This document shows positions 1 to 58,770 of a DNA stretch of 58,770 nt, piece by piece (within the stretch, counting starts at the first letter, position 1; each line of letters starts with the position of its first letter). Location: the NCBI GenBank assembly GCA_964646785.1, contig CAZYGU010000002.1, positions 1 through 58,770 on the forward strand, written 5' to 3'. Source of the DNA: an uncultured Candidatus Saccharibacteria bacterium (GTDB taxonomy: Bacteria > Patescibacteriota > Minisyncoccia > Phycocordibacterales > Zambryskibacteraceae). Made by a program: the position numbers and the translations under genes. The notes beneath the pieces were generated by a model, which saw only the letters and a list, made by a program, of their open reading frames with translations, was not told the origin of the DNA and searched no databases.

Positions 1-155
1 TTTGTTTAGAGATAATTGACCACAAGAGAGGAATTATTTCATATATTAGAACTAAGCAAACCTTATTCAGGTGGACGATATATATTCTTATTGCTTTAGC
101 AATTATGAATTTAGGAGTAGCTCGCGAGACACCGTTCATTTATTATCAATTCTGA
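1..155 (+). CDS. 3' end of a gene truncated by the window edge; the C-terminus resembles an MBOAT-family (AlgI/DltB-like) membrane O-acyltransferase
   Basis: Frame 3 is open from the window edge to TGA 153-155 and reads ...FRWTIYILIALAIMNLGVARETPFIYYQF*. A hydrophobic helix followed by a terminal PFIY(F/Y)QF tail is the usual C-terminal end of bacterial MBOAT proteins (recalled family knowledge). The stop lies 1 nt before the next ATG. Confidence 0.4.
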   Translation, partial: CLEIIDHKRGIISYIRTKQTLFRWTIYILIALAIMNLGVARETPFIYYQF

Positions 156-156
156 T

Positions 157-1194
157 ATGAGAAAACTTTTTGTACGATGTACTGTTCTTATTTTAATTTT
201 AGTACTATCCCAGGTGCTTCTTTCTCGTTATCTTGTTCCAAATGTACCCATGCTTACACTTGGTATTCCTGGTATTGGAAAACTTGATACATATCTTAAC
301 CTTCATGAAACGTATAGTACTCTCTATTTTGGTGACAGTATTATAAAAGCATATGCACCAAGTGATCATGATACGCGTTCAATAGCAGAAATGGTGACGG
401 CACAAGATCCAACAATAAAAATTGGCGATATGTCGTCACCTGGGTATGGCCTCAATGTATTTGAAGCTATGGTGACCTATATCTCGCATGCTTCAAAAAA
501 GCCTGATGCAATTATTATTCCAATCAACATGCGTTCATTTTCGCCGCAATGGGATATGCGACCAGAGTATCAATTTGAAAAAGAAATTTTTTTCTTAACA
601 CACAATAAATTTGTTTTTTATTTTGGAAAACCACTTAGTATTTTTCAAGCTGTTAATTTTGAAAGTGTCACAAGCGAAATGTTTCGAGACACACCAGTCT
701 TTAGCGGTAAGACACAAATTGGAACTGTGGGAATATTTGAAGATAAGGCGCGTCAGGACACTATCACTGAAGATATAGTGAAAGATTTTTACCAGTATGA
801 CTACATGGGTCAGCTGGATTCAAATCACAGAAAACTTCTATCGTTGCAGAATATTGCAAACATGGCGAATGAGCACGGTATTCATTTGTATGTCTACATT
901 ACACCAATTGATTATGAGCAGGGGGTTCAATATGTTGGACCAATGTTTAAACAACAAGTGAAAAAGAATACTGATGTAGTGTGTGCTGTTCTTAAAGAAG
1001 AAGGAGTTCCGTGTTTGAACCTTGTTTTCTCAGTTGGTTCAAAAAATTTTGAGCATGGATTACTTCCAAACGAACACATGAAGGAATCTGGAAGAAACAT
1101 AGTGGCTGATGAGCTTGTTCGATTTATTACCTCACAACGTAAACAGAGTACTCAGGGCAGTGCACAGGCTTATGGCGTTGCAAAAGCTAGGTGA
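157..1194 (+). CDS. membrane-anchored protein, possibly the SGNH/GDSL-like partner of the upstream MBOAT
   Basis: 345-aa ORF with an N-terminal TM helix (FVRCTVLILILVLSQVLLS). LYFGDSII resembles the GDS block I of SGNH hydrolases/acyltransferases. The gene order matches MBOAT plus extracytoplasmic SGNH partner pairs. The product call is tentative. Confidence 0.55.
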   Translation: MRKLFVRCTVLILILVLSQVLLSRYLVPNVPMLTLGIPGIGKLDTYLNLHETYSTLYFGDSIIKAYAPSDHDTRSIAEMVTAQDPTIKIGDMSSPGYGLNVFEAMVTYISHASKKPDAIIIPINMRSFSPQWDMRPEYQFEKEIFFLTHNKFVFYFGKPLSIFQAVNFESVTSEMFRDTPVFSGKTQIGTVGIFEDKARQDTITEDIVKDFYQYDYMGQLDSNHRKLLSLQNIANMANEHGIHLYVYITPIDYEQGVQYVGPMFKQQVKKNTDVVCAVLKEEGVPCLNLVFSVGSKNFEHGLLPNEHMKESGRNIVADELVRFITSQRKQSTQGSAQAYGVAKAR

Positions 1195-1210
1195 TATACT
1201 TAATACCAAT

Positions 1211-1642
1211 ATGCCAACAGATTATAGTCATGCAAAATCTGCACCAGTTATTATTATTTTTGTGAAGTATCGTGATAAGTTTCTTTTAGTTAAGCGTAGT
1301 ACCAAAATGCTTACCTACCAAGGTCTTTGGTCATGTTTAGCTGGGTTTGTTGATGACGATAAGACTATGGAGGAGAAAGTTAAGTTTGAAATTGAAGAAG
1401 AACTTGGACTTAATCAGTCTGATATTAAGGAAATAAAAAAAAGTGATACATATCTTTTTGTCGATGATGCTCTTGATCGAGAGTGGATTAGACATTTATA
1501 TCTCGTAGAAATCACGAACCCAAATATCAAGCTTTCATGGGAACACTCAGAACTAGTTTGGACAACTCCTGAGGAGTCAAAAACGTACGAAACAACTCCT
1601 GGTCTTCATGAGGATTTTCAAAAAATTCTTGCATTGCCATAA
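1211..1642 (+). CDS. NUDIX-family hydrolase
   Basis: Nudix-box-like segment GFVDDDKTMEEKVKFEIEEELGL, with the surrounding fold pattern (VIIIFVKYRDKFLLVKRS ... WTTPEE). I start it at ATG 1211 (MPTDYSH...). The track start 1109 would overlap the upstream gene by 86 nt. Confidence 0.7.
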   Translation: MPTDYSHAKSAPVIIIFVKYRDKFLLVKRSTKMLTYQGLWSCLAGFVDDDKTMEEKVKFEIEEELGLNQSDIKEIKKSDTYLFVDDALDREWIRHLYLVEITNPNIKLSWEHSELVWTTPEESKTYETTPGLHEDFQKILALP

Positions 1643-1701
1643 TGTGTAAAAAGTAGGTTTTGTACTCGTCGTTACGAACTTTTTTGTAGTACAATTACTT
1701 C

Positions 1702-2991
1702 ATGCGTTCTCTATCATTATCTGGTTTTAACTCATTTGACGATCATCAATATGTTGTTCACATGCCTTTTGAGGCACTTCAAAAACGCATACTTGATGTT
1801 CAGTTTGATTTTTCATATAAAACTCCACTTCATTTTCTTTCATATCTTGAGGACCAATCATTAAGAGATTCTTATCAAGTTCTAAAAAATAAAAAAGATA
1901 CACCTGAACTCAAGACAGTATTTGTTCTCGGTATTGGCGGTGCAAATCTTGGTGCACAAGCAATCATTGATGCATTTCCGAAACACGAATCTGCTCGATC
2001 ATTTGTTTTTCTTGATACTTTGTATGAAGGAGAGGAAGATGAAATCCGCTCAATAACTCAATCGTTTAAAGATCCCAATGAATTTCTTATTATCGTTATA
2101 AGTAAATCTGGTAAGACAATAGAGACGGTTGTAAATGCAAAACTTCTTCTTTCAATTTTAGAAGAGCGTTTTAGTACAGTGAAAGAAAGAATTATTGTTG
2201 TTACAAGTAAGGAGTCACCACTTCACATGTGGGCACACCATCATTCAATTACTATATCGACGATTCCGCAAGCACTTACAGAAAGATTCGGTCTTTTTTC
2301 ACCAGTTGTTATGGTTCCGCTTTTGTTCAGTAATCTTTCCCTTGATGATTTGTATGATGGAGCAAAAAAGGCACTCCATGATTTTACTCAAGTCAAAAAA
2401 AATACAGCACCTCATGTTGTACGAGTTGCAACTGCTCTTGATAAAAGAATTTCTAACAACATTCCAACCATTATTGATTTTTTCTTTTTCAATAAGAATC
2501 TTGAGCAGGTAGGGAAATGGAGTAGACAATTATTTGCTGAAAGCTTAGGTAAGTCTCAAACTTCACTTGGGCAAGCTTTTCAGAAGTCTATTACTCCTAC
2601 AGTATCTGTTGGAACGACTGATCTCCATTCTATGTTGCAGTTATATCTTAGTCAGCCAGAACATCGCATAGCATGGTTTTTTAATGTTGAATCAGATCAT
2701 ACAAATACAATTGGAGATGCAAAAATTTTACATGAAATATTACCAAAACTTTCTGAAGAGACTCCAGAATTTATCCTTAAGGTTATTTACGATAGTGTTA
2801 TCCAAACGTACACAGAACATCAACTTCCATATGTTGAAAGTACACTAGAGTCGGTATCAGAATTTGATCTTGGTTTTCATATGATGAATGAAATGCTTGT
2901 TGTTATTATTCTTTCAGAATTATGGAATGTAAATCCGTATGATCAGCCACATGTGGAAGGGTATAAATTCCTCATTAGGAAAGCCTTGTAA
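1702..2991 (+). CDS. pgi: glucose-6-phosphate isomerase (short bacterial/archaeal type)
   Basis: SIS/PGI motifs VFVLGIGGANLG, IVISKSGKTIET and FAESLGK, plus a C-terminal YDQPHVEGYK that resembles PGI signature 2. Confidence 0.75.
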   Translation: MRSLSLSGFNSFDDHQYVVHMPFEALQKRILDVQFDFSYKTPLHFLSYLEDQSLRDSYQVLKNKKDTPELKTVFVLGIGGANLGAQAIIDAFPKHESARSFVFLDTLYEGEEDEIRSITQSFKDPNEFLIIVISKSGKTIETVVNAKLLLSILEERFSTVKERIIVVTSKESPLHMWAHHHSITISTIPQALTERFGLFSPVVMVPLLFSNLSLDDLYDGAKKALHDFTQVKKNTAPHVVRVATALDKRISNNIPTIIDFFFFNKNLEQVGKWSRQLFAESLGKSQTSLGQAFQKSITPTVSVGTTDLHSMLQLYLSQPEHRIAWFFNVESDHTNTIGDAKILHEILPKLSEETPEFILKVIYDSVIQTYTEHQLPYVESTLESVSEFDLGFHMMNEMLVVIILSELWNVNPYDQPHVEGYKFLIRKAL

Positions 2992-3007
2992 TAAGCCTCA
3001 TTATGCG

Positions 3008-3016
3008 TGGTATAAT
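3008..3016 (+). promoter_or_regulatory. extended -10 promoter element (TGgTATAAT), 8 nt upstream of ATG 3025
   Basis: tggtataat at 3008-3016. The short distance to the start codon implies a leaderless or near-leaderless transcript. Confidence 0.4.
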
Positions 3017-3024
3017 GGGTATAT

Positions 3025-3756
3025 ATGAGAGAGAAGAAGCTTACGTATATTATCTTATTTCTTCTGGTCGTAGTAGCAACGCTAGTAGTGCTGCTTTCGT
3101 TTAGTGAAAGTAGCACAAATGCACCGCCTACACCGATTCAGACCGAAAAAGAATCGGTTGTACCTCCAATAAAAAATTCACCAGAAGTCACGAATGGTTG
3201 GAAATCATTTTCAGCACAAGGTATTACTATAAAGACACCTTCTTATGTAAGTGTTCGTCTTGGTACAAGTTTACGAAATATTCTTGCTACATATGATTTT
3301 ATTCTCACTCCAAATCCAAATATTGATTTTGCAACATTTAGTACAAAATTGCAGATTATTTCAGCTCAAGACTTTGTGCTAGATCTCTCTGATAAATTTC
3401 TTTCATATAACCCTTCGAATCAAAGCTGGTATATGAACAAAAACCTTGAAGATAAACCAAATAAAGATCACAACACATACCAACATTTGTATGATGAGCA
3501 AAATGCGTATGTTCCAAAAATTTTTGGGACAACACACGATGGTGTAAATATATTTGGGCCATTTGTATTAGGAGACACTGAGCGAGGAAAGATGGTTTAC
3601 CTAATTCCGATTCAAGCTCAAAATAAAGTATTAAGTTTTGAACTCACCTATAACCTAGAGGCGGTAGTGAATAGTTCTGCGTCTATTAAAAAATTAAAAG
3701 TAACCTTTGATTCTGATTTACCACTGATCATGAAAAGTGTTTCATTAAATCCATAA
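3025..3756 (+). CDS. hypothetical exported/membrane-anchored protein
   Basis: 243-aa ORF with an N-terminal hydrophobic helix (LTYIILFLLVVVATLVVLLSF). I recognise no motif. Confidence 0.6.
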   Translation: MREKKLTYIILFLLVVVATLVVLLSFSESSTNAPPTPIQTEKESVVPPIKNSPEVTNGWKSFSAQGITIKTPSYVSVRLGTSLRNILATYDFILTPNPNIDFATFSTKLQIISAQDFVLDLSDKFLSYNPSNQSWYMNKNLEDKPNKDHNTYQHLYDEQNAYVPKIFGTTHDGVNIFGPFVLGDTERGKMVYLIPIQAQNKVLSFELTYNLEAVVNSSASIKKLKVTFDSDLPLIMKSVSLNP

Positions 3757-3760
3757 CATA

Positions 3761-4570
3761 ATGCATATTATTTTTGATATTGGTGGTACAAAAACAAGAG
3801 TAACTAGTGCACTTTCGTCAGAAAGTTTTAATGATCCAGTGATACTTGATACCCCGCAATCATATGATGATGGGATTGATCTGCTTAAGAAAACGGTGCT
3901 TAGTCTTTCTGGTGGTCAGCCAATTACTCAAATTATTGGTGGAATTGCTGGGCCTTGGGACGATGTGCAAGGCACACTCATAAGTAGTGATAATTTACCT
4001 GATTGGGCAGGAAAACCTTTAAAACAAGACCTTGAGAAATCTTTTTATACAACGGTATCCATAGATAATGATGCAGTAATGGTTGGTATCGGAGAAGCTG
4101 TATTTGGGGCTGGTAAAGGGTATGAAATAGTTGCTTATATAACTGTTTCTACAGGGGTTGGAGGAGCAAAAATTGTACATGGAAAAGTAGAGGATCATTC
4201 AGTTGGTTTTGAACCAGGTAAACAAATTTTGGATGCAGAAGGTCATACACTTGAGGATCTTATTTCAGGTAAGGCACTTGAAAAAAGAACAGGAAAAAAG
4301 CCAATTGATATCCGCGATGAAGTGATATGGGATAGCTTAGCAAAGAACCTTGCATTCGGACTTAATAATATTATTGTTGATTGGTCTCCTGATGTTGTAG
4401 TGCTGGGTGGTTCGATGATGAATCACGTTGGCATATCTGTTGAGAAAACTCAGCAGTATGTAACACAAATACTGAAAGTATTTCCAATTGTTCCACCGAT
4501 CAAGAAGGCAACTCTTGGTGACATTGGAGGTTTATATGGTGGGCTTGCGAGAATGCGAAAGAATGCGTAA
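3761..4570 (+). CDS. ROK-family sugar kinase (glucokinase-like)
   Basis: N-terminal IIFDIGGTKTRV (phosphate-1), DNDAVMVGIGEAVFGAGKG, and ITVSTGVGGAKIV. It lacks the Cys-rich Zn motif found in many ROK proteins. Confidence 0.65.
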   Translation: MHIIFDIGGTKTRVTSALSSESFNDPVILDTPQSYDDGIDLLKKTVLSLSGGQPITQIIGGIAGPWDDVQGTLISSDNLPDWAGKPLKQDLEKSFYTTVSIDNDAVMVGIGEAVFGAGKGYEIVAYITVSTGVGGAKIVHGKVEDHSVGFEPGKQILDAEGHTLEDLISGKALEKRTGKKPIDIRDEVIWDSLAKNLAFGLNNIIVDWSPDVVVLGGSMMNHVGISVEKTQQYVTQILKVFPIVPPIKKATLGDIGGLYGGLARMRKNA

Positions 4571-4601
4571 AATCATCATCTTACTGAAATAAATACATAG
4601 T

Positions 4602-4823
4602 ATGATTCAAAACTTTTTGATGAGGAAAATGATGGAGTCGAAAATGAAGGATGTTCCTGTTGAACAAAGGGAACAAATATTTTCAATGATTGAAAAAAAT
4701 CCAGATTTTTTTAAAAATATTGTGAGTGAAATACAAGCTGAAGTTGAAAAAGGAAAAGATCAAATGGCAGCAACGATGGAGGTAATGCAAAGACATCAAG
4801 AAGAATTAAAAGGAATGTTATAG
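4602..4823 (+). CDS. small hypothetical helical protein (73 aa)
   Basis: The ORF is followed directly by a rho-independent terminator. The sequence is charged and helical with no recognisable family. Confidence 0.45.
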   Translation: MIQNFLMRKMMESKMKDVPVEQREQIFSMIEKNPDFFKNIVSEIQAEVEKGKDQMAATMEVMQRHQEELKGML

Positions 4824-4830
4824 AAATTAA

Positions 4831-4859
4831 AACTACACAAACTAATTGTGTAGTTTTTT
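4831..4859 (+). terminator. rho-independent terminator
   Basis: A perfect 10-bp stem, aactacacaa (4831-4840) paired with ttgtgtagtt (4846-4855), with a 5-nt loop and a following T-run. Confidence 0.65.
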
Positions 4860-5466
4860 AATGTGGATAACTCACCATCATCAACACAATAATAATTTAC
4901 AGATGTACAACAATGTAGGGAAGTATTAAGTGTTAAAAATTATTACCACCTGCTTCTTATTTGGTTACAGTAAAAAAATTTATGATATGAAATTAGCTAG
5001 TAGTCAAAAATACAAATTATTTTTTGGTGAGTTGTCGTGAAACACGCACGGTATGGTAATTTCAATATTTGAAGTGTATAAATCAGAACTTTTTGTATTA
5101 CAACTATATTAGGCACTGAATATATAAAGATTAGTAATGTTTATTAATGTTTTGTCCTTACCATATATATGACTTATTCAACGCAGCTGATGTATGAATA
5201 CATAACTACCTAGTTATTCAACTAAATATTGCTACTTTAGAATAATAAATAATATGTTTCACATTTAAATATCATGATGAAAAAAGTGCTCATTCATCAA
5301 AAAACTTTTTTTAAATGTTTCGATTGCATTTGTTATTGATAGGAGAAAATAATTTAAATTGGGTTTTGATCAGCAAAATTTCATCCCATTTTGGTTTACA
5401 AAATACATCTAATTCTGTTCATGTTTTTTTGTATATAACAGGAGCAAATATTGTTAAAATTTCAGT

Positions 5467-8400
5467 ATGTTCACGCGTACATTTTCGTTGCGGATCTTGT
5501 CGCTAACTAAAATCATTTTGGTTTGTTTTTTTGTCGCATGTGTATTTCCATTGTTTGCAAACGCAGATGATACTTTGAGTGTGACACCGGAATCTGAGAC
5601 CACGCAAATTGCGGATACATCTTTGATTCCCGAAATTACTTCAACTCAATCAACTGAAAATAATTCAACTAACAGTGTGTCCATCGAGACTCCAGTTGAA
5701 CCAGTAGTTGAAGATGGTCCAAGCACTACTTTATCTGATGAAGCAAATGTATTAACTACACACGAAGAAGTATCGTATGTTGATCTTTCGACTTCAACAC
5801 CAACTACTACAGTTCAAATCACTTCAGATGTTTCTGATGAAGACGTTGAGAACGTTGATGCTGCTACATCGAGCAGTGGCAGTGTTTCTGCATTATCAAC
5901 GTTGCCAACCATAATTGAGACTTATGATGGTACTGGCAAAACAGTCGTGGTTTCAGCAACACCTGAGCAAGAGCTCATAACTCCAATGATAAATGTTCCG
6001 GTTCATACACAAATTCCTGAAATATTTAAAGTTGGTCAGGAGAATCAAATAAAAATTAAATGGCAAAACAACGGAAATGAGGAGATGTCGTTTGTTGCAA
6101 CCGACGAGGATAGTAATGGATATATTGATCATGTTGCGTGGGTAGTGCCACATCTCTCGACTCAAACTTTCTCTATTATTTATATTTCGAATGCACTACA
6201 GTTAGATTCAGATAAAAATGTAATTGCTGATATATATAATGTAGTTCGAAATGTTGACGGTGCCTATGCGCCACTTTTAAATGGTCAGTTTGTTCGTGTG
6301 ACATTTGAGCAGATCCTTGATAACACAAAAGATATAACGCTGTATGCGAGACCTCATAATGAAAGAGATTCTGTAAGGGTTGAAATATATACGTTAGATG
6401 GAAGTTATATAACTACTATTGATGCCATAGACCATGATGGTAAGTACAGAGTGCTCCTTACTGATCTTGCAACTTCAACTGATACTTTTGATTTGAAAAT
6501 TATTGGGGATATTGATATCGATCAAATTATAGACCCAGCACCTGCTACAGCATATTGGGTTGGTGGAACTGGAGATTGGTCAGACGCAGCAAACCACTGG
6601 GCAGCATCGTCGAACGGAGCACCAGGTGCAGGAAATGCACCTGACGCGACAAGTAACGTAGTTTTCGATGCATCATCGGGCGGTGCAGCAACGGTAGTTA
6701 CTATTGATACAAATGTCACTGTTGGTTCTATGACAATCAGTGGGTACACTGGCACAATTCTCCAAAATGCAAATCTTTCAATTACGAATTCTGGAGGCCG
6801 GTCTGGGAATTATACTCAGAACTCAGCTGTAACATTTACCGCAATAAATCCAGGAACAAATACGCTGTCAGTAACTGGAAGCTTCACATTAAATGCAGGT
6901 GTATTTCGAAGATACACAGGTCTCGGTATTAGTAGTGATCCATTTCTAATTTTTGATGTGTACGGATTGCAAGCAATGAAAACAACTGCAACAAGTACAT
7001 ACAAATTGAATAATAATATTGACGCAGCAACTACTACTGGTTGGAACACTGGTGCAGGTTTTGATCCAGTAGGAACTCTCGCAAATCCATTTACAGGAAT
7101 TTTCGATGGAAATAATTTTGCAATTAATAATTTGTATATTAGTACCACAACATCAAGTTATGTTGGTCTTTTTGGGTATTCCACGAACCTTGTAAAAAAT
7201 GTGAGTATCTTAGATGTTTCAATATCTGCGACAAGTACAGCTGGTACAGTTGGTAGTACTGGAGCAAATGGATCAGACGGTGCAGCAACCTCAAATGGTG
7301 TTGCTGGTGGTGCGGGTACGGCAGGAAGTACTTTGTATTTAGGTGGAGTGGTTGGATATAACACTGGAACAATTACAAATGTAAGTGTTACAGGAAATAT
7401 TATTGGTACTGGAGGTGCGGGTGGAGCTGGTGGAAACGGAGGAAACGGAGGAAACATTACAACAGGTGCAAATGCAGGTGGAACTGGTGGTGCGGCAGCA
7501 AGTAACGCAGCTGCAACAGGAGGTCTCGCATACGTGGGAGGAGTTGTTGGGTATTCTCAGCAAGGAAGTATTACTTTGGCGACAAGCTCAGCGTCTGTCA
7601 CAGGTGTTGGTGGTGCTGGAGGTTCAAGTGGTAATGCTGGAAACGGAGGAAATGGATCTGTTGCTGGAGTTGGTACAGGTACGGGAGGCGCTGGTGGAGC
7701 GGCTGGAGTTGCTGGTGCAGGAAACATTGCATATGTTGGAGGTCTTATAGGGTGGGTCAATGCAGGAACAATTGATGAGTCGTATGCAACAGGAAATGTA
7801 ACTGCAAGAGGTGGTGCAGGAGGTAATGCAGGAACATCGGGTACAGGTGGAAATGCAGGAGTTGGAGGAGGAGGTGCAAACCTTGGTGGTATCGGCGGCG
7901 CGGGTGCTGCTGGTGGAGCGGCTGGAACAACGTATGCTGGAGGTCTTGTAGGAAATAATTCGGGCACTATTGAAAATGGAAGTTATGCGACTGGTATAGT
8001 GCAAGCAACTGGAGGTACTCCTGGTAATGCTTCTGCTGGAAGTTCAGGTGGTGCTTCTGCTGCAGGTTCAGTTATCGCTGCTGCATCAGGTGCAACAGCA
8101 ATTGGTGGTGCGGGAGGTGCTGGAGCCATTGCATATGCCGGAGGTTTAGTTGCTCAAAATAATACTCCCGGATTCATTAACGGTTCGATATCAAATGTCT
8201 ATTCAACTGGGTCTGTTACAGCAACTGGTACTGCTGGAAAAAATGGAGCAGCAGGAGGAGCGGGAGGAAGCGCATCACTCACAACTACCGGTACTGGTGG
8301 TGTTGGAGGTGCCGCGGGAAACGGAGGTGCGGGTGGAGCTGCGTACAGTGGAGGATTGGTTGGAATAAATTTGGGATCAATTATCACAGCAAACTCGTTA

Positions 8401-11400
8401 ACTGGAGTTGTAACAGTTGTTGGTGGTGACGGTGGCATTGGTGGCACTGGAGGATCGGGTGGGGCTAAAGGATCAGCGGGAACATCTGGAGCTGGAGGAG
8501 CGAGTGGTGCTGGAGGTTCTGCTGCAATTTCTTCTACGTATGCTGGAGGACTTGTTGGTAGTAATACAGGTACAATTCGTTTTGCATATTCTACAAACGC
8601 AGTAAATGGTCAAGCTGGTGCTGGAGGTGCTGGAGGAACTGGTGTTGCTGCTCAGACTGGTCTTGCGGGTCTTGCAGGTGGAACTGGTGGTGCTGCTGGA
8701 GTTTTATATATTGGAGGTGTTGTGGGTAACAATACACTTGCCATTGTAGATAGTTATCATACAACCGGAAATATAAATGGTACCGCTGGAGCTGGTGGTG
8801 CAGCTGGGGCGGGTGGTGCTGGAGGCACGTGGTCTGGAGGAACTCAAGGGGCTGCAGGAACGGCGATTATTGGAGGAATTGTATATGCCGGTGGTGTGGT
8901 TGGAAATAATACAGGTACTTCACTTCTTAATGTGTACTCAACAGTAGATGTTACAGGAACTTCAGGTGCGGGAGGTGCTGGCGCAAACGGAGGTGCTGGC
9001 TACACATTTACAACTGGAGTTGCGGGTGTTGCCGGAAGCGTTGGACTCACCGGAGGTATTGCATATGTTGGTGGAGTTGTCGGATTTTTAAATAATGGAG
9101 AAATTCAAAATTCATATTCAACAGGCACGATCACAGCTCAAGGTGGAAACGGCGGAAATGGAGGTAACGGAGGAAATGGTGGTGCGGGAACAGCGGGTAC
9201 AGGAGGTGTCGGTGGTGCTGGAGCTGCAGGTGGAACTGGTGGTGCAGCATTTGCAGGTGGTGTTGCAGGAAACATTGTTTTGGGAACTGTTTCTGGAAGT
9301 TACAACACAGGAAATATTATTGTGAACGGAGGAAACGGGGGGACTGCAGGTAACGGAGGTAGCGGAGGAATTGGTGGAACAAGCTTTGCTGGAGGTACTG
9401 GTACTGTTGCAGGTGCTGGTGGAGCCGGAGCTGCCGCTGCGGGAGGCGGAGTTGCAGGACAGAGCGCTGGTGTAATTCAAGCTTCTTCATACTCAACTGG
9501 AAATGTAACCTCAACTGGAGGAACTGCACAGGTTGGAGGAATTGGAGGAAACGGAGGAGCGTCTACTGGAACATTTGTTGGAGCTGGAGCGGTTGGAGGT
9601 GCTGGAGGCGCTGGAGGTGCCGGAGCAATTGCTTATGCTGCGGGTATTTCTGGTAACAACACAAACACAATTCAAAATTCTTATGCGAGTGGGATTATGT
9701 CTGCGGTTGCCTCTGCGGGCGCAAACGGAGGTGCGGCAGGTCTTGGAGGAAGTAACGCTTCTGGAGGTTCTTCAAGTACCGGTGCTGCTGGTGCAAACGG
9801 AGGCGCTGGAGGTGCGAGTGCTGTTGCGTATGCAGGAGGTATTGCAGGTTTGAACACAGCAATTATTACTAATACATATATTGAATCAGGATCAGCGAGC
9901 TCACTTGGAAGTGCTGGAGGTGCTGGAATAGTTGGAGGTGTTGGAGGAACTGCTGGAACTGGAGCTTTGGGTGCCATTGGTGGAACCGGAGGTGCCGGTG
10001 CTGGTGGTGGAATTGGATATGCTGGTGGGCTTGTTGCGTTTAACTCTGCAGGAACAATAAATAATTCTCACTCATTTATTACTGCAAGTTCAACAGGCGG
10101 TACTTCTGGTATTGGTGGAAACGGAGGCGGAGGTGGTTATGGAAGCACCGGTGGAACTGGTGGTATTGGTGTTGTTGGTGCTGCGGGCTATGCCGGAGGT
10201 GCGGTTGGAATGAACACTGGGGTAATCAACAATTCTTATGCAACAGGAAATGCAATTGCAACTGGAGGTGCCGGTAGCTCAAACGGTGCTGGTGGAAACG
10301 GTGGATCAAGCAGCACTTCTGCAGGCGGTGCTGGTGGAGCTGCGGGTGCCGCAACAACTAACCTTGGTGGTGTTGGATATGCTGGTGGGCTTGTTGGATT
10401 CAATTCAACAAACGGAAGCATTCAAGGTGCATCACATGCAAGTGGTAATGCTACTTCAACTGGAGGTACAGGAGCGAGCGGACTCACCGGTGGTTCAGGT
10501 GCTTCATCTACTGGGGCATTCACGGGAGGTACTGGTGTAGCTGGAGGTGCCGGACTTGCAGGAGGTGTTGCTGCTGCCGGAGGACTTATTGGATTTAATT
10601 CTGGATCAGTTGCTTCTGATTCATACGCAGGTGGAAATGCTTATGCAAACGGAGGAAATGGAGGCAACGGAGGAAATGGAGGAAATGGAGGAGCGAGTGG
10701 TGCTGGTGTTGTTGGAGTTGCAGGTGTTGGAGGTGGAGCGGGACTCACTGGTGGTGCTGCATATGCTGGAGGTGTGATTGGTAACGACAGCGTACTTGGT
10801 ACAACAATTTCAATTCCAAACACAACAGGGACAGTTGCTTCTCTTGGTGGTACTGGTGGAACTGGTGGAAGTGGTGGTAACGGTGGAAATGGTGGGAGCA
10901 CAGCGGGAGCAATTGGTGGAGCTGGAGGTACGGCTGGTGCTGGAGGAAACGGTGGACTTGCTGCGAGCGGTGGAGTGCTCGGTTTTAATGCTGGGGTAAT
11001 TCATGATGTGACTTATACAATCACATCAATTACTGCGCTCGGTGGAGTTGCTGGAACTGGAGGCACAGGAGGAAATGCTGGAGCGTCAGGAAACGTTGCT
11101 GCAAGTGCCGGTGCAACTGCAGGTAACGGAGGTGCTGGTGGTATTGGCGGAGCTACATATATAGGTGGACTTGTTGGCGACAACTCGGGAGTGATTGTTG
11201 ATTCAATTGTTACAGGAAGTCTCACTGCAGTTGGAAGAAATGGAGGTAACGGTGGAAATGGTGGTGTTGGTGGAAGTGGATCTCTTGGAACTGGAGGTCA
11301 TGCTGGAGGTATTGGTGGAGCTGGAGGAAACGGATCTTCTGGAGGTGCTGTATATATTGGAGGACTTGCTGGTCAAGGAAACGGAAATATTCAAAAATCT

Positions 11401-14400
11401 AGAGCAATTGGAGGTACGATTACAGTTACTGTTGGTGGAAATGGAGGAACTGCTGGAGCTGGAGCTGCGGGCGGTGCTGGAGGATCAGGTAGTGGAAAAA
11501 ATGGAGTTGGAGGCGCGGGTGGAACTGGTGGTGTGATTGGTGCCGTGTATGCGGGAGGAGCAATCGGTTTTAACTCACTTGTATCAGTACTCATTGATAC
11601 AGTGTATTCAACAAACAATGTAGTTGTGACAGCAGGAAACGGAGGAGATGGAGGTGCTGGAGTAGCGGGTGTGAATGGTGCGGCAGGAAGTGCTGGAGGA
11701 GGAGGAGGTGGTGGGGGCGCAGTTGGTGTCGCTGTTTACGGTGGTGGGCTCGAAGGATACAACTCTGGTGCTGCACAAAATATTTTTAATTCTTATGCAA
11801 CAGGTAACGTTACTGTCACTGGAGGCAATGGTGGAACGGGTCAAGTTGGAGGTGCGGGTGCAGCTGCAATAAGTGCAGTTGTTGGAGGTGCTGGTGCCAA
11901 CGGTGGAATTGGAGGTGCCGGTGGATTCGCATATGGTGGAGGTCTTGTTGGTTTTACAAACACACTTGTTGCAATCGCATCAACAACAGCTTCAGGAAAT
12001 ATTACGGTTCTTGCTGGTAATGGTGGTAATGCAGGGAACGGTGGAGCAGGTAGCACGGGGGGTGCAGGTCAGGTTGGAGGTACTGGTGGAACCGGTGGAG
12101 CTGCGGGACTTGGAGGTGCATCTTATGCTGGGGGTTTAATTGGTCTTGTGACTTCAGGAGATATTTCAAATTCATATTCAACTGGATTTGTCCAAGGTAC
12201 TTCTGGTAATGGAGGAAACTCAGGAGCAGGTGGAGCAGGTGGAGCTGGTGGTTCATCGGTGGCTGGTACTGCTGGTACGGCTGGTACAGTTGGTGCAAAC
12301 GGTGGTGTGAACTATACCGGAGGATTGGTTGGCGATAACACGTCTTCGATTTTGAATTCATACCACATAGGTGGAGCAGTAACAGCTACAAGTGGAAATG
12401 GAGGAAATGGTGGAGCGGGAGGAAATGGAGGTGCATCAGGAAGTATTACAAACGGTACTGCGGTTGCTGGAGGTGCGGGAGGTAACGGAGGTGTTGGTGG
12501 AGCAGTTTCTGTTGGAGGTTTGGTTGGTCGAAATGGTGTTACTGCAGTTTCGGCAACAATTACAAATTCATATGCAACAACAAGTGTCACTGTGCTTGGT
12601 GGAAACGGAGGTAACGGAGGTGTTGGTGGAAATGGAGGAAATGGTTCAGCAGGCACAAATCACATTGGAGGCGTTGGCGGAGCTGGCGGAGCTGGAGGTG
12701 CTGCTGCTACTGGTCTTGCGACTTCTGTACAAGCAGGAGGTTTAGTTGGTCAAAATGTATTGGGAACTATTACTTCAAGCTATGCGCAAACTGGAACAGT
12801 AACTGCAACCGGTGGAAACGGAGGTACTCCTGCTCTTGGGGGAACAGGCGGAATTGGTACTGGTACTGCTGTATACGGTGCTGGTGGAGCAGGAGCAAAC
12901 GGAGGCGCAGGAGGAGCAGTTTATTCTGGAGGACTTGTTGGATACACAACTGGTGTTGTTGAAGCTGGGTCATATTCAATAACATCACTTGTTCTTACTG
13001 GTGGATCTGGTGCAAACGGAACTGCTGGTATTTCAGCTTCAAATAATACTGGTGCAGCAGGAAGTGTTCCTGGTGCAGGAGGTGCTTCTGGAGTTGTGTA
13101 TGCTGGAGGTCTTGCGGGATACTCAACTTCTGATGTGATTTCTTCTTATGCAAGTTATGATTCTGTTTCAGGAAAAGGTAACATCACAATAACAGGAGGA
13201 ACTCCAGGTAATGGTGGTAATGCAGGAAATGGAGGTTCAGGACTTGCGGCAGGAGGTGCGGGTGGGGCGGGAGGTCTTGGTACTGCCGGTATAGGAGGTG
13301 CAGCTTCTGGAGCTTTTGCTGGTGGACTTATCGGATTTAGTTCAGGAATCATAACTTCTTCATATGCAACTAATTTAACTATCTCAGGAACTGAGCAAAA
13401 TGGTGGACAAGGAGGAACTGGAGGTAACGGTGGAACTGGAGTCGGTGCATTTAATGGTGGTGTTGGTACGATTGGAGGAAACGGAGGAGCTGGGGGGGTT
13501 CGTGCTTTCGGAGGACTTGTAGGAGATTTCATATCAACAATTGGTACTATTCAAGGATTTTCATATTCGACAGTTAATATTTCTGTTACGAGTGGAAACG
13601 GGGGGCAAGGTGGAACAGGAGGAAATGGAGGTACATCTGGTGCGAGTCAATCAAGTGGAACCGCAGCAGTTGCAGGAGTTGGAGGTAATGGTGGAGCGGG
13701 TGCCGCTGCTTATGGTGGTGGATTAGTTGGACGTATTACTGGTACAACTCAAATAATGCGTATTTCAAATTCCAATGCCACTGGAAATGTTAGTGTTGTT
13801 GGTGGTAATGGAGGTAACGGAGGACAAGGAGGAAACGGAGGAAATGGTTCTACTGGAAGTGCTACCCATGCAGGTGCAACAGGAGGTTTGGGTGGTGTTT
13901 CTGGAGTTGGTGGTGAAGCAGATGCGGGAGGACTTGTTGGAGTCAGTAACCTTACATCAGGTTCAATTGATTTTCTTACACTAAATGCCACTGGTAACGT
14001 AAGTGCAACAGGTGGAAATGGCGGAACTCAAGGAACAGGAGGAAATGGAGGTGCGTCTGCATCTGGTGCCGCTGGAGGTGCAGGTGGTGGATCTGTATTA
14101 ACTCCGCCTGCGGGAGGTGCTGCGTATGCAGGTGGGCTTATTGGTATTCATAGGGTTACCATCACGCCAGCAGGAAGTGGGGTAATTAATTCATATGCGA
14201 CCGGAGTAGTGACTGCTCAAGGTGGAGTAGGTGCTGCTGGAAATACAGGTGGTAATGGTGGAACAGGTGGAACAATTGGTGGAGCAGGTGGCGCTGGTGG
14301 GGCATCAGGTATTGGCGGTGAAGCAGATGCAGGAGGACTTGTTGGACTTACAAGTGTCACAACTGGTTTCATTCACTACTTAGATAACCGTTCTGCAACT

Positions 14401-17400
14401 GGGACAGTAACTGCAACCGGAGGACAATCTGGTATTGGTGGGAATGCTGGTAGTTCAACTGTTGGCGGAAGTGGCGCTGGAGGTTCAACTGGTGCATCAG
14501 GTGCTAGTGCCGCTGGAGGTGCTGCATATGCAGGAGGACTTGTCGGACAAATAAACGCATCAGCAAGTAATAACTTACAGATTACAACAAATTATTCTAC
14601 TCGTAATGTGAGTGCAACCGGAGGAGCGAGTGGTAATGGAGGAGTTGGTATAATTGGAGGAAATGGTGGAACTGCTTCGATTGGAGGAGTCGGCGGAGCC
14701 GGAGGTGCTTCAGGTGCTGGTGGTGCAAGTTATGCTGGTGGACTTGTTGGAACAAATGGAACAGCTGCTCTTGCTGGTGGGGGAATTATCGAGGATGTTT
14801 CTTATGCGACTGGAAACGTTACTTCAACGAGCGGTAATGTTGGTGTGGCAGGAAATGGTGGGGATGGAGGCCAAAGTAATAGCGGAACAGCTACAACAGC
14901 TGCAGCTGGTGGTGCAGTAGGAACAACTGGAGCAGGAGGTGCTGCATATGCAGGAGGACTTGTTGGAATCAATGCAGCAACTGGAGTTATTTTAAATTCT
15001 TACGCTGCTGGATTAGTAACTTCACTTGCGAGAAATGGTGGACAAGGTGGAACAGGGGGAAATGGTGGAAGTGCATCATTAAGTACAGGTACAGGTGGGC
15101 CGGGAACTATTGGTGGCGCAGGTGGTGCTGGAGGTGATAGTTACGCTGGAGGACTTATTGGATACAACGTAAATGCACTCAACACCGTTACAACAAGTTC
15201 TGCAATTGGAGCAACTGTAAGTGGTACAAGCGGAAATGGTGGACAAGGTGGAACAGGGGGAAATGGTGGTGCTGCCGGTATTGCTGCTGCGGGAGGTGCA
15301 GCTGGTGCAGGTGCTGCAGCAGGAAATGCTGGAACTTTATATATCGGTGGGCTCATTGGAAGAAATGATGGAACTGTTCAAACATATTCATATTCAACTT
15401 CAAATGTAGTTGGAGTTGCTGGTACTGGTGGTACTGGTGGTACTGGAGGAAACGGTGCCGATGGTTCAGTAGGTACATCTGGTAATGGTGGAAACGGCGG
15501 AGTAGGTGGAGCTGCAGCAGCAGGAGGTGCTGGGGGTATAGCATACGCAGGCGGATTTGTTGGTAGAAACGAAACAACGAGAGTAATAAAGGATTCATAC
15601 TCACTTGGATCTTTGACTGTTAGTGGTGGAGCAGGAGGGGTTGGAGGATTAGGAGGAAATGGTGGGGATGGTGGAGATGGTGCATCAGCTGGAACTGGTG
15701 GTACTGGAGGAAATGCAGGTGCAAGTGGAGCTGGAACTGGTGGTGGTGTTAAATATGGGGGTGGTTTTGCTGGTTACAATCTTGGAAATATTCTAACTGT
15801 GTATTCATTAGGTTTGGTTTCTATAACAGGATCAGATGGTGGGGCTGGTGGTAATGGAGGGAATGCTGGTAATGGTGGAAACGGCGGTGCAACTGGAACT
15901 GGTGGAACTGGTGGTAACCAAGGTACCACTTCGAATGCTGGCAATGGTGGAGTACTTCATGCTGGTGGTTTAATCGGCTATAACTTTACTGCTGGGGTGG
16001 TTTCAAATTCATGGACAGCTGGAAGTGTGACAACATTTGGTGGTAATGGTGGAACAGCGGGAACGCGTGGTGCATCAGGAACTGGTGGAAATGGTGGGAC
16101 ATTGGCTGGTGGAAATGGTGGGACAAGTGTTGCAGGAAGTGCAGGTGGAGCGGGTGGAGCAAGCATTGCTGGAGGACTTGTTGGTTCAAATATTACAACA
16201 GGATCATTTACAAACAGTTATGCTTCAACAACTGTGACGATGACAGGAGGTAACGGGTCAATAGGTGGCACTGGAGGAAAGGGAGGAAATGGTGGAGTTG
16301 GTGGAATTGGTGGGTCTGGAAATGGTGGTACAGGACAAGCTGGATCAATTGGTGGAAATGGTGGTACAGGAGGTGCGGTAACAGGCGGAGGTTTGGTTGG
16401 TGATAATACGGGTGCAATTACGAATGCTTATGCCCAAGGAAATATAACTGCTTCTGCGGGGACTCCGGCAAATGGGGGTACTGGGGGCGCTGGAGGTAAT
16501 GGTGGTGCAGCTGGAGGAGGAAGTGTTGGTGTAAATGGAAGTGGGGCGAATGGAGGTCAGGGTGGAGCCGGAGCGAATGCATTGGTTGGAGGTTTACTTG
16601 GAAGTCAGGCCACTTCGCTTGCCTCAAGTACATATTCTTATGGTGTTCCAACTGCAACAAAATCTACTGGAGTTTCTGGAGGTGCTGGAGGCGCAGCCGG
16701 CACTGGCGGATCAGGTGGAAGCGCTGGTTCGACTGGTGCAACAGGAGCTTCTACAGCACTTCAATACGCAGGAGGAATTGTTGGAAACCCTGTGAGTGGT
16801 ACATGGGCATCAAGTTATTGGGACATTACTACATCAGGTAAAACTGATGGTGCTGGTAATGCGACAACCCCAACAAATACATTAGGAAAAACAACGACTC
16901 AAATGAAACAACAGGCAACATTTGTTGGCTGGGATTTCACTATTTTCCCTGTATGGGACATAGTGCAAACAACAACATATCCATACTTTAATTACCAGAC
17001 TACACCAGATGCTCCGACAAATGTCACCGCTGTTGCTGGTAATGGACAAGCAACAATTACATTTACTCCACCAGCAAATATGGGTGGCGGACAGATACTG
17101 TCATATACAGTGACATCATCACCTGGCGGATTTACTGCAACCGCAGGAGCTTCACCAATTGTTGTTACAGGTTTAACAAATGGTGTTGCATATACATTTA
17201 CTGTAACAGCAACAAATGCAAATGGAACCAGTGTTTCTTCAGCAACAAGTAATGCTGTTACACCGGCAACAGTTCCTGATGCACCTACAATTGGTACAGC
17301 TACTCGTGGTAATGGTCAGGCGACAATTACATTTACACCACCAGTATCAAATGGCGGATCAACGATTCTGTATTACACAGTCTCGTCTAACATTGGAGGA

Positions 17401-20400
17401 TTTACTGCCTATGGGGGAAGTTCACCGATTACAATTACAGGCCTTTCAAATGGTGTTTCATATACATTTACTGTAACAGCAACAAACGCAGTGGGAACAA
17501 GTACTGCTTCTGCAACTACAAATTCTGTAACACCAGCAACTGTTCCTGATGCACCAACAATTGGTACAGCAACAGCAGGAAATGGACAAGCAACAATTAC
17601 ATTTACACCACCAGTATCAAATGGTGGAGATTCAATTACATATTACACAGTAACATCAAATACTGGTGGGTTTGTTGCATACGGTGGCTCATCTCCGATT
17701 GTTATTACAGGCCTTTCAAATGGTGTTTCATATACATTTACTGTAACAGCAACAAACGCAGTGGGAACAAGTACTGCTTCTGCAACTACAAATTCTGTAA
17801 CACCAGCAACTGTTCCTGATGCACCAACAATTGGTACAGCAACAGCAGGAAATGGACAAGCAACAATTACATTTACACCACCAGTATCAAATGGTGGATC
17901 AGTAATAACTTCGTACACTGTGTATTCAAGCACAGGGGGATTCACTGCAACAGGAGGATCATCACCAATCACAATTACTGGACTCAGCAATGGAACGGCT
18001 TATACATTTACTGTAAAAGCTACAAATGCAATCGGAGATAGTGTTAGTTCATCTGCAACAAATTCTGTCACTCCAGCTACTGTTCCAGACGCACCAACAT
18101 CAGTAACTGCAGTTCGAGGAAATGGACAAGCAACAATTTCATTTAGTGCGCCGTTATCAGATGGTGGAAGTGCAATTACGTATTACACTGTGTATTCAAG
18201 TAGTGGAGGGTTGGTTGCATATGGTGCTAGTTCTCCAATTACAATTACAGGTCTTTCAAATGGTACATCATATGCATTCACAGTGACTGCGACAAACGCA
18301 GTTGGTACAAGTACTGTTTCATCAGCAAGTAATACTGTTTCTCCTGCTACTGTTCCCGATGCGCCGACAATTGGTACAGCAACAGTAGGAAATGGACAAG
18401 CAACAATTTCATTTACCCCACCGGTAAACGATGGATACTCATCTGTTTTGTATTACACCGTTACCTCAAATACTGGTGGCTTTACTGTGTACAGCGGCAC
18501 ATCACCAGTGGTTATTACTGGGCTTACGAATGGAACGACATATAACTTTACAGTGACTGCGACAAACGCAGTTGGTACAAGTTCACCATCAAGTGCTACA
18601 AATTCTGTTGTGCCTGTCACTGTGCCAAGTGCTCCTACTTCTGTAACAGCTACTGCTGGAAATGGACAAGCAACGATTTCATTTACTGCATCAGCATCTG
18701 ATGGCGGAAGTGCAATTACTACATATACAGTTTCATCAAACATCGGTGGATTTACAGCAACAGGAGGTTCATCTCCAATAACGATCACAGGACTTTCAAA
18801 TGGCACGACATATACATTCACGGTAACCGCAAGTAACGCATACGGAACAAGTACTCAATCAGCAACAAGTAATGCTGTAACACCGGCAACCGTTCCAGAT
18901 GCTCCAACTTCTGTAAGTGCAGTCATGGGTAATGGACAAGCAACAATTTCATTTAGCGCACCTTCATCAGATGGTGGAAGTGCTATAACGTATTACACCG
19001 TGTATTCAAACACTGGTGGATTTACAGCAACTGGCGGAAGTTCTCCAATTACAATCACTGGTTTAAATAATGGCACAACATATACATTCACAGTTAAGGC
19101 AACAAATGCAGTTGGGACAAGTACTGCATCAGGAACAAGTAATGCAGTTACACCAGCAACAGTTCCCGATGCGCCGACAATAGGAACCGCAACAGCAGGA
19201 AATGGTCAGGCAACAATTACGTTTACTCCTCCAGTAAATACAGGAGGTGCCTCAATTTCATACTATACAGTGACATCTAATGTGGGTGTATTCACAACAT
19301 ATAGCGCAAGTTCACCAGTTACTATTACTGGACTTTCAAATGGAACAACGTACACATTTACTGTCACGGCTACAAATTCAGTTGGAACAAGTACTGCATC
19401 AAGCCCAACAAATTCAGTCGTTCCAGCAACAGTTCCAGATGCACCGACTTCAGTTACTGCTGTTCGAGGTGACGGTCAGGCGACAATTACGTTTAGTGCA
19501 CCATCATCAGACGGCGGTAGTCCAATTACGATATATACTGTTGCTTCAAATATTGGGGGATTTGTTGCTACAGGTGGAAGTTCACCAATCATAATTACAG
19601 GTCTTAATAATGGAACCGCGTACACATTTACTGTGACTGCAAGAAACAGTGTAGGCACAAGTGCAAGTTCTACTGCATCAAATTCTATAACACCAGCATC
19701 TGCACCAGGCGCACCAACTTCCGTCACTGCTGTGCGTGGAAATGGAGAAGCAACTATCTCATTTAGTACGCCTTCATCAAATGGTGGAAGTGCTATTACG
19801 TATTACACAGTCTCATCAAATATTGGCGGGTTCACTGCTTACGGTGGTTCTTCTCCAATAACTATTACGGGTCTTTCTAACGGAACAGCATACACATTTA
19901 CCGTAACTGCAACAAATGCAGTTGGCACAAGTACACAATCGGCGACAAGTAACTCTGTGACACCAGCTACTTTACCCGATGCACCTACAGGAGTAACAGC
20001 TGTACGTGGTGATGGAGAAGCCACGATCTCATTTAGCGCACCTTCATCAGATGGTGGAAGTGCTATAACGTATTACACCGTGTATTCAAACACTGGTGGA
20101 TTTACAGCAACTGGCGGAAGTTCTCCAATTACAATCACTGGTTTAAATAATGGCACAACATATACATTCACAGTTAAGGCAACAAATGCAGTTGGGACAA
20201 GTACTGCATCAGGGACAAGTAATGCTGTTACACCGGCAGGTGCACCAGGAGCGCCAACAGGAGTAACAGCTGTACGTGGTGATGGTCAAGCTACAATTAC
20301 ATTCACGCCACCAATATCAAATGGTGGAAGTGCAATTACTACATATACAGTTACATCAAACATCGGTGGATTTACAGCAACTGGCGGAAGTTCACCAATT

Positions 20401-21960
20401 ACAATCACAGGACTTTCAAACGGGACCGCGTACACATTTACTGTAACTGCAAGTAATGCTGTTGGTACAAGTACTGCGTCTACCGCTTCAAATTCAGTAA
20501 CACCAGCTACGTCACCAGATGCACCAACAAATGTTGCCGCAAGTATTGGTGATACAAGTGCGACAGTAACTTGGTCAACTCCTGCATTTAATGGAGGATC
20601 AGCAATTACTATATATACCGTAACTGCAAGTAGTGGTGGACATACCGCAACAAGTACTGGAAATTCTGCTGTAGTTCTTGGTCTTACAAATGGTATTTCG
20701 TACACATTTACTGTGACTGCAAGTAATGTAGTTGGAACTAGTACATCATCAGGAACAAGTAATGCTATAACTCCAGCAACAGTACCAGGAGCACCTACAA
20801 ATCTTGCTGCAACAGTGCAAGATAGCAGTATTGATTTGTCATGGACTGCACCCGCATCAAATGGCGGAACTTCAATTACGGATTATATTATTGAATACAA
20901 GCTTTCAAGTGGAGGCACATGGTCAACTTTTAGCGATGGAGTAGGTACAAGTCCATTCGTTACTGTCACAAGTCTTTCAAATGATAATGCATATGACTTT
21001 AGAGTTGTTGCAAAAAATGCGATTGGTCTTGGAGCATCATCAACTCCAGTAAGTGCAACACCGGGTGCACCTGCACAAGTACTGATTCAAGGATTCTCAG
21101 ATACAACTATACCGACCATTGGCACAAATGTTCGAATAACAAATGAAGGATCTGTTGCATATGAATATCAATATACATGGTGTGTTACTGATTCAAGTAG
21201 TAACCAATGTGGTGGTGGAGATGATGTTTTTAGTTCAACAGCAGCAAAATTAGTTCAACCAGCCGAAAACTTCGATACGACACTAAATTCTACCGTTCCA
21301 ATTGCTGGAAATTATTGGTTCCATCTTAATGTAAATTTTGGATCTGATTCTTCGCAAGCAAGTCAATCATTTACTGCAACTCCTTCAGGACCAGCAACTG
21401 CTCCAGGTGCTCCTACAATTGGGACAGCAACGGCAGGTGATGGGCAAGCGATTGTTACATTTACTGCACCAGTAAGTGATGGTGGTTCTGCAATTACGTA
21501 TTACACTGTTACATCAGATGTAGGTAGTTTTACCGCCTATAACACATCATCACCAATAACTATCACAGGACTTTCAAACGGAACCGCATACACATTTACT
21601 GTGACAGCTACAAATTCAGTTGGTACAAGTACAGCATCAAGTGCGTCAAATTCTATAACTCCAGTTGCTGCTTCAGGTGGAAACTCAGGAGGAGGCAGTT
21701 CAGGTGGAAGTGGCGGTGGTGGAGGAGCTTCTCAATCACCATTACCAGTGGCACCTACACCTATCTCAGGACAATGTGGAATTTCAGATGTAAACTGTGA
21801 TGGAAAAGTTAATTCAGTTGATTTCTCAATTATGCTTGCATTTTGGAAAACAAAACCTCCATTTAAAAATCCAGCTGTAGATTTAAATAAAGATGGTAAG
21901 GTTGATTCAGTTGATTTCTCAATTCTGCTTTACTATTGGGGTAGAAAATACAAAATCTAA
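5467..21960 (+). CDS. giant secreted surface protein (5,497 aa): N-terminal head, GLUG-motif glycine-rich repeat region, 16 FN3 modules, C-terminal dockerin
   Basis: One uninterrupted 16,494-nt ORF. Its parts are:
- a Sec-type signal peptide, MFTRTFSLRILSLTKIILVCFFVACVFPLFANA|DD
- a non-repetitive head (about aa 34-360)
- a WVGGTGDWSDAANHW beta-helix-like segment
- the lead-in NPFTGIFDGNNFAINNLYI, followed by about 50 YAGGLVGxNxGxIxNSYATGNV cores
- the repeat-region close YWDITTSG...GKTTTQMKQQATFVGWDF
- FN3 modules
- a G/S linker
- a duplicated DxNxDGKVxSVDFS segment
An in-frame stop at 5455-5457 fixes the start at ATG 5467. Confidence 0.9.
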   Translation: MFTRTFSLRILSLTKIILVCFFVACVFPLFANADDTLSVTPESETTQIADTSLIPEITSTQSTENNSTNSVSIETPVEPVVEDGPSTTLSDEANVLTTHEEVSYVDLSTSTPTTTVQITSDVSDEDVENVDAATSSSGSVSALSTLPTIIETYDGTGKTVVVSATPEQELITPMINVPVHTQIPEIFKVGQENQIKIKWQNNGNEEMSFVATDEDSNGYIDHVAWVVPHLSTQTFSIIYISNALQLDSDKNVIADIYNVVRNVDGAYAPLLNGQFVRVTFEQILDNTKDITLYARPHNERDSVRVEIYTLDGSYITTIDAIDHDGKYRVLLTDLATSTDTFDLKIIGDIDIDQIIDPAPATAYWVGGTGDWSDAANHWAASSNGAPGAGNAPDATSNVVFDASSGGAATVVTIDTNVTVGSMTISGYTGTILQNANLSITNSGGRSGNYTQNSAVTFTAINPGTNTLSVTGSFTLNAGVFRRYTGLGISSDPFLIFDVYGLQAMKTTATSTYKLNNNIDAATTTGWNTGAGFDPVGTLANPFTGIFDGNNFAINNLYISTTTSSYVGLFGYSTNLVKNVSILDVSISATSTAGTVGSTGANGSDGAATSNGVAGGAGTAGSTLYLGGVVGYNTGTITNVSVTGNIIGTGGAGGAGGNGGNGGNITTGANAGGTGGAAASNAAATGGLAYVGGVVGYSQQGSITLATSSASVTGVGGAGGSSGNAGNGGNGSVAGVGTGTGGAGGAAGVAGAGNIAYVGGLIGWVNAGTIDESYATGNVTARGGAGGNAGTSGTGGNAGVGGGGANLGGIGGAGAAGGAAGTTYAGGLVGNNSGTIENGSYATGIVQATGGTPGNASAGSSGGASAAGSVIAAASGATAIGGAGGAGAIAYAGGLVAQNNTPGFINGSISNVYSTGSVTATGTAGKNGAAGGAGGSASLTTTGTGGVGGAAGNGGAGGAAYSGGLVGINLGSIITANSLTGVVTVVGGDGGIGGTGGSGGAKGSAGTSGAGGASGAGGSAAISSTYAGGLVGSNTGTIRFAYSTNAVNGQAGAGGAGGTGVAAQTGLAGLAGGTGGAAGVLYIGGVVGNNTLAIVDSYHTTGNINGTAGAGGAAGAGGAGGTWSGGTQGAAGTAIIGGIVYAGGVVGNNTGTSLLNVYSTVDVTGTSGAGGAGANGGAGYTFTTGVAGVAGSVGLTGGIAYVGGVVGFLNNGEIQNSYSTGTITAQGGNGGNGGNGGNGGAGTAGTGGVGGAGAAGGTGGAAFAGGVAGNIVLGTVSGSYNTGNIIVNGGNGGTAGNGGSGGIGGTSFAGGTGTVAGAGGAGAAAAGGGVAGQSAGVIQASSYSTGNVTSTGGTAQVGGIGGNGGASTGTFVGAGAVGGAGGAGGAGAIAYAAGISGNNTNTIQNSYASGIMSAVASAGANGGAAGLGGSNASGGSSSTGAAGANGGAGGASAVAYAGGIAGLNTAIITNTYIESGSASSLGSAGGAGIVGGVGGTAGTGALGAIGGTGGAGAGGGIGYAGGLVAFNSAGTINNSHSFITASSTGGTSGIGGNGGGGGYGSTGGTGGIGVVGAAGYAGGAVGMNTGVINNSYATGNAIATGGAGSSNGAGGNGGSSSTSAGGAGGAAGAATTNLGGVGYAGGLVGFNSTNGSIQGASHASGNATSTGGTGASGLTGGSGASSTGAFTGGTGVAGGAGLAGGVAAAGGLIGFNSGSVASDSYAGGNAYANGGNGGNGGNGGNGGASGAGVVGVAGVGGGAGLTGGAAYAGGVIGNDSVLGTTISIPNTTGTVASLGGTGGTGGSGGNGGNGGSTAGAIGGAGGTAGAGGNGGLAASGGVLGFNAGVIHDVTYTITSITALGGVAGTGGTGGNAGASGNVAASAGATAGNGGAGGIGGATYIGGLVGDNSGVIVDSIVTGSLTAVGRNGGNGGNGGVGGSGSLGTGGHAGGIGGAGGNGSSGGAVYIGGLAGQGNGNIQKSRAIGGTITVTVGGNGGTAGAGAAGGAGGSGSGKNGVGGAGGTGGVIGAVYAGGAIGFNSLVSVLIDTVYSTNNVVVTAGNGGDGGAGVAGVNGAAGSAGGGGGGGGAVGVAVYGGGLEGYNSGAAQNIFNSYATGNVTVTGGNGGTGQVGGAGAAAISAVVGGAGANGGIGGAGGFAYGGGLVGFTNTLVAIASTTASGNITVLAGNGGNAGNGGAGSTGGAGQVGGTGGTGGAAGLGGASYAGGLIGLVTSGDISNSYSTGFVQGTSGNGGNSGAGGAGGAGGSSVAGTAGTAGTVGANGGVNYTGGLVGDNTSSILNSYHIGGAVTATSGNGGNGGAGGNGGASGSITNGTAVAGGAGGNGGVGGAVSVGGLVGRNGVTAVSATITNSYATTSVTVLGGNGGNGGVGGNGGNGSAGTNHIGGVGGAGGAGGAAATGLATSVQAGGLVGQNVLGTITSSYAQTGTVTATGGNGGTPALGGTGGIGTGTAVYGAGGAGANGGAGGAVYSGGLVGYTTGVVEAGSYSITSLVLTGGSGANGTAGISASNNTGAAGSVPGAGGASGVVYAGGLAGYSTSDVISSYASYDSVSGKGNITITGGTPGNGGNAGNGGSGLAAGGAGGAGGLGTAGIGGAASGAFAGGLIGFSSGIITSSYATNLTISGTEQNGGQGGTGGNGGTGVGAFNGGVGTIGGNGGAGGVRAFGGLVGDFISTIGTIQGFSYSTVNISVTSGNGGQGGTGGNGGTSGASQSSGTAAVAGVGGNGGAGAAAYGGGLVGRITGTTQIMRISNSNATGNVSVVGGNGGNGGQGGNGGNGSTGSATHAGATGGLGGVSGVGGEADAGGLVGVSNLTSGSIDFLTLNATGNVSATGGNGGTQGTGGNGGASASGAAGGAGGGSVLTPPAGGAAYAGGLIGIHRVTITPAGSGVINSYATGVVTAQGGVGAAGNTGGNGGTGGTIGGAGGAGGASGIGGEADAGGLVGLTSVTTGFIHYLDNRSATGTVTATGGQSGIGGNAGSSTVGGSGAGGSTGASGASAAGGAAYAGGLVGQINASASNNLQITTNYSTRNVSATGGASGNGGVGIIGGNGGTASIGGVGGAGGASGAGGASYAGGLVGTNGTAALAGGGIIEDVSYATGNVTSTSGNVGVAGNGGDGGQSNSGTATTAAAGGAVGTTGAGGAAYAGGLVGINAATGVILNSYAAGLVTSLARNGGQGGTGGNGGSASLSTGTGGPGTIGGAGGAGGDSYAGGLIGYNVNALNTVTTSSAIGATVSGTSGNGGQGGTGGNGGAAGIAAAGGAAGAGAAAGNAGTLYIGGLIGRNDGTVQTYSYSTSNVVGVAGTGGTGGTGGNGADGSVGTSGNGGNGGVGGAAAAGGAGGIAYAGGFVGRNETTRVIKDSYSLGSLTVSGGAGGVGGLGGNGGDGGDGASAGTGGTGGNAGASGAGTGGGVKYGGGFAGYNLGNILTVYSLGLVSITGSDGGAGGNGGNAGNGGNGGATGTGGTGGNQGTTSNAGNGGVLHAGGLIGYNFTAGVVSNSWTAGSVTTFGGNGGTAGTRGASGTGGNGGTLAGGNGGTSVAGSAGGAGGASIAGGLVGSNITTGSFTNSYASTTVTMTGGNGSIGGTGGKGGNGGVGGIGGSGNGGTGQAGSIGGNGGTGGAVTGGGLVGDNTGAITNAYAQGNITASAGTPANGGTGGAGGNGGAAGGGSVGVNGSGANGGQGGAGANALVGGLLGSQATSLASSTYSYGVPTATKSTGVSGGAGGAAGTGGSGGSAGSTGATGASTALQYAGGIVGNPVSGTWASSYWDITTSGKTDGAGNATTPTNTLGKTTTQMKQQATFVGWDFTIFPVWDIVQTTTYPYFNYQTTPDAPTNVTAVAGNGQATITFTPPANMGGGQILSYTVTSSPGGFTATAGASPIVVTGLTNGVAYTFTVTATNANGTSVSSATSNAVTPATVPDAPTIGTATRGNGQATITFTPPVSNGGSTILYYTVSSNIGGFTAYGGSSPITITGLSNGVSYTFTVTATNAVGTSTASATTNSVTPATVPDAPTIGTATAGNGQATITFTPPVSNGGDSITYYTVTSNTGGFVAYGGSSPIVITGLSNGVSYTFTVTATNAVGTSTASATTNSVTPATVPDAPTIGTATAGNGQATITFTPPVSNGGSVITSYTVYSSTGGFTATGGSSPITITGLSNGTAYTFTVKATNAIGDSVSSSATNSVTPATVPDAPTSVTAVRGNGQATISFSAPLSDGGSAITYYTVYSSSGGLVAYGASSPITITGLSNGTSYAFTVTATNAVGTSTVSSASNTVSPATVPDAPTIGTATVGNGQATISFTPPVNDGYSSVLYYTVTSNTGGFTVYSGTSPVVITGLTNGTTYNFTVTATNAVGTSSPSSATNSVVPVTVPSAPTSVTATAGNGQATISFTASASDGGSAITTYTVSSNIGGFTATGGSSPITITGLSNGTTYTFTVTASNAYGTSTQSATSNAVTPATVPDAPTSVSAVMGNGQATISFSAPSSDGGSAITYYTVYSNTGGFTATGGSSPITITGLNNGTTYTFTVKATNAVGTSTASGTSNAVTPATVPDAPTIGTATAGNGQATITFTPPVNTGGASISYYTVTSNVGVFTTYSASSPVTITGLSNGTTYTFTVTATNSVGTSTASSPTNSVVPATVPDAPTSVTAVRGDGQATITFSAPSSDGGSPITIYTVASNIGGFVATGGSSPIIITGLNNGTAYTFTVTARNSVGTSASSTASNSITPASAPGAPTSVTAVRGNGEATISFSTPSSNGGSAITYYTVSSNIGGFTAYGGSSPITITGLSNGTAYTFTVTATNAVGTSTQSATSNSVTPATLPDAPTGVTAVRGDGEATISFSAPSSDGGSAITYYTVYSNTGGFTATGGSSPITITGLNNGTTYTFTVKATNAVGTSTASGTSNAVTPAGAPGAPTGVTAVRGDGQATITFTPPISNGGSAITTYTVTSNIGGFTATGGSSPITITGLSNGTAYTFTVTASNAVGTSTASTASNSVTPATSPDAPTNVAASIGDTSATVTWSTPAFNGGSAITIYTVTASSGGHTATSTGNSAVVLGLTNGISYTFTVTASNVVGTSTSSGTSNAITPATVPGAPTNLAATVQDSSIDLSWTAPASNGGTSITDYIIEYKLSSGGTWSTFSDGVGTSPFVTVTSLSNDNAYDFRVVAKNAIGLGASSTPVSATPGAPAQVLIQGFSDTTIPTIGTNVRITNEGSVAYEYQYTWCVTDSSSNQCGGGDDVFSSTAAKLVQPAENFDTTLNSTVPIAGNYWFHLNVNFGSDSSQASQSFTATPSGPATAPGAPTIGTATAGDGQAIVTFTAPVSDGGSAITYYTVTSDVGSFTAYNTSSPITITGLSNGTAYTFTVTATNSVGTSTASSASNSITPVAASGGNSGGGSSGGSGGGGGASQSPLPVAPTPISGQCGISDVNCDGKVNSVDFSIMLAFWKTKPPFKNPAVDLNKDGKVDSVDFSILLYYWGRKYKI
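7084..16840 (+). repeat. in-frame array of about 50 GLUG-type repeats separated by (GGxGGxG)n glycine-rich spacers
   Basis: The core [YF]-[AVIG]-G-G-[LVIF]-[VIA]-G-x-N-x-G-x-I-x-x-S-Y-[AS]-T-G-x-V recurs about every 55-75 aa. I counted about 50 by eye. The spacers look like GGAGGNGGNGGNGG. Coding-strand GGN codons create long stop-free shadow ORFs in the other frames. Confidence 0.8.
17002..21066 (+). repeat. 15 tandem fibronectin type III modules (90 aa / 270 nt period)
   Basis: Repeating unit: TVPDAPT(I/S)(G/V)TA(T/V)xGNGQATI(T/S)F(T/S)xPxSxGGSxITxYTVxSNxGGFTAxGGSSPITITGLSNGTxYTFTVTATNAVGTSTxSxxSNxVTPA. Two pairs of internal DNA repeats are exact: 17434-17628 = 17704-17898 and 18949-19133 = 20029-20213. 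Confidence 0.85.
21397..21666 (+). repeat. 16th FN3 module, separated from the array by a unique 110-aa insert (21067-21396)
   Basis: TAPGAPTIGTATAGDGQAIVTFTAPVSDGGSAITYYTVTSDVGSFTAYNTSSPITITGLSNGTAYTFTVTATNSVGTSTASSASNSITPV. Confidence 0.8.
21787..21939 (+). other. type-I-like dockerin module (two Ca-binding loop + helix repeats) at the extreme C-terminus of the giant protein
   Basis: The two repeats are DVNCDGKVNSVDFSIMLAFW and DLNKDGKVDSVDFSILLYYW. Both fit the dockerin D-x-N-x-D-G-x-(V/I)-(N/D)-x-x-D loop followed by an amphipathic helix. They are preceded by a GGNSGGGSSGGSGGGGG linker. Confidence 0.75.
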
Positions 21961-22830
21961 ATGAAATATTTATTACAAACATATATATGTGCACTAGGTA
22001 TTTTTACACTATGGTTAATTCCTTCGTATGTATTTGGAGCACAGCTGTATCTGACAGCAAGTCATGATGTTGTTTCAGTTGGTGATACATTGCTTATTCA
22101 TGCACAACTTGATACAGAAAATGAGCTACTTAATGCAATTGAAGGAACAGTACTTCTTGATTCAAAAGCAGAATATGAGTTTAATACTGCTGGATCAGTT
22201 TTTACTATATGGCCTACTGCACCTACTGCATCTCTTGAAACACAGAAAGTCTCATTTGTTGGAGGTGTACCTGATGGTGTTAATTCATCTAAAGCTTCAG
22301 TTTTTAATATTGCTGTAAAATTTACTAAAGAAGGAATTATATCTATTGCTCCTGAAAAAATTACTGCATACAAAAATGACGGAAAGGGAACAGCTGTTCC
22401 TGTCGTTATTAAGAGTATTTCAGTTCGTGTGGTTCAAAAAACTCAAGATACTAAGTCAATTGATGAGTGGACTAACACAAAATCAACTGACACTGAGCCA
22501 CCTCTTCCATTTTCTATTACTCTTGGAAAAGACAGTACAGTGTATGACGGTAAGCAATTTATTGTATTTTCTACAGCAGATAAGGGTTCAGGTGTTGATT
22601 ACTATGAAGTAACAGAAGGTGATTTTGCACCAGTACAAAGTGATGGTGTATATGTTTTAAAAAATGAATTGGGAAATGAATTAATTACAGTATCTGCATA
22701 CGATAAAGCAGGAAATGTTCGTACAGAAACATTTACTCAATCACCAGTATCACACTCAGTACGAAATAGTATTATTATATTTGTAGTATGTATGATAATT
22801 TTTGTCGTATTATATAGAAGACGAACATGA
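21961..22830 (+). CDS. membrane-anchored cohesin-domain protein (small paralogue)
   Basis: The ATG directly follows the TAA of the giant gene. It has a signal peptide (…LIPSYVFG|AQ). The cohesin-like module spans about aa 27-157 (nt 22039-22431): LYLTASHDVVSVGDTLLIHAQLDT...LNAIEGTVLLD...FTIWPT...VSFVGGVPDG...ASVFNIAVKFTKEG. This is followed by an Ig-like module with GVDYYEV...AYDKAGNV, a C-terminal TM helix (IIIFVVCMIIFVVLY) and an RRRT stop-transfer tail. Confidence 0.75.
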   Translation: MKYLLQTYICALGIFTLWLIPSYVFGAQLYLTASHDVVSVGDTLLIHAQLDTENELLNAIEGTVLLDSKAEYEFNTAGSVFTIWPTAPTASLETQKVSFVGGVPDGVNSSKASVFNIAVKFTKEGIISIAPEKITAYKNDGKGTAVPVVIKSISVRVVQKTQDTKSIDEWTNTKSTDTEPPLPFSITLGKDSTVYDGKQFIVFSTADKGSGVDYYEVTEGDFAPVQSDGVYVLKNELGNELITVSAYDKAGNVRTETFTQSPVSHSVRNSIIIFVVCMIIFVVLYRRRT

Positions 22831-24566
22831 AATTTTTTTTGAACAATATATATAGCGTTCTATTTATATTTTTGTGTTTTTTTTGTATACCATTTTGTAT
22901 TAACGCAGCAACACTATCGTTGTCGCCAAGTACGAATACGGTGAGTCCGGGAAATATCCTTAATGTTTCAGTATTAGTAAATACACAGGGAAAGGTAATA
23001 AACAACAGTGATGCAATTATTCAGTTTCCAACTGATCTTTTGCAAGTTGTTTCTGTAGACACTAGTAGTTCGATTTTTTCTCTATGGGTTGAAAACCCTG
23101 CGTTTTCGAATTCTCTTGGACAAATTACGTTTAATGGAGGAGCGCCAAACCCTGGATATTCTGGTAGTACTGGAAAAATAATTTCAATAACATTTTTAGC
23201 AAAAAAAGCAGGAACTGCGTCACTTATTTTTGGTGATTCATCAATTCGTGAGAATGATGGTCTTGGAACAGATGTACTTACTGGTACAAACCCAACTACA
23301 ATCACAATTGGAAGTACCGTACAGGCTCCTGTCACAACACCTGTTCAGACACCGGTGTCCTCGAATCAGGTTGTTGCAGCACCTGTTGTGACATCATCAT
23401 CACACCCTCAACAAAAATCATGGTACAACAATAGTACTGTTCAAGTTGCTTGGACTTTACCGAGTGATGCTACTTCAGTTAAAACTTTTCTTGGGTCACA
23501 TTCAGATTCAGATACAAGTGTTGTCTATAAACCTATAATTACTTCAAAAACTATCGATAAGCTGGAAGATGGTGTTTGGTATTTTCATGTGAATTATCAA
23601 ACGCCTCGGGGTTGGTCTAAAGTAGCACACTATAAGCTTCAAATAGATACAGTAAATCCAAAGAATTTTAGCTTATTAGTTACCAAGGGTGACCAAGGTG
23701 GCGCAAAGGTTAGTGTAAGTGCTCAAGATGAACTGTCAGGTGTAGATCACTATACAATCTCAGTTGATAATGCTGAGCCAATTGTAATTCCGTCCGATAC
23801 CGAAACAGCTGATCCGCTGTATATCCCAATTCTTACCACAGGTGATCATTTGATTATTGCAAAAGCATATGACAAAGCAGGAAATGTTGCTGAAACGAGC
23901 TCACATGTCGTGACTGATGTTGCATCAACGGTGAGTATCGATTCATATCCAACATCAATCGCAGTTAATGACAGTATTAATGTGTCTGGAGTTGCACCTT
24001 ACCAGAATGCACCGTTAACTGTGTCATTAAAGTTCGGAAATGATCAGGTACAAACATACTCAATATCGTCAGACAGTAGCTCGACCTACCACTTTATAAG
24101 TCCTCCGATTACTGAAAAGGGTAGCTACACACTTTGGGTTGATTTAAAAAAGGCAGATGGAAGTGTTAGTCTATCTTCGAAAAAGGTCTCAATTGAAGTA
24201 ACAAAACCAGTACTTCTTCAAATTGGATCATTTACAACAGGGCTTCTTACTGTTTTGATCCCACTTGTTGCAATGATATTCACCCTACTGTTTCTTGTAT
24301 ATATTGGTTGGTACAAATTCTTCATGCTTCGTAAACGTCGCCATGCAGAGTTTAAACGAATCGAAGATAGTGTGCATCATTCTCTTCAAGTATTATCGAG
24401 TGAGTTATTTAAGCAGTTTGATCTTGTTGAGAAAGTCAGTAAATCACGAAGTAGTAGTGCTGAAGAGAAACAAGCCATGAAAGATCTCAAGGAAGCAATT
24501 TCAGATATTGATGTCTACATTGATATGCAAATCAAGAAAATAGAAAAAAACGAAACCAAGGATTAG
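22827..24566 (+). CDS. membrane-anchored cohesin-domain protein (large paralogue) with a cytoplasmic coiled-coil tail
   Basis: The start overlaps the upstream stop (ATGA, 22827-22830). It has a signal peptide (…CIPFCINA|A). The cohesin-like module spans aa 28-162 (nt 22908-23312): LSLSPSTNTVSPGNILNVSVLVNTQGKVINNSDAIIQFPTDLLQVVSV...SLWVENPAFSNSLGQITFNGGAPNPGYSGSTGKIISITFLAKKAGTASLIF. It then has a TPV-rich linker, SSSHPQQKSWY, beta-rich modules sharing GVDHYTI...AYDKAGNV with the paralogue, a TM helix (about 24241-24315) and an ~85-aa charged tail. Confidence 0.8.
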   Translation: MKFFLNNIYSVLFIFLCFFCIPFCINAATLSLSPSTNTVSPGNILNVSVLVNTQGKVINNSDAIIQFPTDLLQVVSVDTSSSIFSLWVENPAFSNSLGQITFNGGAPNPGYSGSTGKIISITFLAKKAGTASLIFGDSSIRENDGLGTDVLTGTNPTTITIGSTVQAPVTTPVQTPVSSNQVVAAPVVTSSSHPQQKSWYNNSTVQVAWTLPSDATSVKTFLGSHSDSDTSVVYKPIITSKTIDKLEDGVWYFHVNYQTPRGWSKVAHYKLQIDTVNPKNFSLLVTKGDQGGAKVSVSAQDELSGVDHYTISVDNAEPIVIPSDTETADPLYIPILTTGDHLIIAKAYDKAGNVAETSSHVVTDVASTVSIDSYPTSIAVNDSINVSGVAPYQNAPLTVSLKFGNDQVQTYSISSDSSSTYHFISPPITEKGSYTLWVDLKKADGSVSLSSKKVSIEVTKPVLLQIGSFTTGLLTVLIPLVAMIFTLLFLVYIGWYKFFMLRKRRHAEFKRIEDSVHHSLQVLSSELFKQFDLVEKVSKSRSSSAEEKQAMKDLKEAISDIDVYIDMQIKKIEKNETKD

Positions 24567-24609
24567 TGGTTTATGTACTAATGCTTTTGCTCTTATCATG
24601 TAAAAAATA

Positions 24610-24635
24610 CCGCCCCGATCATTTGATCGGGGCGG
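24610..24635 (-). terminator. GC-rich hairpin terminator; functional T-run on the minus strand, possibly bidirectional
   Basis: ccgccccgatc (24610-24620) pairs with gatcggggcgg (24625-24635), an 11-bp perfect stem with a 4-nt loop. On the minus strand it is followed by tatttttta. On the plus strand it is preceded by an A-run only. Confidence 0.65.
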
Positions 24636-24651
24636 GTTGCAAGAGAGACAG

Positions 24652-25017
24652 TTAGTGTTTCGAAATGAAGAATACGACGTGTGTCGAACTCATCATATTC
24701 ATTGAAAAATGCAAACCTTCCTTCCTCTGGTCAGCATCTTGAACTTCAACAACAAGCTCGAAGATGGCTTTTTGCTCGCATTCAGTGCGAACCAGTTCGC
24801 AAAGGGCACGCAGTCCGGGCTGAGGGATTTTTCCCAAACCAAGATGAATTTCCTTGAACACCGTATTGAGCACGTAGGTGTATCCCTCGTGCTGGCACAC
24901 GGTTTGAAGCATCTTGGTTTCACGAACTTCTCTTACCGCTTCGAGTACTTCCTTTATGAGCTCTGCTCGGTGGGAAGTGCCGTGTGTTTCCATTGGCGAA
25001 ATCCGAATCTTATGCAT
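24652..25017 (-). CDS. hypothetical protein (orphan; the only minus-strand gene in the window)
   Basis: The ORF runs to 25062. I prefer ATG 25015-25017 (MHKIRISPMETHG...) because AGGAGA (plus-strand tctcct, 25024-25029) sits 6 nt upstream of it. Local GC is visibly higher than in neighbouring genes. A terminator hairpin lies just downstream on the minus strand. I recognise no family. Confidence 0.5.
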   Translation of the reverse strand: MHKIRISPMETHGTSHRAELIKEVLEAVREVRETKMLQTVCQHEGYTYVLNTVFKEIHLGLGKIPQPGLRALCELVRTECEQKAIFELVVEVQDADQRKEGLHFSMNMMSSTHVVFFISKH

Positions 25018-25170
25018 GAACTTCTCTCCTGTCTTTGTAGGGCTCGCAGAGAACGTCGTCACTCTGCATGCCTACGAAAAAGAACAAAACGACGTTAAAT
25101 ATATTATACTACTAATGAAGTATATAGTCAATGATAGGAAAATGGCTAAATATAAGGTATTCTAGGCTTT

Positions 25171-26268
25171 ATGTCACTATCTATCGGAATTGTAGGGCTA
25201 CCAAACGTTGGTAAATCGACGCTTTTTAACGCACTAACGAAAAAGTCTGTTCCAGCGGAAAATTATCCGTTTTGTACTATTGATCCATCAGTTGGTATCG
25301 TTCCAGTACCTGATGATCGACTCTATAAACTTGCAGATTTTAGTAAAACTCAAAAGACAATTCCAGCTGTTGTAGAATTCGTTGATATTGCTGGCCTTGT
25401 TAAAGGTGCATCTGAAGGCGAAGGTCTGGGAAATAAGTTTTTATCAAATATTCGTGAGGTGGATGCAATTGCTGAAGTGGTAAGAATTTTTGAGGATGAG
25501 AACGTTATTCATGTTGCAGGAAAAATTGATCCACTTTCAGATATCGAAGTTATTAACTACGAACTTATCCTTGCTGATTTGCAAACTGTTACAAAAAGAC
25601 TTGATGGACTTGGAAGAGATGTGAAAGTAGGCAACAAAGACGCAATTGCAGAAAAAGCTATGCTTGAACGTATAAAACCTGCACTTGAGGCTGGAAAACT
25701 TGCGTCTTCAGTTGAGCTTACAGAAAAAGAAATACCTTTAATTAAAGGTCTTCATTTACTTTCAATGAAACCAATATTGTATGTGTTGAATAAAAAAGCA
25801 GGGGGTAAAAATCTTGACGAAGTGAATGATGTACGATGGGAAAAACTTCTTCAATTTATGAAGGACTCTGGTTCAGAACACGTGTTTGTTGATGCTGGTA
25901 TTGAACATGAATTGAAGGATATGACATCTGAAGAAAAAAAAGAAATGAAAGAGGGCTTAGGAAGTCAAACTGATGGTATCGACGATCTCATTCGTGCAGG
26001 ATATAAGCTCCTTAAGCTCATGACATATTTTACAACAGGTGAAGTGGAAACTCGTGCATGGACAGTACCAGTGGGAGCAACAGGTCCAGAAGCAGGAACC
26101 GCTATCCATACAGATTTTAAAGAAAAGTACATTCGTGCCGAAGTTATCGAATGGGACAAACTTCTTGATGCAGGATCATTTGCAAATGCTCGTGAAAAGG
26201 GTTGGCTTCGAACAGAAGGCAAAGAATATATTGTGAAGGATGGAGATGTGATTGAGTTTAAAATTTAA
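25171..26268 (+). CDS. ychF: redox-regulated ATPase YchF (Obg-family GTP-binding protein)
   Basis: G1 motif [36 protein letters not shown], and a C-terminal TGS-like end DGDVIEFKI. 365 aa is the typical length. Confidence 0.95.
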
Positions 26269-26363
26269 ACAAGAAAAAACCACAAAAATTTCAGGGTTAA
26301 CTTTGGTTGTTCGCTCGCCGCTACTAAAGTGTATGTTTTTGAAAGTAGGTATATAATTGAGCT

Positions 26364-27293
26364 ATGGAAACACACAAAACAACCGCAAAGGATTTTTTCC
26401 TTCATTTAGGTCTTCTTGTATCATTGTATTCAGGAGTAGGATTCTTATTGAATCTTCTTTTTAGCGTTATTAATAGTGCATATCCAGGGATTGATTCATA
26501 CTATTACACTCCATCAATGAGCTTTCCTGTGGCGGCTCTTATTATTTTGACACCAGTTCTTCTGGTTCTCGGAGCATTTATCGCAAAATCTGAAAGCGCT
26601 GACCCAGCAAAAAAAGATATTTGGGTTAAACGATGGTCAACATACCTTACGATGTTTGTTACGGGAGCAGTTATTGTCGGCGACCTTATTATGGTGTTGT
26701 ACTACTTTCTTGACGGAAAGGATATTACTACTGCGTTCTTATTGAAAATTGTTGCTGTGCTTGTTGTACTAGGTTCAGTATTTACATATTTCTGGTCAAA
26801 TTTGAATGGTTCACTAACTCCAACAAAAAGAAAAATGTGGCAGGTTGGAGCAATTGCTATTGTACTTGTCGCTATTGTTCTTGGTTTTACAGTGATCGGA
26901 TCACCACGCACACAACGGTTGATGAAATACGATGGACAAAAGGTTGCTGATCTACAAAATATTCAAGGACAGATTATCAATTATTGGCAGTCAAAAAAAA
27001 CCCTTCCTCCAAATCTTGAGTCGCTGAAGGATTCCTTGTCGTACTTCAATCTTCCTGTTGATCCTCAAACTAAAGAAAACTATACCTATAAACTTTCTGA
27101 AAATGCCTTCACATTTGAATTGTGTGCAACATTTAATCGTGACTCAAGACTTACCTTAGCGTCTCCACGAATAAGTAATGCAATGTATTATGTTGGTATT
27201 GAAAATGAAAATTGGACATATAAATCAGGAAACTTCTGCTTCGTTAGAACCTTAGATCCTGATCGATATCCGCCATTCAAGAATGATTTGTAA
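26364..27293 (+). CDS. multi-pass membrane protein, DUF5671-like
   Basis: N-terminal TAKDFFLHLGLLVSLYSG and about 5 TM helices. The C-terminal extracytoplasmic segment has DLQNIQGQIINYW...LPPNLESL...PVDPQTKENYTYK...FELCATF, a pattern I recall from DUF5671 proteins common in CPR genomes. Confidence 0.6.
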   Translation: METHKTTAKDFFLHLGLLVSLYSGVGFLLNLLFSVINSAYPGIDSYYYTPSMSFPVAALIILTPVLLVLGAFIAKSESADPAKKDIWVKRWSTYLTMFVTGAVIVGDLIMVLYYFLDGKDITTAFLLKIVAVLVVLGSVFTYFWSNLNGSLTPTKRKMWQVGAIAIVLVAIVLGFTVIGSPRTQRLMKYDGQKVADLQNIQGQIINYWQSKKTLPPNLESLKDSLSYFNLPVDPQTKENYTYKLSENAFTFELCATFNRDSRLTLASPRISNAMYYVGIENENWTYKSGNFCFVRTLDPDRYPPFKNDL

Positions 27294-27300
27294 AAGAAAA

Positions 27301-27329
27301 AAACAGTCCTAGTGTAGGACTGTTTTTTC
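27301..27329 (+). terminator. rho-independent terminator
   Basis: aaacagtcct (27301-27310) pairs with aggactgttt (27316-27325), with a 5-nt loop and a following T-run. Confidence 0.65.
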
Positions 27330-27354
27330 TTGTATGATGAGAAAATAACGCATT

Positions 27355-30201
27355 ATGAAACCATACGACCCAAAGAAGATTGAGAAGAAGTGGCAAGCTA
27401 CGTGGGAAAAGAAGAAGCCATTTAAGGCAGATATAAAGTCTAAGAAACCAAAATGGTATTCACTAGTTGAATTCCCTTATCCTTCAGGAGAAGGTCTCCA
27501 TACAGGGCATGTTCGGGGGTATACAGCGATGGATATTATTTCGCGTAAGCGAAGAATGGAAGGATTCAATGTTTTGTATCCAATAGGTTGGGATGCTTTT
27601 GGTCTTCCTACTGAAAACTATGCAATTAAGACGGGCATTCAGCCTGCGGTTATCACAAAGAAAAACACAGATACATATCGAAAACAAATGAAGTCACTTG
27701 GACTTTCATTTGACTGGTCACGAGAAATAAATACTACAGACCCAAAGTATTATAGATGGACACAGTGGCTTTTTCTTCAATTTTTGAAGCATGATCTTGC
27801 TTACAAGAAAAAAATGAACATCAACTGGTGTCCAAAAGATAAAATTGGTCTTGCAAATGAAGAAGTGGTCAACGGGTGTTGTGAACGCTGTGGTACTCCT
27901 GTTGAAAAAAGAGAAAAAGAGCAATGGATGCTTGCGATTACAAAGTATGCTGATCGTCTCGACAAAGATCTTGATGACGTTGACTACCTTCCACAAATAA
28001 AACTTCAGCAAAGAAATTGGATAGGGAAATCTGAGGGTGCAGAAATAGAATTTGAGATAAAAAATAATGAATCTAAAATAAAAGTTTTTACAACAAGACC
28101 AGATACAATTTTTGGTGCCACATACCTTGTTGTCTCACCTGAACATGAAATTCTTAAGAGTAACGAATTGAAGGTTGAAAATTATGATGAAGTAACTGCA
28201 TACATAGCAGAGGCAAAAAAGAAAACGGAGATCGAAAGAACCGATCATAGTAAAGAAAAAACAGGTATAGAGCTTATGGGTGTAAAAGTGATAAACCCAG
28301 CAACACATGAAGAGATTCCATTATGGGTCGCTGATTATGTATTAGCTCAGTACGGTACTGGTGCCATCATGGCAGTACCCGCTCATGATGAAAGGGATTA
28401 TTCTTTTGCAAAAAAATATAATTTATCGATTAAAAAAGTTATTGAGCCAGTTTTTATTCAAGATACGGGGCCAGACAAAATACGCGAAGATAGGCCTTTA
28501 GTTGAGCGTGAAGCAATTACGGCAATTGTTAAGCATTGGAAAGAAGATAAGTATATTGGTCTAAAATGGAAGAAAGTTGATTGGGAGACTCTCATTACTG
28601 GTGGTGTTGAGCCTGGCCAAACTGCGGAAGAAGCTGCTATTGCTGAAATTCGTCAAGAAACTGGATATCAAAATCTCAAATTAGTAAAAGTACTACCACG
28701 TACACACGCAAAATTTTTCCATGTCCCAAAAGACGTAAACAGATTTGCACATTTTCATGTTCTGTATTTTGAATTACAAAATGATGAACAAAAAGATTTA
28801 GCTGCTGGCGAAAACGAGATACATGATGTTATCTGGCTTACCTCTGCGGAAATGGAAAAGTTTCGATTGCCAGAGTCACACAGGTATTCTTGGCAAACAC
28901 TGACTAATGAAAGCGAACTATGGACAGGGAACGGAATACTAACTGGGTCTGGATCATTAAATGGCGCAGATTCAATTAAAGTAAAAAATGAACTAATAAA
29001 ATTAGTTAATGGAAAGGCTGTAACAACATTTAAGTTACGTGATTGGGTATTTTCTCGACAAAGATACTGGGGTGAGCCAATCCCTGTAATTCATTGTCCT
29101 GACTGCGGCGTTGTCCCTGTTCCAGAAAAGGATCTTCCGGTGACTCTTCCAAAGGTAAAAAAATACGAACCTACCGATAATGGTGAATCTCCACTTGCTG
29201 ATATTACTTCTTGGGTGAATGTAAAATGTCCAAAGTGTAAAGGAAAAGCAAAGAGAGAGACTGATACGATGCCAAACTGGGCTGGTTCATCATGGTACTT
29301 CTTACGCTATACTGATCCGAAAAATTCAAAAGCATTTGCTGGAGCTGATGCTCTTAAGTATTTTTCTCCGATTGATTGGTATAACGGTGGAATGGAACAC
29401 ACAACACTTCACCTTTTATATTCAAGATTTTGGAATAAATTTTTGTTTGATCTCGGGCTTGTACCAACATCAGAACCATATAAGAAGCGTACCTCTCACG
29501 GGCTTATATTAGCTGAAGGTGGAGAAAAAATGTCGAAGTCGAAGGGGAATGTGGTGAATCCAGATACAGTAGTAAGTCTTTATGGGGCAGATACACTTCG
29601 AATATACGAAATGTTTATGGGTCCTTTTGATCAACCAGTCGCATGGTCAACAGACAGCATCATTGGAAGCAGGCGTTTTATCGAAAGAGTATGGAAAATG
29701 GGTCATGAGATTGATGTAAAAAAGAAACACGAAGCGCTGAATGAAGAACTTGAACCACTACTCCATAAAACAATTGTAAAAGTTGGAGCTGATATTGAGA
29801 CAATGAGTTTCAATACAGCCATCTCATCTCTTATGATATTGTTAAACGAGTTTGAAAAGCATACACCAAGTACAACTCAGTTCGAGTCATTTCTTCGTCT
29901 TCTTGCTCCATTTGCACCCCATGTAACTGATGAACTTTGGTCGCTTTTAGGGAATAGAAAATCAGTACATGAGGCGCAGTGGCCAGTAGCTAATTTACAA
30001 AAAATTTCTGCTGAAAAAGTAACTATTGCCGTACAAGTAAATGGAAAAATACGTACAACATTTCAACAACATAGGGATGCAACCGAGGATGAGACTGTGT
30101 CAAGGGTGAAGTCAATACCTGAAATCGTAAAATGGGTTGGGGATAATCAAATTAAAAAGATAATTTTTGTCAAAAATCGCCTTGTAAATATTGTTATTTG
30201 A
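27355..30201 (+). CDS. leuS: leucine--tRNA ligase carrying an inserted Nudix-like domain
   Basis: Class I motifs FPYPSGEGLHTGHVRGY (HIGH) and KMSKSKGN (KMSKS). CP1 editing-domain landmarks TTRPDTIFGATYLVVSPEH and GTGAIMAVPAHDERDYSFAKKYNL. LRDWVFSRQRYWGEPIP is also present. An extra ~154 aa (nt ~28459-28920) has a Nudix fold pattern. Confidence 0.93.
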   Translation: MKPYDPKKIEKKWQATWEKKKPFKADIKSKKPKWYSLVEFPYPSGEGLHTGHVRGYTAMDIISRKRRMEGFNVLYPIGWDAFGLPTENYAIKTGIQPAVITKKNTDTYRKQMKSLGLSFDWSREINTTDPKYYRWTQWLFLQFLKHDLAYKKKMNINWCPKDKIGLANEEVVNGCCERCGTPVEKREKEQWMLAITKYADRLDKDLDDVDYLPQIKLQQRNWIGKSEGAEIEFEIKNNESKIKVFTTRPDTIFGATYLVVSPEHEILKSNELKVENYDEVTAYIAEAKKKTEIERTDHSKEKTGIELMGVKVINPATHEEIPLWVADYVLAQYGTGAIMAVPAHDERDYSFAKKYNLSIKKVIEPVFIQDTGPDKIREDRPLVEREAITAIVKHWKEDKYIGLKWKKVDWETLITGGVEPGQTAEEAAIAEIRQETGYQNLKLVKVLPRTHAKFFHVPKDVNRFAHFHVLYFELQNDEQKDLAAGENEIHDVIWLTSAEMEKFRLPESHRYSWQTLTNESELWTGNGILTGSGSLNGADSIKVKNELIKLVNGKAVTTFKLRDWVFSRQRYWGEPIPVIHCPDCGVVPVPEKDLPVTLPKVKKYEPTDNGESPLADITSWVNVKCPKCKGKAKRETDTMPNWAGSSWYFLRYTDPKNSKAFAGADALKYFSPIDWYNGGMEHTTLHLLYSRFWNKFLFDLGLVPTSEPYKKRTSHGLILAEGGEKMSKSKGNVVNPDTVVSLYGADTLRIYEMFMGPFDQPVAWSTDSIIGSRRFIERVWKMGHEIDVKKKHEALNEELEPLLHKTIVKVGADIETMSFNTAISSLMILLNEFEKHTPSTTQFESFLRLLAPFAPHVTDELWSLLGNRKSVHEAQWPVANLQKISAEKVTIAVQVNGKIRTTFQQHRDATEDETVSRVKSIPEIVKWVGDNQIKKIIFVKNRLVNIVI

Positions 30202-30298
30202 ACACAAAATTGAATTACTTGACTTGTTATCGTTGAAATGATACAAATGAGAGACAATTCTATAAACTTAAGCAAATACAAGCTATAATATAAACCGT

Positions 30299-31342
30299 AT
30301 GAGCGACGTTATCACCATAAAATTCAAACCAAAGCAAGTCACAAAGCGCCTTTTGTCGGTGCTCTCTGATCGTGGACGGGATGTTATTATTAAGAGATAC
30401 GGTCTTGACGAAAGTGCTCGACGAACGACCCTTGAAGGTATCGGGAAGAAGTACGGAATTACCCGTGAACGAGTCCGACAGATTGAAAATCATTCAATTG
30501 CGAACATCCGAAAATCAAAGGATTACGCAAAAGAAAAACTTGCATTCGATCAGCTCAAGGAATACATCACATCTCTTGGCGGTGTTGTTTCAGAAGATGA
30601 TATTTTGAGTCATGTAAGTAAGGATAAGAGTGTTCAAAACCATGTTTACTTCATGCTTGTTATTGGTGAGGAATTTGTGAAGGAAAAAGAAGATGATGAA
30701 TTCAAACATCGATGGCACGTTGATAAAGCGTTATCAGAAAAAATTCATTCCGCTTTAAAAAAGCTTTACAGTAATCTTTCTGATGATGAGTTGGTTCTAG
30801 AAGGTGACATGATTGAATCTTTTCTTGAGTATGTGAAGGATGTCTCTGTTGAATATAAAAAAGAAGAAGTTGTTAAAAGATGGCTTTCTCTTTCACAAAA
30901 AATCGGCAAAAACCCTCTTGGCGAATGGGGAAAGACTAACTCACCAAATGTAAACGTAAAAGGAATGAGAGATTATGCTTTTCTTGTTATTCGAAAGCAT
31001 GGCTCACCAATCCACTTTAAGGAAGTAGCGAAAGCTATTACACAGTATTTTGATAAAAAAGCACATGTTGCCACTACTCATAATGAACTTATAAAAGACC
31101 CACGATTTGTTCTTGTTGGACGAGGTCTGTATGCACTTTCAGAATGGGGTTATATTTCTGGTGTTGTAAAGGATGTTATCAAGAAAGTTATTGAAAAGAA
31201 TGGCCCGCTCACTAAAGATAAGATAATTGAAAAGGTACTGAAAGAGCGCTATGTAAAAGAAAACACTATCCTTGTAAACCTTCAGAATCCAAAGTTTTTC
31301 TCAAAAGATAAGGATGGGAAGTATAGTATCGTAGAGAAATAG
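30299..31342 (+). CDS. DNA-binding protein with a sigma-70 region-4-like HTH and a C-terminal HARE-HTH-like domain
   Basis: N-terminus: LSDRGRDVIIKRYGLDESARRTTLEGIGKKYGITRERVRQIENHSIANIRKS, which matches the sigma70 region 4.2 pattern. C-terminal part: IHFKEVAKAI...THNELIKDPRFVLVGRGLYALSEWGY, as in HARE-HTH / RNAP delta N-terminal domains. I see no sigma region 2. Confidence 0.55.
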   Translation: MSDVITIKFKPKQVTKRLLSVLSDRGRDVIIKRYGLDESARRTTLEGIGKKYGITRERVRQIENHSIANIRKSKDYAKEKLAFDQLKEYITSLGGVVSEDDILSHVSKDKSVQNHVYFMLVIGEEFVKEKEDDEFKHRWHVDKALSEKIHSALKKLYSNLSDDELVLEGDMIESFLEYVKDVSVEYKKEEVVKRWLSLSQKIGKNPLGEWGKTNSPNVNVKGMRDYAFLVIRKHGSPIHFKEVAKAITQYFDKKAHVATTHNELIKDPRFVLVGRGLYALSEWGYISGVVKDVIKKVIEKNGPLTKDKIIEKVLKERYVKENTILVNLQNPKFFSKDKDGKYSIVEK

Positions 31343-31385
31343 TTTCTAGAAAAAATCCCCACAACATGGGGATTTTTTCTAGAAA
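31343..31385 (+). terminator. rho-independent (bidirectional-type) terminator
   Basis: A perfect 19-nt inverted repeat, tttctagaaaaaatcccca (31343-31361) paired with tggggattttttctagaaa (31367-31385), with a 5-nt loop. The GC core is atcccca/tggggat, flanked by an A-tract and a T-tract. Confidence 0.65.
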
Positions 31386-31420
31386 GGGAATGCGCTTTGC
31401 TATACAATAGAGTGTGAACA

Positions 31421-32662
31421 ATGATACATACATTTCTTGAACTTTTTCGATCTGGTATTTTTCTCACAGTTATAGATTATATTGTTTTTTTTGCATGGCT
31501 TTGGATACCAATACTTCTTGGTACTCTTTTTTTTCAGACGTGGATAAGGTACATACGAACAAAATATATTCATAAGCAAGAAAGTATTCTTCTCGAGCTT
31601 AAACTTCCAAAGGAAATTACAAAGTCTCCTGCTGCAATGGAGGTGGTCATTCAGGCTATGGCACAACCATCAGTCGGAAACTATATTGACGTATATCTTG
31701 GAGGAAAAGTTCGTTCATGGTTTTCACTCGAAATCTGCTCACTCGGAGGTCAGGTGAAGTTTTTCATTTGGACACATAAAAAGTTTAAGAGTGTCCTTGA
31801 GTCACAAATATATTCTCAATTTCCTAATGTTGAAGTTACAGAAGTTCCTGATTATGCGATGCAAACTGAATACTATCCATCTGAAGTAACTTTATGGGGT
31901 ACGCAACTAGCTCTCACAAAACCTGATCCATATCCAATTAAAACATATATTGATTACGGACTTGATAAAAACCCCGATGAAGAGTTTAAAATTGATCCAA
32001 TCACACCATTGATTGAATTTCTTGGAAGTATAAAGCCTGGTGAACAGATTTGGATCCAGATCCTGATTCAAGCGCATAAAAAGGAAAACCTTAAGGATCT
32101 TCGTGTGAAAGAAAAACCAGACTGGAAAAAGGATATTACTAAAGAAATTAAAAAAATTATTGAGGAGCAAGGAATTATAAAACCAGAAGATGGAAAGCAG
32201 GCAAGTATGGGTGGGCTTACTGATTCACAAAGGGATGTGATCAAGGCAATGGAAAGGAATGCGGCTAAAATTGCGTTTGAAACAATGATACGTGCAATCT
32301 ACATCGCTCCAAAAGATGTATTTAATGGGAATAATGCAGGTGGTGTCGCAGGACTGTTCAAGCAATTCGGATCAATGAATCTTAATGGTTTTAAACCGAA
32401 CTTTTCAAATGGCGCAGATTACCCATGGGAAGACTTTAAAGGGCTTCGAGCTGCGAAGAGAAAGAGAAAGCTTTTTGATGCATATCGAAGGAGGTCAATT
32501 TTTAATATTCCGTTTAAGAACTTCGAAGGAGCTAAGCCATTTATTTTAACAACTGAAGAGCTCGCAACACTATTTCATTTTCCTGGAGGAGTTGCTTCTA
32601 CACCAACACTTACTCGTACTCCATCAAGAAAAGCTGAGCCACCATCAAATTTGCCTATCTAA
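31421..32662 (+). CDS. hypothetical membrane protein (two N-terminal TM helices plus a large soluble domain)
   Basis: 413-aa ORF. TM helices are IFLTVIDYIVFFAWLWIPILLGTLFF, followed by ILLELKLPKEITKSPAAMEVVIQAM. No P-loop or other catalytic motif is visible. Confidence 0.6.
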   Translation: MIHTFLELFRSGIFLTVIDYIVFFAWLWIPILLGTLFFQTWIRYIRTKYIHKQESILLELKLPKEITKSPAAMEVVIQAMAQPSVGNYIDVYLGGKVRSWFSLEICSLGGQVKFFIWTHKKFKSVLESQIYSQFPNVEVTEVPDYAMQTEYYPSEVTLWGTQLALTKPDPYPIKTYIDYGLDKNPDEEFKIDPITPLIEFLGSIKPGEQIWIQILIQAHKKENLKDLRVKEKPDWKKDITKEIKKIIEEQGIIKPEDGKQASMGGLTDSQRDVIKAMERNAAKIAFETMIRAIYIAPKDVFNGNNAGGVAGLFKQFGSMNLNGFKPNFSNGADYPWEDFKGLRAAKRKRKLFDAYRRRSIFNIPFKNFEGAKPFILTTEELATLFHFPGGVASTPTLTRTPSRKAEPPSNLPI

Positions 32663-32665
32663 TAC

Positions 32666-33562
32666 ATGAGGGTTGATTTATCACAACTAAAGCAAAAGCA
32701 TAAATTTTTTCTTGCATGCGCAATAGTTTCTTTTGCTGTATTCACTTTAGTTTTTATTTTTGCTCCACTTACAAAAGCTCCATTTCCTCAAATTGTCGAG
32801 ATTTCTAAAGGTTCCACACTTAATCAAGCAGCTTCTCTATTAAAGGATCGAAATCTCATTTACTCTGAGTTTGTATTTAAGGCGCTGGTTGTACTTCAGG
32901 GTGGAAAAAGAAATATTGTCGCAGGAGATTACTATTTTACAAATCCTCACGGTACTGCATCACTTGCACGCAGGTTCGTTAAAGGAAATTTTGGCCTTGA
33001 GCTTGAAAAAATTACTATCCCTGAAGGTTTAACGAATAAACAAATAGCTAATCTTTTTAAGCTACAATTTTCGTTATTTGATGATGAATATTTCTTAAAA
33101 AATGCTCCCCAAGGATATCTTTTTCCTGATACATATTCATTTTTTCCGAATGTAAGTGCAAAAAGTGTTATTGGAAGAATGCAAGATGTATTTAGTACAA
33201 AAACTGAGCGCATAAAAAATGATGCAACTGTACTTAAGCGTAATTTCGCTAACATTGTAATCCTCGCATCAATTCTCGAGGAAGAAGCAAAACCTGAAGA
33301 TATGAAAATGGTTTCTGGAGTGCTTGCAAATAGACTGGCAATCAATATGCCTCTTCAAGTTGATGCTGCAACTTCAACATATAAATCAAAAGGTATTCCA
33401 CTTGTGCCCATATCAAATCCAGGCCTCGATGCACTTGAAGCTGCGCTATATCCAACAAAAAATGACTATCTTTACTACCTTTCAGATTTAAAAGGAAAAA
33501 TATATTACGCCAAAACATTTGATGAGCACCAAACGAACCGTGAATTGTACCTAAATAAATGA
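32666..33562 (+). CDS. mltG: endolytic murein transglycosylase MltG (YceG family)
   Basis: N-terminal TM helix. YceG landmarks: ITIPEGLTNKQIANLF, QGYLFPDTYSF, VILASILEEEA, VLANRLAINMPLQVDAAT, SNPGLDALEAALYP. Confidence 0.85.
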   Translation: MRVDLSQLKQKHKFFLACAIVSFAVFTLVFIFAPLTKAPFPQIVEISKGSTLNQAASLLKDRNLIYSEFVFKALVVLQGGKRNIVAGDYYFTNPHGTASLARRFVKGNFGLELEKITIPEGLTNKQIANLFKLQFSLFDDEYFLKNAPQGYLFPDTYSFFPNVSAKSVIGRMQDVFSTKTERIKNDATVLKRNFANIVILASILEEEAKPEDMKMVSGVLANRLAINMPLQVDAATSTYKSKGIPLVPISNPGLDALEAALYPTKNDYLYYLSDLKGKIYYAKTFDEHQTNRELYLNK

Positions 33563-33587
33563 GGTGCTAGACTGGCTTTCGTTCAAT

Positions 33588-34673
33588 ATGAATGAGAAAA
33601 AGACTAAAAAAGGTGCGTCAGTCTATGTAGGCCTCTCGGGCGGAGTTGATTCTGCTGTCTCTGCTGCTTTGCTCTTAAGTAGGGGATACAAAGTAACAGG
33701 AGTATTTATTAAGGTGTGGACACCTGATTTTTTGCCATGCACATGGAGAGAGGATCGTAGGGACGCGATGCGTATATGTGCTCATCTTGATATTCCCTTT
33801 GTTACACTTGATTTGGAGAAAGAGTACAAAAAGGAAGTAGTTGATTACATGGTTCGAGAATATAAGGAAGGAAAAACCCCAAATCCTGACGTCATGTGTA
33901 ATAAAGAAATAAAGTTTGGTGCATTTTATGATTATGCGAGAAAAAGTGGTGCTGATTTTGTTGCAACTGGGCACTATGCTCAGATACAAACAACTTCATC
34001 AGGAGATTATCGATTATTAGCGTCCACTGATGATGCAAAAGATCAAAGCTATTTTATTTGGAACATAAAAAGAGAACAATTGCCTCATATTTTATTTCCA
34101 GTAGGTGGAATGAAGAAACCAAAAGTTCGTACATTAGCAAAAAAGTATAAACTTCCAAATGCAACAAAAAAAGATAGTCAGGGGCTGTGTTTTTTGGGTA
34201 AGGTTGATATGAAAGATTTTCTTAAGCATTTTATTAAAGAAAAAAAAGGAATTGTACTTGATACAGAAGGTAGAAAGATTGGTGTTCATGATGGTGTAAC
34301 TTTCCTGACAATTGGACAACGTCATGGATTTACCGTAACTAATAAAAGAAATTCATCAAACCCTCTCTATGTTGTAAAGAAAGATATTCAAAAAAACACA
34401 ATTACAGTCTCACTTCAAAAACCAGGAATTGATGATTTGGTAGGGACTAATTCGTGTAAACTTATCAATATCAATTGGCTTACTGATCCGGTAATTAATA
34501 AAACCTATAGTATTCGCTTTCGATACCACCAAACACCACTTGAAGGCACACTCATACAAGTAGGAAAAAAATGGTCAATACTGCTCAAGAAACCATTTAT
34601 CAATATTTCTCCAGGCCAATCTGCTGTTGTGTACGATATGGATGTACTTATAGGTGGAGGAGTCATCCAGTAA
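33588..34673 (+). CDS. mnmA: tRNA 2-thiouridine(34) synthase MnmA
   Basis: PP-loop VGLSGGVDSAVSAALLL, plus TPNPDVMCNKEIKFGAF and ATGHYA. I prefer ATG 33588 (MNEKKTKK...) over the track's GTG 33564. Confidence 0.9.
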   Translation: MNEKKTKKGASVYVGLSGGVDSAVSAALLLSRGYKVTGVFIKVWTPDFLPCTWREDRRDAMRICAHLDIPFVTLDLEKEYKKEVVDYMVREYKEGKTPNPDVMCNKEIKFGAFYDYARKSGADFVATGHYAQIQTTSSGDYRLLASTDDAKDQSYFIWNIKREQLPHILFPVGGMKKPKVRTLAKKYKLPNATKKDSQGLCFLGKVDMKDFLKHFIKEKKGIVLDTEGRKIGVHDGVTFLTIGQRHGFTVTNKRNSSNPLYVVKKDIQKNTITVSLQKPGIDDLVGTNSCKLININWLTDPVINKTYSIRFRYHQTPLEGTLIQVGKKWSILLKKPFINISPGQSAVVYDMDVLIGGGVIQ

Positions 34674-34753
34674 TAACAAGGTGACATACAAAATAAATCA
34701 TGGTAATTTGTGCAAGGAATCACCACCATCACAACTTCCAGAGGGTATGAAGC

Positions 34754-35116
34754 ATGAATTCGAAACACGTTATTCATGAAGATGGGACTGAGAGTAGTGT
34801 CAGCAGTTATCCTATTCGCCCCGCAGATATTGATGTCGATAAGTTTTTCTGGGGAGCGTTCGGATGTGTAGATAGCGAGACATCTGCACGTTGGATCATT
34901 GCAACATGTAAAAAACAGAACAGTTGGAAACCATTTTCTGAGGCCGACGTCAAGTTTGTTTACGGAAATCATGGCTACGGTTTTACTTTTGGTCGTTTGC
35001 TTGATCAGGGGTATGTTGTAAAAAACTCAGTAACTGACATGTATCAAGTTACCCATGAGTTTGTTTGTCAGTGCTTTTTGGCAGCTCCAAGCGCCATGCA
35101 TGTGCTCACAACGTAA
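34754..35116 (+). CDS. hypothetical protein (orphan, GC-richer than its surroundings)
   Basis: 120-aa ORF with a GAGGG-like element about 10 nt upstream, followed by a strong GC-rich terminator. I recognise no family. Confidence 0.5.
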   Translation: MNSKHVIHEDGTESSVSSYPIRPADIDVDKFFWGAFGCVDSETSARWIIATCKKQNSWKPFSEADVKFVYGNHGYGFTFGRLLDQGYVVKNSVTDMYQVTHEFVCQCFLAAPSAMHVLTT

Positions 35117-35133
35117 CCTGTGTAACAACATGT

Positions 35134-35164
35134 AATCCCACCCTCATCGAGGGTGGGATTTTTT
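35134..35164 (+). terminator. rho-independent terminator
   Basis: aatcccaccctc (35134-35145) pairs with gagggtgggatt (35149-35160), a 12-bp stem with a 3-nt loop. It runs into tttttt. Confidence 0.75.
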
Positions 35165-35180
35165 AAACTAAGTATTGCTC

Positions 35181-35189
35181 TGGTATACT
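35181..35189 (+). promoter_or_regulatory. extended -10 promoter element (TGgTATACT), 7 nt upstream of ATG 35197
   Basis: tggtatact at 35181-35189, immediately after the terminator of the previous gene. Confidence 0.4.
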
Positions 35190-35196
35190 AAATATC

Positions 35197-36030
35197 ATGA
35201 AGACTGAAAAAAGTATTTTTATTGTTAAAGCAGACGGGTCAAAAGAGGAATTTAATCCATCAAAACTCGAAAATTCACTACTGCGAGCAGGCGCACAACA
35301 TGAAACAGTGGATGAAATTGTTAATCATGTTGCAGCAGAATTAAGGGATGGTATGTCTACATCTCAAATCTACAAGCATGCATTTTTTCTATTAGACAAA
35401 AAACAGAGACCTGTTGCTACACGATACTCACTCCGACGAGCAATTATGGACCTTGGGCCATCTGGTTTTCCATTTGAAGATTTTGTCGGTCATATTCTTC
35501 GTGAAAAGGGATTTGAGGTTCTAACTGATCAAATGATTCTTGGTGGGTGTGTTGAGCATGAGGTTGATGTTGTCGCTTGGAACGAAAATAAACTTATTAT
35601 GGCTGAAGCAAAATTTCATAATGAGCTTGGAATAAAAAGTGATCTTAAGATCGCACTGTATGTAAAAGCACGTTTCGATGATTTGAAAGAAAACACGTTT
35701 ATGTATGGAAAGGAAAGAAAACTTGATGAGGGGTGGCTTATTACGAATACAAAATTTAGCACAACTGCGATTCATTATGCTGAATGCAAAGGACTGATTC
35801 TGATTGGGTGGAACTATCCAAAGGTTGGAAATCTTCAAGATATGATAGTCGATAGTGGACTTCATCCAATTACATGTCTTTCTACACTTACATCTTCACA
35901 AAAGAAAATGCTTATCGGTAGAGGTATTGTGCTTTGTAAGAGTCTTAAAGAAGACGATTCGCTTCTACGATCACTTGGTATGAACAAAGAAAAGATTGCG
36001 AAAGTTATACAAGAGGTAAACTCCTTATAG
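35197..36030 (+). CDS. ATP-cone domain fused to a restriction-endonuclease-like (Mrr-type PD-(D/E)XK) domain
   Basis: N-terminus IFIVKADGSKEEFNPSKLENSLLRAGA...VDEIVNHVAAEL matches the ATP-cone pattern. The nuclease core is FEDFVGHILREKGFEV...GCVEHEVDVVAWNENKLIMAEAKFH (D ... E-x-K). Confidence 0.6.
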   Translation: MKTEKSIFIVKADGSKEEFNPSKLENSLLRAGAQHETVDEIVNHVAAELRDGMSTSQIYKHAFFLLDKKQRPVATRYSLRRAIMDLGPSGFPFEDFVGHILREKGFEVLTDQMILGGCVEHEVDVVAWNENKLIMAEAKFHNELGIKSDLKIALYVKARFDDLKENTFMYGKERKLDEGWLITNTKFSTTAIHYAECKGLILIGWNYPKVGNLQDMIVDSGLHPITCLSTLTSSQKKMLIGRGIVLCKSLKEDDSLLRSLGMNKEKIAKVIQEVNSL

Positions 36031-36031
36031 A

Positions 36032-36871
36032 ATGTCTCAATACTATAAACCAAAACGAAATTCCAACTGGAATTATGGAGGGCAACATTGGCGTCTTTCG
36101 CGCTCAAAGATTGATTTGTTTATGGAGTGCCAAAGATGTTTTTACATTGATAATAAGCTGGGAACATCACGACCAAAAGGATTTCCGTTTACTCTCAATA
36201 GTGCTGTCGATAAGCTTTTAAAAAAGGAATTTGATATTCATAGAGCTGCTGGAAGCAAACACCCACTGCTTAAGGCGTATGGACTTGATGCTGTGCCGTA
36301 TGCTCATCCACGTATGGATGAATGGAGGGACGCATTGAAAGGCGGTATTCAATACAAGCATCCAGCAACAGGTATGCTTATATCGGGTGGAATTGATGAT
36401 GTATGGGTTGATCCAAATGGGGAACTCATTATCGTTGACTACAAAGCAACTTCTAAAGATGAGGAAGTAAATCTTGATGCAGCATGGCAAGATGGATATA
36501 AAAGGCAAATGGAGGTATATCAATGGTTGTTTAGAAAAAATGACTTTCCTGTTTCTGAAACTGGATATTTTGTGTATGCAAATGGTCAGACAGATAGAGA
36601 ATCATTCGATGCAAAACTTGAATTCGATATCAAGCTTATTCCGTACAAAGGAAAGACAGATTGGATCGAAGATGTAATTCTTAATATAAAATCATGTCTT
36701 GATGGGGACCGTATTCCGCATGCAAATACCAATTGTGATTATTGTACATATGTCGCAACAATAAAAGATGTGCCTGAAAGTTCAAAAAAGGAAGTTTCGC
36801 AGGTTACAATCCCAAAAACAAAATATCCTAAAGTAGATAGTAACGGAAAAATGAAGAACACTTTATTTTAA
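36032..36871 (+). CDS. PD-(D/E)XK nuclease, Cas4/RecB-like, with a probable Cys cluster
   Basis: GGIDDVWVDPNGELIIVDYKATS (D ... D-x-K) and QMEVYQWL (Q-x3-Y). Cysteines occur at ECQRC (N-terminal) and at SC...NCDYC (C-terminal). It starts 1 nt after the upstream stop. Confidence 0.6.
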   Translation: MSQYYKPKRNSNWNYGGQHWRLSRSKIDLFMECQRCFYIDNKLGTSRPKGFPFTLNSAVDKLLKKEFDIHRAAGSKHPLLKAYGLDAVPYAHPRMDEWRDALKGGIQYKHPATGMLISGGIDDVWVDPNGELIIVDYKATSKDEEVNLDAAWQDGYKRQMEVYQWLFRKNDFPVSETGYFVYANGQTDRESFDAKLEFDIKLIPYKGKTDWIEDVILNIKSCLDGDRIPHANTNCDYCTYVATIKDVPESSKKEVSQVTIPKTKYPKVDSNGKMKNTLF

Positions 36872-36876
36872 TTTTC

Positions 36877-37473
36877 ATGGATAGGAAAACTGAACTGCTA
36901 AAAGAGGTACGAAATGAGGTTCTTGATCTTACAGATTCGCCACTGTATGAGTATCGAACAAAGAATAAATACTTTCCTGTTATTGGCGAAGGAAGTCATA
37001 GTGCGAAAATTATGTTTGTTGGAGAAGCGCCAGGAAGAAATGAGGCTAAAACTGGAAAGCCTTTTTGTGGACGTGCAGGTGAGGTACTAAACGAACTTCT
37101 TTTGCATGCTGGAATTAAACGTGAAGATGTTTATATTACGAATATTGTTAAAGATCGTCCACAAGAGAACAGAGACCCCACACAGGAGGAAATACAAATC
37201 TATGGACCATTCTTAGATCGACAAATTGATATTCTACAGCCTTCAATTATTGCGAGTCTTGGTAGGTATTCAATGGTATATATTATGGAAAAATTTAAGC
37301 TTCATGATGCATTAAAACCTATTAGCGCTATGCACGGAAAGGTGTTCCTTACTGAAGCATCATATGGGCCAGTGACAATTATTCCTCTTTACCACCCAGC
37401 TGTTGCAGTGTATAACGTACATATGAAGGGTGCTTTAATGGAAGACTTTAAAGTACTGAATCAATTTATATAA
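36877..37473 (+). CDS. uracil-DNA glycosylase, family 4
   Basis: MFVGEAPGRNEAKTGKPFCGRAGEVLNELL (the GEAPG...PF.G.AG motif) and a C-terminal LYHPAVAVYN (the HPA/S motif). Confidence 0.85.
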   Translation: MDRKTELLKEVRNEVLDLTDSPLYEYRTKNKYFPVIGEGSHSAKIMFVGEAPGRNEAKTGKPFCGRAGEVLNELLLHAGIKREDVYITNIVKDRPQENRDPTQEEIQIYGPFLDRQIDILQPSIIASLGRYSMVYIMEKFKLHDALKPISAMHGKVFLTEASYGPVTIIPLYHPAVAVYNVHMKGALMEDFKVLNQFI

Positions 37474-37474
37474 T

Positions 37475-39244
37475 ATGCAATCACACGAAATCAGACACAG
37501 ATTTTTAGCTTTTTTTGAAAAAAGAGGACATAAAGTTATTCCTTCTGCATCACTAGTGCCTGAGAATGATCCTTCTGTTCTTTTTAATACAGCAGGTATG
37601 CAACCCCTTGTTCCATATCTACTTGGACAAACGCATCCAATGGGAAAAAGAATTGTTGATGTTCAAAAGTGCGTTCGTACTGGAGACCTTGAAGATATTG
37701 GTGATAATCGACACTTTTCATTTTTTGAAATGATGGGAAATTGGTCATTAGGTGATTATTTCAAAGAAGAAGCAATAACTTGGAGCTACGAGTTTCTTAC
37801 CTCAAAAGAGGAGGGGCTTGGTCTTGATCCTGCAAGACTTTATTTCACAATATTTGAAGGAGATGAAAACGCTCCATACGATGAGGAATCCAAAAAAATT
37901 TGGATAAGTTTGGGCATACCAGAAAACAGAATCTATGCATTACCTGCAGACGATAACTGGTGGAGTCCTGGAGACAATGGTCCATGTGGCCCTTGCAGTG
38001 AGATGTTTTATGATATGACAGGTAATGTAGGTGATCTATCACATCAAGAGTTTCTTCGTGCAGTAAAGGAAGAACAAGTTATTGAAATCTGGAACGATGT
38101 GTTCATGGAATTTGAAAAGAAAGATGGAAAAGTTATTGGTAAACTTGCTCAAAAAAATGTAGACACTGGAGCAGGTCTTGAGCGCATGACTGCTGTGATG
38201 CAGGGAAAACAAACAGCCTATGATACTGACATTTTGAAACCAGTTATGGATCTTATGGTAAAGGCTCAAAACAGTGATAAAAATAAAAAAATCATTGCTG
38301 ACCATTTACGTACAAGCGTTTTTCTTATTGGAGATGGGGTAATGCCATCAAATACAGATCGTGGGTATGTGCTCCGCCGCCTTATTAGACGCGCAGTTAT
38401 TAGCACAACGGATAAAACACTTGATGAGAAGAGAATTTCGATTTTCGTTGATACAGTAACTGATGTTTATAAGCACGCATATCCTGAACTTATTGCACAA
38501 AAAGAACATATAAAAAATGTATTAAATATTGAATGTGCAAAATTTGCTGATGCTCTAAAAAACGGTGTGAAAGAGTTTGAAAAGATTCTTAATCTTCCTT
38601 CTACAACTGTTACTGGTACACAATCCTCTATGCTTACAACATCATTTGGTTTACCTATAGAACTAATAACAGAACTTGCAGGTCAATACGGTAAAAATGT
38701 TGATTTAGATGAACATGATAAAGAAATTAAAAAGCACCAAGAACTATCACGTAGCTCTTCTGCTGGAATGTTTAAAGGAGGACTTGCAAACACTAGCGAA
38801 AAAACAGTTAAACTTCATACCGCACATCACTTATTGCTTGCAGCACTCCAGCAGGTACTCGGAAAAGAGGTAAAACAAAAGGGAAGTAATATCACCGAGG
38901 AAAGACTCCGTATTGATTTTGCATTTGATCGAAAAATGACCGAAGAAGAAAAGAAAGAAGTAGAAGATATTGTGAACAAAAATATTAAAGCAAACCATTC
39001 TGTTATAAGACGAGAAATGCCAAAAATTGAAGCGGAGTCAATTGGAGCTGAAATGGAATTTGGTGCAAAATACCCAGACATCGTTTCTCTCTACTTTATT
39101 GAAGATAAAGATGGAAATGCAATTTCAAAGGAATTTTGTGGGGGACCACATGTTGAACACACTGGTGAACTTGGAATATTTAAAATTCAAAAAGAAGAAG
39201 CTTCATCGCAAGGAGTTCGTCGTATAAAGGCAATACTCCAGTAG
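37475..39244 (+). CDS. alaS: alanine--tRNA ligase, short form lacking the C-Ala domain
   Basis: N-terminal IRHRFLAFFEKRGHKVIPSASLVPENDPSVLFNTAGMQ. Also WWSPGDNGPCGPCSEMFYD, NVDTGAGLERM and RGYVLRRLIRRA. Editing-domain motifs are HTAHHLLLAAL and CGGPHV. The protein ends at 589 aa, right after the editing domain. Confidence 0.88.
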   Translation: MQSHEIRHRFLAFFEKRGHKVIPSASLVPENDPSVLFNTAGMQPLVPYLLGQTHPMGKRIVDVQKCVRTGDLEDIGDNRHFSFFEMMGNWSLGDYFKEEAITWSYEFLTSKEEGLGLDPARLYFTIFEGDENAPYDEESKKIWISLGIPENRIYALPADDNWWSPGDNGPCGPCSEMFYDMTGNVGDLSHQEFLRAVKEEQVIEIWNDVFMEFEKKDGKVIGKLAQKNVDTGAGLERMTAVMQGKQTAYDTDILKPVMDLMVKAQNSDKNKKIIADHLRTSVFLIGDGVMPSNTDRGYVLRRLIRRAVISTTDKTLDEKRISIFVDTVTDVYKHAYPELIAQKEHIKNVLNIECAKFADALKNGVKEFEKILNLPSTTVTGTQSSMLTTSFGLPIELITELAGQYGKNVDLDEHDKEIKKHQELSRSSSAGMFKGGLANTSEKTVKLHTAHHLLLAALQQVLGKEVKQKGSNITEERLRIDFAFDRKMTEEEKKEVEDIVNKNIKANHSVIRREMPKIEAESIGAEMEFGAKYPDIVSLYFIEDKDGNAISKEFCGGPHVEHTGELGIFKIQKEEASSQGVRRIKAILQ

Positions 39245-39293
39245 TTAAAAAACTACTACTGACTAGTTACAACTATTCAGCTATACTATTCAT

Positions 39294-40475
39294 ATGTGGA
39301 ATTCTCATAAAGAAAAGCTTTGTATTATTTGTGATATTGGAAGTGCAACAGTATCAGCCGGATTAGTTTTGTTTACAGAAGGGAAGAAGCCTACAGTTCT
39401 CTATACAACAAAGTTGCCTATTTCTATTTCAGACAAGCCAGATTTTAATCATCTAGAAAATCTTATATATATTCTATTTGAAAAACTTCTTGTATCAATA
39501 AATGCAAACGCTTTTACATCAGCAGAATTTTCGCATTTCAAAAGTAAACATATCGAGCATGTATTCATCGTTCTCTCAACTCCATGGCATGCACTTAAAT
39601 CTTCACAAGTAGTTATTTCAAAAAAATTTTCTTTTATCCTCGATCAAGACTTAATCGAGGAATCAATCAAAGATGAGGAAGTGAAGTTTGAGCAAGAAGC
39701 CCTTGCAGGTCAGTTTGAGCAAGTAAAAAACAAGGATATACGGATGATTGAGAGAGAGATGATAGCTGTTAAATTGAATGGATATACAACCCCACATCCA
39801 TACGGAAAACGAGCAAGTAATGCTGAATTATCAGTCTATATGAGTCTTACGCCGCAAGGATTTGTCACGAAGCTTGAGGATATTCTCCATAAACACATTC
39901 ATACAAAACATATTTCTTTCCATACATTTCCCTTAAGTTTCTATGGAGCTGTCCGTGAAATGTACCCATATGAGGAAGAAGTTCTTCTTGTTGATATATC
40001 AGGTGAATCTACTGACATTTCATGCGTACGTGGTGGTATTATCCAAAAATCAATAACATTCCCATTAGGTAAAAATAGTGCTATTCGAAAAGTAATGGAA
40101 GTATTCTCAGTGACAGAGGAAATTGCGCGTTCATTTATAAATCTTTCTGAGAATGACTCTGCAGAACCAGCAACAAAAGAGAAAACGCTTGCGGCTATTG
40201 AGCAAAATCGTGATGAGTGGAAAAAATCATTTGATTCTTCATGTAGAGAACTTTCCTTGGGTACAGATAATGACTTTTTCTCTTGTTTTGTAACTACAGA
40301 TCAGGAAATTTCTGGTATGTACATTACTTGGATTAAAGAACAGGCTCAGCCACTTGGAATCAAAAACGTAATATTTGTTGACTCAGAAAAGGAAAAGGAT
40401 TTTATTGAATTTGGTAAGCATGTCACTCCTCATCCGTTTATTGCACTTGAAGCAATTTTTTTCGCAAGTCGATAG
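39294..40475 (+). CDS. hypothetical protein with actin-like ATPase (FtsA/PilM-like) phosphate motifs
   Basis: CIICDIGSATVSAG (phosphate-1-like) and VLLVDISGESTDISCVRGG (phosphate-2-like), then ITFPLGKNS. Weak assignment. Confidence 0.45.
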   Translation: MWNSHKEKLCIICDIGSATVSAGLVLFTEGKKPTVLYTTKLPISISDKPDFNHLENLIYILFEKLLVSINANAFTSAEFSHFKSKHIEHVFIVLSTPWHALKSSQVVISKKFSFILDQDLIEESIKDEEVKFEQEALAGQFEQVKNKDIRMIEREMIAVKLNGYTTPHPYGKRASNAELSVYMSLTPQGFVTKLEDILHKHIHTKHISFHTFPLSFYGAVREMYPYEEEVLLVDISGESTDISCVRGGIIQKSITFPLGKNSAIRKVMEVFSVTEEIARSFINLSENDSAEPATKEKTLAAIEQNRDEWKKSFDSSCRELSLGTDNDFFSCFVTTDQEISGMYITWIKEQAQPLGIKNVIFVDSEKEKDFIEFGKHVTPHPFIALEAIFFASR

Positions 40476-40563
40476 ATGCATTCATTGAGAGTTTCTACAC
40501 ACTTACATTTCATTTGTAAATGTACTACAATTGTTGGGTATAAGATTTTTAAAGTTAATACTC

Positions 40564-41946
40564 ATGGCAAAGAATATTTTACAAGACATAGTTCCTCCAG
40601 AAAAACGTTCCATTCGAAATATCCCAGTACCTAATCGTAAAGATAAGTCTTTTGCACAACCAAAAATTATTGAAAAAAAGCCTGTTACTGAATACTCACA
40701 ATTTCCAACATACTCTTCTGATACCGTAGAAGAAGTTGAATCATCAAGTATGGAGACCTCTCCAAAGGTGTTTCCGTACTCCGGTAGAGGATTTGGAGGT
40801 AAACCATACTCAAGAAAAGGTATTTGGGCAGCCTGTGGAGGTGCGATTCTTATTGTATTAATAGCATTTTTCTCATTATTCACCGGTGCTACAGTAACAG
40901 TATCTCCAGTGGAAAAAACAGCATCTGTATCTGCTGATACCATACTAAGTGCCTATCAAGGCCAAACAGGAAGTGGTGTACCGTATGAAGTTGTGAAGAT
41001 ATCGAAAGATTTAGGTCAATCTGTAACAGCAACTGGCGAAGAAAAAGTTGAAAAAAAGGCAAGTGGAACCATTATCATATACAATAATGTTGATAAAAAT
41101 CCTCAGAGACTGATTAAAAATACCCGTTTTGAAACTGCTGAGGGTCTCACGTATCGAATCAATGACTCAGTAGTCGTACCCGGTCAGACTGCACCAAATA
41201 CACCAGGAAGTGTTGAAGTGGTGGTTTATGCTGATCAGCCAGGGGAATCATTCAACATCGGATTAACAGACTTCACAGTTCCTGGATTTAAAACTGATGC
41301 GAATCGATATCGAAATATTTTTGCTAGATCAAAAACTGAAATGACTGGAGGCTTTTCTGGAACTGTAAAAAAAGTTTCTGACAGTGATCTCACGAAAGTA
41401 AAAACCGATATTCATACAAGTCTTGAGGAAAGCTTATCGAAGGATATTCTTACTCAAGTACCTGCAGATTACATTTTGTATCAAGATGCTCTCTTTACAA
41501 CTTACGAATCTTTGCCCCAATCTGACATAAAAGGTAATTCTGTTACTATTAATGAAAGAGGTACTCTTGTTGGGGTTATGTTTAAGCGCTCGACTTTGGC
41601 TCAGTATTTAGCTAGTATGCTTGCTCCTGATCTCGTATCAAGTGTTCCACCGATGATTAAGGAAGTTGAAAATATTACCTTCACAATGAAAGACAAAGCT
41701 GGATTTAATCCACAGTCATCTAATACTTTCAATTTTACACTACAAGGTGATCTAACATTCGTAAGCCAGTTTGATCCGATTGCCCTTGCAAAAGATATGG
41801 CAGGAAAATCAAAATCATCACTTCCAGAAATATTGAAAAATTACCCTTCAATATCAAAGATCAATGCAGTTGTAAGGCCATTTTGGAAAAGAACACTTCC
41901 TTCAGATGTAAAGGACATCACAATCAAAGTTTCACTTAGTAAATAA
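40564..41946 (+). CDS. hypothetical bitopic membrane protein with a large extracytoplasmic domain
   Basis: I start it at ATG 40564 (MAKNILQDIVPPEKRSIRNIP...). It has a single TM helix (IWAACGGAILIVLIAFFSLFTGA) and a ~340-aa beta-rich ectodomain. Confidence 0.6.
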   Translation: MAKNILQDIVPPEKRSIRNIPVPNRKDKSFAQPKIIEKKPVTEYSQFPTYSSDTVEEVESSSMETSPKVFPYSGRGFGGKPYSRKGIWAACGGAILIVLIAFFSLFTGATVTVSPVEKTASVSADTILSAYQGQTGSGVPYEVVKISKDLGQSVTATGEEKVEKKASGTIIIYNNVDKNPQRLIKNTRFETAEGLTYRINDSVVVPGQTAPNTPGSVEVVVYADQPGESFNIGLTDFTVPGFKTDANRYRNIFARSKTEMTGGFSGTVKKVSDSDLTKVKTDIHTSLEESLSKDILTQVPADYILYQDALFTTYESLPQSDIKGNSVTINERGTLVGVMFKRSTLAQYLASMLAPDLVSSVPPMIKEVENITFTMKDKAGFNPQSSNTFNFTLQGDLTFVSQFDPIALAKDMAGKSKSSLPEILKNYPSISKINAVVRPFWKRTLPSDVKDITIKVSLSK

Positions 41947-41967
41947 TATATTTTAATCTAATCAAGA

Positions 41968-42186
41968 ATGCCGAAAACCGGAAAAGAAATTATCGCTGTT
42001 GGTACTGTTACAGAAGCTCTCCCAAACATCCTTTTTAAGATAAAACCAGAAGGTGATGGAGATGAGTTTCTCGCATATCTCTCTGGAAAAATGAGGATGA
42101 ACAAAATTCGTGTACTTGTTGGAGACCGGGTTGAGGTTGAGATAGATCCTTACGGTGGAAAGGGGAGAATTACAAGACGTTTGTAG
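41968..42186 (+). CDS. infA: translation initiation factor IF-1
   Basis: 72 aa with S1-like fold landmarks: VGTVTEALPNILFKIK...LAYLSGKMRMNKIRVLVGDRVEVEIDPYGGKGRITRR. Confidence 0.9.
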   Translation: MPKTGKEIIAVGTVTEALPNILFKIKPEGDGDEFLAYLSGKMRMNKIRVLVGDRVEVEIDPYGGKGRITRRL

Positions 42187-42214
42187 TTAAAAGGTCTATT
42201 ACTAGAGCCATTTC

Positions 42215-42244
42215 TTGACAAAGGAATCCATAGTATATTAGAAT
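42215..42244 (+). promoter_or_regulatory. sigma70-type promoter candidate (TTGACA-18-TAGAAT) ahead of rpmJ-rpsM...
   Basis: ttgaca at 42215-42220 and tagaat at 42239-42244, in the 110-nt spacer between infA and rpmJ. Confidence 0.4.
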
Positions 42245-42296
42245 GCCTAGTCACAGCGCATGAAGCATTAAAAACTTCAAGCACTAACCATTTATT

Positions 42297-42413
42297 ATGA
42301 AAGTTCGATCGTCAGTTAAAAAAATGTGTTCTCAATGTCAGGTAGTCCGAAGAAAGGGCTATGTGTATGTTGTTTGCAAGGCAAATCAACGTCATAAACA
42401 GAGACAGGGCTAA
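42297..42413 (+). CDS. rpmJ: 50S ribosomal protein L36
   Basis: Not in the ORF track because it is shorter than 60 aa. My translation is [38 protein letters not shown]. It sits in the canonical infA-rpmJ-rpsM position. Confidence 0.9.
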
Positions 42414-42498
42414 CATATATCGTTAGTTTCAAGTTTTTTTATAAACTCAAAACTAATACTGCATTCTCACTATAAAACTAACAACCTAAACTACTCAA

Positions 42499-42879
42499 AT
42501 GCGATTACTCGGTATAACACTTCCAGAAGAAAAACGTCTTGAAATTGGCTTGACTGCTCTTTTTGGTATTGGCCGACCACTTGCAAGAAAAATTCTTGAT
42601 CAAGCAAATATTGCATACAATTTGAAACCAAAGGATCTTAATGTAGATCAGGAAAACGAGATCAAGAAGTATGTCGAGGCAAACAAGGTTGAAGGTGATT
42701 TAAAACGAGAAATTGCGGGTAATGTTAAGAGATTGAAGGATATTAAAGCATATCGTGGTGTGCGACATATGCGAAGCCTTCCAGTTCGTGGTCAAAGAAC
42801 AAAAACGAACTCTCGAACACGTCGAGGTAATATTCGAAAGACTATGGGAACAGGAAGAAAGGTTGCCGACAAGAAGTAA
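42499..42879 (+). CDS. rpsM: 30S ribosomal protein S13
   Basis: LTALFGIGRPLARKIL...YRGVRHMRSLPVRGQRTKTNSRTRRG, with conserved gene order. Confidence 0.95.
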   Translation: MRLLGITLPEEKRLEIGLTALFGIGRPLARKILDQANIAYNLKPKDLNVDQENEIKKYVEANKVEGDLKREIAGNVKRLKDIKAYRGVRHMRSLPVRGQRTKTNSRTRRGNIRKTMGTGRKVADKK

Positions 42880-43002
42880 GGTTTACATTTTTTTTGCAGT
42901 ATGTTATTAATAATGAGATTTACATATAGGGCAATTTGAGGAATTAGCACCTCGCATAAGGAGGATAAAGGTGCTATTTTCTTGTCTGTTACGAACAATA
43001 TA

Positions 43003-43434
43003 ATGGGAAAGAAACGAATAGTAAAAAAAGCAGGCGAAGAAGGTGAGGCACAAGGCTCACAGTCGGTTTCTTCTATTTCAAAAAAACGAGCAGATACAGG
43101 TATTCTTTCTGTTCAATCTACTTACAACAACACGAAGGTTATTTTGACTGATCCTAGGGGAAACACTCTTGCATGGTCATCAAGTGGTTCTCTTGGTTTC
43201 CGTGGTGCAAAAAAAGGAACCCCATTTGCCGCAGCAAAGGTTGGAGAAATTGTCGGTGCAAAGGCACAGGCAATCGGTATTAAAGAGGTTACTGTTGTAG
43301 TAAAAGGTGTTGGTTCTGGACGTGAGTCAGGAATTCGAGGTTTCTTATCAAAAGGTATTAACCTCACATCAATTAAGGATGCTACGCCTGTGCCACATAA
43401 TGGGCCAAAACCTAAAAAGCCACGAAGAGTGTAA
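43003..43434 (+). CDS. rpsK: 30S ribosomal protein S11
   Basis: GILSVQSTYNNTKVILTDPRGNTLAWSSSGSLGFRGAKKGTPFAA...TPVPHNGPKPKKPRRV. I prefer ATG 43003 over the track's TTG 42982. Confidence 0.92.
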   Translation: MGKKRIVKKAGEEGEAQGSQSVSSISKKRADTGILSVQSTYNNTKVILTDPRGNTLAWSSSGSLGFRGAKKGTPFAAAKVGEIVGAKAQAIGIKEVTVVVKGVGSGRESGIRGFLSKGINLTSIKDATPVPHNGPKPKKPRRV

Positions 43435-43446
43435 TTATATTTTTTT

Positions 43447-44058
43447 ATGATCATCGGACCAAAATACAAAATAGCACGACGACTTGGAGCTCCAGTCTTT
43501 GAAAAAACACAAACACAGAAGTTTGCACTTTCTTTGGCACGCCGAGAAAAAACACGAAAAGGTTTTGTACGTCCAAAATCTGAATATGGCGCTCAATTAC
43601 TTGAAAAGCAAAAAGCTCGATTCACTTACTGTCTTACTGAAAAGCAATTTGGTAACTATGTAAAAAAAGCTCTTGCAAAAAAGGGAACCCAGGTTGCAAA
43701 CGCACTTTTTGAGTCACTAGAAACTCGAGCAGATAGCTTTGCGTACCGAGCTGGTTTTGCTCCAACTCGTCTTGCTGCTCGACAAATGGTTGGTCACGGT
43801 CACATGATGGTAAATGGAAAGAGAATTACAATTCCTTCATTTGCACTTTCTGAGGGAGACACTCTTTCAATCAGACCAGCAAGTGTGAACAAGCCTTTAT
43901 TTAAGGACTTGGAAGAAAGACTGAAGACCCACAATCGACCAGCTTGGATAGGTTTTGATGCTGACACAAAGACCGCTACTGTCCAAGGTAAGCCGAAGTA
44001 TGAGAGTGGTGAATCCCTTTACGATATTAACGCCATTTTGGAATTTTATAGCAGATAA
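43447..44058 (+). CDS. rpsD: 30S ribosomal protein S4
   Basis: GPKYKIARRLG..., LETRADSFAYRAGFAPTRLAARQMVGHGHMMVNGKRITIPSF (S4 domain). Confidence 0.92.
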   Translation: MIIGPKYKIARRLGAPVFEKTQTQKFALSLARREKTRKGFVRPKSEYGAQLLEKQKARFTYCLTEKQFGNYVKKALAKKGTQVANALFESLETRADSFAYRAGFAPTRLAARQMVGHGHMMVNGKRITIPSFALSEGDTLSIRPASVNKPLFKDLEERLKTHNRPAWIGFDADTKTATVQGKPKYESGESLYDINAILEFYSR

Positions 44059-44084
44059 TTTTAATAGCTTTTTATATCAATACC

Positions 44085-45047
44085 ATGTCAGATCACTCAA
44101 TAGTTTTGCCATCAAAGCCAAAGATTGTCTCAGAAGACAATTTTTCTGGTAGTTATGAAATTGACGGATTGTATCCAGGATACGGTCATACACTTGGAAA
44201 TTCTCTTCGAAGAATCATTCTTTCTTCATTACCTGGAGGAGCAATCACATCTGTAAAAATTGATGGCGTTGACCATGAGTTTTCTACTATTTCTGGAGTT
44301 AAAGAGGATGTCATCAACATCATTCTTAATCTAAAGAAAGTTCGTATTAAAATGCTTAGTGATGAACCTCAGACTCTAACACTCAAGGCAAAAGGAGTGA
44401 AGGAAGTTACTGCAAAAGATATTGAAATAGTTGGTCAGGTTGAAATTCTTAATCCTGATCTAGTTATTGCAAACCTTACTGACAAAAACTCAGAGCTTTC
44501 TATTGAAATGAGTGTTGAGAAGGGTATGGGATATGTTGCTCGAGAGGTTCTTCAAAAAAACCGAGTTGATATTGGTACTATTGCACTTGATGCAATTTTC
44601 ACCCCGATTCGTCGCGTAAGCTACGAAGTAGAGAATATGCGTGTAGGTGATAGAACTGATTTCAATCGTTTGAAAATCTTTATTGAAACTGATGGAACTA
44701 TCACTCCAAAGGAAGCTCTTGAGAACTCAATCGAAATCATGATCAACCAATTGAAATCTATTATTGGTTTCAAAGAAGAACTCGAAGTTTCTCAGTCGGA
44801 AGTTGCAGATGAAAAATCTGATTCTTCTGAGAAGCAAGAGATTGACGCCGAACTCCTTAAAACTCGCATTGAATCAATCGGTCTTTCAGCACGAACATTG
44901 AACGCACTCTCAAATGCAAACATTCGAACAGTAGGAGGCTTGTCACGAAAGAAAGAAAAAGATCTTCTTGATGTTGATGGCCTAGGAGCAAAGGGAATTC
45001 AAGAAATTCGAGTGATGCTTGCAGGTTACGGAATAACACTAAAATAA
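44085..45047 (+). CDS. rpoA: DNA-directed RNA polymerase subunit alpha
   Basis: [44 protein letters not shown], plus the C-terminal domain [20 protein letters not shown]. Confidence 0.93.
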   Translation: [320 protein letters not shown]

Positions 45048-45065
45048 GTATTTGTATCTATTACC

Positions 45066-45410
45066 ATGAGACACCACAACGCAAACAGAAAATTCGGACG
45101 AAAATCTAATCAGAGAAAAGCGCTTCTTAAAGCTCTTGCTGTGGGTCTTATTTCTAGTGGAAAAATTGAAACTTCAGAACCAAAGGCAAAAGAGCTTCGA
45201 CCATTCATCGAAAAGCTTATTACGAATGCAGGAAAGGGCACTCTTGCAGCTTACAGATTGGTTATTGCGGCTGTTGGACCTGCAGCAGGAAAGAAGCTTT
45301 TTATTGAAATCGGACCAAAGTATAAAGGAAAAAGTGGATATACTCGCATCATCAAGATGACTCCTCGAAAAGGAGATGGGAGTCCACGAGCTTATATTGA
45401 ATTTGTATAA
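45066..45410 (+). CDS. rplQ: 50S ribosomal protein L17
   Basis: MRHHNANRKFGRKSNQRKALLKAL...ETSEPKAKELRPFIEKLIT...GYTRI. Confidence 0.92.
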   Translation: MRHHNANRKFGRKSNQRKALLKALAVGLISSGKIETSEPKAKELRPFIEKLITNAGKGTLAAYRLVIAAVGPAAGKKLFIEIGPKYKGKSGYTRIIKMTPRKGDGSPRAYIEFV

Positions 45411-45415
45411 CTACC

Positions 45416-45763
45416 ATGAAGACTCACACTATTGACGCATCACAAAAGAAACTTGGACGACTCGCTTCAGAGATTGCTCATATTCTAATGGGTAAAGACA
45501 CTCCTGAATTTTCAAAAAATACTGTTGCTAATGTTCAGGTTATTGTTACAAACTCAGCACAAATGGATATTCCTGATTTTAAAAAGGATGTGCAAGGATA
45601 CAAGTGGTATTCAGGATTTCCTGGAGGTCTTCGATTTGAAAAGTTAAAAGATGCAATCCTTAAGAAGGGTCACGGAGAAGTTCTTCGACGAACTGTTTAT
45701 GGTATGCTTCCTATTAACAAACTTCGACGACGAATGATCCAGAATCTCGTTATTAAAGATTAA
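45416..45763 (+). CDS. rplM: 50S ribosomal protein L13 (short form, 115 aa)
   Basis: DASQKKLGRLASEIAHILMGK...WYSGFPGGLRFEKL...VLRRTVYGMLPINKLRR. It is shorter at both ends than the ~140-aa enterobacterial protein. Confidence 0.88.
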   Translation: MKTHTIDASQKKLGRLASEIAHILMGKDTPEFSKNTVANVQVIVTNSAQMDIPDFKKDVQGYKWYSGFPGGLRFEKLKDAILKKGHGEVLRRTVYGMLPINKLRRRMIQNLVIKD

Positions 45764-45767
45764 TTCC

Positions 45768-46178
45768 ATGACTGAAACTACAGAAAAAACAAAATACATT
45801 GGTGCAGTGGGACGAAGAAAAACTTCGATTGCTCGTGTTCGCATAACACCTGCATCAAAGACTTCTATTCTTGTAAATGATCGAGAATTTGACGAATACT
45901 TCCCAACAGCAGAACTCCGCAGAACAGCAATGGAAGCACTAACACAAAGCAAAATTGAGCAGAAGTTTAAAATTACAGTTCATGTAGAAAGTGGAGGAAT
46001 TAGTTCACAATCTGGGGCAGTACGACATGGTATCGCACGAGCACTCATCATATACGATGAACATCTCAGAAAAACTTTGAAATCGCTTGGTTTCCTAAAA
46101 AGAGATGCTCGTGCAAAAGAGCGAAGAAAATTCGGTCTCAAGAAAGCTCGAAAAGCACCTCAGTGGTCAAAAAGATAA
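45768..46178 (+). CDS. rpsI: 30S ribosomal protein S9
   Basis: GAVGRRKTSIARVRI...GGISSQSGAVRHGIARAL...LKRDARAKERRKFGLKKARKAPQWSKR. Confidence 0.93.
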   Translation: MTETTEKTKYIGAVGRRKTSIARVRITPASKTSILVNDREFDEYFPTAELRRTAMEALTQSKIEQKFKITVHVESGGISSQSGAVRHGIARALIIYDEHLRKTLKSLGFLKRDARAKERRKFGLKKARKAPQWSKR

Positions 46179-46183
46179 TTTTA

Positions 46184-46215
46184 AAAACAGACTTACTAAA
46201 GTCTGTTTTTACTTT
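46184..46215 (+). terminator. rho-independent terminator after rpsI
   Basis: aaaacagact (46184-46193) pairs with agtctgtttt (46200-46209), with a 6-nt loop and a T-rich tail. Confidence 0.6.
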
Positions 46216-46242
46216 TTACTAAGTTTCTGTATACTGTGTGCC

Positions 46243-46812
46243 ATGAACGACGAACATGATGACATTATCCTTGATGAGGAAACCGGAATTGACGACAGTG
46301 TACTTGCTGATGAAGCACAAAGTGACACCATCAAGAAATTAAAATTAAAGCTTAAGGATGCCGAGGATAAATCGAAAGAATACTTGGATGGTTGGCAAAG
46401 AGCAAAAGCAGATTTCGTTAACATCAGAAAGCGCGATGAAGAGAATCAAAAGGAGTTTGTAAAATTTGCAAAAGAAGGAGTTATTGCCGATCTTATTCCA
46501 GTTCTTGATAGTTTTGATTTAGCCCTTCAGAATAAAACTGCTTGGGAAGCACTTCCTAAGGATTGGAGAATTGGAATGGAATCAATCTATAACCAACTTG
46601 TTTCGATACTTGCAACACATGGTGTTAGTAAAGACACTCCAACAGGTAAACCATTTGACCCTAATCATCACGATGCTGTAGCAATGGTATCTGTTGATAA
46701 CAAAGAAAACGATCATATTGTAATGGAGACACTCCAATCCGGCTACAATTTAGGAGAAAAGAATATTAGACCAGCAAAGGTGAAAGTGGGAGAATATACA
46801 GAAACACAGTAG
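46243..46812 (+). CDS. grpE: nucleotide exchange factor GrpE
   Basis: I start it at ATG 46243 (MNDEHDD...), because track start 46105 overlaps rpsI. Landmarks: YLDGWQRAKADFVNIRKR..., DLIPVLDSFDLAL, FDPNHHDAVAMV. Confidence 0.88.
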   Translation: MNDEHDDIILDEETGIDDSVLADEAQSDTIKKLKLKLKDAEDKSKEYLDGWQRAKADFVNIRKRDEENQKEFVKFAKEGVIADLIPVLDSFDLALQNKTAWEALPKDWRIGMESIYNQLVSILATHGVSKDTPTGKPFDPNHHDAVAMVSVDNKENDHIVMETLQSGYNLGEKNIRPAKVKVGEYTETQ

Positions 46813-46814
46813 GT

Positions 46815-46843
46815 TTGACAGTAGACTTTTTAATCTTTATAAT
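46815..46843 (+). promoter_or_regulatory. consensus sigma70 promoter (TTGACA-17-TATAAT) upstream of dnaK
   Basis: ttgaca at 46815-46820, a 17-nt spacer, then tataat at 46838-46843. dnaK's ATG is at 46887. Confidence 0.6.
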
Positions 46844-46886
46844 GCGATTCTCAAACGTTATTTAATAGCTTAACTTCATATAAACA

Positions 46887-48803
46887 ATGTCAAAAATCAT
46901 CGGAATAGACCTTGGAACAACAAATTCTGCCGTTGCGGTAATGGAGCTCGGCAACCCTAAAATTATTGAAAATAGCGAGGGTGCTCGTACAACTCCTTCT
47001 GTTGTCGCGATATCAAAAACTGGCGAACGCCTCGTTGGTCTTCTTGCACGAAGACAAGGTGTAACTAATCCAAAAAACACCGTCTTTGGCATTAAGCGAT
47101 TTATTGGTCACACTTTTAGTGATCCTGCTGTTCAAAAAGACAAAGCAGCGGTTCCATTTGAAGTATCAGCAAGCAGCAACAGCGGTGTTGAAGTCACGAT
47201 GGGTGATAAAAAATATCGTCCAGAAGAAGTGTCTGCAATGATTCTACAAAAACTAAAGGCTGATGCAGAAGCTCGCCTCGGTGAAAAAGTTACCGAAGCA
47301 ATAATCACAGTGCCTGCATATTTCAATGATGCGCAACGACAAGCTACAAAAGATGCTGGAAAAATCGCTGGTCTCGATGTAAAGAGAATCATTAACGAGC
47401 CAACAGCTGCAGCTCTTGCATACGGATTTAATAAAAAGAAAAATGAAAAGATTGCCGTATACGACTTCGGTGGTGGTACATTTGACATATCTATTCTTGA
47501 AGTTGACGTGGACGAAGTTGGGGGAGATGTGAAGGTAAAATCAACTGATGGCGATAGTCATCTTGGTGGAAAAGATATTGATCAAAAAATTATTGCTTGG
47601 CTCGCTGAGGAATTCAAGAAGGAATCAGGAATCGATGTTCGCGGTGATGCATTAGCACTCCAAAGACTCGACGAGGCTGCTGAGAAGGCTAAAATTGAGC
47701 TTTCTACTGCTGTTGAAAGCGAAGTGAACATTCCATTCATTACTTCAGATGCAAGCGGTCCACGGCACCTTCTTATTAAAATGACTCGTTCAAAACTTGA
47801 AGAAATCTCCAAGGAATTTATTGATCGTTCAATAGAAATCAGTAAGAGAGCAATTAGCGCTTCTCCTTATAAAGTCGAGGAAATTGACGAGGTAATACTT
47901 GTTGGTGGGCAAACAAGAATGCCAGCAATTGAAGCTGCAGTAAAGGCATTATTTGGAAAAGAACCAAACAAATCCATTAACCCTGACGAAGTGGTGGCTC
48001 TTGGAGCTGCAGTACAAGGAGGTGTTATTTCTGGAGATGTAAAGGATATCCTTCTTCTTGATGTGATTCCACTTTCACTTGGTATTGAAACTCTTGGTGG
48101 AGTAGCAACAAAACTTATCGAAAAGAACACAACGATTCCTTCTTCACGGTCACAAACATTTTCTACTGCAGCTGACAACCAAACTTCAGTTGAAATTCAT
48201 ATTGTCCAAGGCGAGCGTCCGGTTGCGAGTGACAACAAAAGTCTTGGAAAATTTATTCTTGACGGAATCCCACCATCACCACGTGGAATGCCGCAGGTAG
48301 AAGTGTCATTTGATATTGATGCAAATGGAATTTTAAGTGTGAAAGCAAAAGATAAAACATCAGGAAAAGAACAATCAATTCGTATTGAGGCAAGCTCAGG
48401 TTTAACTCCTGCTGAAATTGAAAAAATGCAGAAAGACGCAGAACTTCACAAGGACGAGGACATGAAAAAGAAGGAGCATGTAGAGGTAAAAAACCATGCT
48501 GAGCAACTCGTATACACTGCAGAAAAATCATTGAAAGATGCTGAAGGAAAAATCGCTGAGGACTTAAAAACTGCAGTTCAAGCAAAAATCGATGCATTAA
48601 AAAAGGAAAAGGATAGTGGAACGACTGAGTCAATCAAAAAAGCTACAGAAGAGCTTAGTGCTGAGCTGCAAAAAATTGGTCCGGCAATGCAACAAGCGAG
48701 TGGTACACAACAAAGCACTGAAACAGAAAATACAACCGATCAACCTAATACCACTGAAGCTAACTTTGAGGAAAAGAAAGACGACGTACCACCACAGGTA
48801 TAA
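46887..48803 (+). CDS. dnaK: molecular chaperone DnaK (Hsp70)
   Basis: [39 protein letters not shown], and a full-length substrate-binding domain. Confidence 0.97.
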
Positions 48804-48860
48804 TTGTTTTGAATATTAAAAAGCTATAAGCTAAGTGTAGGAGCTACTAGCTTACTATCT

Positions 48861-49943
48861 ATGTCTAAAGATTATTACAAAACGCTTGGTGTTGAAAAAA
48901 ATGCATCGAAGGATGATATAAAAAAGGCGTTTCGAAAACTCGCACACGAACACCACCCAGACAAACAAGGAGGTAATGAATCAAAGTTTAAAGAGATTAA
49001 TGAAGCATATGATGTGCTTTCTGATGAAAAAAAACGTAGTCAGTACGACTCATTTGGATCCGGTGCATTTAATGGTGGACAGGGTTTTGGAGGGGAACAA
49101 GGTTTTGGAGGCTTTGATTTTTCTGGCTTCCAACAAGCACAAGGTCAAGGTGTAGAATTTGATTTAGGCGATATATTTGGAGATATTTTTTCTGGTTTTA
49201 GTGGTGGGCGCAGTCAAAATAGAAGAGGTCGTGATATTTCAATTGATATTTCACTTTCATTTAAAGATGCAGTATTTGGTGTCGAAAGAAAGGTTCTTCT
49301 TAATAAAGTTTCAACTTGCGAAACCTGTGGCGGAAATGGTGCAAAAAAGGGAAGTGACATGGACACATGTGGAACATGTAACGGGAAAGGTAAAATTAAC
49401 GAAGTTAGAAGATCTATTATTGGATCATTCTCTCAAGTAAAAACTTGCGAAGTTTGTCACGGAATTGGAAAAATACCAAAAGAAAAGTGCGACACTTGTC
49501 ACGGCAAAGGAACATTAAAGCAAGACCAGGAAATCACGGTTTCAATTCCTGCTGGAATCGAACACGGTGAGATGGTAAGACTTTCTGGAATGGGGGAAGC
49601 AATAACAGGAGGACAACCGGGTGATTTGTATATAAAAATACACGTTGAAAGAGACCAGCAGTTTAGAAAGGAGGGAAATAATCTTGTAATGGATCTCCAT
49701 ATTAAACTTTCCGATGCACTTCTCGGAACAAAATTTGACATCAAAACTCTTGACGGGACAATTACACTGACTATACCGGAGGGAGTGAATTTTTTTGAAG
49801 TATTAAGAGTAAAAGGAAAAGGTGTTCCGAACCAAAATGGAAAAAGAGGAGATATTCTTGTGCGAATCTTAATTGATATACCAAAGAAACTATCAAAGGA
49901 TGTGAAGAAGTCGGTTGAGGAGTTGAGATCAAAGGGGGTATAA
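48861..49943 (+). CDS. dnaJ: molecular chaperone DnaJ
   Basis: J domain DYYKTLGV...HHPDK, a G/F-rich region, and four CxxCxGxG zinc-finger motifs ([32 protein letters not shown]). Confidence 0.95.
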
Positions 49944-49952
49944 TAACAAGAT

Positions 49953-50456
49953 ATGGAAATAGTTCGTGAAGCCGTCCAGGCTGTTCTTTCGTTTTCTTCG
50001 GATGCTGTTGTCATCCTCCTTCTTGTTGCGGGTCTATCCGCATATGCTTTTATACTGGGAAAAGGTAGAGCAATATCACTTCTCATTTCCTTTTATCCCG
50101 CTGCACTTCTCTTTAAGTATCTACCTTTTTTAAAACAGTACACGGTAGCAAACCCTGCCACTTCAGCTTTAGCAATTGAACAAGCTGTTATTTTTCTTAT
50201 TCTAGTTGGAATCACACACATTGTATTAAATAGTCTCATTTCCATTGAATCATCATACTCAAAAGTGAGGAAAATTCTCGATTCACTTATTCTTGGTGTA
50301 ACTACTGCAAGTATCGTAATTGTATGTTCATACAGTGTTGTTACGATAAAAAACTTCTACAACTTTTCAAATAGTATAGACTCACTATTTGCTAGTGGAC
50401 TTATTTTTTATTGGATGTTTGCACCATTTGTCGTTATTTACTTACTTAGAAGGTAA
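49953..50456 (+). CDS. hypothetical integral membrane protein (possibly CvpA-like)
   Basis: 167 aa with four predicted hydrophobic helices. The family call is weak. Confidence 0.5.
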   Translation: MEIVREAVQAVLSFSSDAVVILLLVAGLSAYAFILGKGRAISLLISFYPAALLFKYLPFLKQYTVANPATSALAIEQAVIFLILVGITHIVLNSLISIESSYSKVRKILDSLILGVTTASIVIVCSYSVVTIKNFYNFSNSIDSLFASGLIFYWMFAPFVVIYLLRR

Positions 50457-50466
50457 ACTTACTATC

Positions 50467-50952
50467 ATGCAATTTCTTAAAAAGAAACATGCAACCGTAG
50501 GTGCTACTATTTTTGCAACAGAAACTATTAATCATTTATTTGATTTTTTACTCTTTCCACTTCTTTTAATTTGGTTTGGTACTATCCTTGGTTGGGCTAT
50601 TGTCACGCTTTTTGCGATCATATTGAACTATCAATTTATTTTTCTTTATAAAAAAGTTGGATTACATGAGGCAGTTCAATGGATACATGATAAAAAAGCA
50701 AAAAAAGCCGAGAATGTTTTTTATAAATTTGTTAAATACCTTTTGCATTTAGGTCACATTCCTACATTTATTTTTCTTTCATGGGAAGATCCTTCGAAAG
50801 CTTTTTTCTATATAAGGGGACATAAACTTGGTCAGTCTTTTTCGCTTCATGATTGGATCACATTATTTGTTTCAAATGCTGTTGGAACATTGATTTGGAC
50901 TGGAATGTGGGGAACGGGAATTTCACTTTTTAGACATATATTACATTTTTAG
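50467..50952 (+). CDS. hypothetical integral membrane protein
   Basis: I start it at ATG 50467 (MQFLKKKHATVG...), because track start 50389 overlaps the previous gene. It has several hydrophobic helices. Confidence 0.5.
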   Translation: MQFLKKKHATVGATIFATETINHLFDFLLFPLLLIWFGTILGWAIVTLFAIILNYQFIFLYKKVGLHEAVQWIHDKKAKKAENVFYKFVKYLLHLGHIPTFIFLSWEDPSKAFFYIRGHKLGQSFSLHDWITLFVSNAVGTLIWTGMWGTGISLFRHILHF

Positions 50953-51020
50953 AGGTGAATTTTTTGAATAGTATATATTTTATCTGACACATCCTTCACT
51001 CTTCTGCTGAATTGCTTTTC

Positions 51021-51029
51021 TGGTATAAT
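51021..51029 (+). promoter_or_regulatory. extended -10 promoter element (TGgTATAAT), 7 nt upstream of ATG 51037
   Basis: tggtataat at 51021-51029. Confidence 0.4.
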
Positions 51030-51036
51030 ACATTGA

Positions 51037-51390
51037 ATGAAATTTAATAGGACAAATATTACTTTTTTGTTAATTATCTTAATCCTTCTTTTTATTACAA
51101 TTGCAAAAGGGTTTTATACAATTTATTTTGAGAAAAATTTCGAATATCTCGTTGAAGCACCCTGTGACCAAACAACTCAAACATGCTACATACGTGATTG
51201 CTCAAACCCAGACGATTGTCCACTTAATGGACTAACTGAATATACAAAATATTCCATTACAGCTAAATATTTTAAATTGTGTTCGGATAATTCTTGTCAA
51301 AATATTTGTGGTCAACAAAATGACACTTGTAAAGAGGTAATCTGTGGCGGTGATTCATCTGATACTTGCACTTCTGGAATAGAACAATAA
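51037..51390 (+). CDS. small membrane-anchored Cys-rich protein
   Basis: N-terminal TM helix (ITFLLIILILLFITIA) followed by about 85 aa containing 10 cysteines (PCDQTTQTCYIRDCSNPDDCP...LCSDNSCQNICGQQNDTCKEVICGGDSSDTC). Confidence 0.55.
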   Translation: MKFNRTNITFLLIILILLFITIAKGFYTIYFEKNFEYLVEAPCDQTTQTCYIRDCSNPDDCPLNGLTEYTKYSITAKYFKLCSDNSCQNICGQQNDTCKEVICGGDSSDTCTSGIEQ

Positions 51391-51397
51391 CAACATC

Positions 51398-52237
51398 ATG
51401 GATTACCAAGACAGGATCGACGACTTAATAGCAAACAGAAGTACTTTCGACAGCATTGTGTATACACCTATCAATGAAGCGTTGGATGCTCTCAATGAAA
51501 GATGGAAAGATCATGAATTGGAAGAGAGAACAAGTACGTATCTCACAAATAACGTGCCAGAATCTATGATTGATGGTTTTAGTGCGGTGTTATCAAGACA
51601 CCTTGTAACTCCAAACTACGAAACAAGAAGATTCATGATAGTTCCAGATGTAACAGGACTAAAAGCTGTTTTTTTTGAGTACAATGAAGACAAATTTACC
51701 TCAAATAATTCATTAAAATACTATCTCGGAAAAATGGTCTTCCACCAAGGAACTGGAAAGAATGGTGGCCAGAAAAAAATATATGAAAATATAATCGACT
51801 TTAATAGTAGTAATGGAAAGAGAATTCAAGATTTAAAAACACTTTGGGGTCAAAATTTAGTTGAATTTCATCATGAGCTTATGGGTATAGCTTTTCCAAA
51901 TATCAATCACTCTCTCTATGATGCGTCAGATTGGTTTCATAAGAACGGACCAACAGCAAAAAACTATTATAGGAATTTTCTTGCCTTATTCATACGACAT
52001 GGAATTCTATTTGAAAATTTTGAGATAAATGGAAGTGAGGGTCAATTTGTTCGTGACGTTTTTTTACCTGCCTTTTTTGAGGTATGGAAAAATACTAATG
52101 CAAAGCCACTTATTGTTGCACTTGAGCCGACAAATATTGAAGGCGATATATTCTGGTTATCACATCCCATCGAAACAAAAAAAATAACTGATTCAAAAAA
52201 AAGTACACCTATGAGTAATAGTAAAACTAAACTATAA
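51398..52237 (+). CDS. hypothetical protein
   Basis: 279-aa ORF, soluble-looking, with no motif I recognise. Confidence 0.55.
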   Translation: MDYQDRIDDLIANRSTFDSIVYTPINEALDALNERWKDHELEERTSTYLTNNVPESMIDGFSAVLSRHLVTPNYETRRFMIVPDVTGLKAVFFEYNEDKFTSNNSLKYYLGKMVFHQGTGKNGGQKKIYENIIDFNSSNGKRIQDLKTLWGQNLVEFHHELMGIAFPNINHSLYDASDWFHKNGPTAKNYYRNFLALFIRHGILFENFEINGSEGQFVRDVFLPAFFEVWKNTNAKPLIVALEPTNIEGDIFWLSHPIETKKITDSKKSTPMSNSKTKL

Positions 52238-52249
52238 TTATTTATTACT

Positions 52250-53872
52250 ATGGATATAAACACTTGTTACGAAGCAGGTAAAGACTTTTACTCAATTGCG
52301 ACATATTCGCACTTGGTTCCAATCGCTATAACACTTTTTCTTAGTATCTACATTCTTTTTAAGACAAAGTTTTCTTTTCAATCAATCGTCTTTAGTCTTT
52401 TCTCAGGTTTTTTCTGCCTCTGGCTTGCTGGGGACCTCATAACATGGACATCAACAAATTACGATCTTCTTGTAGCATCGTGGTCACAACTTGATAACAT
52501 CAATATTATCTTTTTTGTTTTAGCAGCATATTTTTTTGTTGTAACAATTCGAGAGAGAGATGTGAGTATTCGCCATAAGATTTTTTTGTTTCTACTTACA
52601 TTACCTGGATTTTATTCAACGATCCTTTTGCAAACTGCACAAAACTTTGATCAAGCGTTTTGTAACGTTACTAATAGTAACTTCCTTACCCAATACAAAC
52701 TTATTCAAGAATTTATCTGTATCGCATATATTATCTTCATTGGATATCTAGAGTTTGTTAAAGATAAAAATGATTCAACAAAGCGGTCAAAAATATTTTA
52801 TATCGGAAGTGCATTCTCTCTCTTTTTAGGAGTATTTGCAGTGACTGAGTATTTGGCATCCGAGTATGGTGGAATTGCCTATACCGTAAGCTTGTATGGT
52901 TTATTTATCTTGCCGCTGTTTCTACTTATAGTTATTTTTTCAATTGTGCGATTCCAAATGTTTGACCTCAAAAGAATTGGTACACAACTACTGGTATACG
53001 TGTTAGTTATTATAGTTGCAACTCAGTTTCTTTTCCTTGAAAATTCAACAAACAAAATCCTTAATTCAATTACTCTTTTTCTTGCTGTTAGTTTTGCATA
53101 CATGCTTATTAAAAGTATTAATCAAGAAAGAAACTACCTTACACAAATCGAAAAACTTGCATCTGATTTACAAATCGCAAACGACGGCCAAACAAATCTT
53201 ATCCATGTTATTAACCACCAAATTAAGGGCTACATTGCAAAGAGTAGAAATATTTTCTCGGAACTTCTTACTGAGCCTTTGTATGGACCTGTTTCAGATG
53301 CTGCAAAGCCAATGATGAAGGAAGGTTTCAATTCATTAACAGAGGGAGTTGATTTTGTTCAGCAAATTCTCAATGCATCTAATATAGAAAAAGGAACGAT
53401 GGCATACTTCATGCAACCGTTTGATATGAAAAAAGTTGTTGAAGAAGTTACTGAAAAACAAAGACCCTTGGCAGAAGCAAAAGGTCTTCGTTTTGAAACT
53501 ATTATTGATGAGGGGAATTTCGAAATTAATGGTGACCGGGCTCAACTTAAGGAAGCTGTTCGCAATCTCATTGATAATTCAATCAATTACACGATAAAGG
53601 GATCTGTTAGTGTTCACTTAACAAATGGCGCAGGAAAGATACTACTTACTGTAAAAGATACTGGAATTGGAATTACAGACGAAGACAAGAAAAGGTTATT
53701 TACAAAGGGAGGAAGAGGGAAGAATTCAATTAAGATCAATGTTAACAGTAGTGGATATGGACTATCATTTGTGAAAGGTGTAATTGATGCACATAAAGGC
53801 AAGGTATGGTGTGAATCAGATGGTCAAGAAAAAGGGTCTACGTTCTATGCGGAATTACCGCTTACCTCGTAG
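52250..53872 (+). CDS. sensor histidine kinase with a multi-pass membrane sensor region
   Basis: About 7 hydrophobic helices in the first 290 aa. H-box LIHVINHQIKGY, N-box RNLIDNSINYT, G1 VKDTGIGI, and G2 SGYGLSFVKGVIDAHKGKVW. No response regulator gene is adjacent in this window. Confidence 0.8.
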   Translation: MDINTCYEAGKDFYSIATYSHLVPIAITLFLSIYILFKTKFSFQSIVFSLFSGFFCLWLAGDLITWTSTNYDLLVASWSQLDNINIIFFVLAAYFFVVTIRERDVSIRHKIFLFLLTLPGFYSTILLQTAQNFDQAFCNVTNSNFLTQYKLIQEFICIAYIIFIGYLEFVKDKNDSTKRSKIFYIGSAFSLFLGVFAVTEYLASEYGGIAYTVSLYGLFILPLFLLIVIFSIVRFQMFDLKRIGTQLLVYVLVIIVATQFLFLENSTNKILNSITLFLAVSFAYMLIKSINQERNYLTQIEKLASDLQIANDGQTNLIHVINHQIKGYIAKSRNIFSELLTEPLYGPVSDAAKPMMKEGFNSLTEGVDFVQQILNASNIEKGTMAYFMQPFDMKKVVEEVTEKQRPLAEAKGLRFETIIDEGNFEINGDRAQLKEAVRNLIDNSINYTIKGSVSVHLTNGAGKILLTVKDTGIGITDEDKKRLFTKGGRGKNSIKINVNSSGYGLSFVKGVIDAHKGKVWCESDGQEKGSTFYAELPLTS

Positions 53873-53916
53873 TACAGCTTTTAAAATAGCCTTTTCTTTG
53901 ATACGCTCTAAGGAAC

Positions 53917-54897
53917 ATGAAATCAGAAACTATTCTCGTATCTGGGGTTAAACCAACAGGGAAGCCACATATTGGAAACTACTTTGGTGCAATGAAGCAA
54001 TTCGTTGATCTTCAAGATACGTATCAGAGTTACATTTTTATAGTGGATCTTCATGCACTTACAACAGTTCAAAATAGAAAAGAGCTGGAAGAGAACACAC
54101 TAAATGTTGCACTTGATTATCTTGCAATTGGTATCGATCCTTCAAAAACAATACTCTATAAACAATCAGATGTACCACAAGTAACTGAACTATCTTGGAT
54201 TTTTTCTTGCCTTACCACAATGCCGTATCTGATGAGAGCTCACGCATTTAAGGATGCGGAGGCAAAGAACAAAGAAATTAATGTTGGGGTATTCAACTAC
54301 CCACTCCTTATGGCAGCGGATATCTTGCTACCTGATGCAGATGTAGTTCCAGTTGGCCTAGATCAAAAGCAGCACATTGAAATTACTCGTGATGTTGCTG
54401 AAAAGTTTAATCGCATTTATGGAGAAACGTTCAAATTGCCAAAACCAATCATTCTTGAGAATGTTCAAACAATTATTGGGACTGATGGTCAAAAAATGAG
54501 CAAGAGCTACAAAAATACAATCCCACTTTTTGCAACTGATGAGGAAATCAAGAGTGCTGTCATGAAAATTCCAACTGATTCAAAAGGAGTTGAGGATAAA
54601 AAAGACTCTGAGAAAGATAATGTTTTTGCACTTCATAAATTATTTACCGTAGGACCTGAGCTTGAAGAATTGCGTGACCGCTATGAATCTGGAGGTATTG
54701 GCTACAAGGAATCAAAAGACATATTGATAAAAAACATTATCAAGACCATTTCACCAATGAGAGAAAGGAGAAAAGTACTTGAGCAAGATATAGACTCAGT
54801 AAAAGAAATTCTTAGAAAAGGAGGGAATGTCGCTCGAGCTCGTATTGAAGAAAAGATGCAGGATGTACGCAAAAAGGTTGGTCTTACAGTTGCATAG
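53917..54897 (+). CDS. trpS: tryptophan--tRNA ligase
   Basis: GVKPTGKPHIGNYFGA (HIGH region) and KMSKS (QKMSKSYKN). 326 aa is typical for TrpRS. Confidence 0.9.
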   Translation: MKSETILVSGVKPTGKPHIGNYFGAMKQFVDLQDTYQSYIFIVDLHALTTVQNRKELEENTLNVALDYLAIGIDPSKTILYKQSDVPQVTELSWIFSCLTTMPYLMRAHAFKDAEAKNKEINVGVFNYPLLMAADILLPDADVVPVGLDQKQHIEITRDVAEKFNRIYGETFKLPKPIILENVQTIIGTDGQKMSKSYKNTIPLFATDEEIKSAVMKIPTDSKGVEDKKDSEKDNVFALHKLFTVGPELEELRDRYESGGIGYKESKDILIKNIIKTISPMRERRKVLEQDIDSVKEILRKGGNVARARIEEKMQDVRKKVGLTVA

Positions 54898-54931
54898 AAC
54901 TCTTGTTCAGAAAGGTATATTTTGTTAGTAT

Positions 54932-55110
54932 TGCAATGTTACCGAAGACCCGGCTGACACCGGCGAGGAAAGAGAAAGAAAGCTCTCATGAGTAAGTAGA
55001 ATCTCTCGGACACTACACTGAATGTAGAAATGAAGCACAAACACAGGGTGGCACCGCGACTCCGTCGCCCCTGCGAATTTACGAGATAATAAATTCGGAG
55101 GGGCTTTTTT
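54932..55110 (+). promoter_or_regulatory. T-box leader riboswitch with antiterminator/terminator switch controlling aspS
   Basis: The T-box sequence agggtggcaccgcg lies at 55045-55058. The canonical antiterminator has these parts:
- helix A1: caggg (55044-48) paired with ccctg (55069-73)
- 7-nt bulge: tggcacc (55049-55)
- helix A2: gcgac (55056-60) paired with gtcgc (55064-68)
- loop: tcc
The competing terminator pairs gcccctgcgaattt (55067-80) with aaattcggaggggc (55091-104), with one mismatch, followed by tttttt (55105-10). A candidate promoter, TTGTTC-17-TAGTAT, lies at 54903-54931. Confidence 0.8.
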
Positions 55111-55135
55111 GTTGCTCCGAATGCAATCATTCATC

Positions 55136-56431
55136 ATGAAAAAAGTAATTCATATTAAAGAGGCAAATGCGCATGCAGGCACAAGTGAGTCCATTCAAGG
55201 ATTCGTGCATACAATTCGTTTGCAAAGTAAAATTGCATTTATTGTTGTCCGAGATTTAAGTGGAATGATTCAACTTGTTGTCGAAAAGGATAACCCAGCA
55301 TTTGCAATTGCTGAAAAACTTTCGCTTGAATCGGTTGTTTGCGCTACAGGAGCACTAAAAACAGAAGCGAACGCAGTAGGTGGAGTCGAAATGCATCCAA
55401 CAGAAATTGAAATTCTTTCTTTAGCAGAACCAGAGCTTCCTATTCCAGTTGTTGCAAAAAAGGGAGGAGAGGAAACTGACGCTCCAATTCGTTTCGATTA
55501 TCGATGGCTCGACATTAGAAAGCCTGAGAAAGCTCTTATTTTTAAGACATGGACAGCATTTGAAAAAGGCTGGAGAAAGTACTGGGATGAAAATGGATTT
55601 ATCCAAATCTATACACCATCATTTATGTCGACTCCATCTGAAACAGGGGCAGAAGTATTTACTGTAAACTACTTTGATAGAAAAGCTTACCTTGCTCAAT
55701 CACCACAATTTTATAAACAAATGGGAATTGCTTCAGGTCTTGAAAGAGTATGTATGGTTGGTCCAGTATTCCGTGCAGAAGAATCATTTACTACACGTCA
55801 TCTTACCGAATTCACCGGTTGGGACTTTGAAATTGCATACGTTGAAAGCCATCATGACATTATGGATTTTGAAGAAGGGATGATTGTTTCAGGATTTGAA
55901 GCAGTGAACAACGCAAATCTCGGAATCAATCTTGAAATTCCATCACGTCCGTTTCCTCGTATCACAATGGTAGAAGCAAAGAAAATCCTTGCGGAGAGAG
56001 GAGTTCAGTCAGGAGAAGAACATGATCTTTCTCCAGAAGAGGAGCGTGGGATTTGTGAGTATGTTAAAGAAAAACACAACCATGACTTTGTATTTATCAT
56101 GGAATATCACAAATCAAAAAGTGCGTTTTATCACATGAGAACTGAAGAGGGAGGAGACCGTTCACGACGTGCCGACCTTCTATACCGAGGTATCGAAGTA
56201 ACAACCCTTGCTCAGCGAGAGCATCGGGTAGAAATTCTTGAGAAACAAGCAACAGAAAAAGGAATGGATCTCGAACCACTCAAAGATTATATAAACTTCT
56301 TTAGGTACGGCTGTCCTCCGCATGGAGGTGGAGGTGTTGGTCCAGGACGATTTATCATGAAAATTCTTGATCTTCCTAATGTCCGTGAAGCAACATATCT
56401 TCCACGTGACGTGAAGCGACTCAACCCATAA
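55136..56431 (+). CDS. aspS: aspartate--tRNA ligase, archaeal/type-2-like (possibly non-discriminating; AsnRS not fully excluded)
   Basis: Class IIb features: an N-terminal OB fold (GFVHTIRLQSKIAFIVVRD), QSPQFYKQM, motif 2 FRAEESFTTRHLTEFTGWDFE, and motif 3 GCPPHGGGGVGPGRF...LPRD. I start it at ATG 55136, after the T-box terminator. Track start TTG 55109 lies inside the terminator T-run. Confidence 0.75.
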   Translation: MKKVIHIKEANAHAGTSESIQGFVHTIRLQSKIAFIVVRDLSGMIQLVVEKDNPAFAIAEKLSLESVVCATGALKTEANAVGGVEMHPTEIEILSLAEPELPIPVVAKKGGEETDAPIRFDYRWLDIRKPEKALIFKTWTAFEKGWRKYWDENGFIQIYTPSFMSTPSETGAEVFTVNYFDRKAYLAQSPQFYKQMGIASGLERVCMVGPVFRAEESFTTRHLTEFTGWDFEIAYVESHHDIMDFEEGMIVSGFEAVNNANLGINLEIPSRPFPRITMVEAKKILAERGVQSGEEHDLSPEEERGICEYVKEKHNHDFVFIMEYHKSKSAFYHMRTEEGGDRSRRADLLYRGIEVTTLAQREHRVEILEKQATEKGMDLEPLKDYINFFRYGCPPHGGGGVGPGRFIMKILDLPNVREATYLPRDVKRLNP

Positions 56432-56434
56432 CTC

Positions 56435-57208
56435 ATGAGTGAAGAAGAATTTAAAATAAAAACTCAAGTATTTGAAGGTCCACTCGACTTACTGCTTTCA
56501 CTTATCGAAAAGCGTAAGTTATTCATTAGTGATATCTCGCTTGCGGAAGTTGCAGATGACTTCATTGAATACATCAAAACATTTGAGGAATTTCCTGTTG
56601 ATATGACAGCAAATTTTATTTTGATTGCATCAACACTTCTTCTTATTAAATCGAAATCTCTGCTTCCTTCAATGACTCTGACAACTGAAGAAGAAGGAAG
56701 TATTGAGGACCTTGAAGCTCGTTTAAAGATGTATCAGCGAATTAAGGACGTCTCTCGTCATATCTCAGAACGATTCGGAAAAACAATCATCTTTCCTAAA
56801 ACAGCAAGTAAAATTGTAAATCCAATTTTTTCACCGAATGAGGATATGACGACTCTCAATATGCTTGTGTCGATGAAACGAGTTATTGAATCTATTCCAA
56901 AAAAGGAACTTCTTCCTAAAACAGTTGTACGAAAAATTATTAGTCTCGAAGAAATGATTGGAAGATTAACAGAACGGGTACAAGGAAGTTTGAAAATGAA
57001 TTTTAGTGATTTTGCATCAACTCAAGGGGAAACACGAGCACAAGGATCTCGTCACGTAACTACAAAAGAAGATAAGGTAAAAATTATTGTGAGTTTTCTT
57101 GCGATGCTCGAACTCGTAAAACAAGGAATCATTCAAGTGTCTCAAAATGATTTTTCAGAAGATATTTCTATGGAAACCAAGTCTCTTGGGGTTCCTCAAT
57201 ATGAGTAA
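56435..57208 (+). CDS. scpA: segregation and condensation protein A
   Basis: FEGPLDLLLSLIEKRKLFISDISLAEVADDF is the typical ScpA N-terminus. The C-terminal winged helix has VSFLAMLELVKQG. Confidence 0.85.
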   Translation: MSEEEFKIKTQVFEGPLDLLLSLIEKRKLFISDISLAEVADDFIEYIKTFEEFPVDMTANFILIASTLLLIKSKSLLPSMTLTTEEEGSIEDLEARLKMYQRIKDVSRHISERFGKTIIFPKTASKIVNPIFSPNEDMTTLNMLVSMKRVIESIPKKELLPKTVVRKIISLEEMIGRLTERVQGSLKMNFSDFASTQGETRAQGSRHVTTKEDKVKIIVSFLAMLELVKQGIIQVSQNDFSEDISMETKSLGVPQYE

Positions 57209-57226
57209 TTTTGATACAGTACCACT

Positions 57227-57790
57227 ATGAATTCTTCCCTTGATTCCCAAATAGAAGCTATCCTCTTTTTTAAAGGTGAACCTGTTACAAAAACAGTACT
57301 TTCCAAACTCACAAATACCTCACTAGACGAGGTGAATGAAGCCATTCGAACACTATCAGAAAAACTCAATAATAGAGGTATTGTTCTAGTAGAAGCATCT
57401 GAGGGTCTCATGCTCGGTACAGCACCCTCTATAAGCCCATTAATTGAGGCTATAGCGAAGGAAGAGCTCAGCCGTGATCTTGGAAAAGCAGGCTTAGAAA
57501 CCCTCGCCATAGTGGCATATAAAGGCTCTGCGAGTAAGCGTGAAATTGACTATATTCGTGGGGTGAATTCGGGCTTTATTTTAAGAAATCTTCTTATTCG
57601 TGGACTAGTAAAAAGAGAGGAAAGTAAGGGTGAACGAGGCTTTATTTATAGCCCAACAATTGAACTCCTTTCGTACATGGGAGTGACAAAACCTGAGGAT
57701 ATGCCAGAATTTGAAGTCATGAAAAAAGAACTTGAAGATTTTTTTGTGAGAACCGACGAAGAGAGTACTGAACAAATCCAAAACGAATAA
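57227..57790 (+). CDS. scpB: segregation and condensation protein B
   Basis: IEAILFFKGEPVT and GLETLAIVAYKGSASKREIDYIRGVNSGFILRNLLIRGLV. It follows scpA. Confidence 0.85.
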   Translation: MNSSLDSQIEAILFFKGEPVTKTVLSKLTNTSLDEVNEAIRTLSEKLNNRGIVLVEASEGLMLGTAPSISPLIEAIAKEELSRDLGKAGLETLAIVAYKGSASKREIDYIRGVNSGFILRNLLIRGLVKREESKGERGFIYSPTIELLSYMGVTKPEDMPEFEVMKKELEDFFVRTDEESTEQIQNE

Positions 57791-57792
57791 GT

Positions 57793-58764
57793 ATGTCACT
57801 GACTTTCAATCAACAAAATTTTCATCTGTCTAATGACAATAAGAAGCTTCTAAATTTAGCGCTTCTGCTCATTCTTGCGCTTTCAATTATTACTCTTGTC
57901 TCACTCTATACATCGCGAGCAGTTCGAGTACCAGATCAAAATATTATTGTAAAGGAAAAAATTGATCCTTTTGTAAACCTCAATGTAGAAGGTAAGGCGG
58001 TCCTTGTGTACGACATTGCAAACAAGAAAGCAATATACTCAAAAAATGCTGATGTTGTGCTACCTCTCGCATCAATCACAAAAATTTTGACTGCTGTTAC
58101 TGCTGTTGAACTCCTTCCACATGATACTGTTGTGACAATAAACAAAGAATTTTTGCGTGAAGAAGGTGATAGCGGACTTCTCAATAGTGAAAGGTGGAAA
58201 CTTGCTGACCTCATCAGTTTTAGTCTTATGGTTTCTTCAAACGATGGTGCTGCAGCTATTGCCTCTGTTGCAGGTGCGTTTGCTCGCACGGAGGACCCTA
58301 GTGCTCTTAGTCGTTCTGAGTTCATCGATAAAATGAATGCTCAAGCAAAAAAAATTGGCATGATGAATTCTCGTTTTTATAATGAATCTGGACTTGATGT
58401 GAATACAAACCAAAGTGGCGGGTACGGAACTGCACAGGATCTTGTTTCGTTATTCTCATACGCATTAAAAGAACATCCTGTTGTACTTTCAGCAACACGA
58501 TACGATACTCTGTCGTTTACATCACTCAACAACGTGAGTCATAATGCCGTGAACACTGACACGATTATCAATACCATCCCAGGTATTTTGGGTTCTAAAA
58601 CTGGATACACAGAAATTGCAGGAGGAAACCTCGCTGTTGTGTTCGATGCAGGTATCGGGCGACCAATTGTAGCAGTAGTACTCGGATCAAGTTATGACGG
58701 ACGTTTTACAGACATGAAGGCACTTGTCGATAAAACATTCGAATATATCGAACAAGGAAATTGA
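57793..58764 (+). CDS. D-alanyl-D-alanine carboxypeptidase (PBP5/S11 family)
   Basis: N-terminal TM helix, plus SxxK (LASITKILTAV), SxN (VSSNDGA) and KTG (SKTGYT) active-site motifs. Confidence 0.85.
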   Translation: MSLTFNQQNFHLSNDNKKLLNLALLLILALSIITLVSLYTSRAVRVPDQNIIVKEKIDPFVNLNVEGKAVLVYDIANKKAIYSKNADVVLPLASITKILTAVTAVELLPHDTVVTINKEFLREEGDSGLLNSERWKLADLISFSLMVSSNDGAAAIASVAGAFARTEDPSALSRSEFIDKMNAQAKKIGMMNSRFYNESGLDVNTNQSGGYGTAQDLVSLFSYALKEHPVVLSATRYDTLSFTSLNNVSHNAVNTDTIINTIPGILGSKTGYTEIAGGNLAVVFDAGIGRPIVAVVLGSSYDGRFTDMKALVDKTFEYIEQGN

Positions 58765-58770
58765 TGTGTG

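Follow-up and report, generated by a model that had tools for sequence, protein, structure and literature searches.

The window, a 58,770-nt stretch of DNA from an uncultured Candidatus Saccharibacteria bacterium, contains three consecutive plus-strand ORFs: a cargo gene (5467–21960) that, by ORF, Pfam, and sequence-feature analysis, encodes a secreted giant of 5,497 aa whose C-terminus forms a dockerin; a gene for a 289-aa small cohesin anchor (ORF2; 21961–22830); and a gene for a 579-aa large cohesin anchor (ORF3; 22827–24566). Direct reading of the junctions confirms that, as the initial annotation had claimed, the stop codon of the giant abuts the start codon of ORF2 (...ATC TAA ATG AAA..., 21958–21963) and ORF2 overlaps ORF3 in an ATGA (ACATGA; ATG at 22827, TGA at 22828–22830). 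The probable upstream limit of the transcription unit is marked by a palindromic hairpin with a TTTTTT run behind it on the plus strand (4829–4857), 3′ of an upstream 73-aa ORF, and the probable downstream limit is a GC-rich hairpin (24610–24635; 11-bp stem with 9 G-C pairs) 44 nt past the ORF3 stop codon. The T-run of the latter is present on the minus strand only; the terminator previously placed after the third gene is thus a hairpin boundary but not a textbook plus-strand intrinsic terminator. Within the three genes, too, a loose scan picks up weak terminator-like sites. The giant is unlikely to be an assembly artefact, because pairs of its FN3 modules reach at most 92% DNA identity and because an independent relative (L001) has a similar giant of 5,518 aa at the same position of its locus.

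The N-terminal part of the giant comprises a signal peptide (aa 1–33, ...FANA|DD; 5467–5565), an acidic, Ser/Thr-rich low-complexity stretch of about 113 aa (aa 34–146; 5566–5904), and a head module of about 223 aa (aa 147–369; 5905–6573) with the motif VRVTFEQILDNTKDITLYARP...FDLKI..IDIDQIIDP. Pfam and PDB sequence searches with the head module returned zero matches, and the module is also found in 19 other metagenomic loci (34–70% identity), placed N-terminally in large secreted proteins other than the giant. The head is a shuffled module common to these proteins, and what had been described as a unique ~330-aa head resolves into the low-complexity stretch and this shared module. The Gly/Ala-rich repeat body (aa ~370–3800; 6574–16866; GC about 0.50 versus 0.36 in the remaining window) consists of about 45–50 units of about 64 aa, each comprising a GLUG-type core (Y[AV]GG[LV]VG..N.G.I.NSYATG) and a GGxGG-rich spacer. 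In particular, PF07581 (GLUG) matches six stretches of the segment aa 379–978 at 30.5 bits (cut-off 20.5), and the core motif Y[AV]GG[LV]VG gives 49 matches at aa 689–3767, a few of them spurious hits of a loose regular expression, with a spacing of about 56–70 aa; the earlier figure of about 50 repeats is fair.

The sixteen FN3 modules originally counted are recovered both by Pfam (16 stretches, E = 7e-137) and by 16 copies of the signature Y.F.V.A.N, 15 at a strict 90-aa period and one beyond a Cys-containing module. Specifically, fifteen tandem FN3 modules (aa ~3846–5200; 17002–21066) are followed by a conserved Cys module (aa ~5205–5308; 21079–21390; NEGSVAYEYQYTWCVTDSSSNQCGGGDD...), which recurs in most family cargos and makes up the core of the smallest one (247 aa), by the sixteenth FN3 module (aa ~5309–5400; 21391–21666), and by a flexible Gly/Ser-rich linker (aa ~5401–5436; 21667–21774). 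The counterpart of this linker in relatives is a poly-Gly run, a frequent contig break point. The only hydrophobic segment of the giant is that of the signal peptide (aa 5–35), and a scan of the full 5,497 aa found neither a C-terminal TM helix nor an LPXT[GAN] motif, in agreement with the proposed lack of an anchor on the giant itself.

The giant ends in a type I dockerin (aa 5437–5497; 21775–21957) built of two near-symmetric segments, in each of which a 12-residue Ca loop leads into a helix. PF00404 (Dockerin_1) matches aa ~5440–5487 at 35.9 bits, above the Pfam gathering cut-off of 22.9, and two canonical 12-residue Ca loops are present, DVNCDGKVNSVD (aa 5441) and DLNKDGKVDSVD (aa 5472), confirming that the duplicated C-terminal segment is a dockerin. 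PF00404 is also passed at the extreme C-terminus by all eight cargos sampled from other loci. In all loci the dockerin HMM matches nothing but the cargo position, and in the window nothing but the giant; across 72 tails the two segments are near-identical at the helix positions (consensus KVNSVDFSILLYFW / KVDSVDFSILLYqW).

Hydrophobic-segment analysis bears out a common layout of ORF2 and ORF3, with an N-terminal signal peptide and a C-terminal TM helix. In ORF2, the signal peptide (aa 1–26) is followed by a predicted cohesin (aa 27–163; 22039–22449), an Ig/FN3-like module (aa ~176–259; 22486–22737), and the TM helix (aa 263–289; 22747–22827). In ORF3, the signal peptide (aa 1–27) is followed by a predicted cohesin (aa 28–170; 22908–23336), a stalk of Ig-like modules that include an OmpL47/DUF7743-type module and Big_13 (aa ~185–460; 23379–24206), the TM helix (aa 466–496; 24222–24314), and a conserved, charged, helical cytoplasmic tail (aa 497–579; 24315–24563). 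Both hhalign (probability 99.9%, E = 2.4e-37) and BLASTP (E = 4e-12) show the two families to be homologous, and each anchor carries one cohesin.

The profile searches that the initial annotation had proposed for the three proteins gave Dockerin_1, GLUG, and fn3 matches on the giant, but no direct match of Pfam Cohesin to ORF2 or ORF3 even at E ≤ 10, and a search of the PDB by sequence with family profiles of the anchors returned zero cohesins. The claim that the anchors are cohesin-like stands instead on family members and predicted structures. Among 30 members of the ORF3 family, three pass the Pfam Cohesin profile over residues ~36–152, the homologous N-terminal module. An AlphaFold2 model of the ORF3 N-terminal module (pLDDT 88.6, pTM 0.82) retrieves only cohesins at ranks 1–38 of a Foldseek search of the PDB (TM 0.72–0.78; best match 2vn5_C, E = 5e-10), including Clostridium thermocellum OlpC and OlpA and the non-cellulosomal cohesin of Archaeoglobus fulgidus. 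The best match of the ORF2 model (pLDDT 85.5) is a Clostridium perfringens GH84C cohesin+FN3 construct (2w1n, E = 7e-11), below which the structural matches are cohesins (target TM up to 0.80). Both predicted structures match solved cohesins almost exclusively, and a cohesin fold is confidently predicted for both N-terminal modules.

The full triad of dockerin cargo, small cohesin-TM protein, and large cohesin-TM protein is present in 67 of 82 related loci, with two further fused variants, and in all six loci checked by hand. Of the 75 related loci that are informative, 69 (92%) keep its order, the conservation that the initial annotation had proposed to test. The set of three genes is present in hundreds of genomes of the ultra-small Parcubacteria type; the triad loci belong to Parcubacteria/Paceibacteria, among whose lineages anchor identity is only 30–45%, and the neighbours flanking the triad vary among genomes, indicating that the triad travels as a unit. 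The initial description of the operon as self-contained does not hold throughout: tatC-tatA lies directly upstream of the cassette in 21 of 41 eligible loci, and six loci have a large paralogue without adjacent cargo or cohesin-bearing small paralogue, indicating that pairing is not obligatorily in cis or that the large protein also has another function. The cargos carry Sec-type signals, which would not account for the tatC-tatA linkage.

Conservation within the triad is highest in the dockerin and the large cohesin (mean pairwise identity 0.53 and 0.52, versus 0.32–0.38 for the other modules). Dockerin similarity tracks cohesin similarity with a Spearman coefficient of 0.69–0.70, versus 0.14–0.31 for the other modules of the large protein, and dockerin/cohesin sub-families A and B switch together. 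Within the main sub-family alone, the signal is 0.30–0.40, barely over controls of 0.23–0.35, and the tracking may reflect shared phylogeny and the two-clade split. Cargo length among related loci ranges from 247 to about 5,500 aa, with a median of about 500; gigantism is no general feature of the system, and the giant in the window is an extreme case. The dockerin, the two anchors, and usually the Cys module and poly-Gly linker are constant across the family, and the cargo body is variable. The eight sampled cargos contain, besides the dockerin, only MG2, fn3, and Big_6 modules, all of them structural, and no enzyme.

We consider it likely that the triad is a non-cellulosomal, Ca-dependent cohesin-dockerin surface-tether module of Parcubacteria/Paceibacteria-type CPR bacteria that displays a variable fibre. 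On the basis of sequence features, all three products would be exported by Sec-type signal peptides. Predicted folds, hydrophobic segments, and positive-inside residues suggest that both anchors are held in the cytoplasmic membrane by the single C-terminal TM helix, each with one N-terminal cohesin outside, that of the small anchor on a short one-module stalk and that of the large anchor on a longer Ig-like stalk with the conserved helical tail in the cytoplasm. The C-terminal dockerin of the cargo, behind its flexible Gly-rich linker, would plug Ca-dependently into one of the cohesins or both, and the remaining cargo would project outward with the head module distal, the window cargo forming an extreme fibre of about 45–50 GLUG-type repeats and 16 FN3 modules. 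Counted against the tether are the Pfam Cohesin miss on ORF2 and ORF3, the weak co-evolution within the sub-family, the six loci with a large paralogue only, the retention of two cohesin paralogues, the tatC-tatA linkage, and the non-canonical terminator. A limited literature search found no paper describing the three-gene cassette, which agrees with the initial statement that such a cargo-plus-anchors operon has not been experimentally characterised.

Several known systems resemble the proposed tether. OlpA and OlpC of C. (Acetivibrio) thermocellum are anchored to the cell wall by SLH domains and act in a cellulosome that comprises many dockerin enzymes, and the cohesin and dockerin modules of C. 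perfringens are carried by secreted enzymes and assemble enzyme complexes. As in OlpA/OlpC (PDB 3ul4, 4dh2), which are among the top structural matches to both ORF2 and ORF3, a cell-bound protein with one type I-like cohesin would capture a dockerin-bearing secreted protein right at the cell surface; unlike in that system, the triad anchors by a C-terminal TM helix, has two paralogous anchors in cis with one cargo, and carries a structural fibre without an enzyme. The C. perfringens glycoside hydrolase pairs (GH84C 2w1n; cohesins 2jh2, 2vo8) likewise have a cohesin followed by an FN3/Ig-like module and a use beyond cellulose degradation, whereas the triad has its cohesins on dedicated membrane anchors and a cargo without a catalytic domain. 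Both models also match 2xdh, the non-cellulosomal cohesin of A. fulgidus (E = 4e-8 and 3.5e-7; TM 0.78–0.79), and A. fulgidus and ANME archaea, like the organisms considered here, have cohesin-dockerin modules without degrading cellulose. ANME archaea have dockerin-tagged substrate-binding proteins as well as scaffoldin-like proteins with several cohesins, and for their dockerin-bearing S-layer proteins a role in attaching proteins to the cell surface, and perhaps in cell-cell contact, has been proposed (PMC9012536); these archaea represent another domain of life, and a conserved operon of cargo, small anchor, and large anchor is absent from that report. Omnitrophota, ultra-small or putatively predatory bacteria, also encode huge secreted proteins that are repetitive and carry dockerin-type Ca-binding repeats, namely 'dockerin-type' giants of at least 30,000 aa with many internal dockerin/TSP3 repeats, their own C-terminal TM and SecA-like regions, and a proposed attachment role (West-Roberts et al., bioRxiv 10.1101/2023.11.21.568195); the window giant, in contrast, has only one dockerin, at its terminus, lacks an anchor, and is encoded beside its dedicated cohesin partners.

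On the same tether, the cargo could instead serve as a constitutive envelope or coat, S-layer-like or a spacer, that shapes or protects the surface and is no host adhesin. This would fit a large-anchor family that is widespread and well conserved (397 species-representative genomes; 3,627 clusters at 50% identity, counted at E ≤ 1e-30), a large-anchor gene that is mostly single per locus and beside housekeeping genes, minimal cargos of 247–350 aa that consist of Cys module, linker, and dockerin and nothing more, leaving little for an adhesin tip, and the proposal of dockerin-bearing S-layer proteins as cell-surface organisers in ANME archaea (PMC9012536). However, the about 20-fold range of cargo size and composition among relatives is unusual in a lattice-forming coat protein, the distal head of the giant is shuffled among large secreted proteins, as adhesin tips often are, and domain searches of the window triad and sampled cargos found neither an S-layer nor an SLH domain; we regard a coat as somewhat unlikely. 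The symmetric dockerin might also grip both cohesin paralogues, one per segment, in a 1:1:1 ternary clamp, with the large subunit coupling the fibre to the cytoplasm. The retention of both paralogues in the 67 loci, their fusion to one protein in some (L082; ~870-aa representatives), the near-identity of the dockerin segments in the 72 tails, conserved motifs common to both cohesins, and near-invariant residues R541, L543, and E547 in the large-paralogue cytoplasmic tail are consistent with such a clamp. It is nevertheless unlikely: symmetric dockerins bind one cohesin via either face in a dual-binding mode (PMC8063739), one cohesin is found with two truncated dockerins (PMC12270676), one dockerin on two cohesins is described in neither of these papers, and the large paralogue stands alone in six loci.

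That the dockerin binds another partner (such as a surface component of a host or other cell, a carbohydrate, or a cohesin from another locus), the genes being co-located merely as co-expressed envelope proteins, we deem very unlikely. The Pfam Cohesin miss on the window proteins, the weak co-evolution within the sub-family, the large paralogues without a neighbouring dockerin gene, and the often unclear function of non-cellulosomal cohesin/dockerin modules (PMC9012536) would accord with it; against it stand the tight translational coupling (TAA|ATG and ATGA), the 92% conservation of order across lineages at only 30–45% anchor identity, the status of dockerin and large cohesin as the two most conserved modules, the joint switching of sub-families A and B, and a cargo with no other way of attaching to the cell. 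That the triad is a small cellulosome-like system for degrading polysaccharides is hardly credible. The cohesin and dockerin modules are nearest to type I cellulosomal ones, and cohesin and dockerin proteins expressed in the CPR lineage Ca. Shapirobacterales were interpreted as a cellulosome (bioRxiv 10.1101/2021.08.21.457207), but the domain content of the triad contradicts it: no glycoside hydrolase, CBM, or multi-cohesin scaffoldin was found in the window triad or the eight sampled cargos, as the initial annotation had held for the window, each anchor has a single cohesin, and each locus has a single dockerin gene.

In Southlakia epibionticum, the dockerin-bearing, Ig-rich surface protein SEML1_0315 is essential for the epibiont (PMC10633639); unlike the triad, its gene has no adjoining cohesin-TM genes, the neighbours being a tRNA and a hydrolase. 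Neither that paper nor the Ca. Shapirobacterales paper describes the triad, but the latter case shows cohesin and dockerin proteins to be expressed in CPR bacteria, and the former shows that a dockerin surface protein can be essential. The tether proposed for the triad is probably a means of retaining a variable surface protein on ultra-small Parcubacteria-type cells; most likely it serves to display a surface fibre or adhesin that diversifies rapidly, and host attachment is a plausible function.

The three genes form a co-directional, translationally coupled unit on the plus strand of the window. In particular, a giant gene (5467-21960; 5,497 aa) is followed by ORF2 (21961-22830; 289 aa), encoding a small anchor, and by ORF3 (22827-24566; 579 aa), encoding a large anchor. 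The TAA of the giant gene is immediately followed by the ATG of ORF2, and the TGA of ORF2 overlaps the ATG of ORF3 (ATGA), both as described in the initial annotation; the observation of the three-gene region is thus confirmed. The terminator proposed to follow the third gene is present in part: a GC-rich hairpin lies at 24610-24635, 44 nt 3′ of the ORF3 stop, but only on the minus strand does it have a T-run. Upstream of the giant gene, at 4829-4857, there is another hairpin with T6 behind it. The two hairpins bound the transcription unit at both ends, the downstream one being no textbook plus-strand terminator. The ~600 bp between ORF3 and the YchF GTPase gene (24567-25170) yielded no Rfam, tRNA or Pfam match and contain two overlapping ORFs, of 136 aa (minus strand) and 129 aa (plus strand), with no family match; the minus-strand ORF is followed by the hairpin and T-run (24635-24610).

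The giant contains a single hydrophobic segment, residues 5-35, corresponding to a signal peptide that ends in FANA, followed by DD. The repeat content stated in the initial annotation is borne out. The figure of about 50 GLUG-type repeats is fair: a loose regular expression for the core motif Y[AV]GG[LV]VG returns 49 occurrences (a few of them spurious), spaced ~56-70 aa apart and extending to residue 3767, and the Pfam GLUG model (PF07581) scores 30.5 bits against a cut-off of 20.5, with six stretches within the segment of residues 379-978. The same model gave no match when the 3,000-aa Gly-rich segment was scanned whole, and none in the tail segment at residues ~3179-3778, which may reflect composition filtering or divergence. 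The 16 FN3 modules are supported both by Pfam fn3 (PF00041; 16 stretches, E = 7e-137) and by 16 signature motifs, of which 15 recur strictly every 90 aa and the remaining one follows a Cys-containing module conserved among related proteins (residues ~5205-5308); tandem repeat analysis (TRF) of the region gives a 270-nt period with 12.4 copies. Mis-assembly of repeats is unlikely, because pairs of FN3 modules share at most 92% DNA identity and because an independent related locus, L001, encodes a giant of 5,518 aa in the corresponding position. Residues 600-3700 comprise 35% Gly and 15% Ala, and window positions 8001-16000, inside the giant gene, have a GC content of 0.49-0.51 versus ~0.36 elsewhere and a GC skew of +0.35 to +0.40 versus ~+0.05 to +0.10 elsewhere. 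The raised GC and GC skew arise from the GGN (Gly) and GCN (Ala) codons that make up the repeats and do not indicate foreign DNA.

The C-terminal 60 aa of the giant are, as judged by sequence, a bona fide type I dockerin. Type I dockerins are built from a duplicated segment of ~22 residues, in which a 12-residue EF-hand-like loop (D-x-[DN]-x-[DN]-G-x-[VIL]-x-x-x-D) precedes a helix. The duplicated tail noted previously shows exactly this organization, with canonical Ca loops at residue 5441 (DVNCDGKVNSVD) and residue 5472 (DLNKDGKVDSVD), and matches Pfam PF00404 (Dockerin type I) above the gathering score (35.9 bits versus 22.9; residues ~5440-5487). The pattern of duplicated loop and helix is kept in the consensus of 72 tails, in which the two segments are almost identical at helix positions, and all eight sampled dockerin-bearing secreted proteins ("cargos") from other loci also pass PF00404. 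A dockerin HMM matched the giant alone when run against the window in all six frames, and, among the plus-strand ORFs of the scored loci, matched nothing but the cargos. When homologues of the 67-aa dockerin tail were sought, every sequence retrieved was a contig-edge fragment, 48-118 aa long (P0145-P0163); the view of cargo diversity given below comes from the scan of genome loci instead. Contigs break in the poly-Gly linker or in the cargo repeats, as in related locus L002, where a dockerin tail lies at the contig edge (L002:1-294); cargo genes are therefore systematically under-assembled in metagenomes. Some members are labelled "dockerin type I repeat-containing" or "cohesin domain-containing" by annotation pipelines.

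The two proteins encoded downstream each carry a signal peptide and a single C-terminal TM helix, as had been noted, and are predicted to contain one cohesin module each. For the claimed cohesin-like modules, the fold and the homologues provide support, whereas a direct family match does not. Specifically, Pfam Cohesin (PF00963; gathering score 24.1 bits) matched neither ORF2 nor ORF3, even at E ≤ 10, direct Pfam and NCBIfam scans of both proteins returned Big_13 and OmpL47-type Ig modules only, and searches of PDB sequences with ORF2, ORF3, a full family profile (A1) and a cohesin-module profile (A2) retrieved no cohesin, the sole trace being a sub-threshold match to a ScaB adaptor (E = 0.96), so that fold comparison was needed. 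ORF3 belongs to a large family conserved over its full length (>324 matches), and 3 of 30 sampled homologues pass Pfam Cohesin (26.4-33.9 bits) over residues ~36-152, the module homologous to ORF3 residues 28-170. An AlphaFold2 model of the ORF3 N-terminal module (pLDDT 88.6, pTM 0.82) retrieved cohesins at ranks 1-38 of a Foldseek search of the PDB, type I cohesins first (best match 2vn5_C, E = 5e-10; TM 0.72-0.78), including the single-cohesin anchors OlpC and OlpA and a non-cellulosomal cohesin from A. fulgidus. ORF2 is paralogous to ORF3 (BLASTP E = 4e-12; profile-profile probability 99.9%, E = 2.4e-37), and its model (pLDDT 85.5) best matches a C. perfringens GH84C cohesin+FN3 construct (E = 7e-11), followed by cohesins, which make up nearly all of the top 50 Foldseek matches (target TM up to 0.80). 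Both predicted structures show the nine-stranded beta-sandwich (jelly-roll) of ~140 aa that superposes on solved cohesins. With strands assigned by order alone, the invariant cohesin residues appear to cluster in putative strands beta-3, 5, 6 and 8 and the loop that follows; because cohesins bind dockerins through the 8-3-6-5 sheet, the clustering is indirect evidence for the predicted binding. ORF3 additionally contains a stalk of Ig-like modules (OmpL47/DUF7743-type and Big_13) and a charged cytoplasmic tail of 83 aa with near-invariant residues.

The arrangement of a cargo gene followed by a small and then a large cohesin-TM gene (hereafter, triad) is conserved. Six loci found through ORF3 homologues and checked by hand all encode a cargo with poly-Gly and a duplicated dockerin, then a protein of ~300 aa, then one of ~575 aa; the cargos are 537, 799, 1,923, 3,002 or 5,518 aa long, except where the contig stops within the poly-Gly linker. 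Among GTDB species representatives, 397 genomes were found to have a relative, and an exhaustive profile search yielded 3,627 clusters at 50% identity (E ≤ 1e-30). We scored 82 non-redundant loci with HMMs built in this analysis: 67 have the full triad; two have fused or frameshifted variants (L012, L082); seven are cut by contig ends or ambiguous; and six (L049, L055, L060, L062, L065, L070) have a large anchor without an adjacent cargo or a cohesin-bearing small paralogue. In L049, a 135-aa remnant of the small anchor (L049:9555-9962) retains the second module and TM helix only, with no cohesin. The triad order, fused variants included, is thus found in 69 of 75 informative loci, which answers the earlier suggestion to look for conserved gene order in relatives. 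The flanking genes differ between genomes, indicating that the triad moves as a unit. Carriers with reliable-looking names include Wolfe-, Adler-, Niyogi-, Nomura-, Colwell-, Portnoy-, Falkow-, Komeili- and Wildermuthbacteria, and Paceibacteria. Many TPA MAGs with the cassette (within L007-L085) are titled "Saccharibacteria" or "Gammaproteobacteria", and one "Candidatus Methylomirabilis sp."; such titles are probably placeholder or wrong taxonomic labels, or the contigs are mis-binned.

Variants of the anchor pair were also observed. In two loci (L082:6790-9387 and L012:1444-4040), the small and large anchors are fused into a protein of ~870 aa with two cohesin modules, and similar fused anchors of 866-901 aa occur among database proteins (P0168, P0171, P0191, P0192, P0211); such fusions argue that the two anchors act together. 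One locus encodes a cargo, a small anchor and two large anchors (L029:6524-11710), another has an extra 680-aa cohesin-module protein behind the large anchor (L039:5736-10437), and a third has two anchor pairs within 12 kb (L066:2-2575 and 7542-12606).

The cargos are far more variable. Complete cargos span 247-3,002 aa, with a median of ~500 aa, and the giants of the window and L001 are extremes. A minimal cargo consists of a signal peptide, the Cys module (NEG..EYxYEWCVV..CGGGDD), poly-Gly and a dockerin; a Pfam scan of eight cargos returned Dockerin_1 with MG2, fn3 or Big_6 modules only, and no enzyme domain. Two dockerin/cohesin sub-families can be distinguished among the triads: a main sub-family and type B, the latter comprising 13 scored triads with a dockerin HMM score below 95 bits, including Falkowbacteria/Portnoybacteria loci L069 and L064. 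The type B cargos at L064:1241-2209 and L069:852-1889 have a Cys-rich N-terminus and poly-Gly instead of the Cys module; the type B dockerin is divergent (KVNLVDFSIAAYW), and both cohesins are correspondingly divergent.

The N-terminal head of the giant, described initially as a unique region of ~330 aa, comprises ~113 aa of acidic low-complexity sequence and a module of ~223 aa (window 5905-6573), and the module is not unique: it recurs in 19 metagenomic loci (L086-L104), at 34-70% identity, toward the N-terminal end of large secreted proteins. The bodies behind it differ, being GLUG-type in the two closest loci, and the module is therefore a shuffled distal one, which would fit a ligand-binding tip. 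Several of the other head-module proteins end in a C-terminal signature (WRLP...ELDSIRDQ...YWSS(T/S)E...VRCVRG) that is putatively DUF1566/Lcl-like. Three of these loci (L093-L095) have a putative intein/Hint-like insertion directly behind the head ("CLSPDTLIS..."). Nothing informative was retrieved when PDB sequences were searched with the head module, the Cys module and one GLUG segment.

In 21 of 41 triad loci with sufficient upstream sequence, the cargo gene is directly preceded, within 2 kb and in the same orientation, by tatC-tatA(-tatA) genes (L004:5505-6629, L006:2493-3248 and 19 more, such as L020, L021, L025, L037, L040, L042, L047, L054, L067 and L072). Each of the 23 TatC matches in the retrieved loci precedes the cargo gene on its own strand, and 21 do so within 2 kb; the window contains no Tat gene. 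Such linkage could point to Tat export of the cargo, an explanation that is not supported, since the inspected signals of the 21 Tat-linked cargos and of eight anchor pairs are Sec-type, and a crude regular expression for the twin-arginine motif (S/T-R-R-x-F-L-K) matched one of 46 cargo N-termini, probably through a start-codon miscall.

Cohesins and dockerins invite interpretation as a cellulosome, and expressed cohesin and dockerin proteins in a Shapirobacterales metaproteome have been interpreted in this way (bioRxiv 10.1101/2021.08.21.457207). Against a cellulosome, no multi-cohesin scaffoldin, CBM or CAZyme is found in the triad or the eight sampled cargos, in agreement with the glycoside hydrolase, CBM and scaffoldin absence reported at the outset; in addition, each anchor has one cohesin and each locus one dockerin gene, with a single such gene in the 58.7-kb window. 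The predicted organization instead resembles OlpA and OlpC, single-cohesin anchors that hold dockerin proteins directly at the cell surface, and the non-cellulosomal cohesin-dockerin pairs of C. perfringens, A. fulgidus and ANME. A sortase-anchored (LPXTG) or self-anchored fibrillar adhesin is likewise rejected: as claimed previously for its C-terminus, the giant has no sorting signal or anchor of its own, with no TM segment after the signal peptide and no LPXT[GAN] motif. The triad is also unlike the "Dockerin-type" giants of Omnitrophota, whose internal repeats are numerous and whose C-termini carry TM and SecA-like regions of their own (bioRxiv 10.1101/2023.11.21.568195). The cultivated Southlakia epibionticum has an essential dockerin-bearing protein, SEML1_0315 (PMC10633639), but its gene neighbours are not cohesin anchors, and we reject it as the same system. 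In full-text literature, for which most subscription journals lie outside coverage and absence is no proof, we found no description of the cassette, and within the same coverage the Shapirobacterales and Southlakia reports were the only relevant ones on CPR cohesins or dockerins, in keeping with the stated lack of earlier experimental characterization.

We propose that, on the outer side of the membrane, the dockerin would bind either or both of the cohesins, depending on Ca; the cargo would thereby be held at its C-terminal end, with the head distal. By our estimate, a GLUG/FN3 protein of 5,500 aa would form a fibre of ~100 nm or longer. The proposal builds on several features: all three proteins carry secretion signals, only the cohesin proteins have TM anchors, the cohesin fold is predicted, the dockerin is canonical and lies behind a flexible linker, and the genes are tightly coupled in a conserved order; the tether interpretation is supported for domains, topology and synteny, with binding and an adhesion role being predicted. 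As indirect support, the dockerin and large cohesin have the highest mean pairwise identities in the triad (0.53 and 0.52, versus 0.32-0.38 for the other parts). In a mirror-tree comparison across all triads, dockerin similarity correlates with cohesin similarity (Spearman 0.69-0.70, versus 0.14-0.31 for other modules of the large protein), but within the main sub-family the values (0.30-0.40) approach those of controls (0.23-0.35). The signal is driven largely by the two sub-families, and dockerin-cohesin co-evolution is therefore suggestive only.

Near-identical dockerin segments underlie a dual-binding mode in cellulosomes, in which either face binds one cohesin (PMC8063739); the closest report that we found to a double engagement is the converse case, in which a single cohesin binds two truncated dockerins (PMC12270676). 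A dockerin that engaged two cohesins at once would be new. A more elaborate, and in our estimation improbable, reading is a dedicated transmembrane coupling device of Parcubacteria, in which the symmetric dockerin of a hypervariable, host-contacting fibre would be clamped 1:1:1 by both cohesins, the conserved helical cytoplasmic tail of the large anchor would relay fibre engagement into the cell as force or signal, and tatC-tatA would mark a shared assembly pathway; if true, the cohesin-dockerin stoichiometry and use would be without precedent in the literature examined. If the system conceals further novelty, the likeliest places are the tatC-tatA linkage, the retained anchor pair and the conserved cytoplasmic tail.

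The analysis identifies a predicted tether of the cohesin-dockerin type, in which TM anchors come in pairs and the structural cargo varies; it is conserved across CPR bacteria of the Parcubacteria type. For the Parcubacteria/Paceibacteria, which are very abundant and for the most part uncultivated, there is little knowledge of surface construction or of attachment to partners, and in a 2024 study of cultured Paceibacteria-methanogen pairs cryo-EM is still called for as a means of finding attachment structures (PMC10936435). The cassette, being compact and widespread (hundreds of species genomes), offers a concrete molecular handle with two small soluble modules, possibly a new orthogonal cohesin-dockerin pair for protein engineering, and cautions that cohesin or dockerin matches in CPR genomes need not mean cellulosomes. 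It also provides a rule for locating the tethered surface protein of each genome, namely the gene upstream of the anchors that ends in a dockerin, a gene that usually breaks assemblies. If the cargo heads bind hosts, head diversity would map host range.
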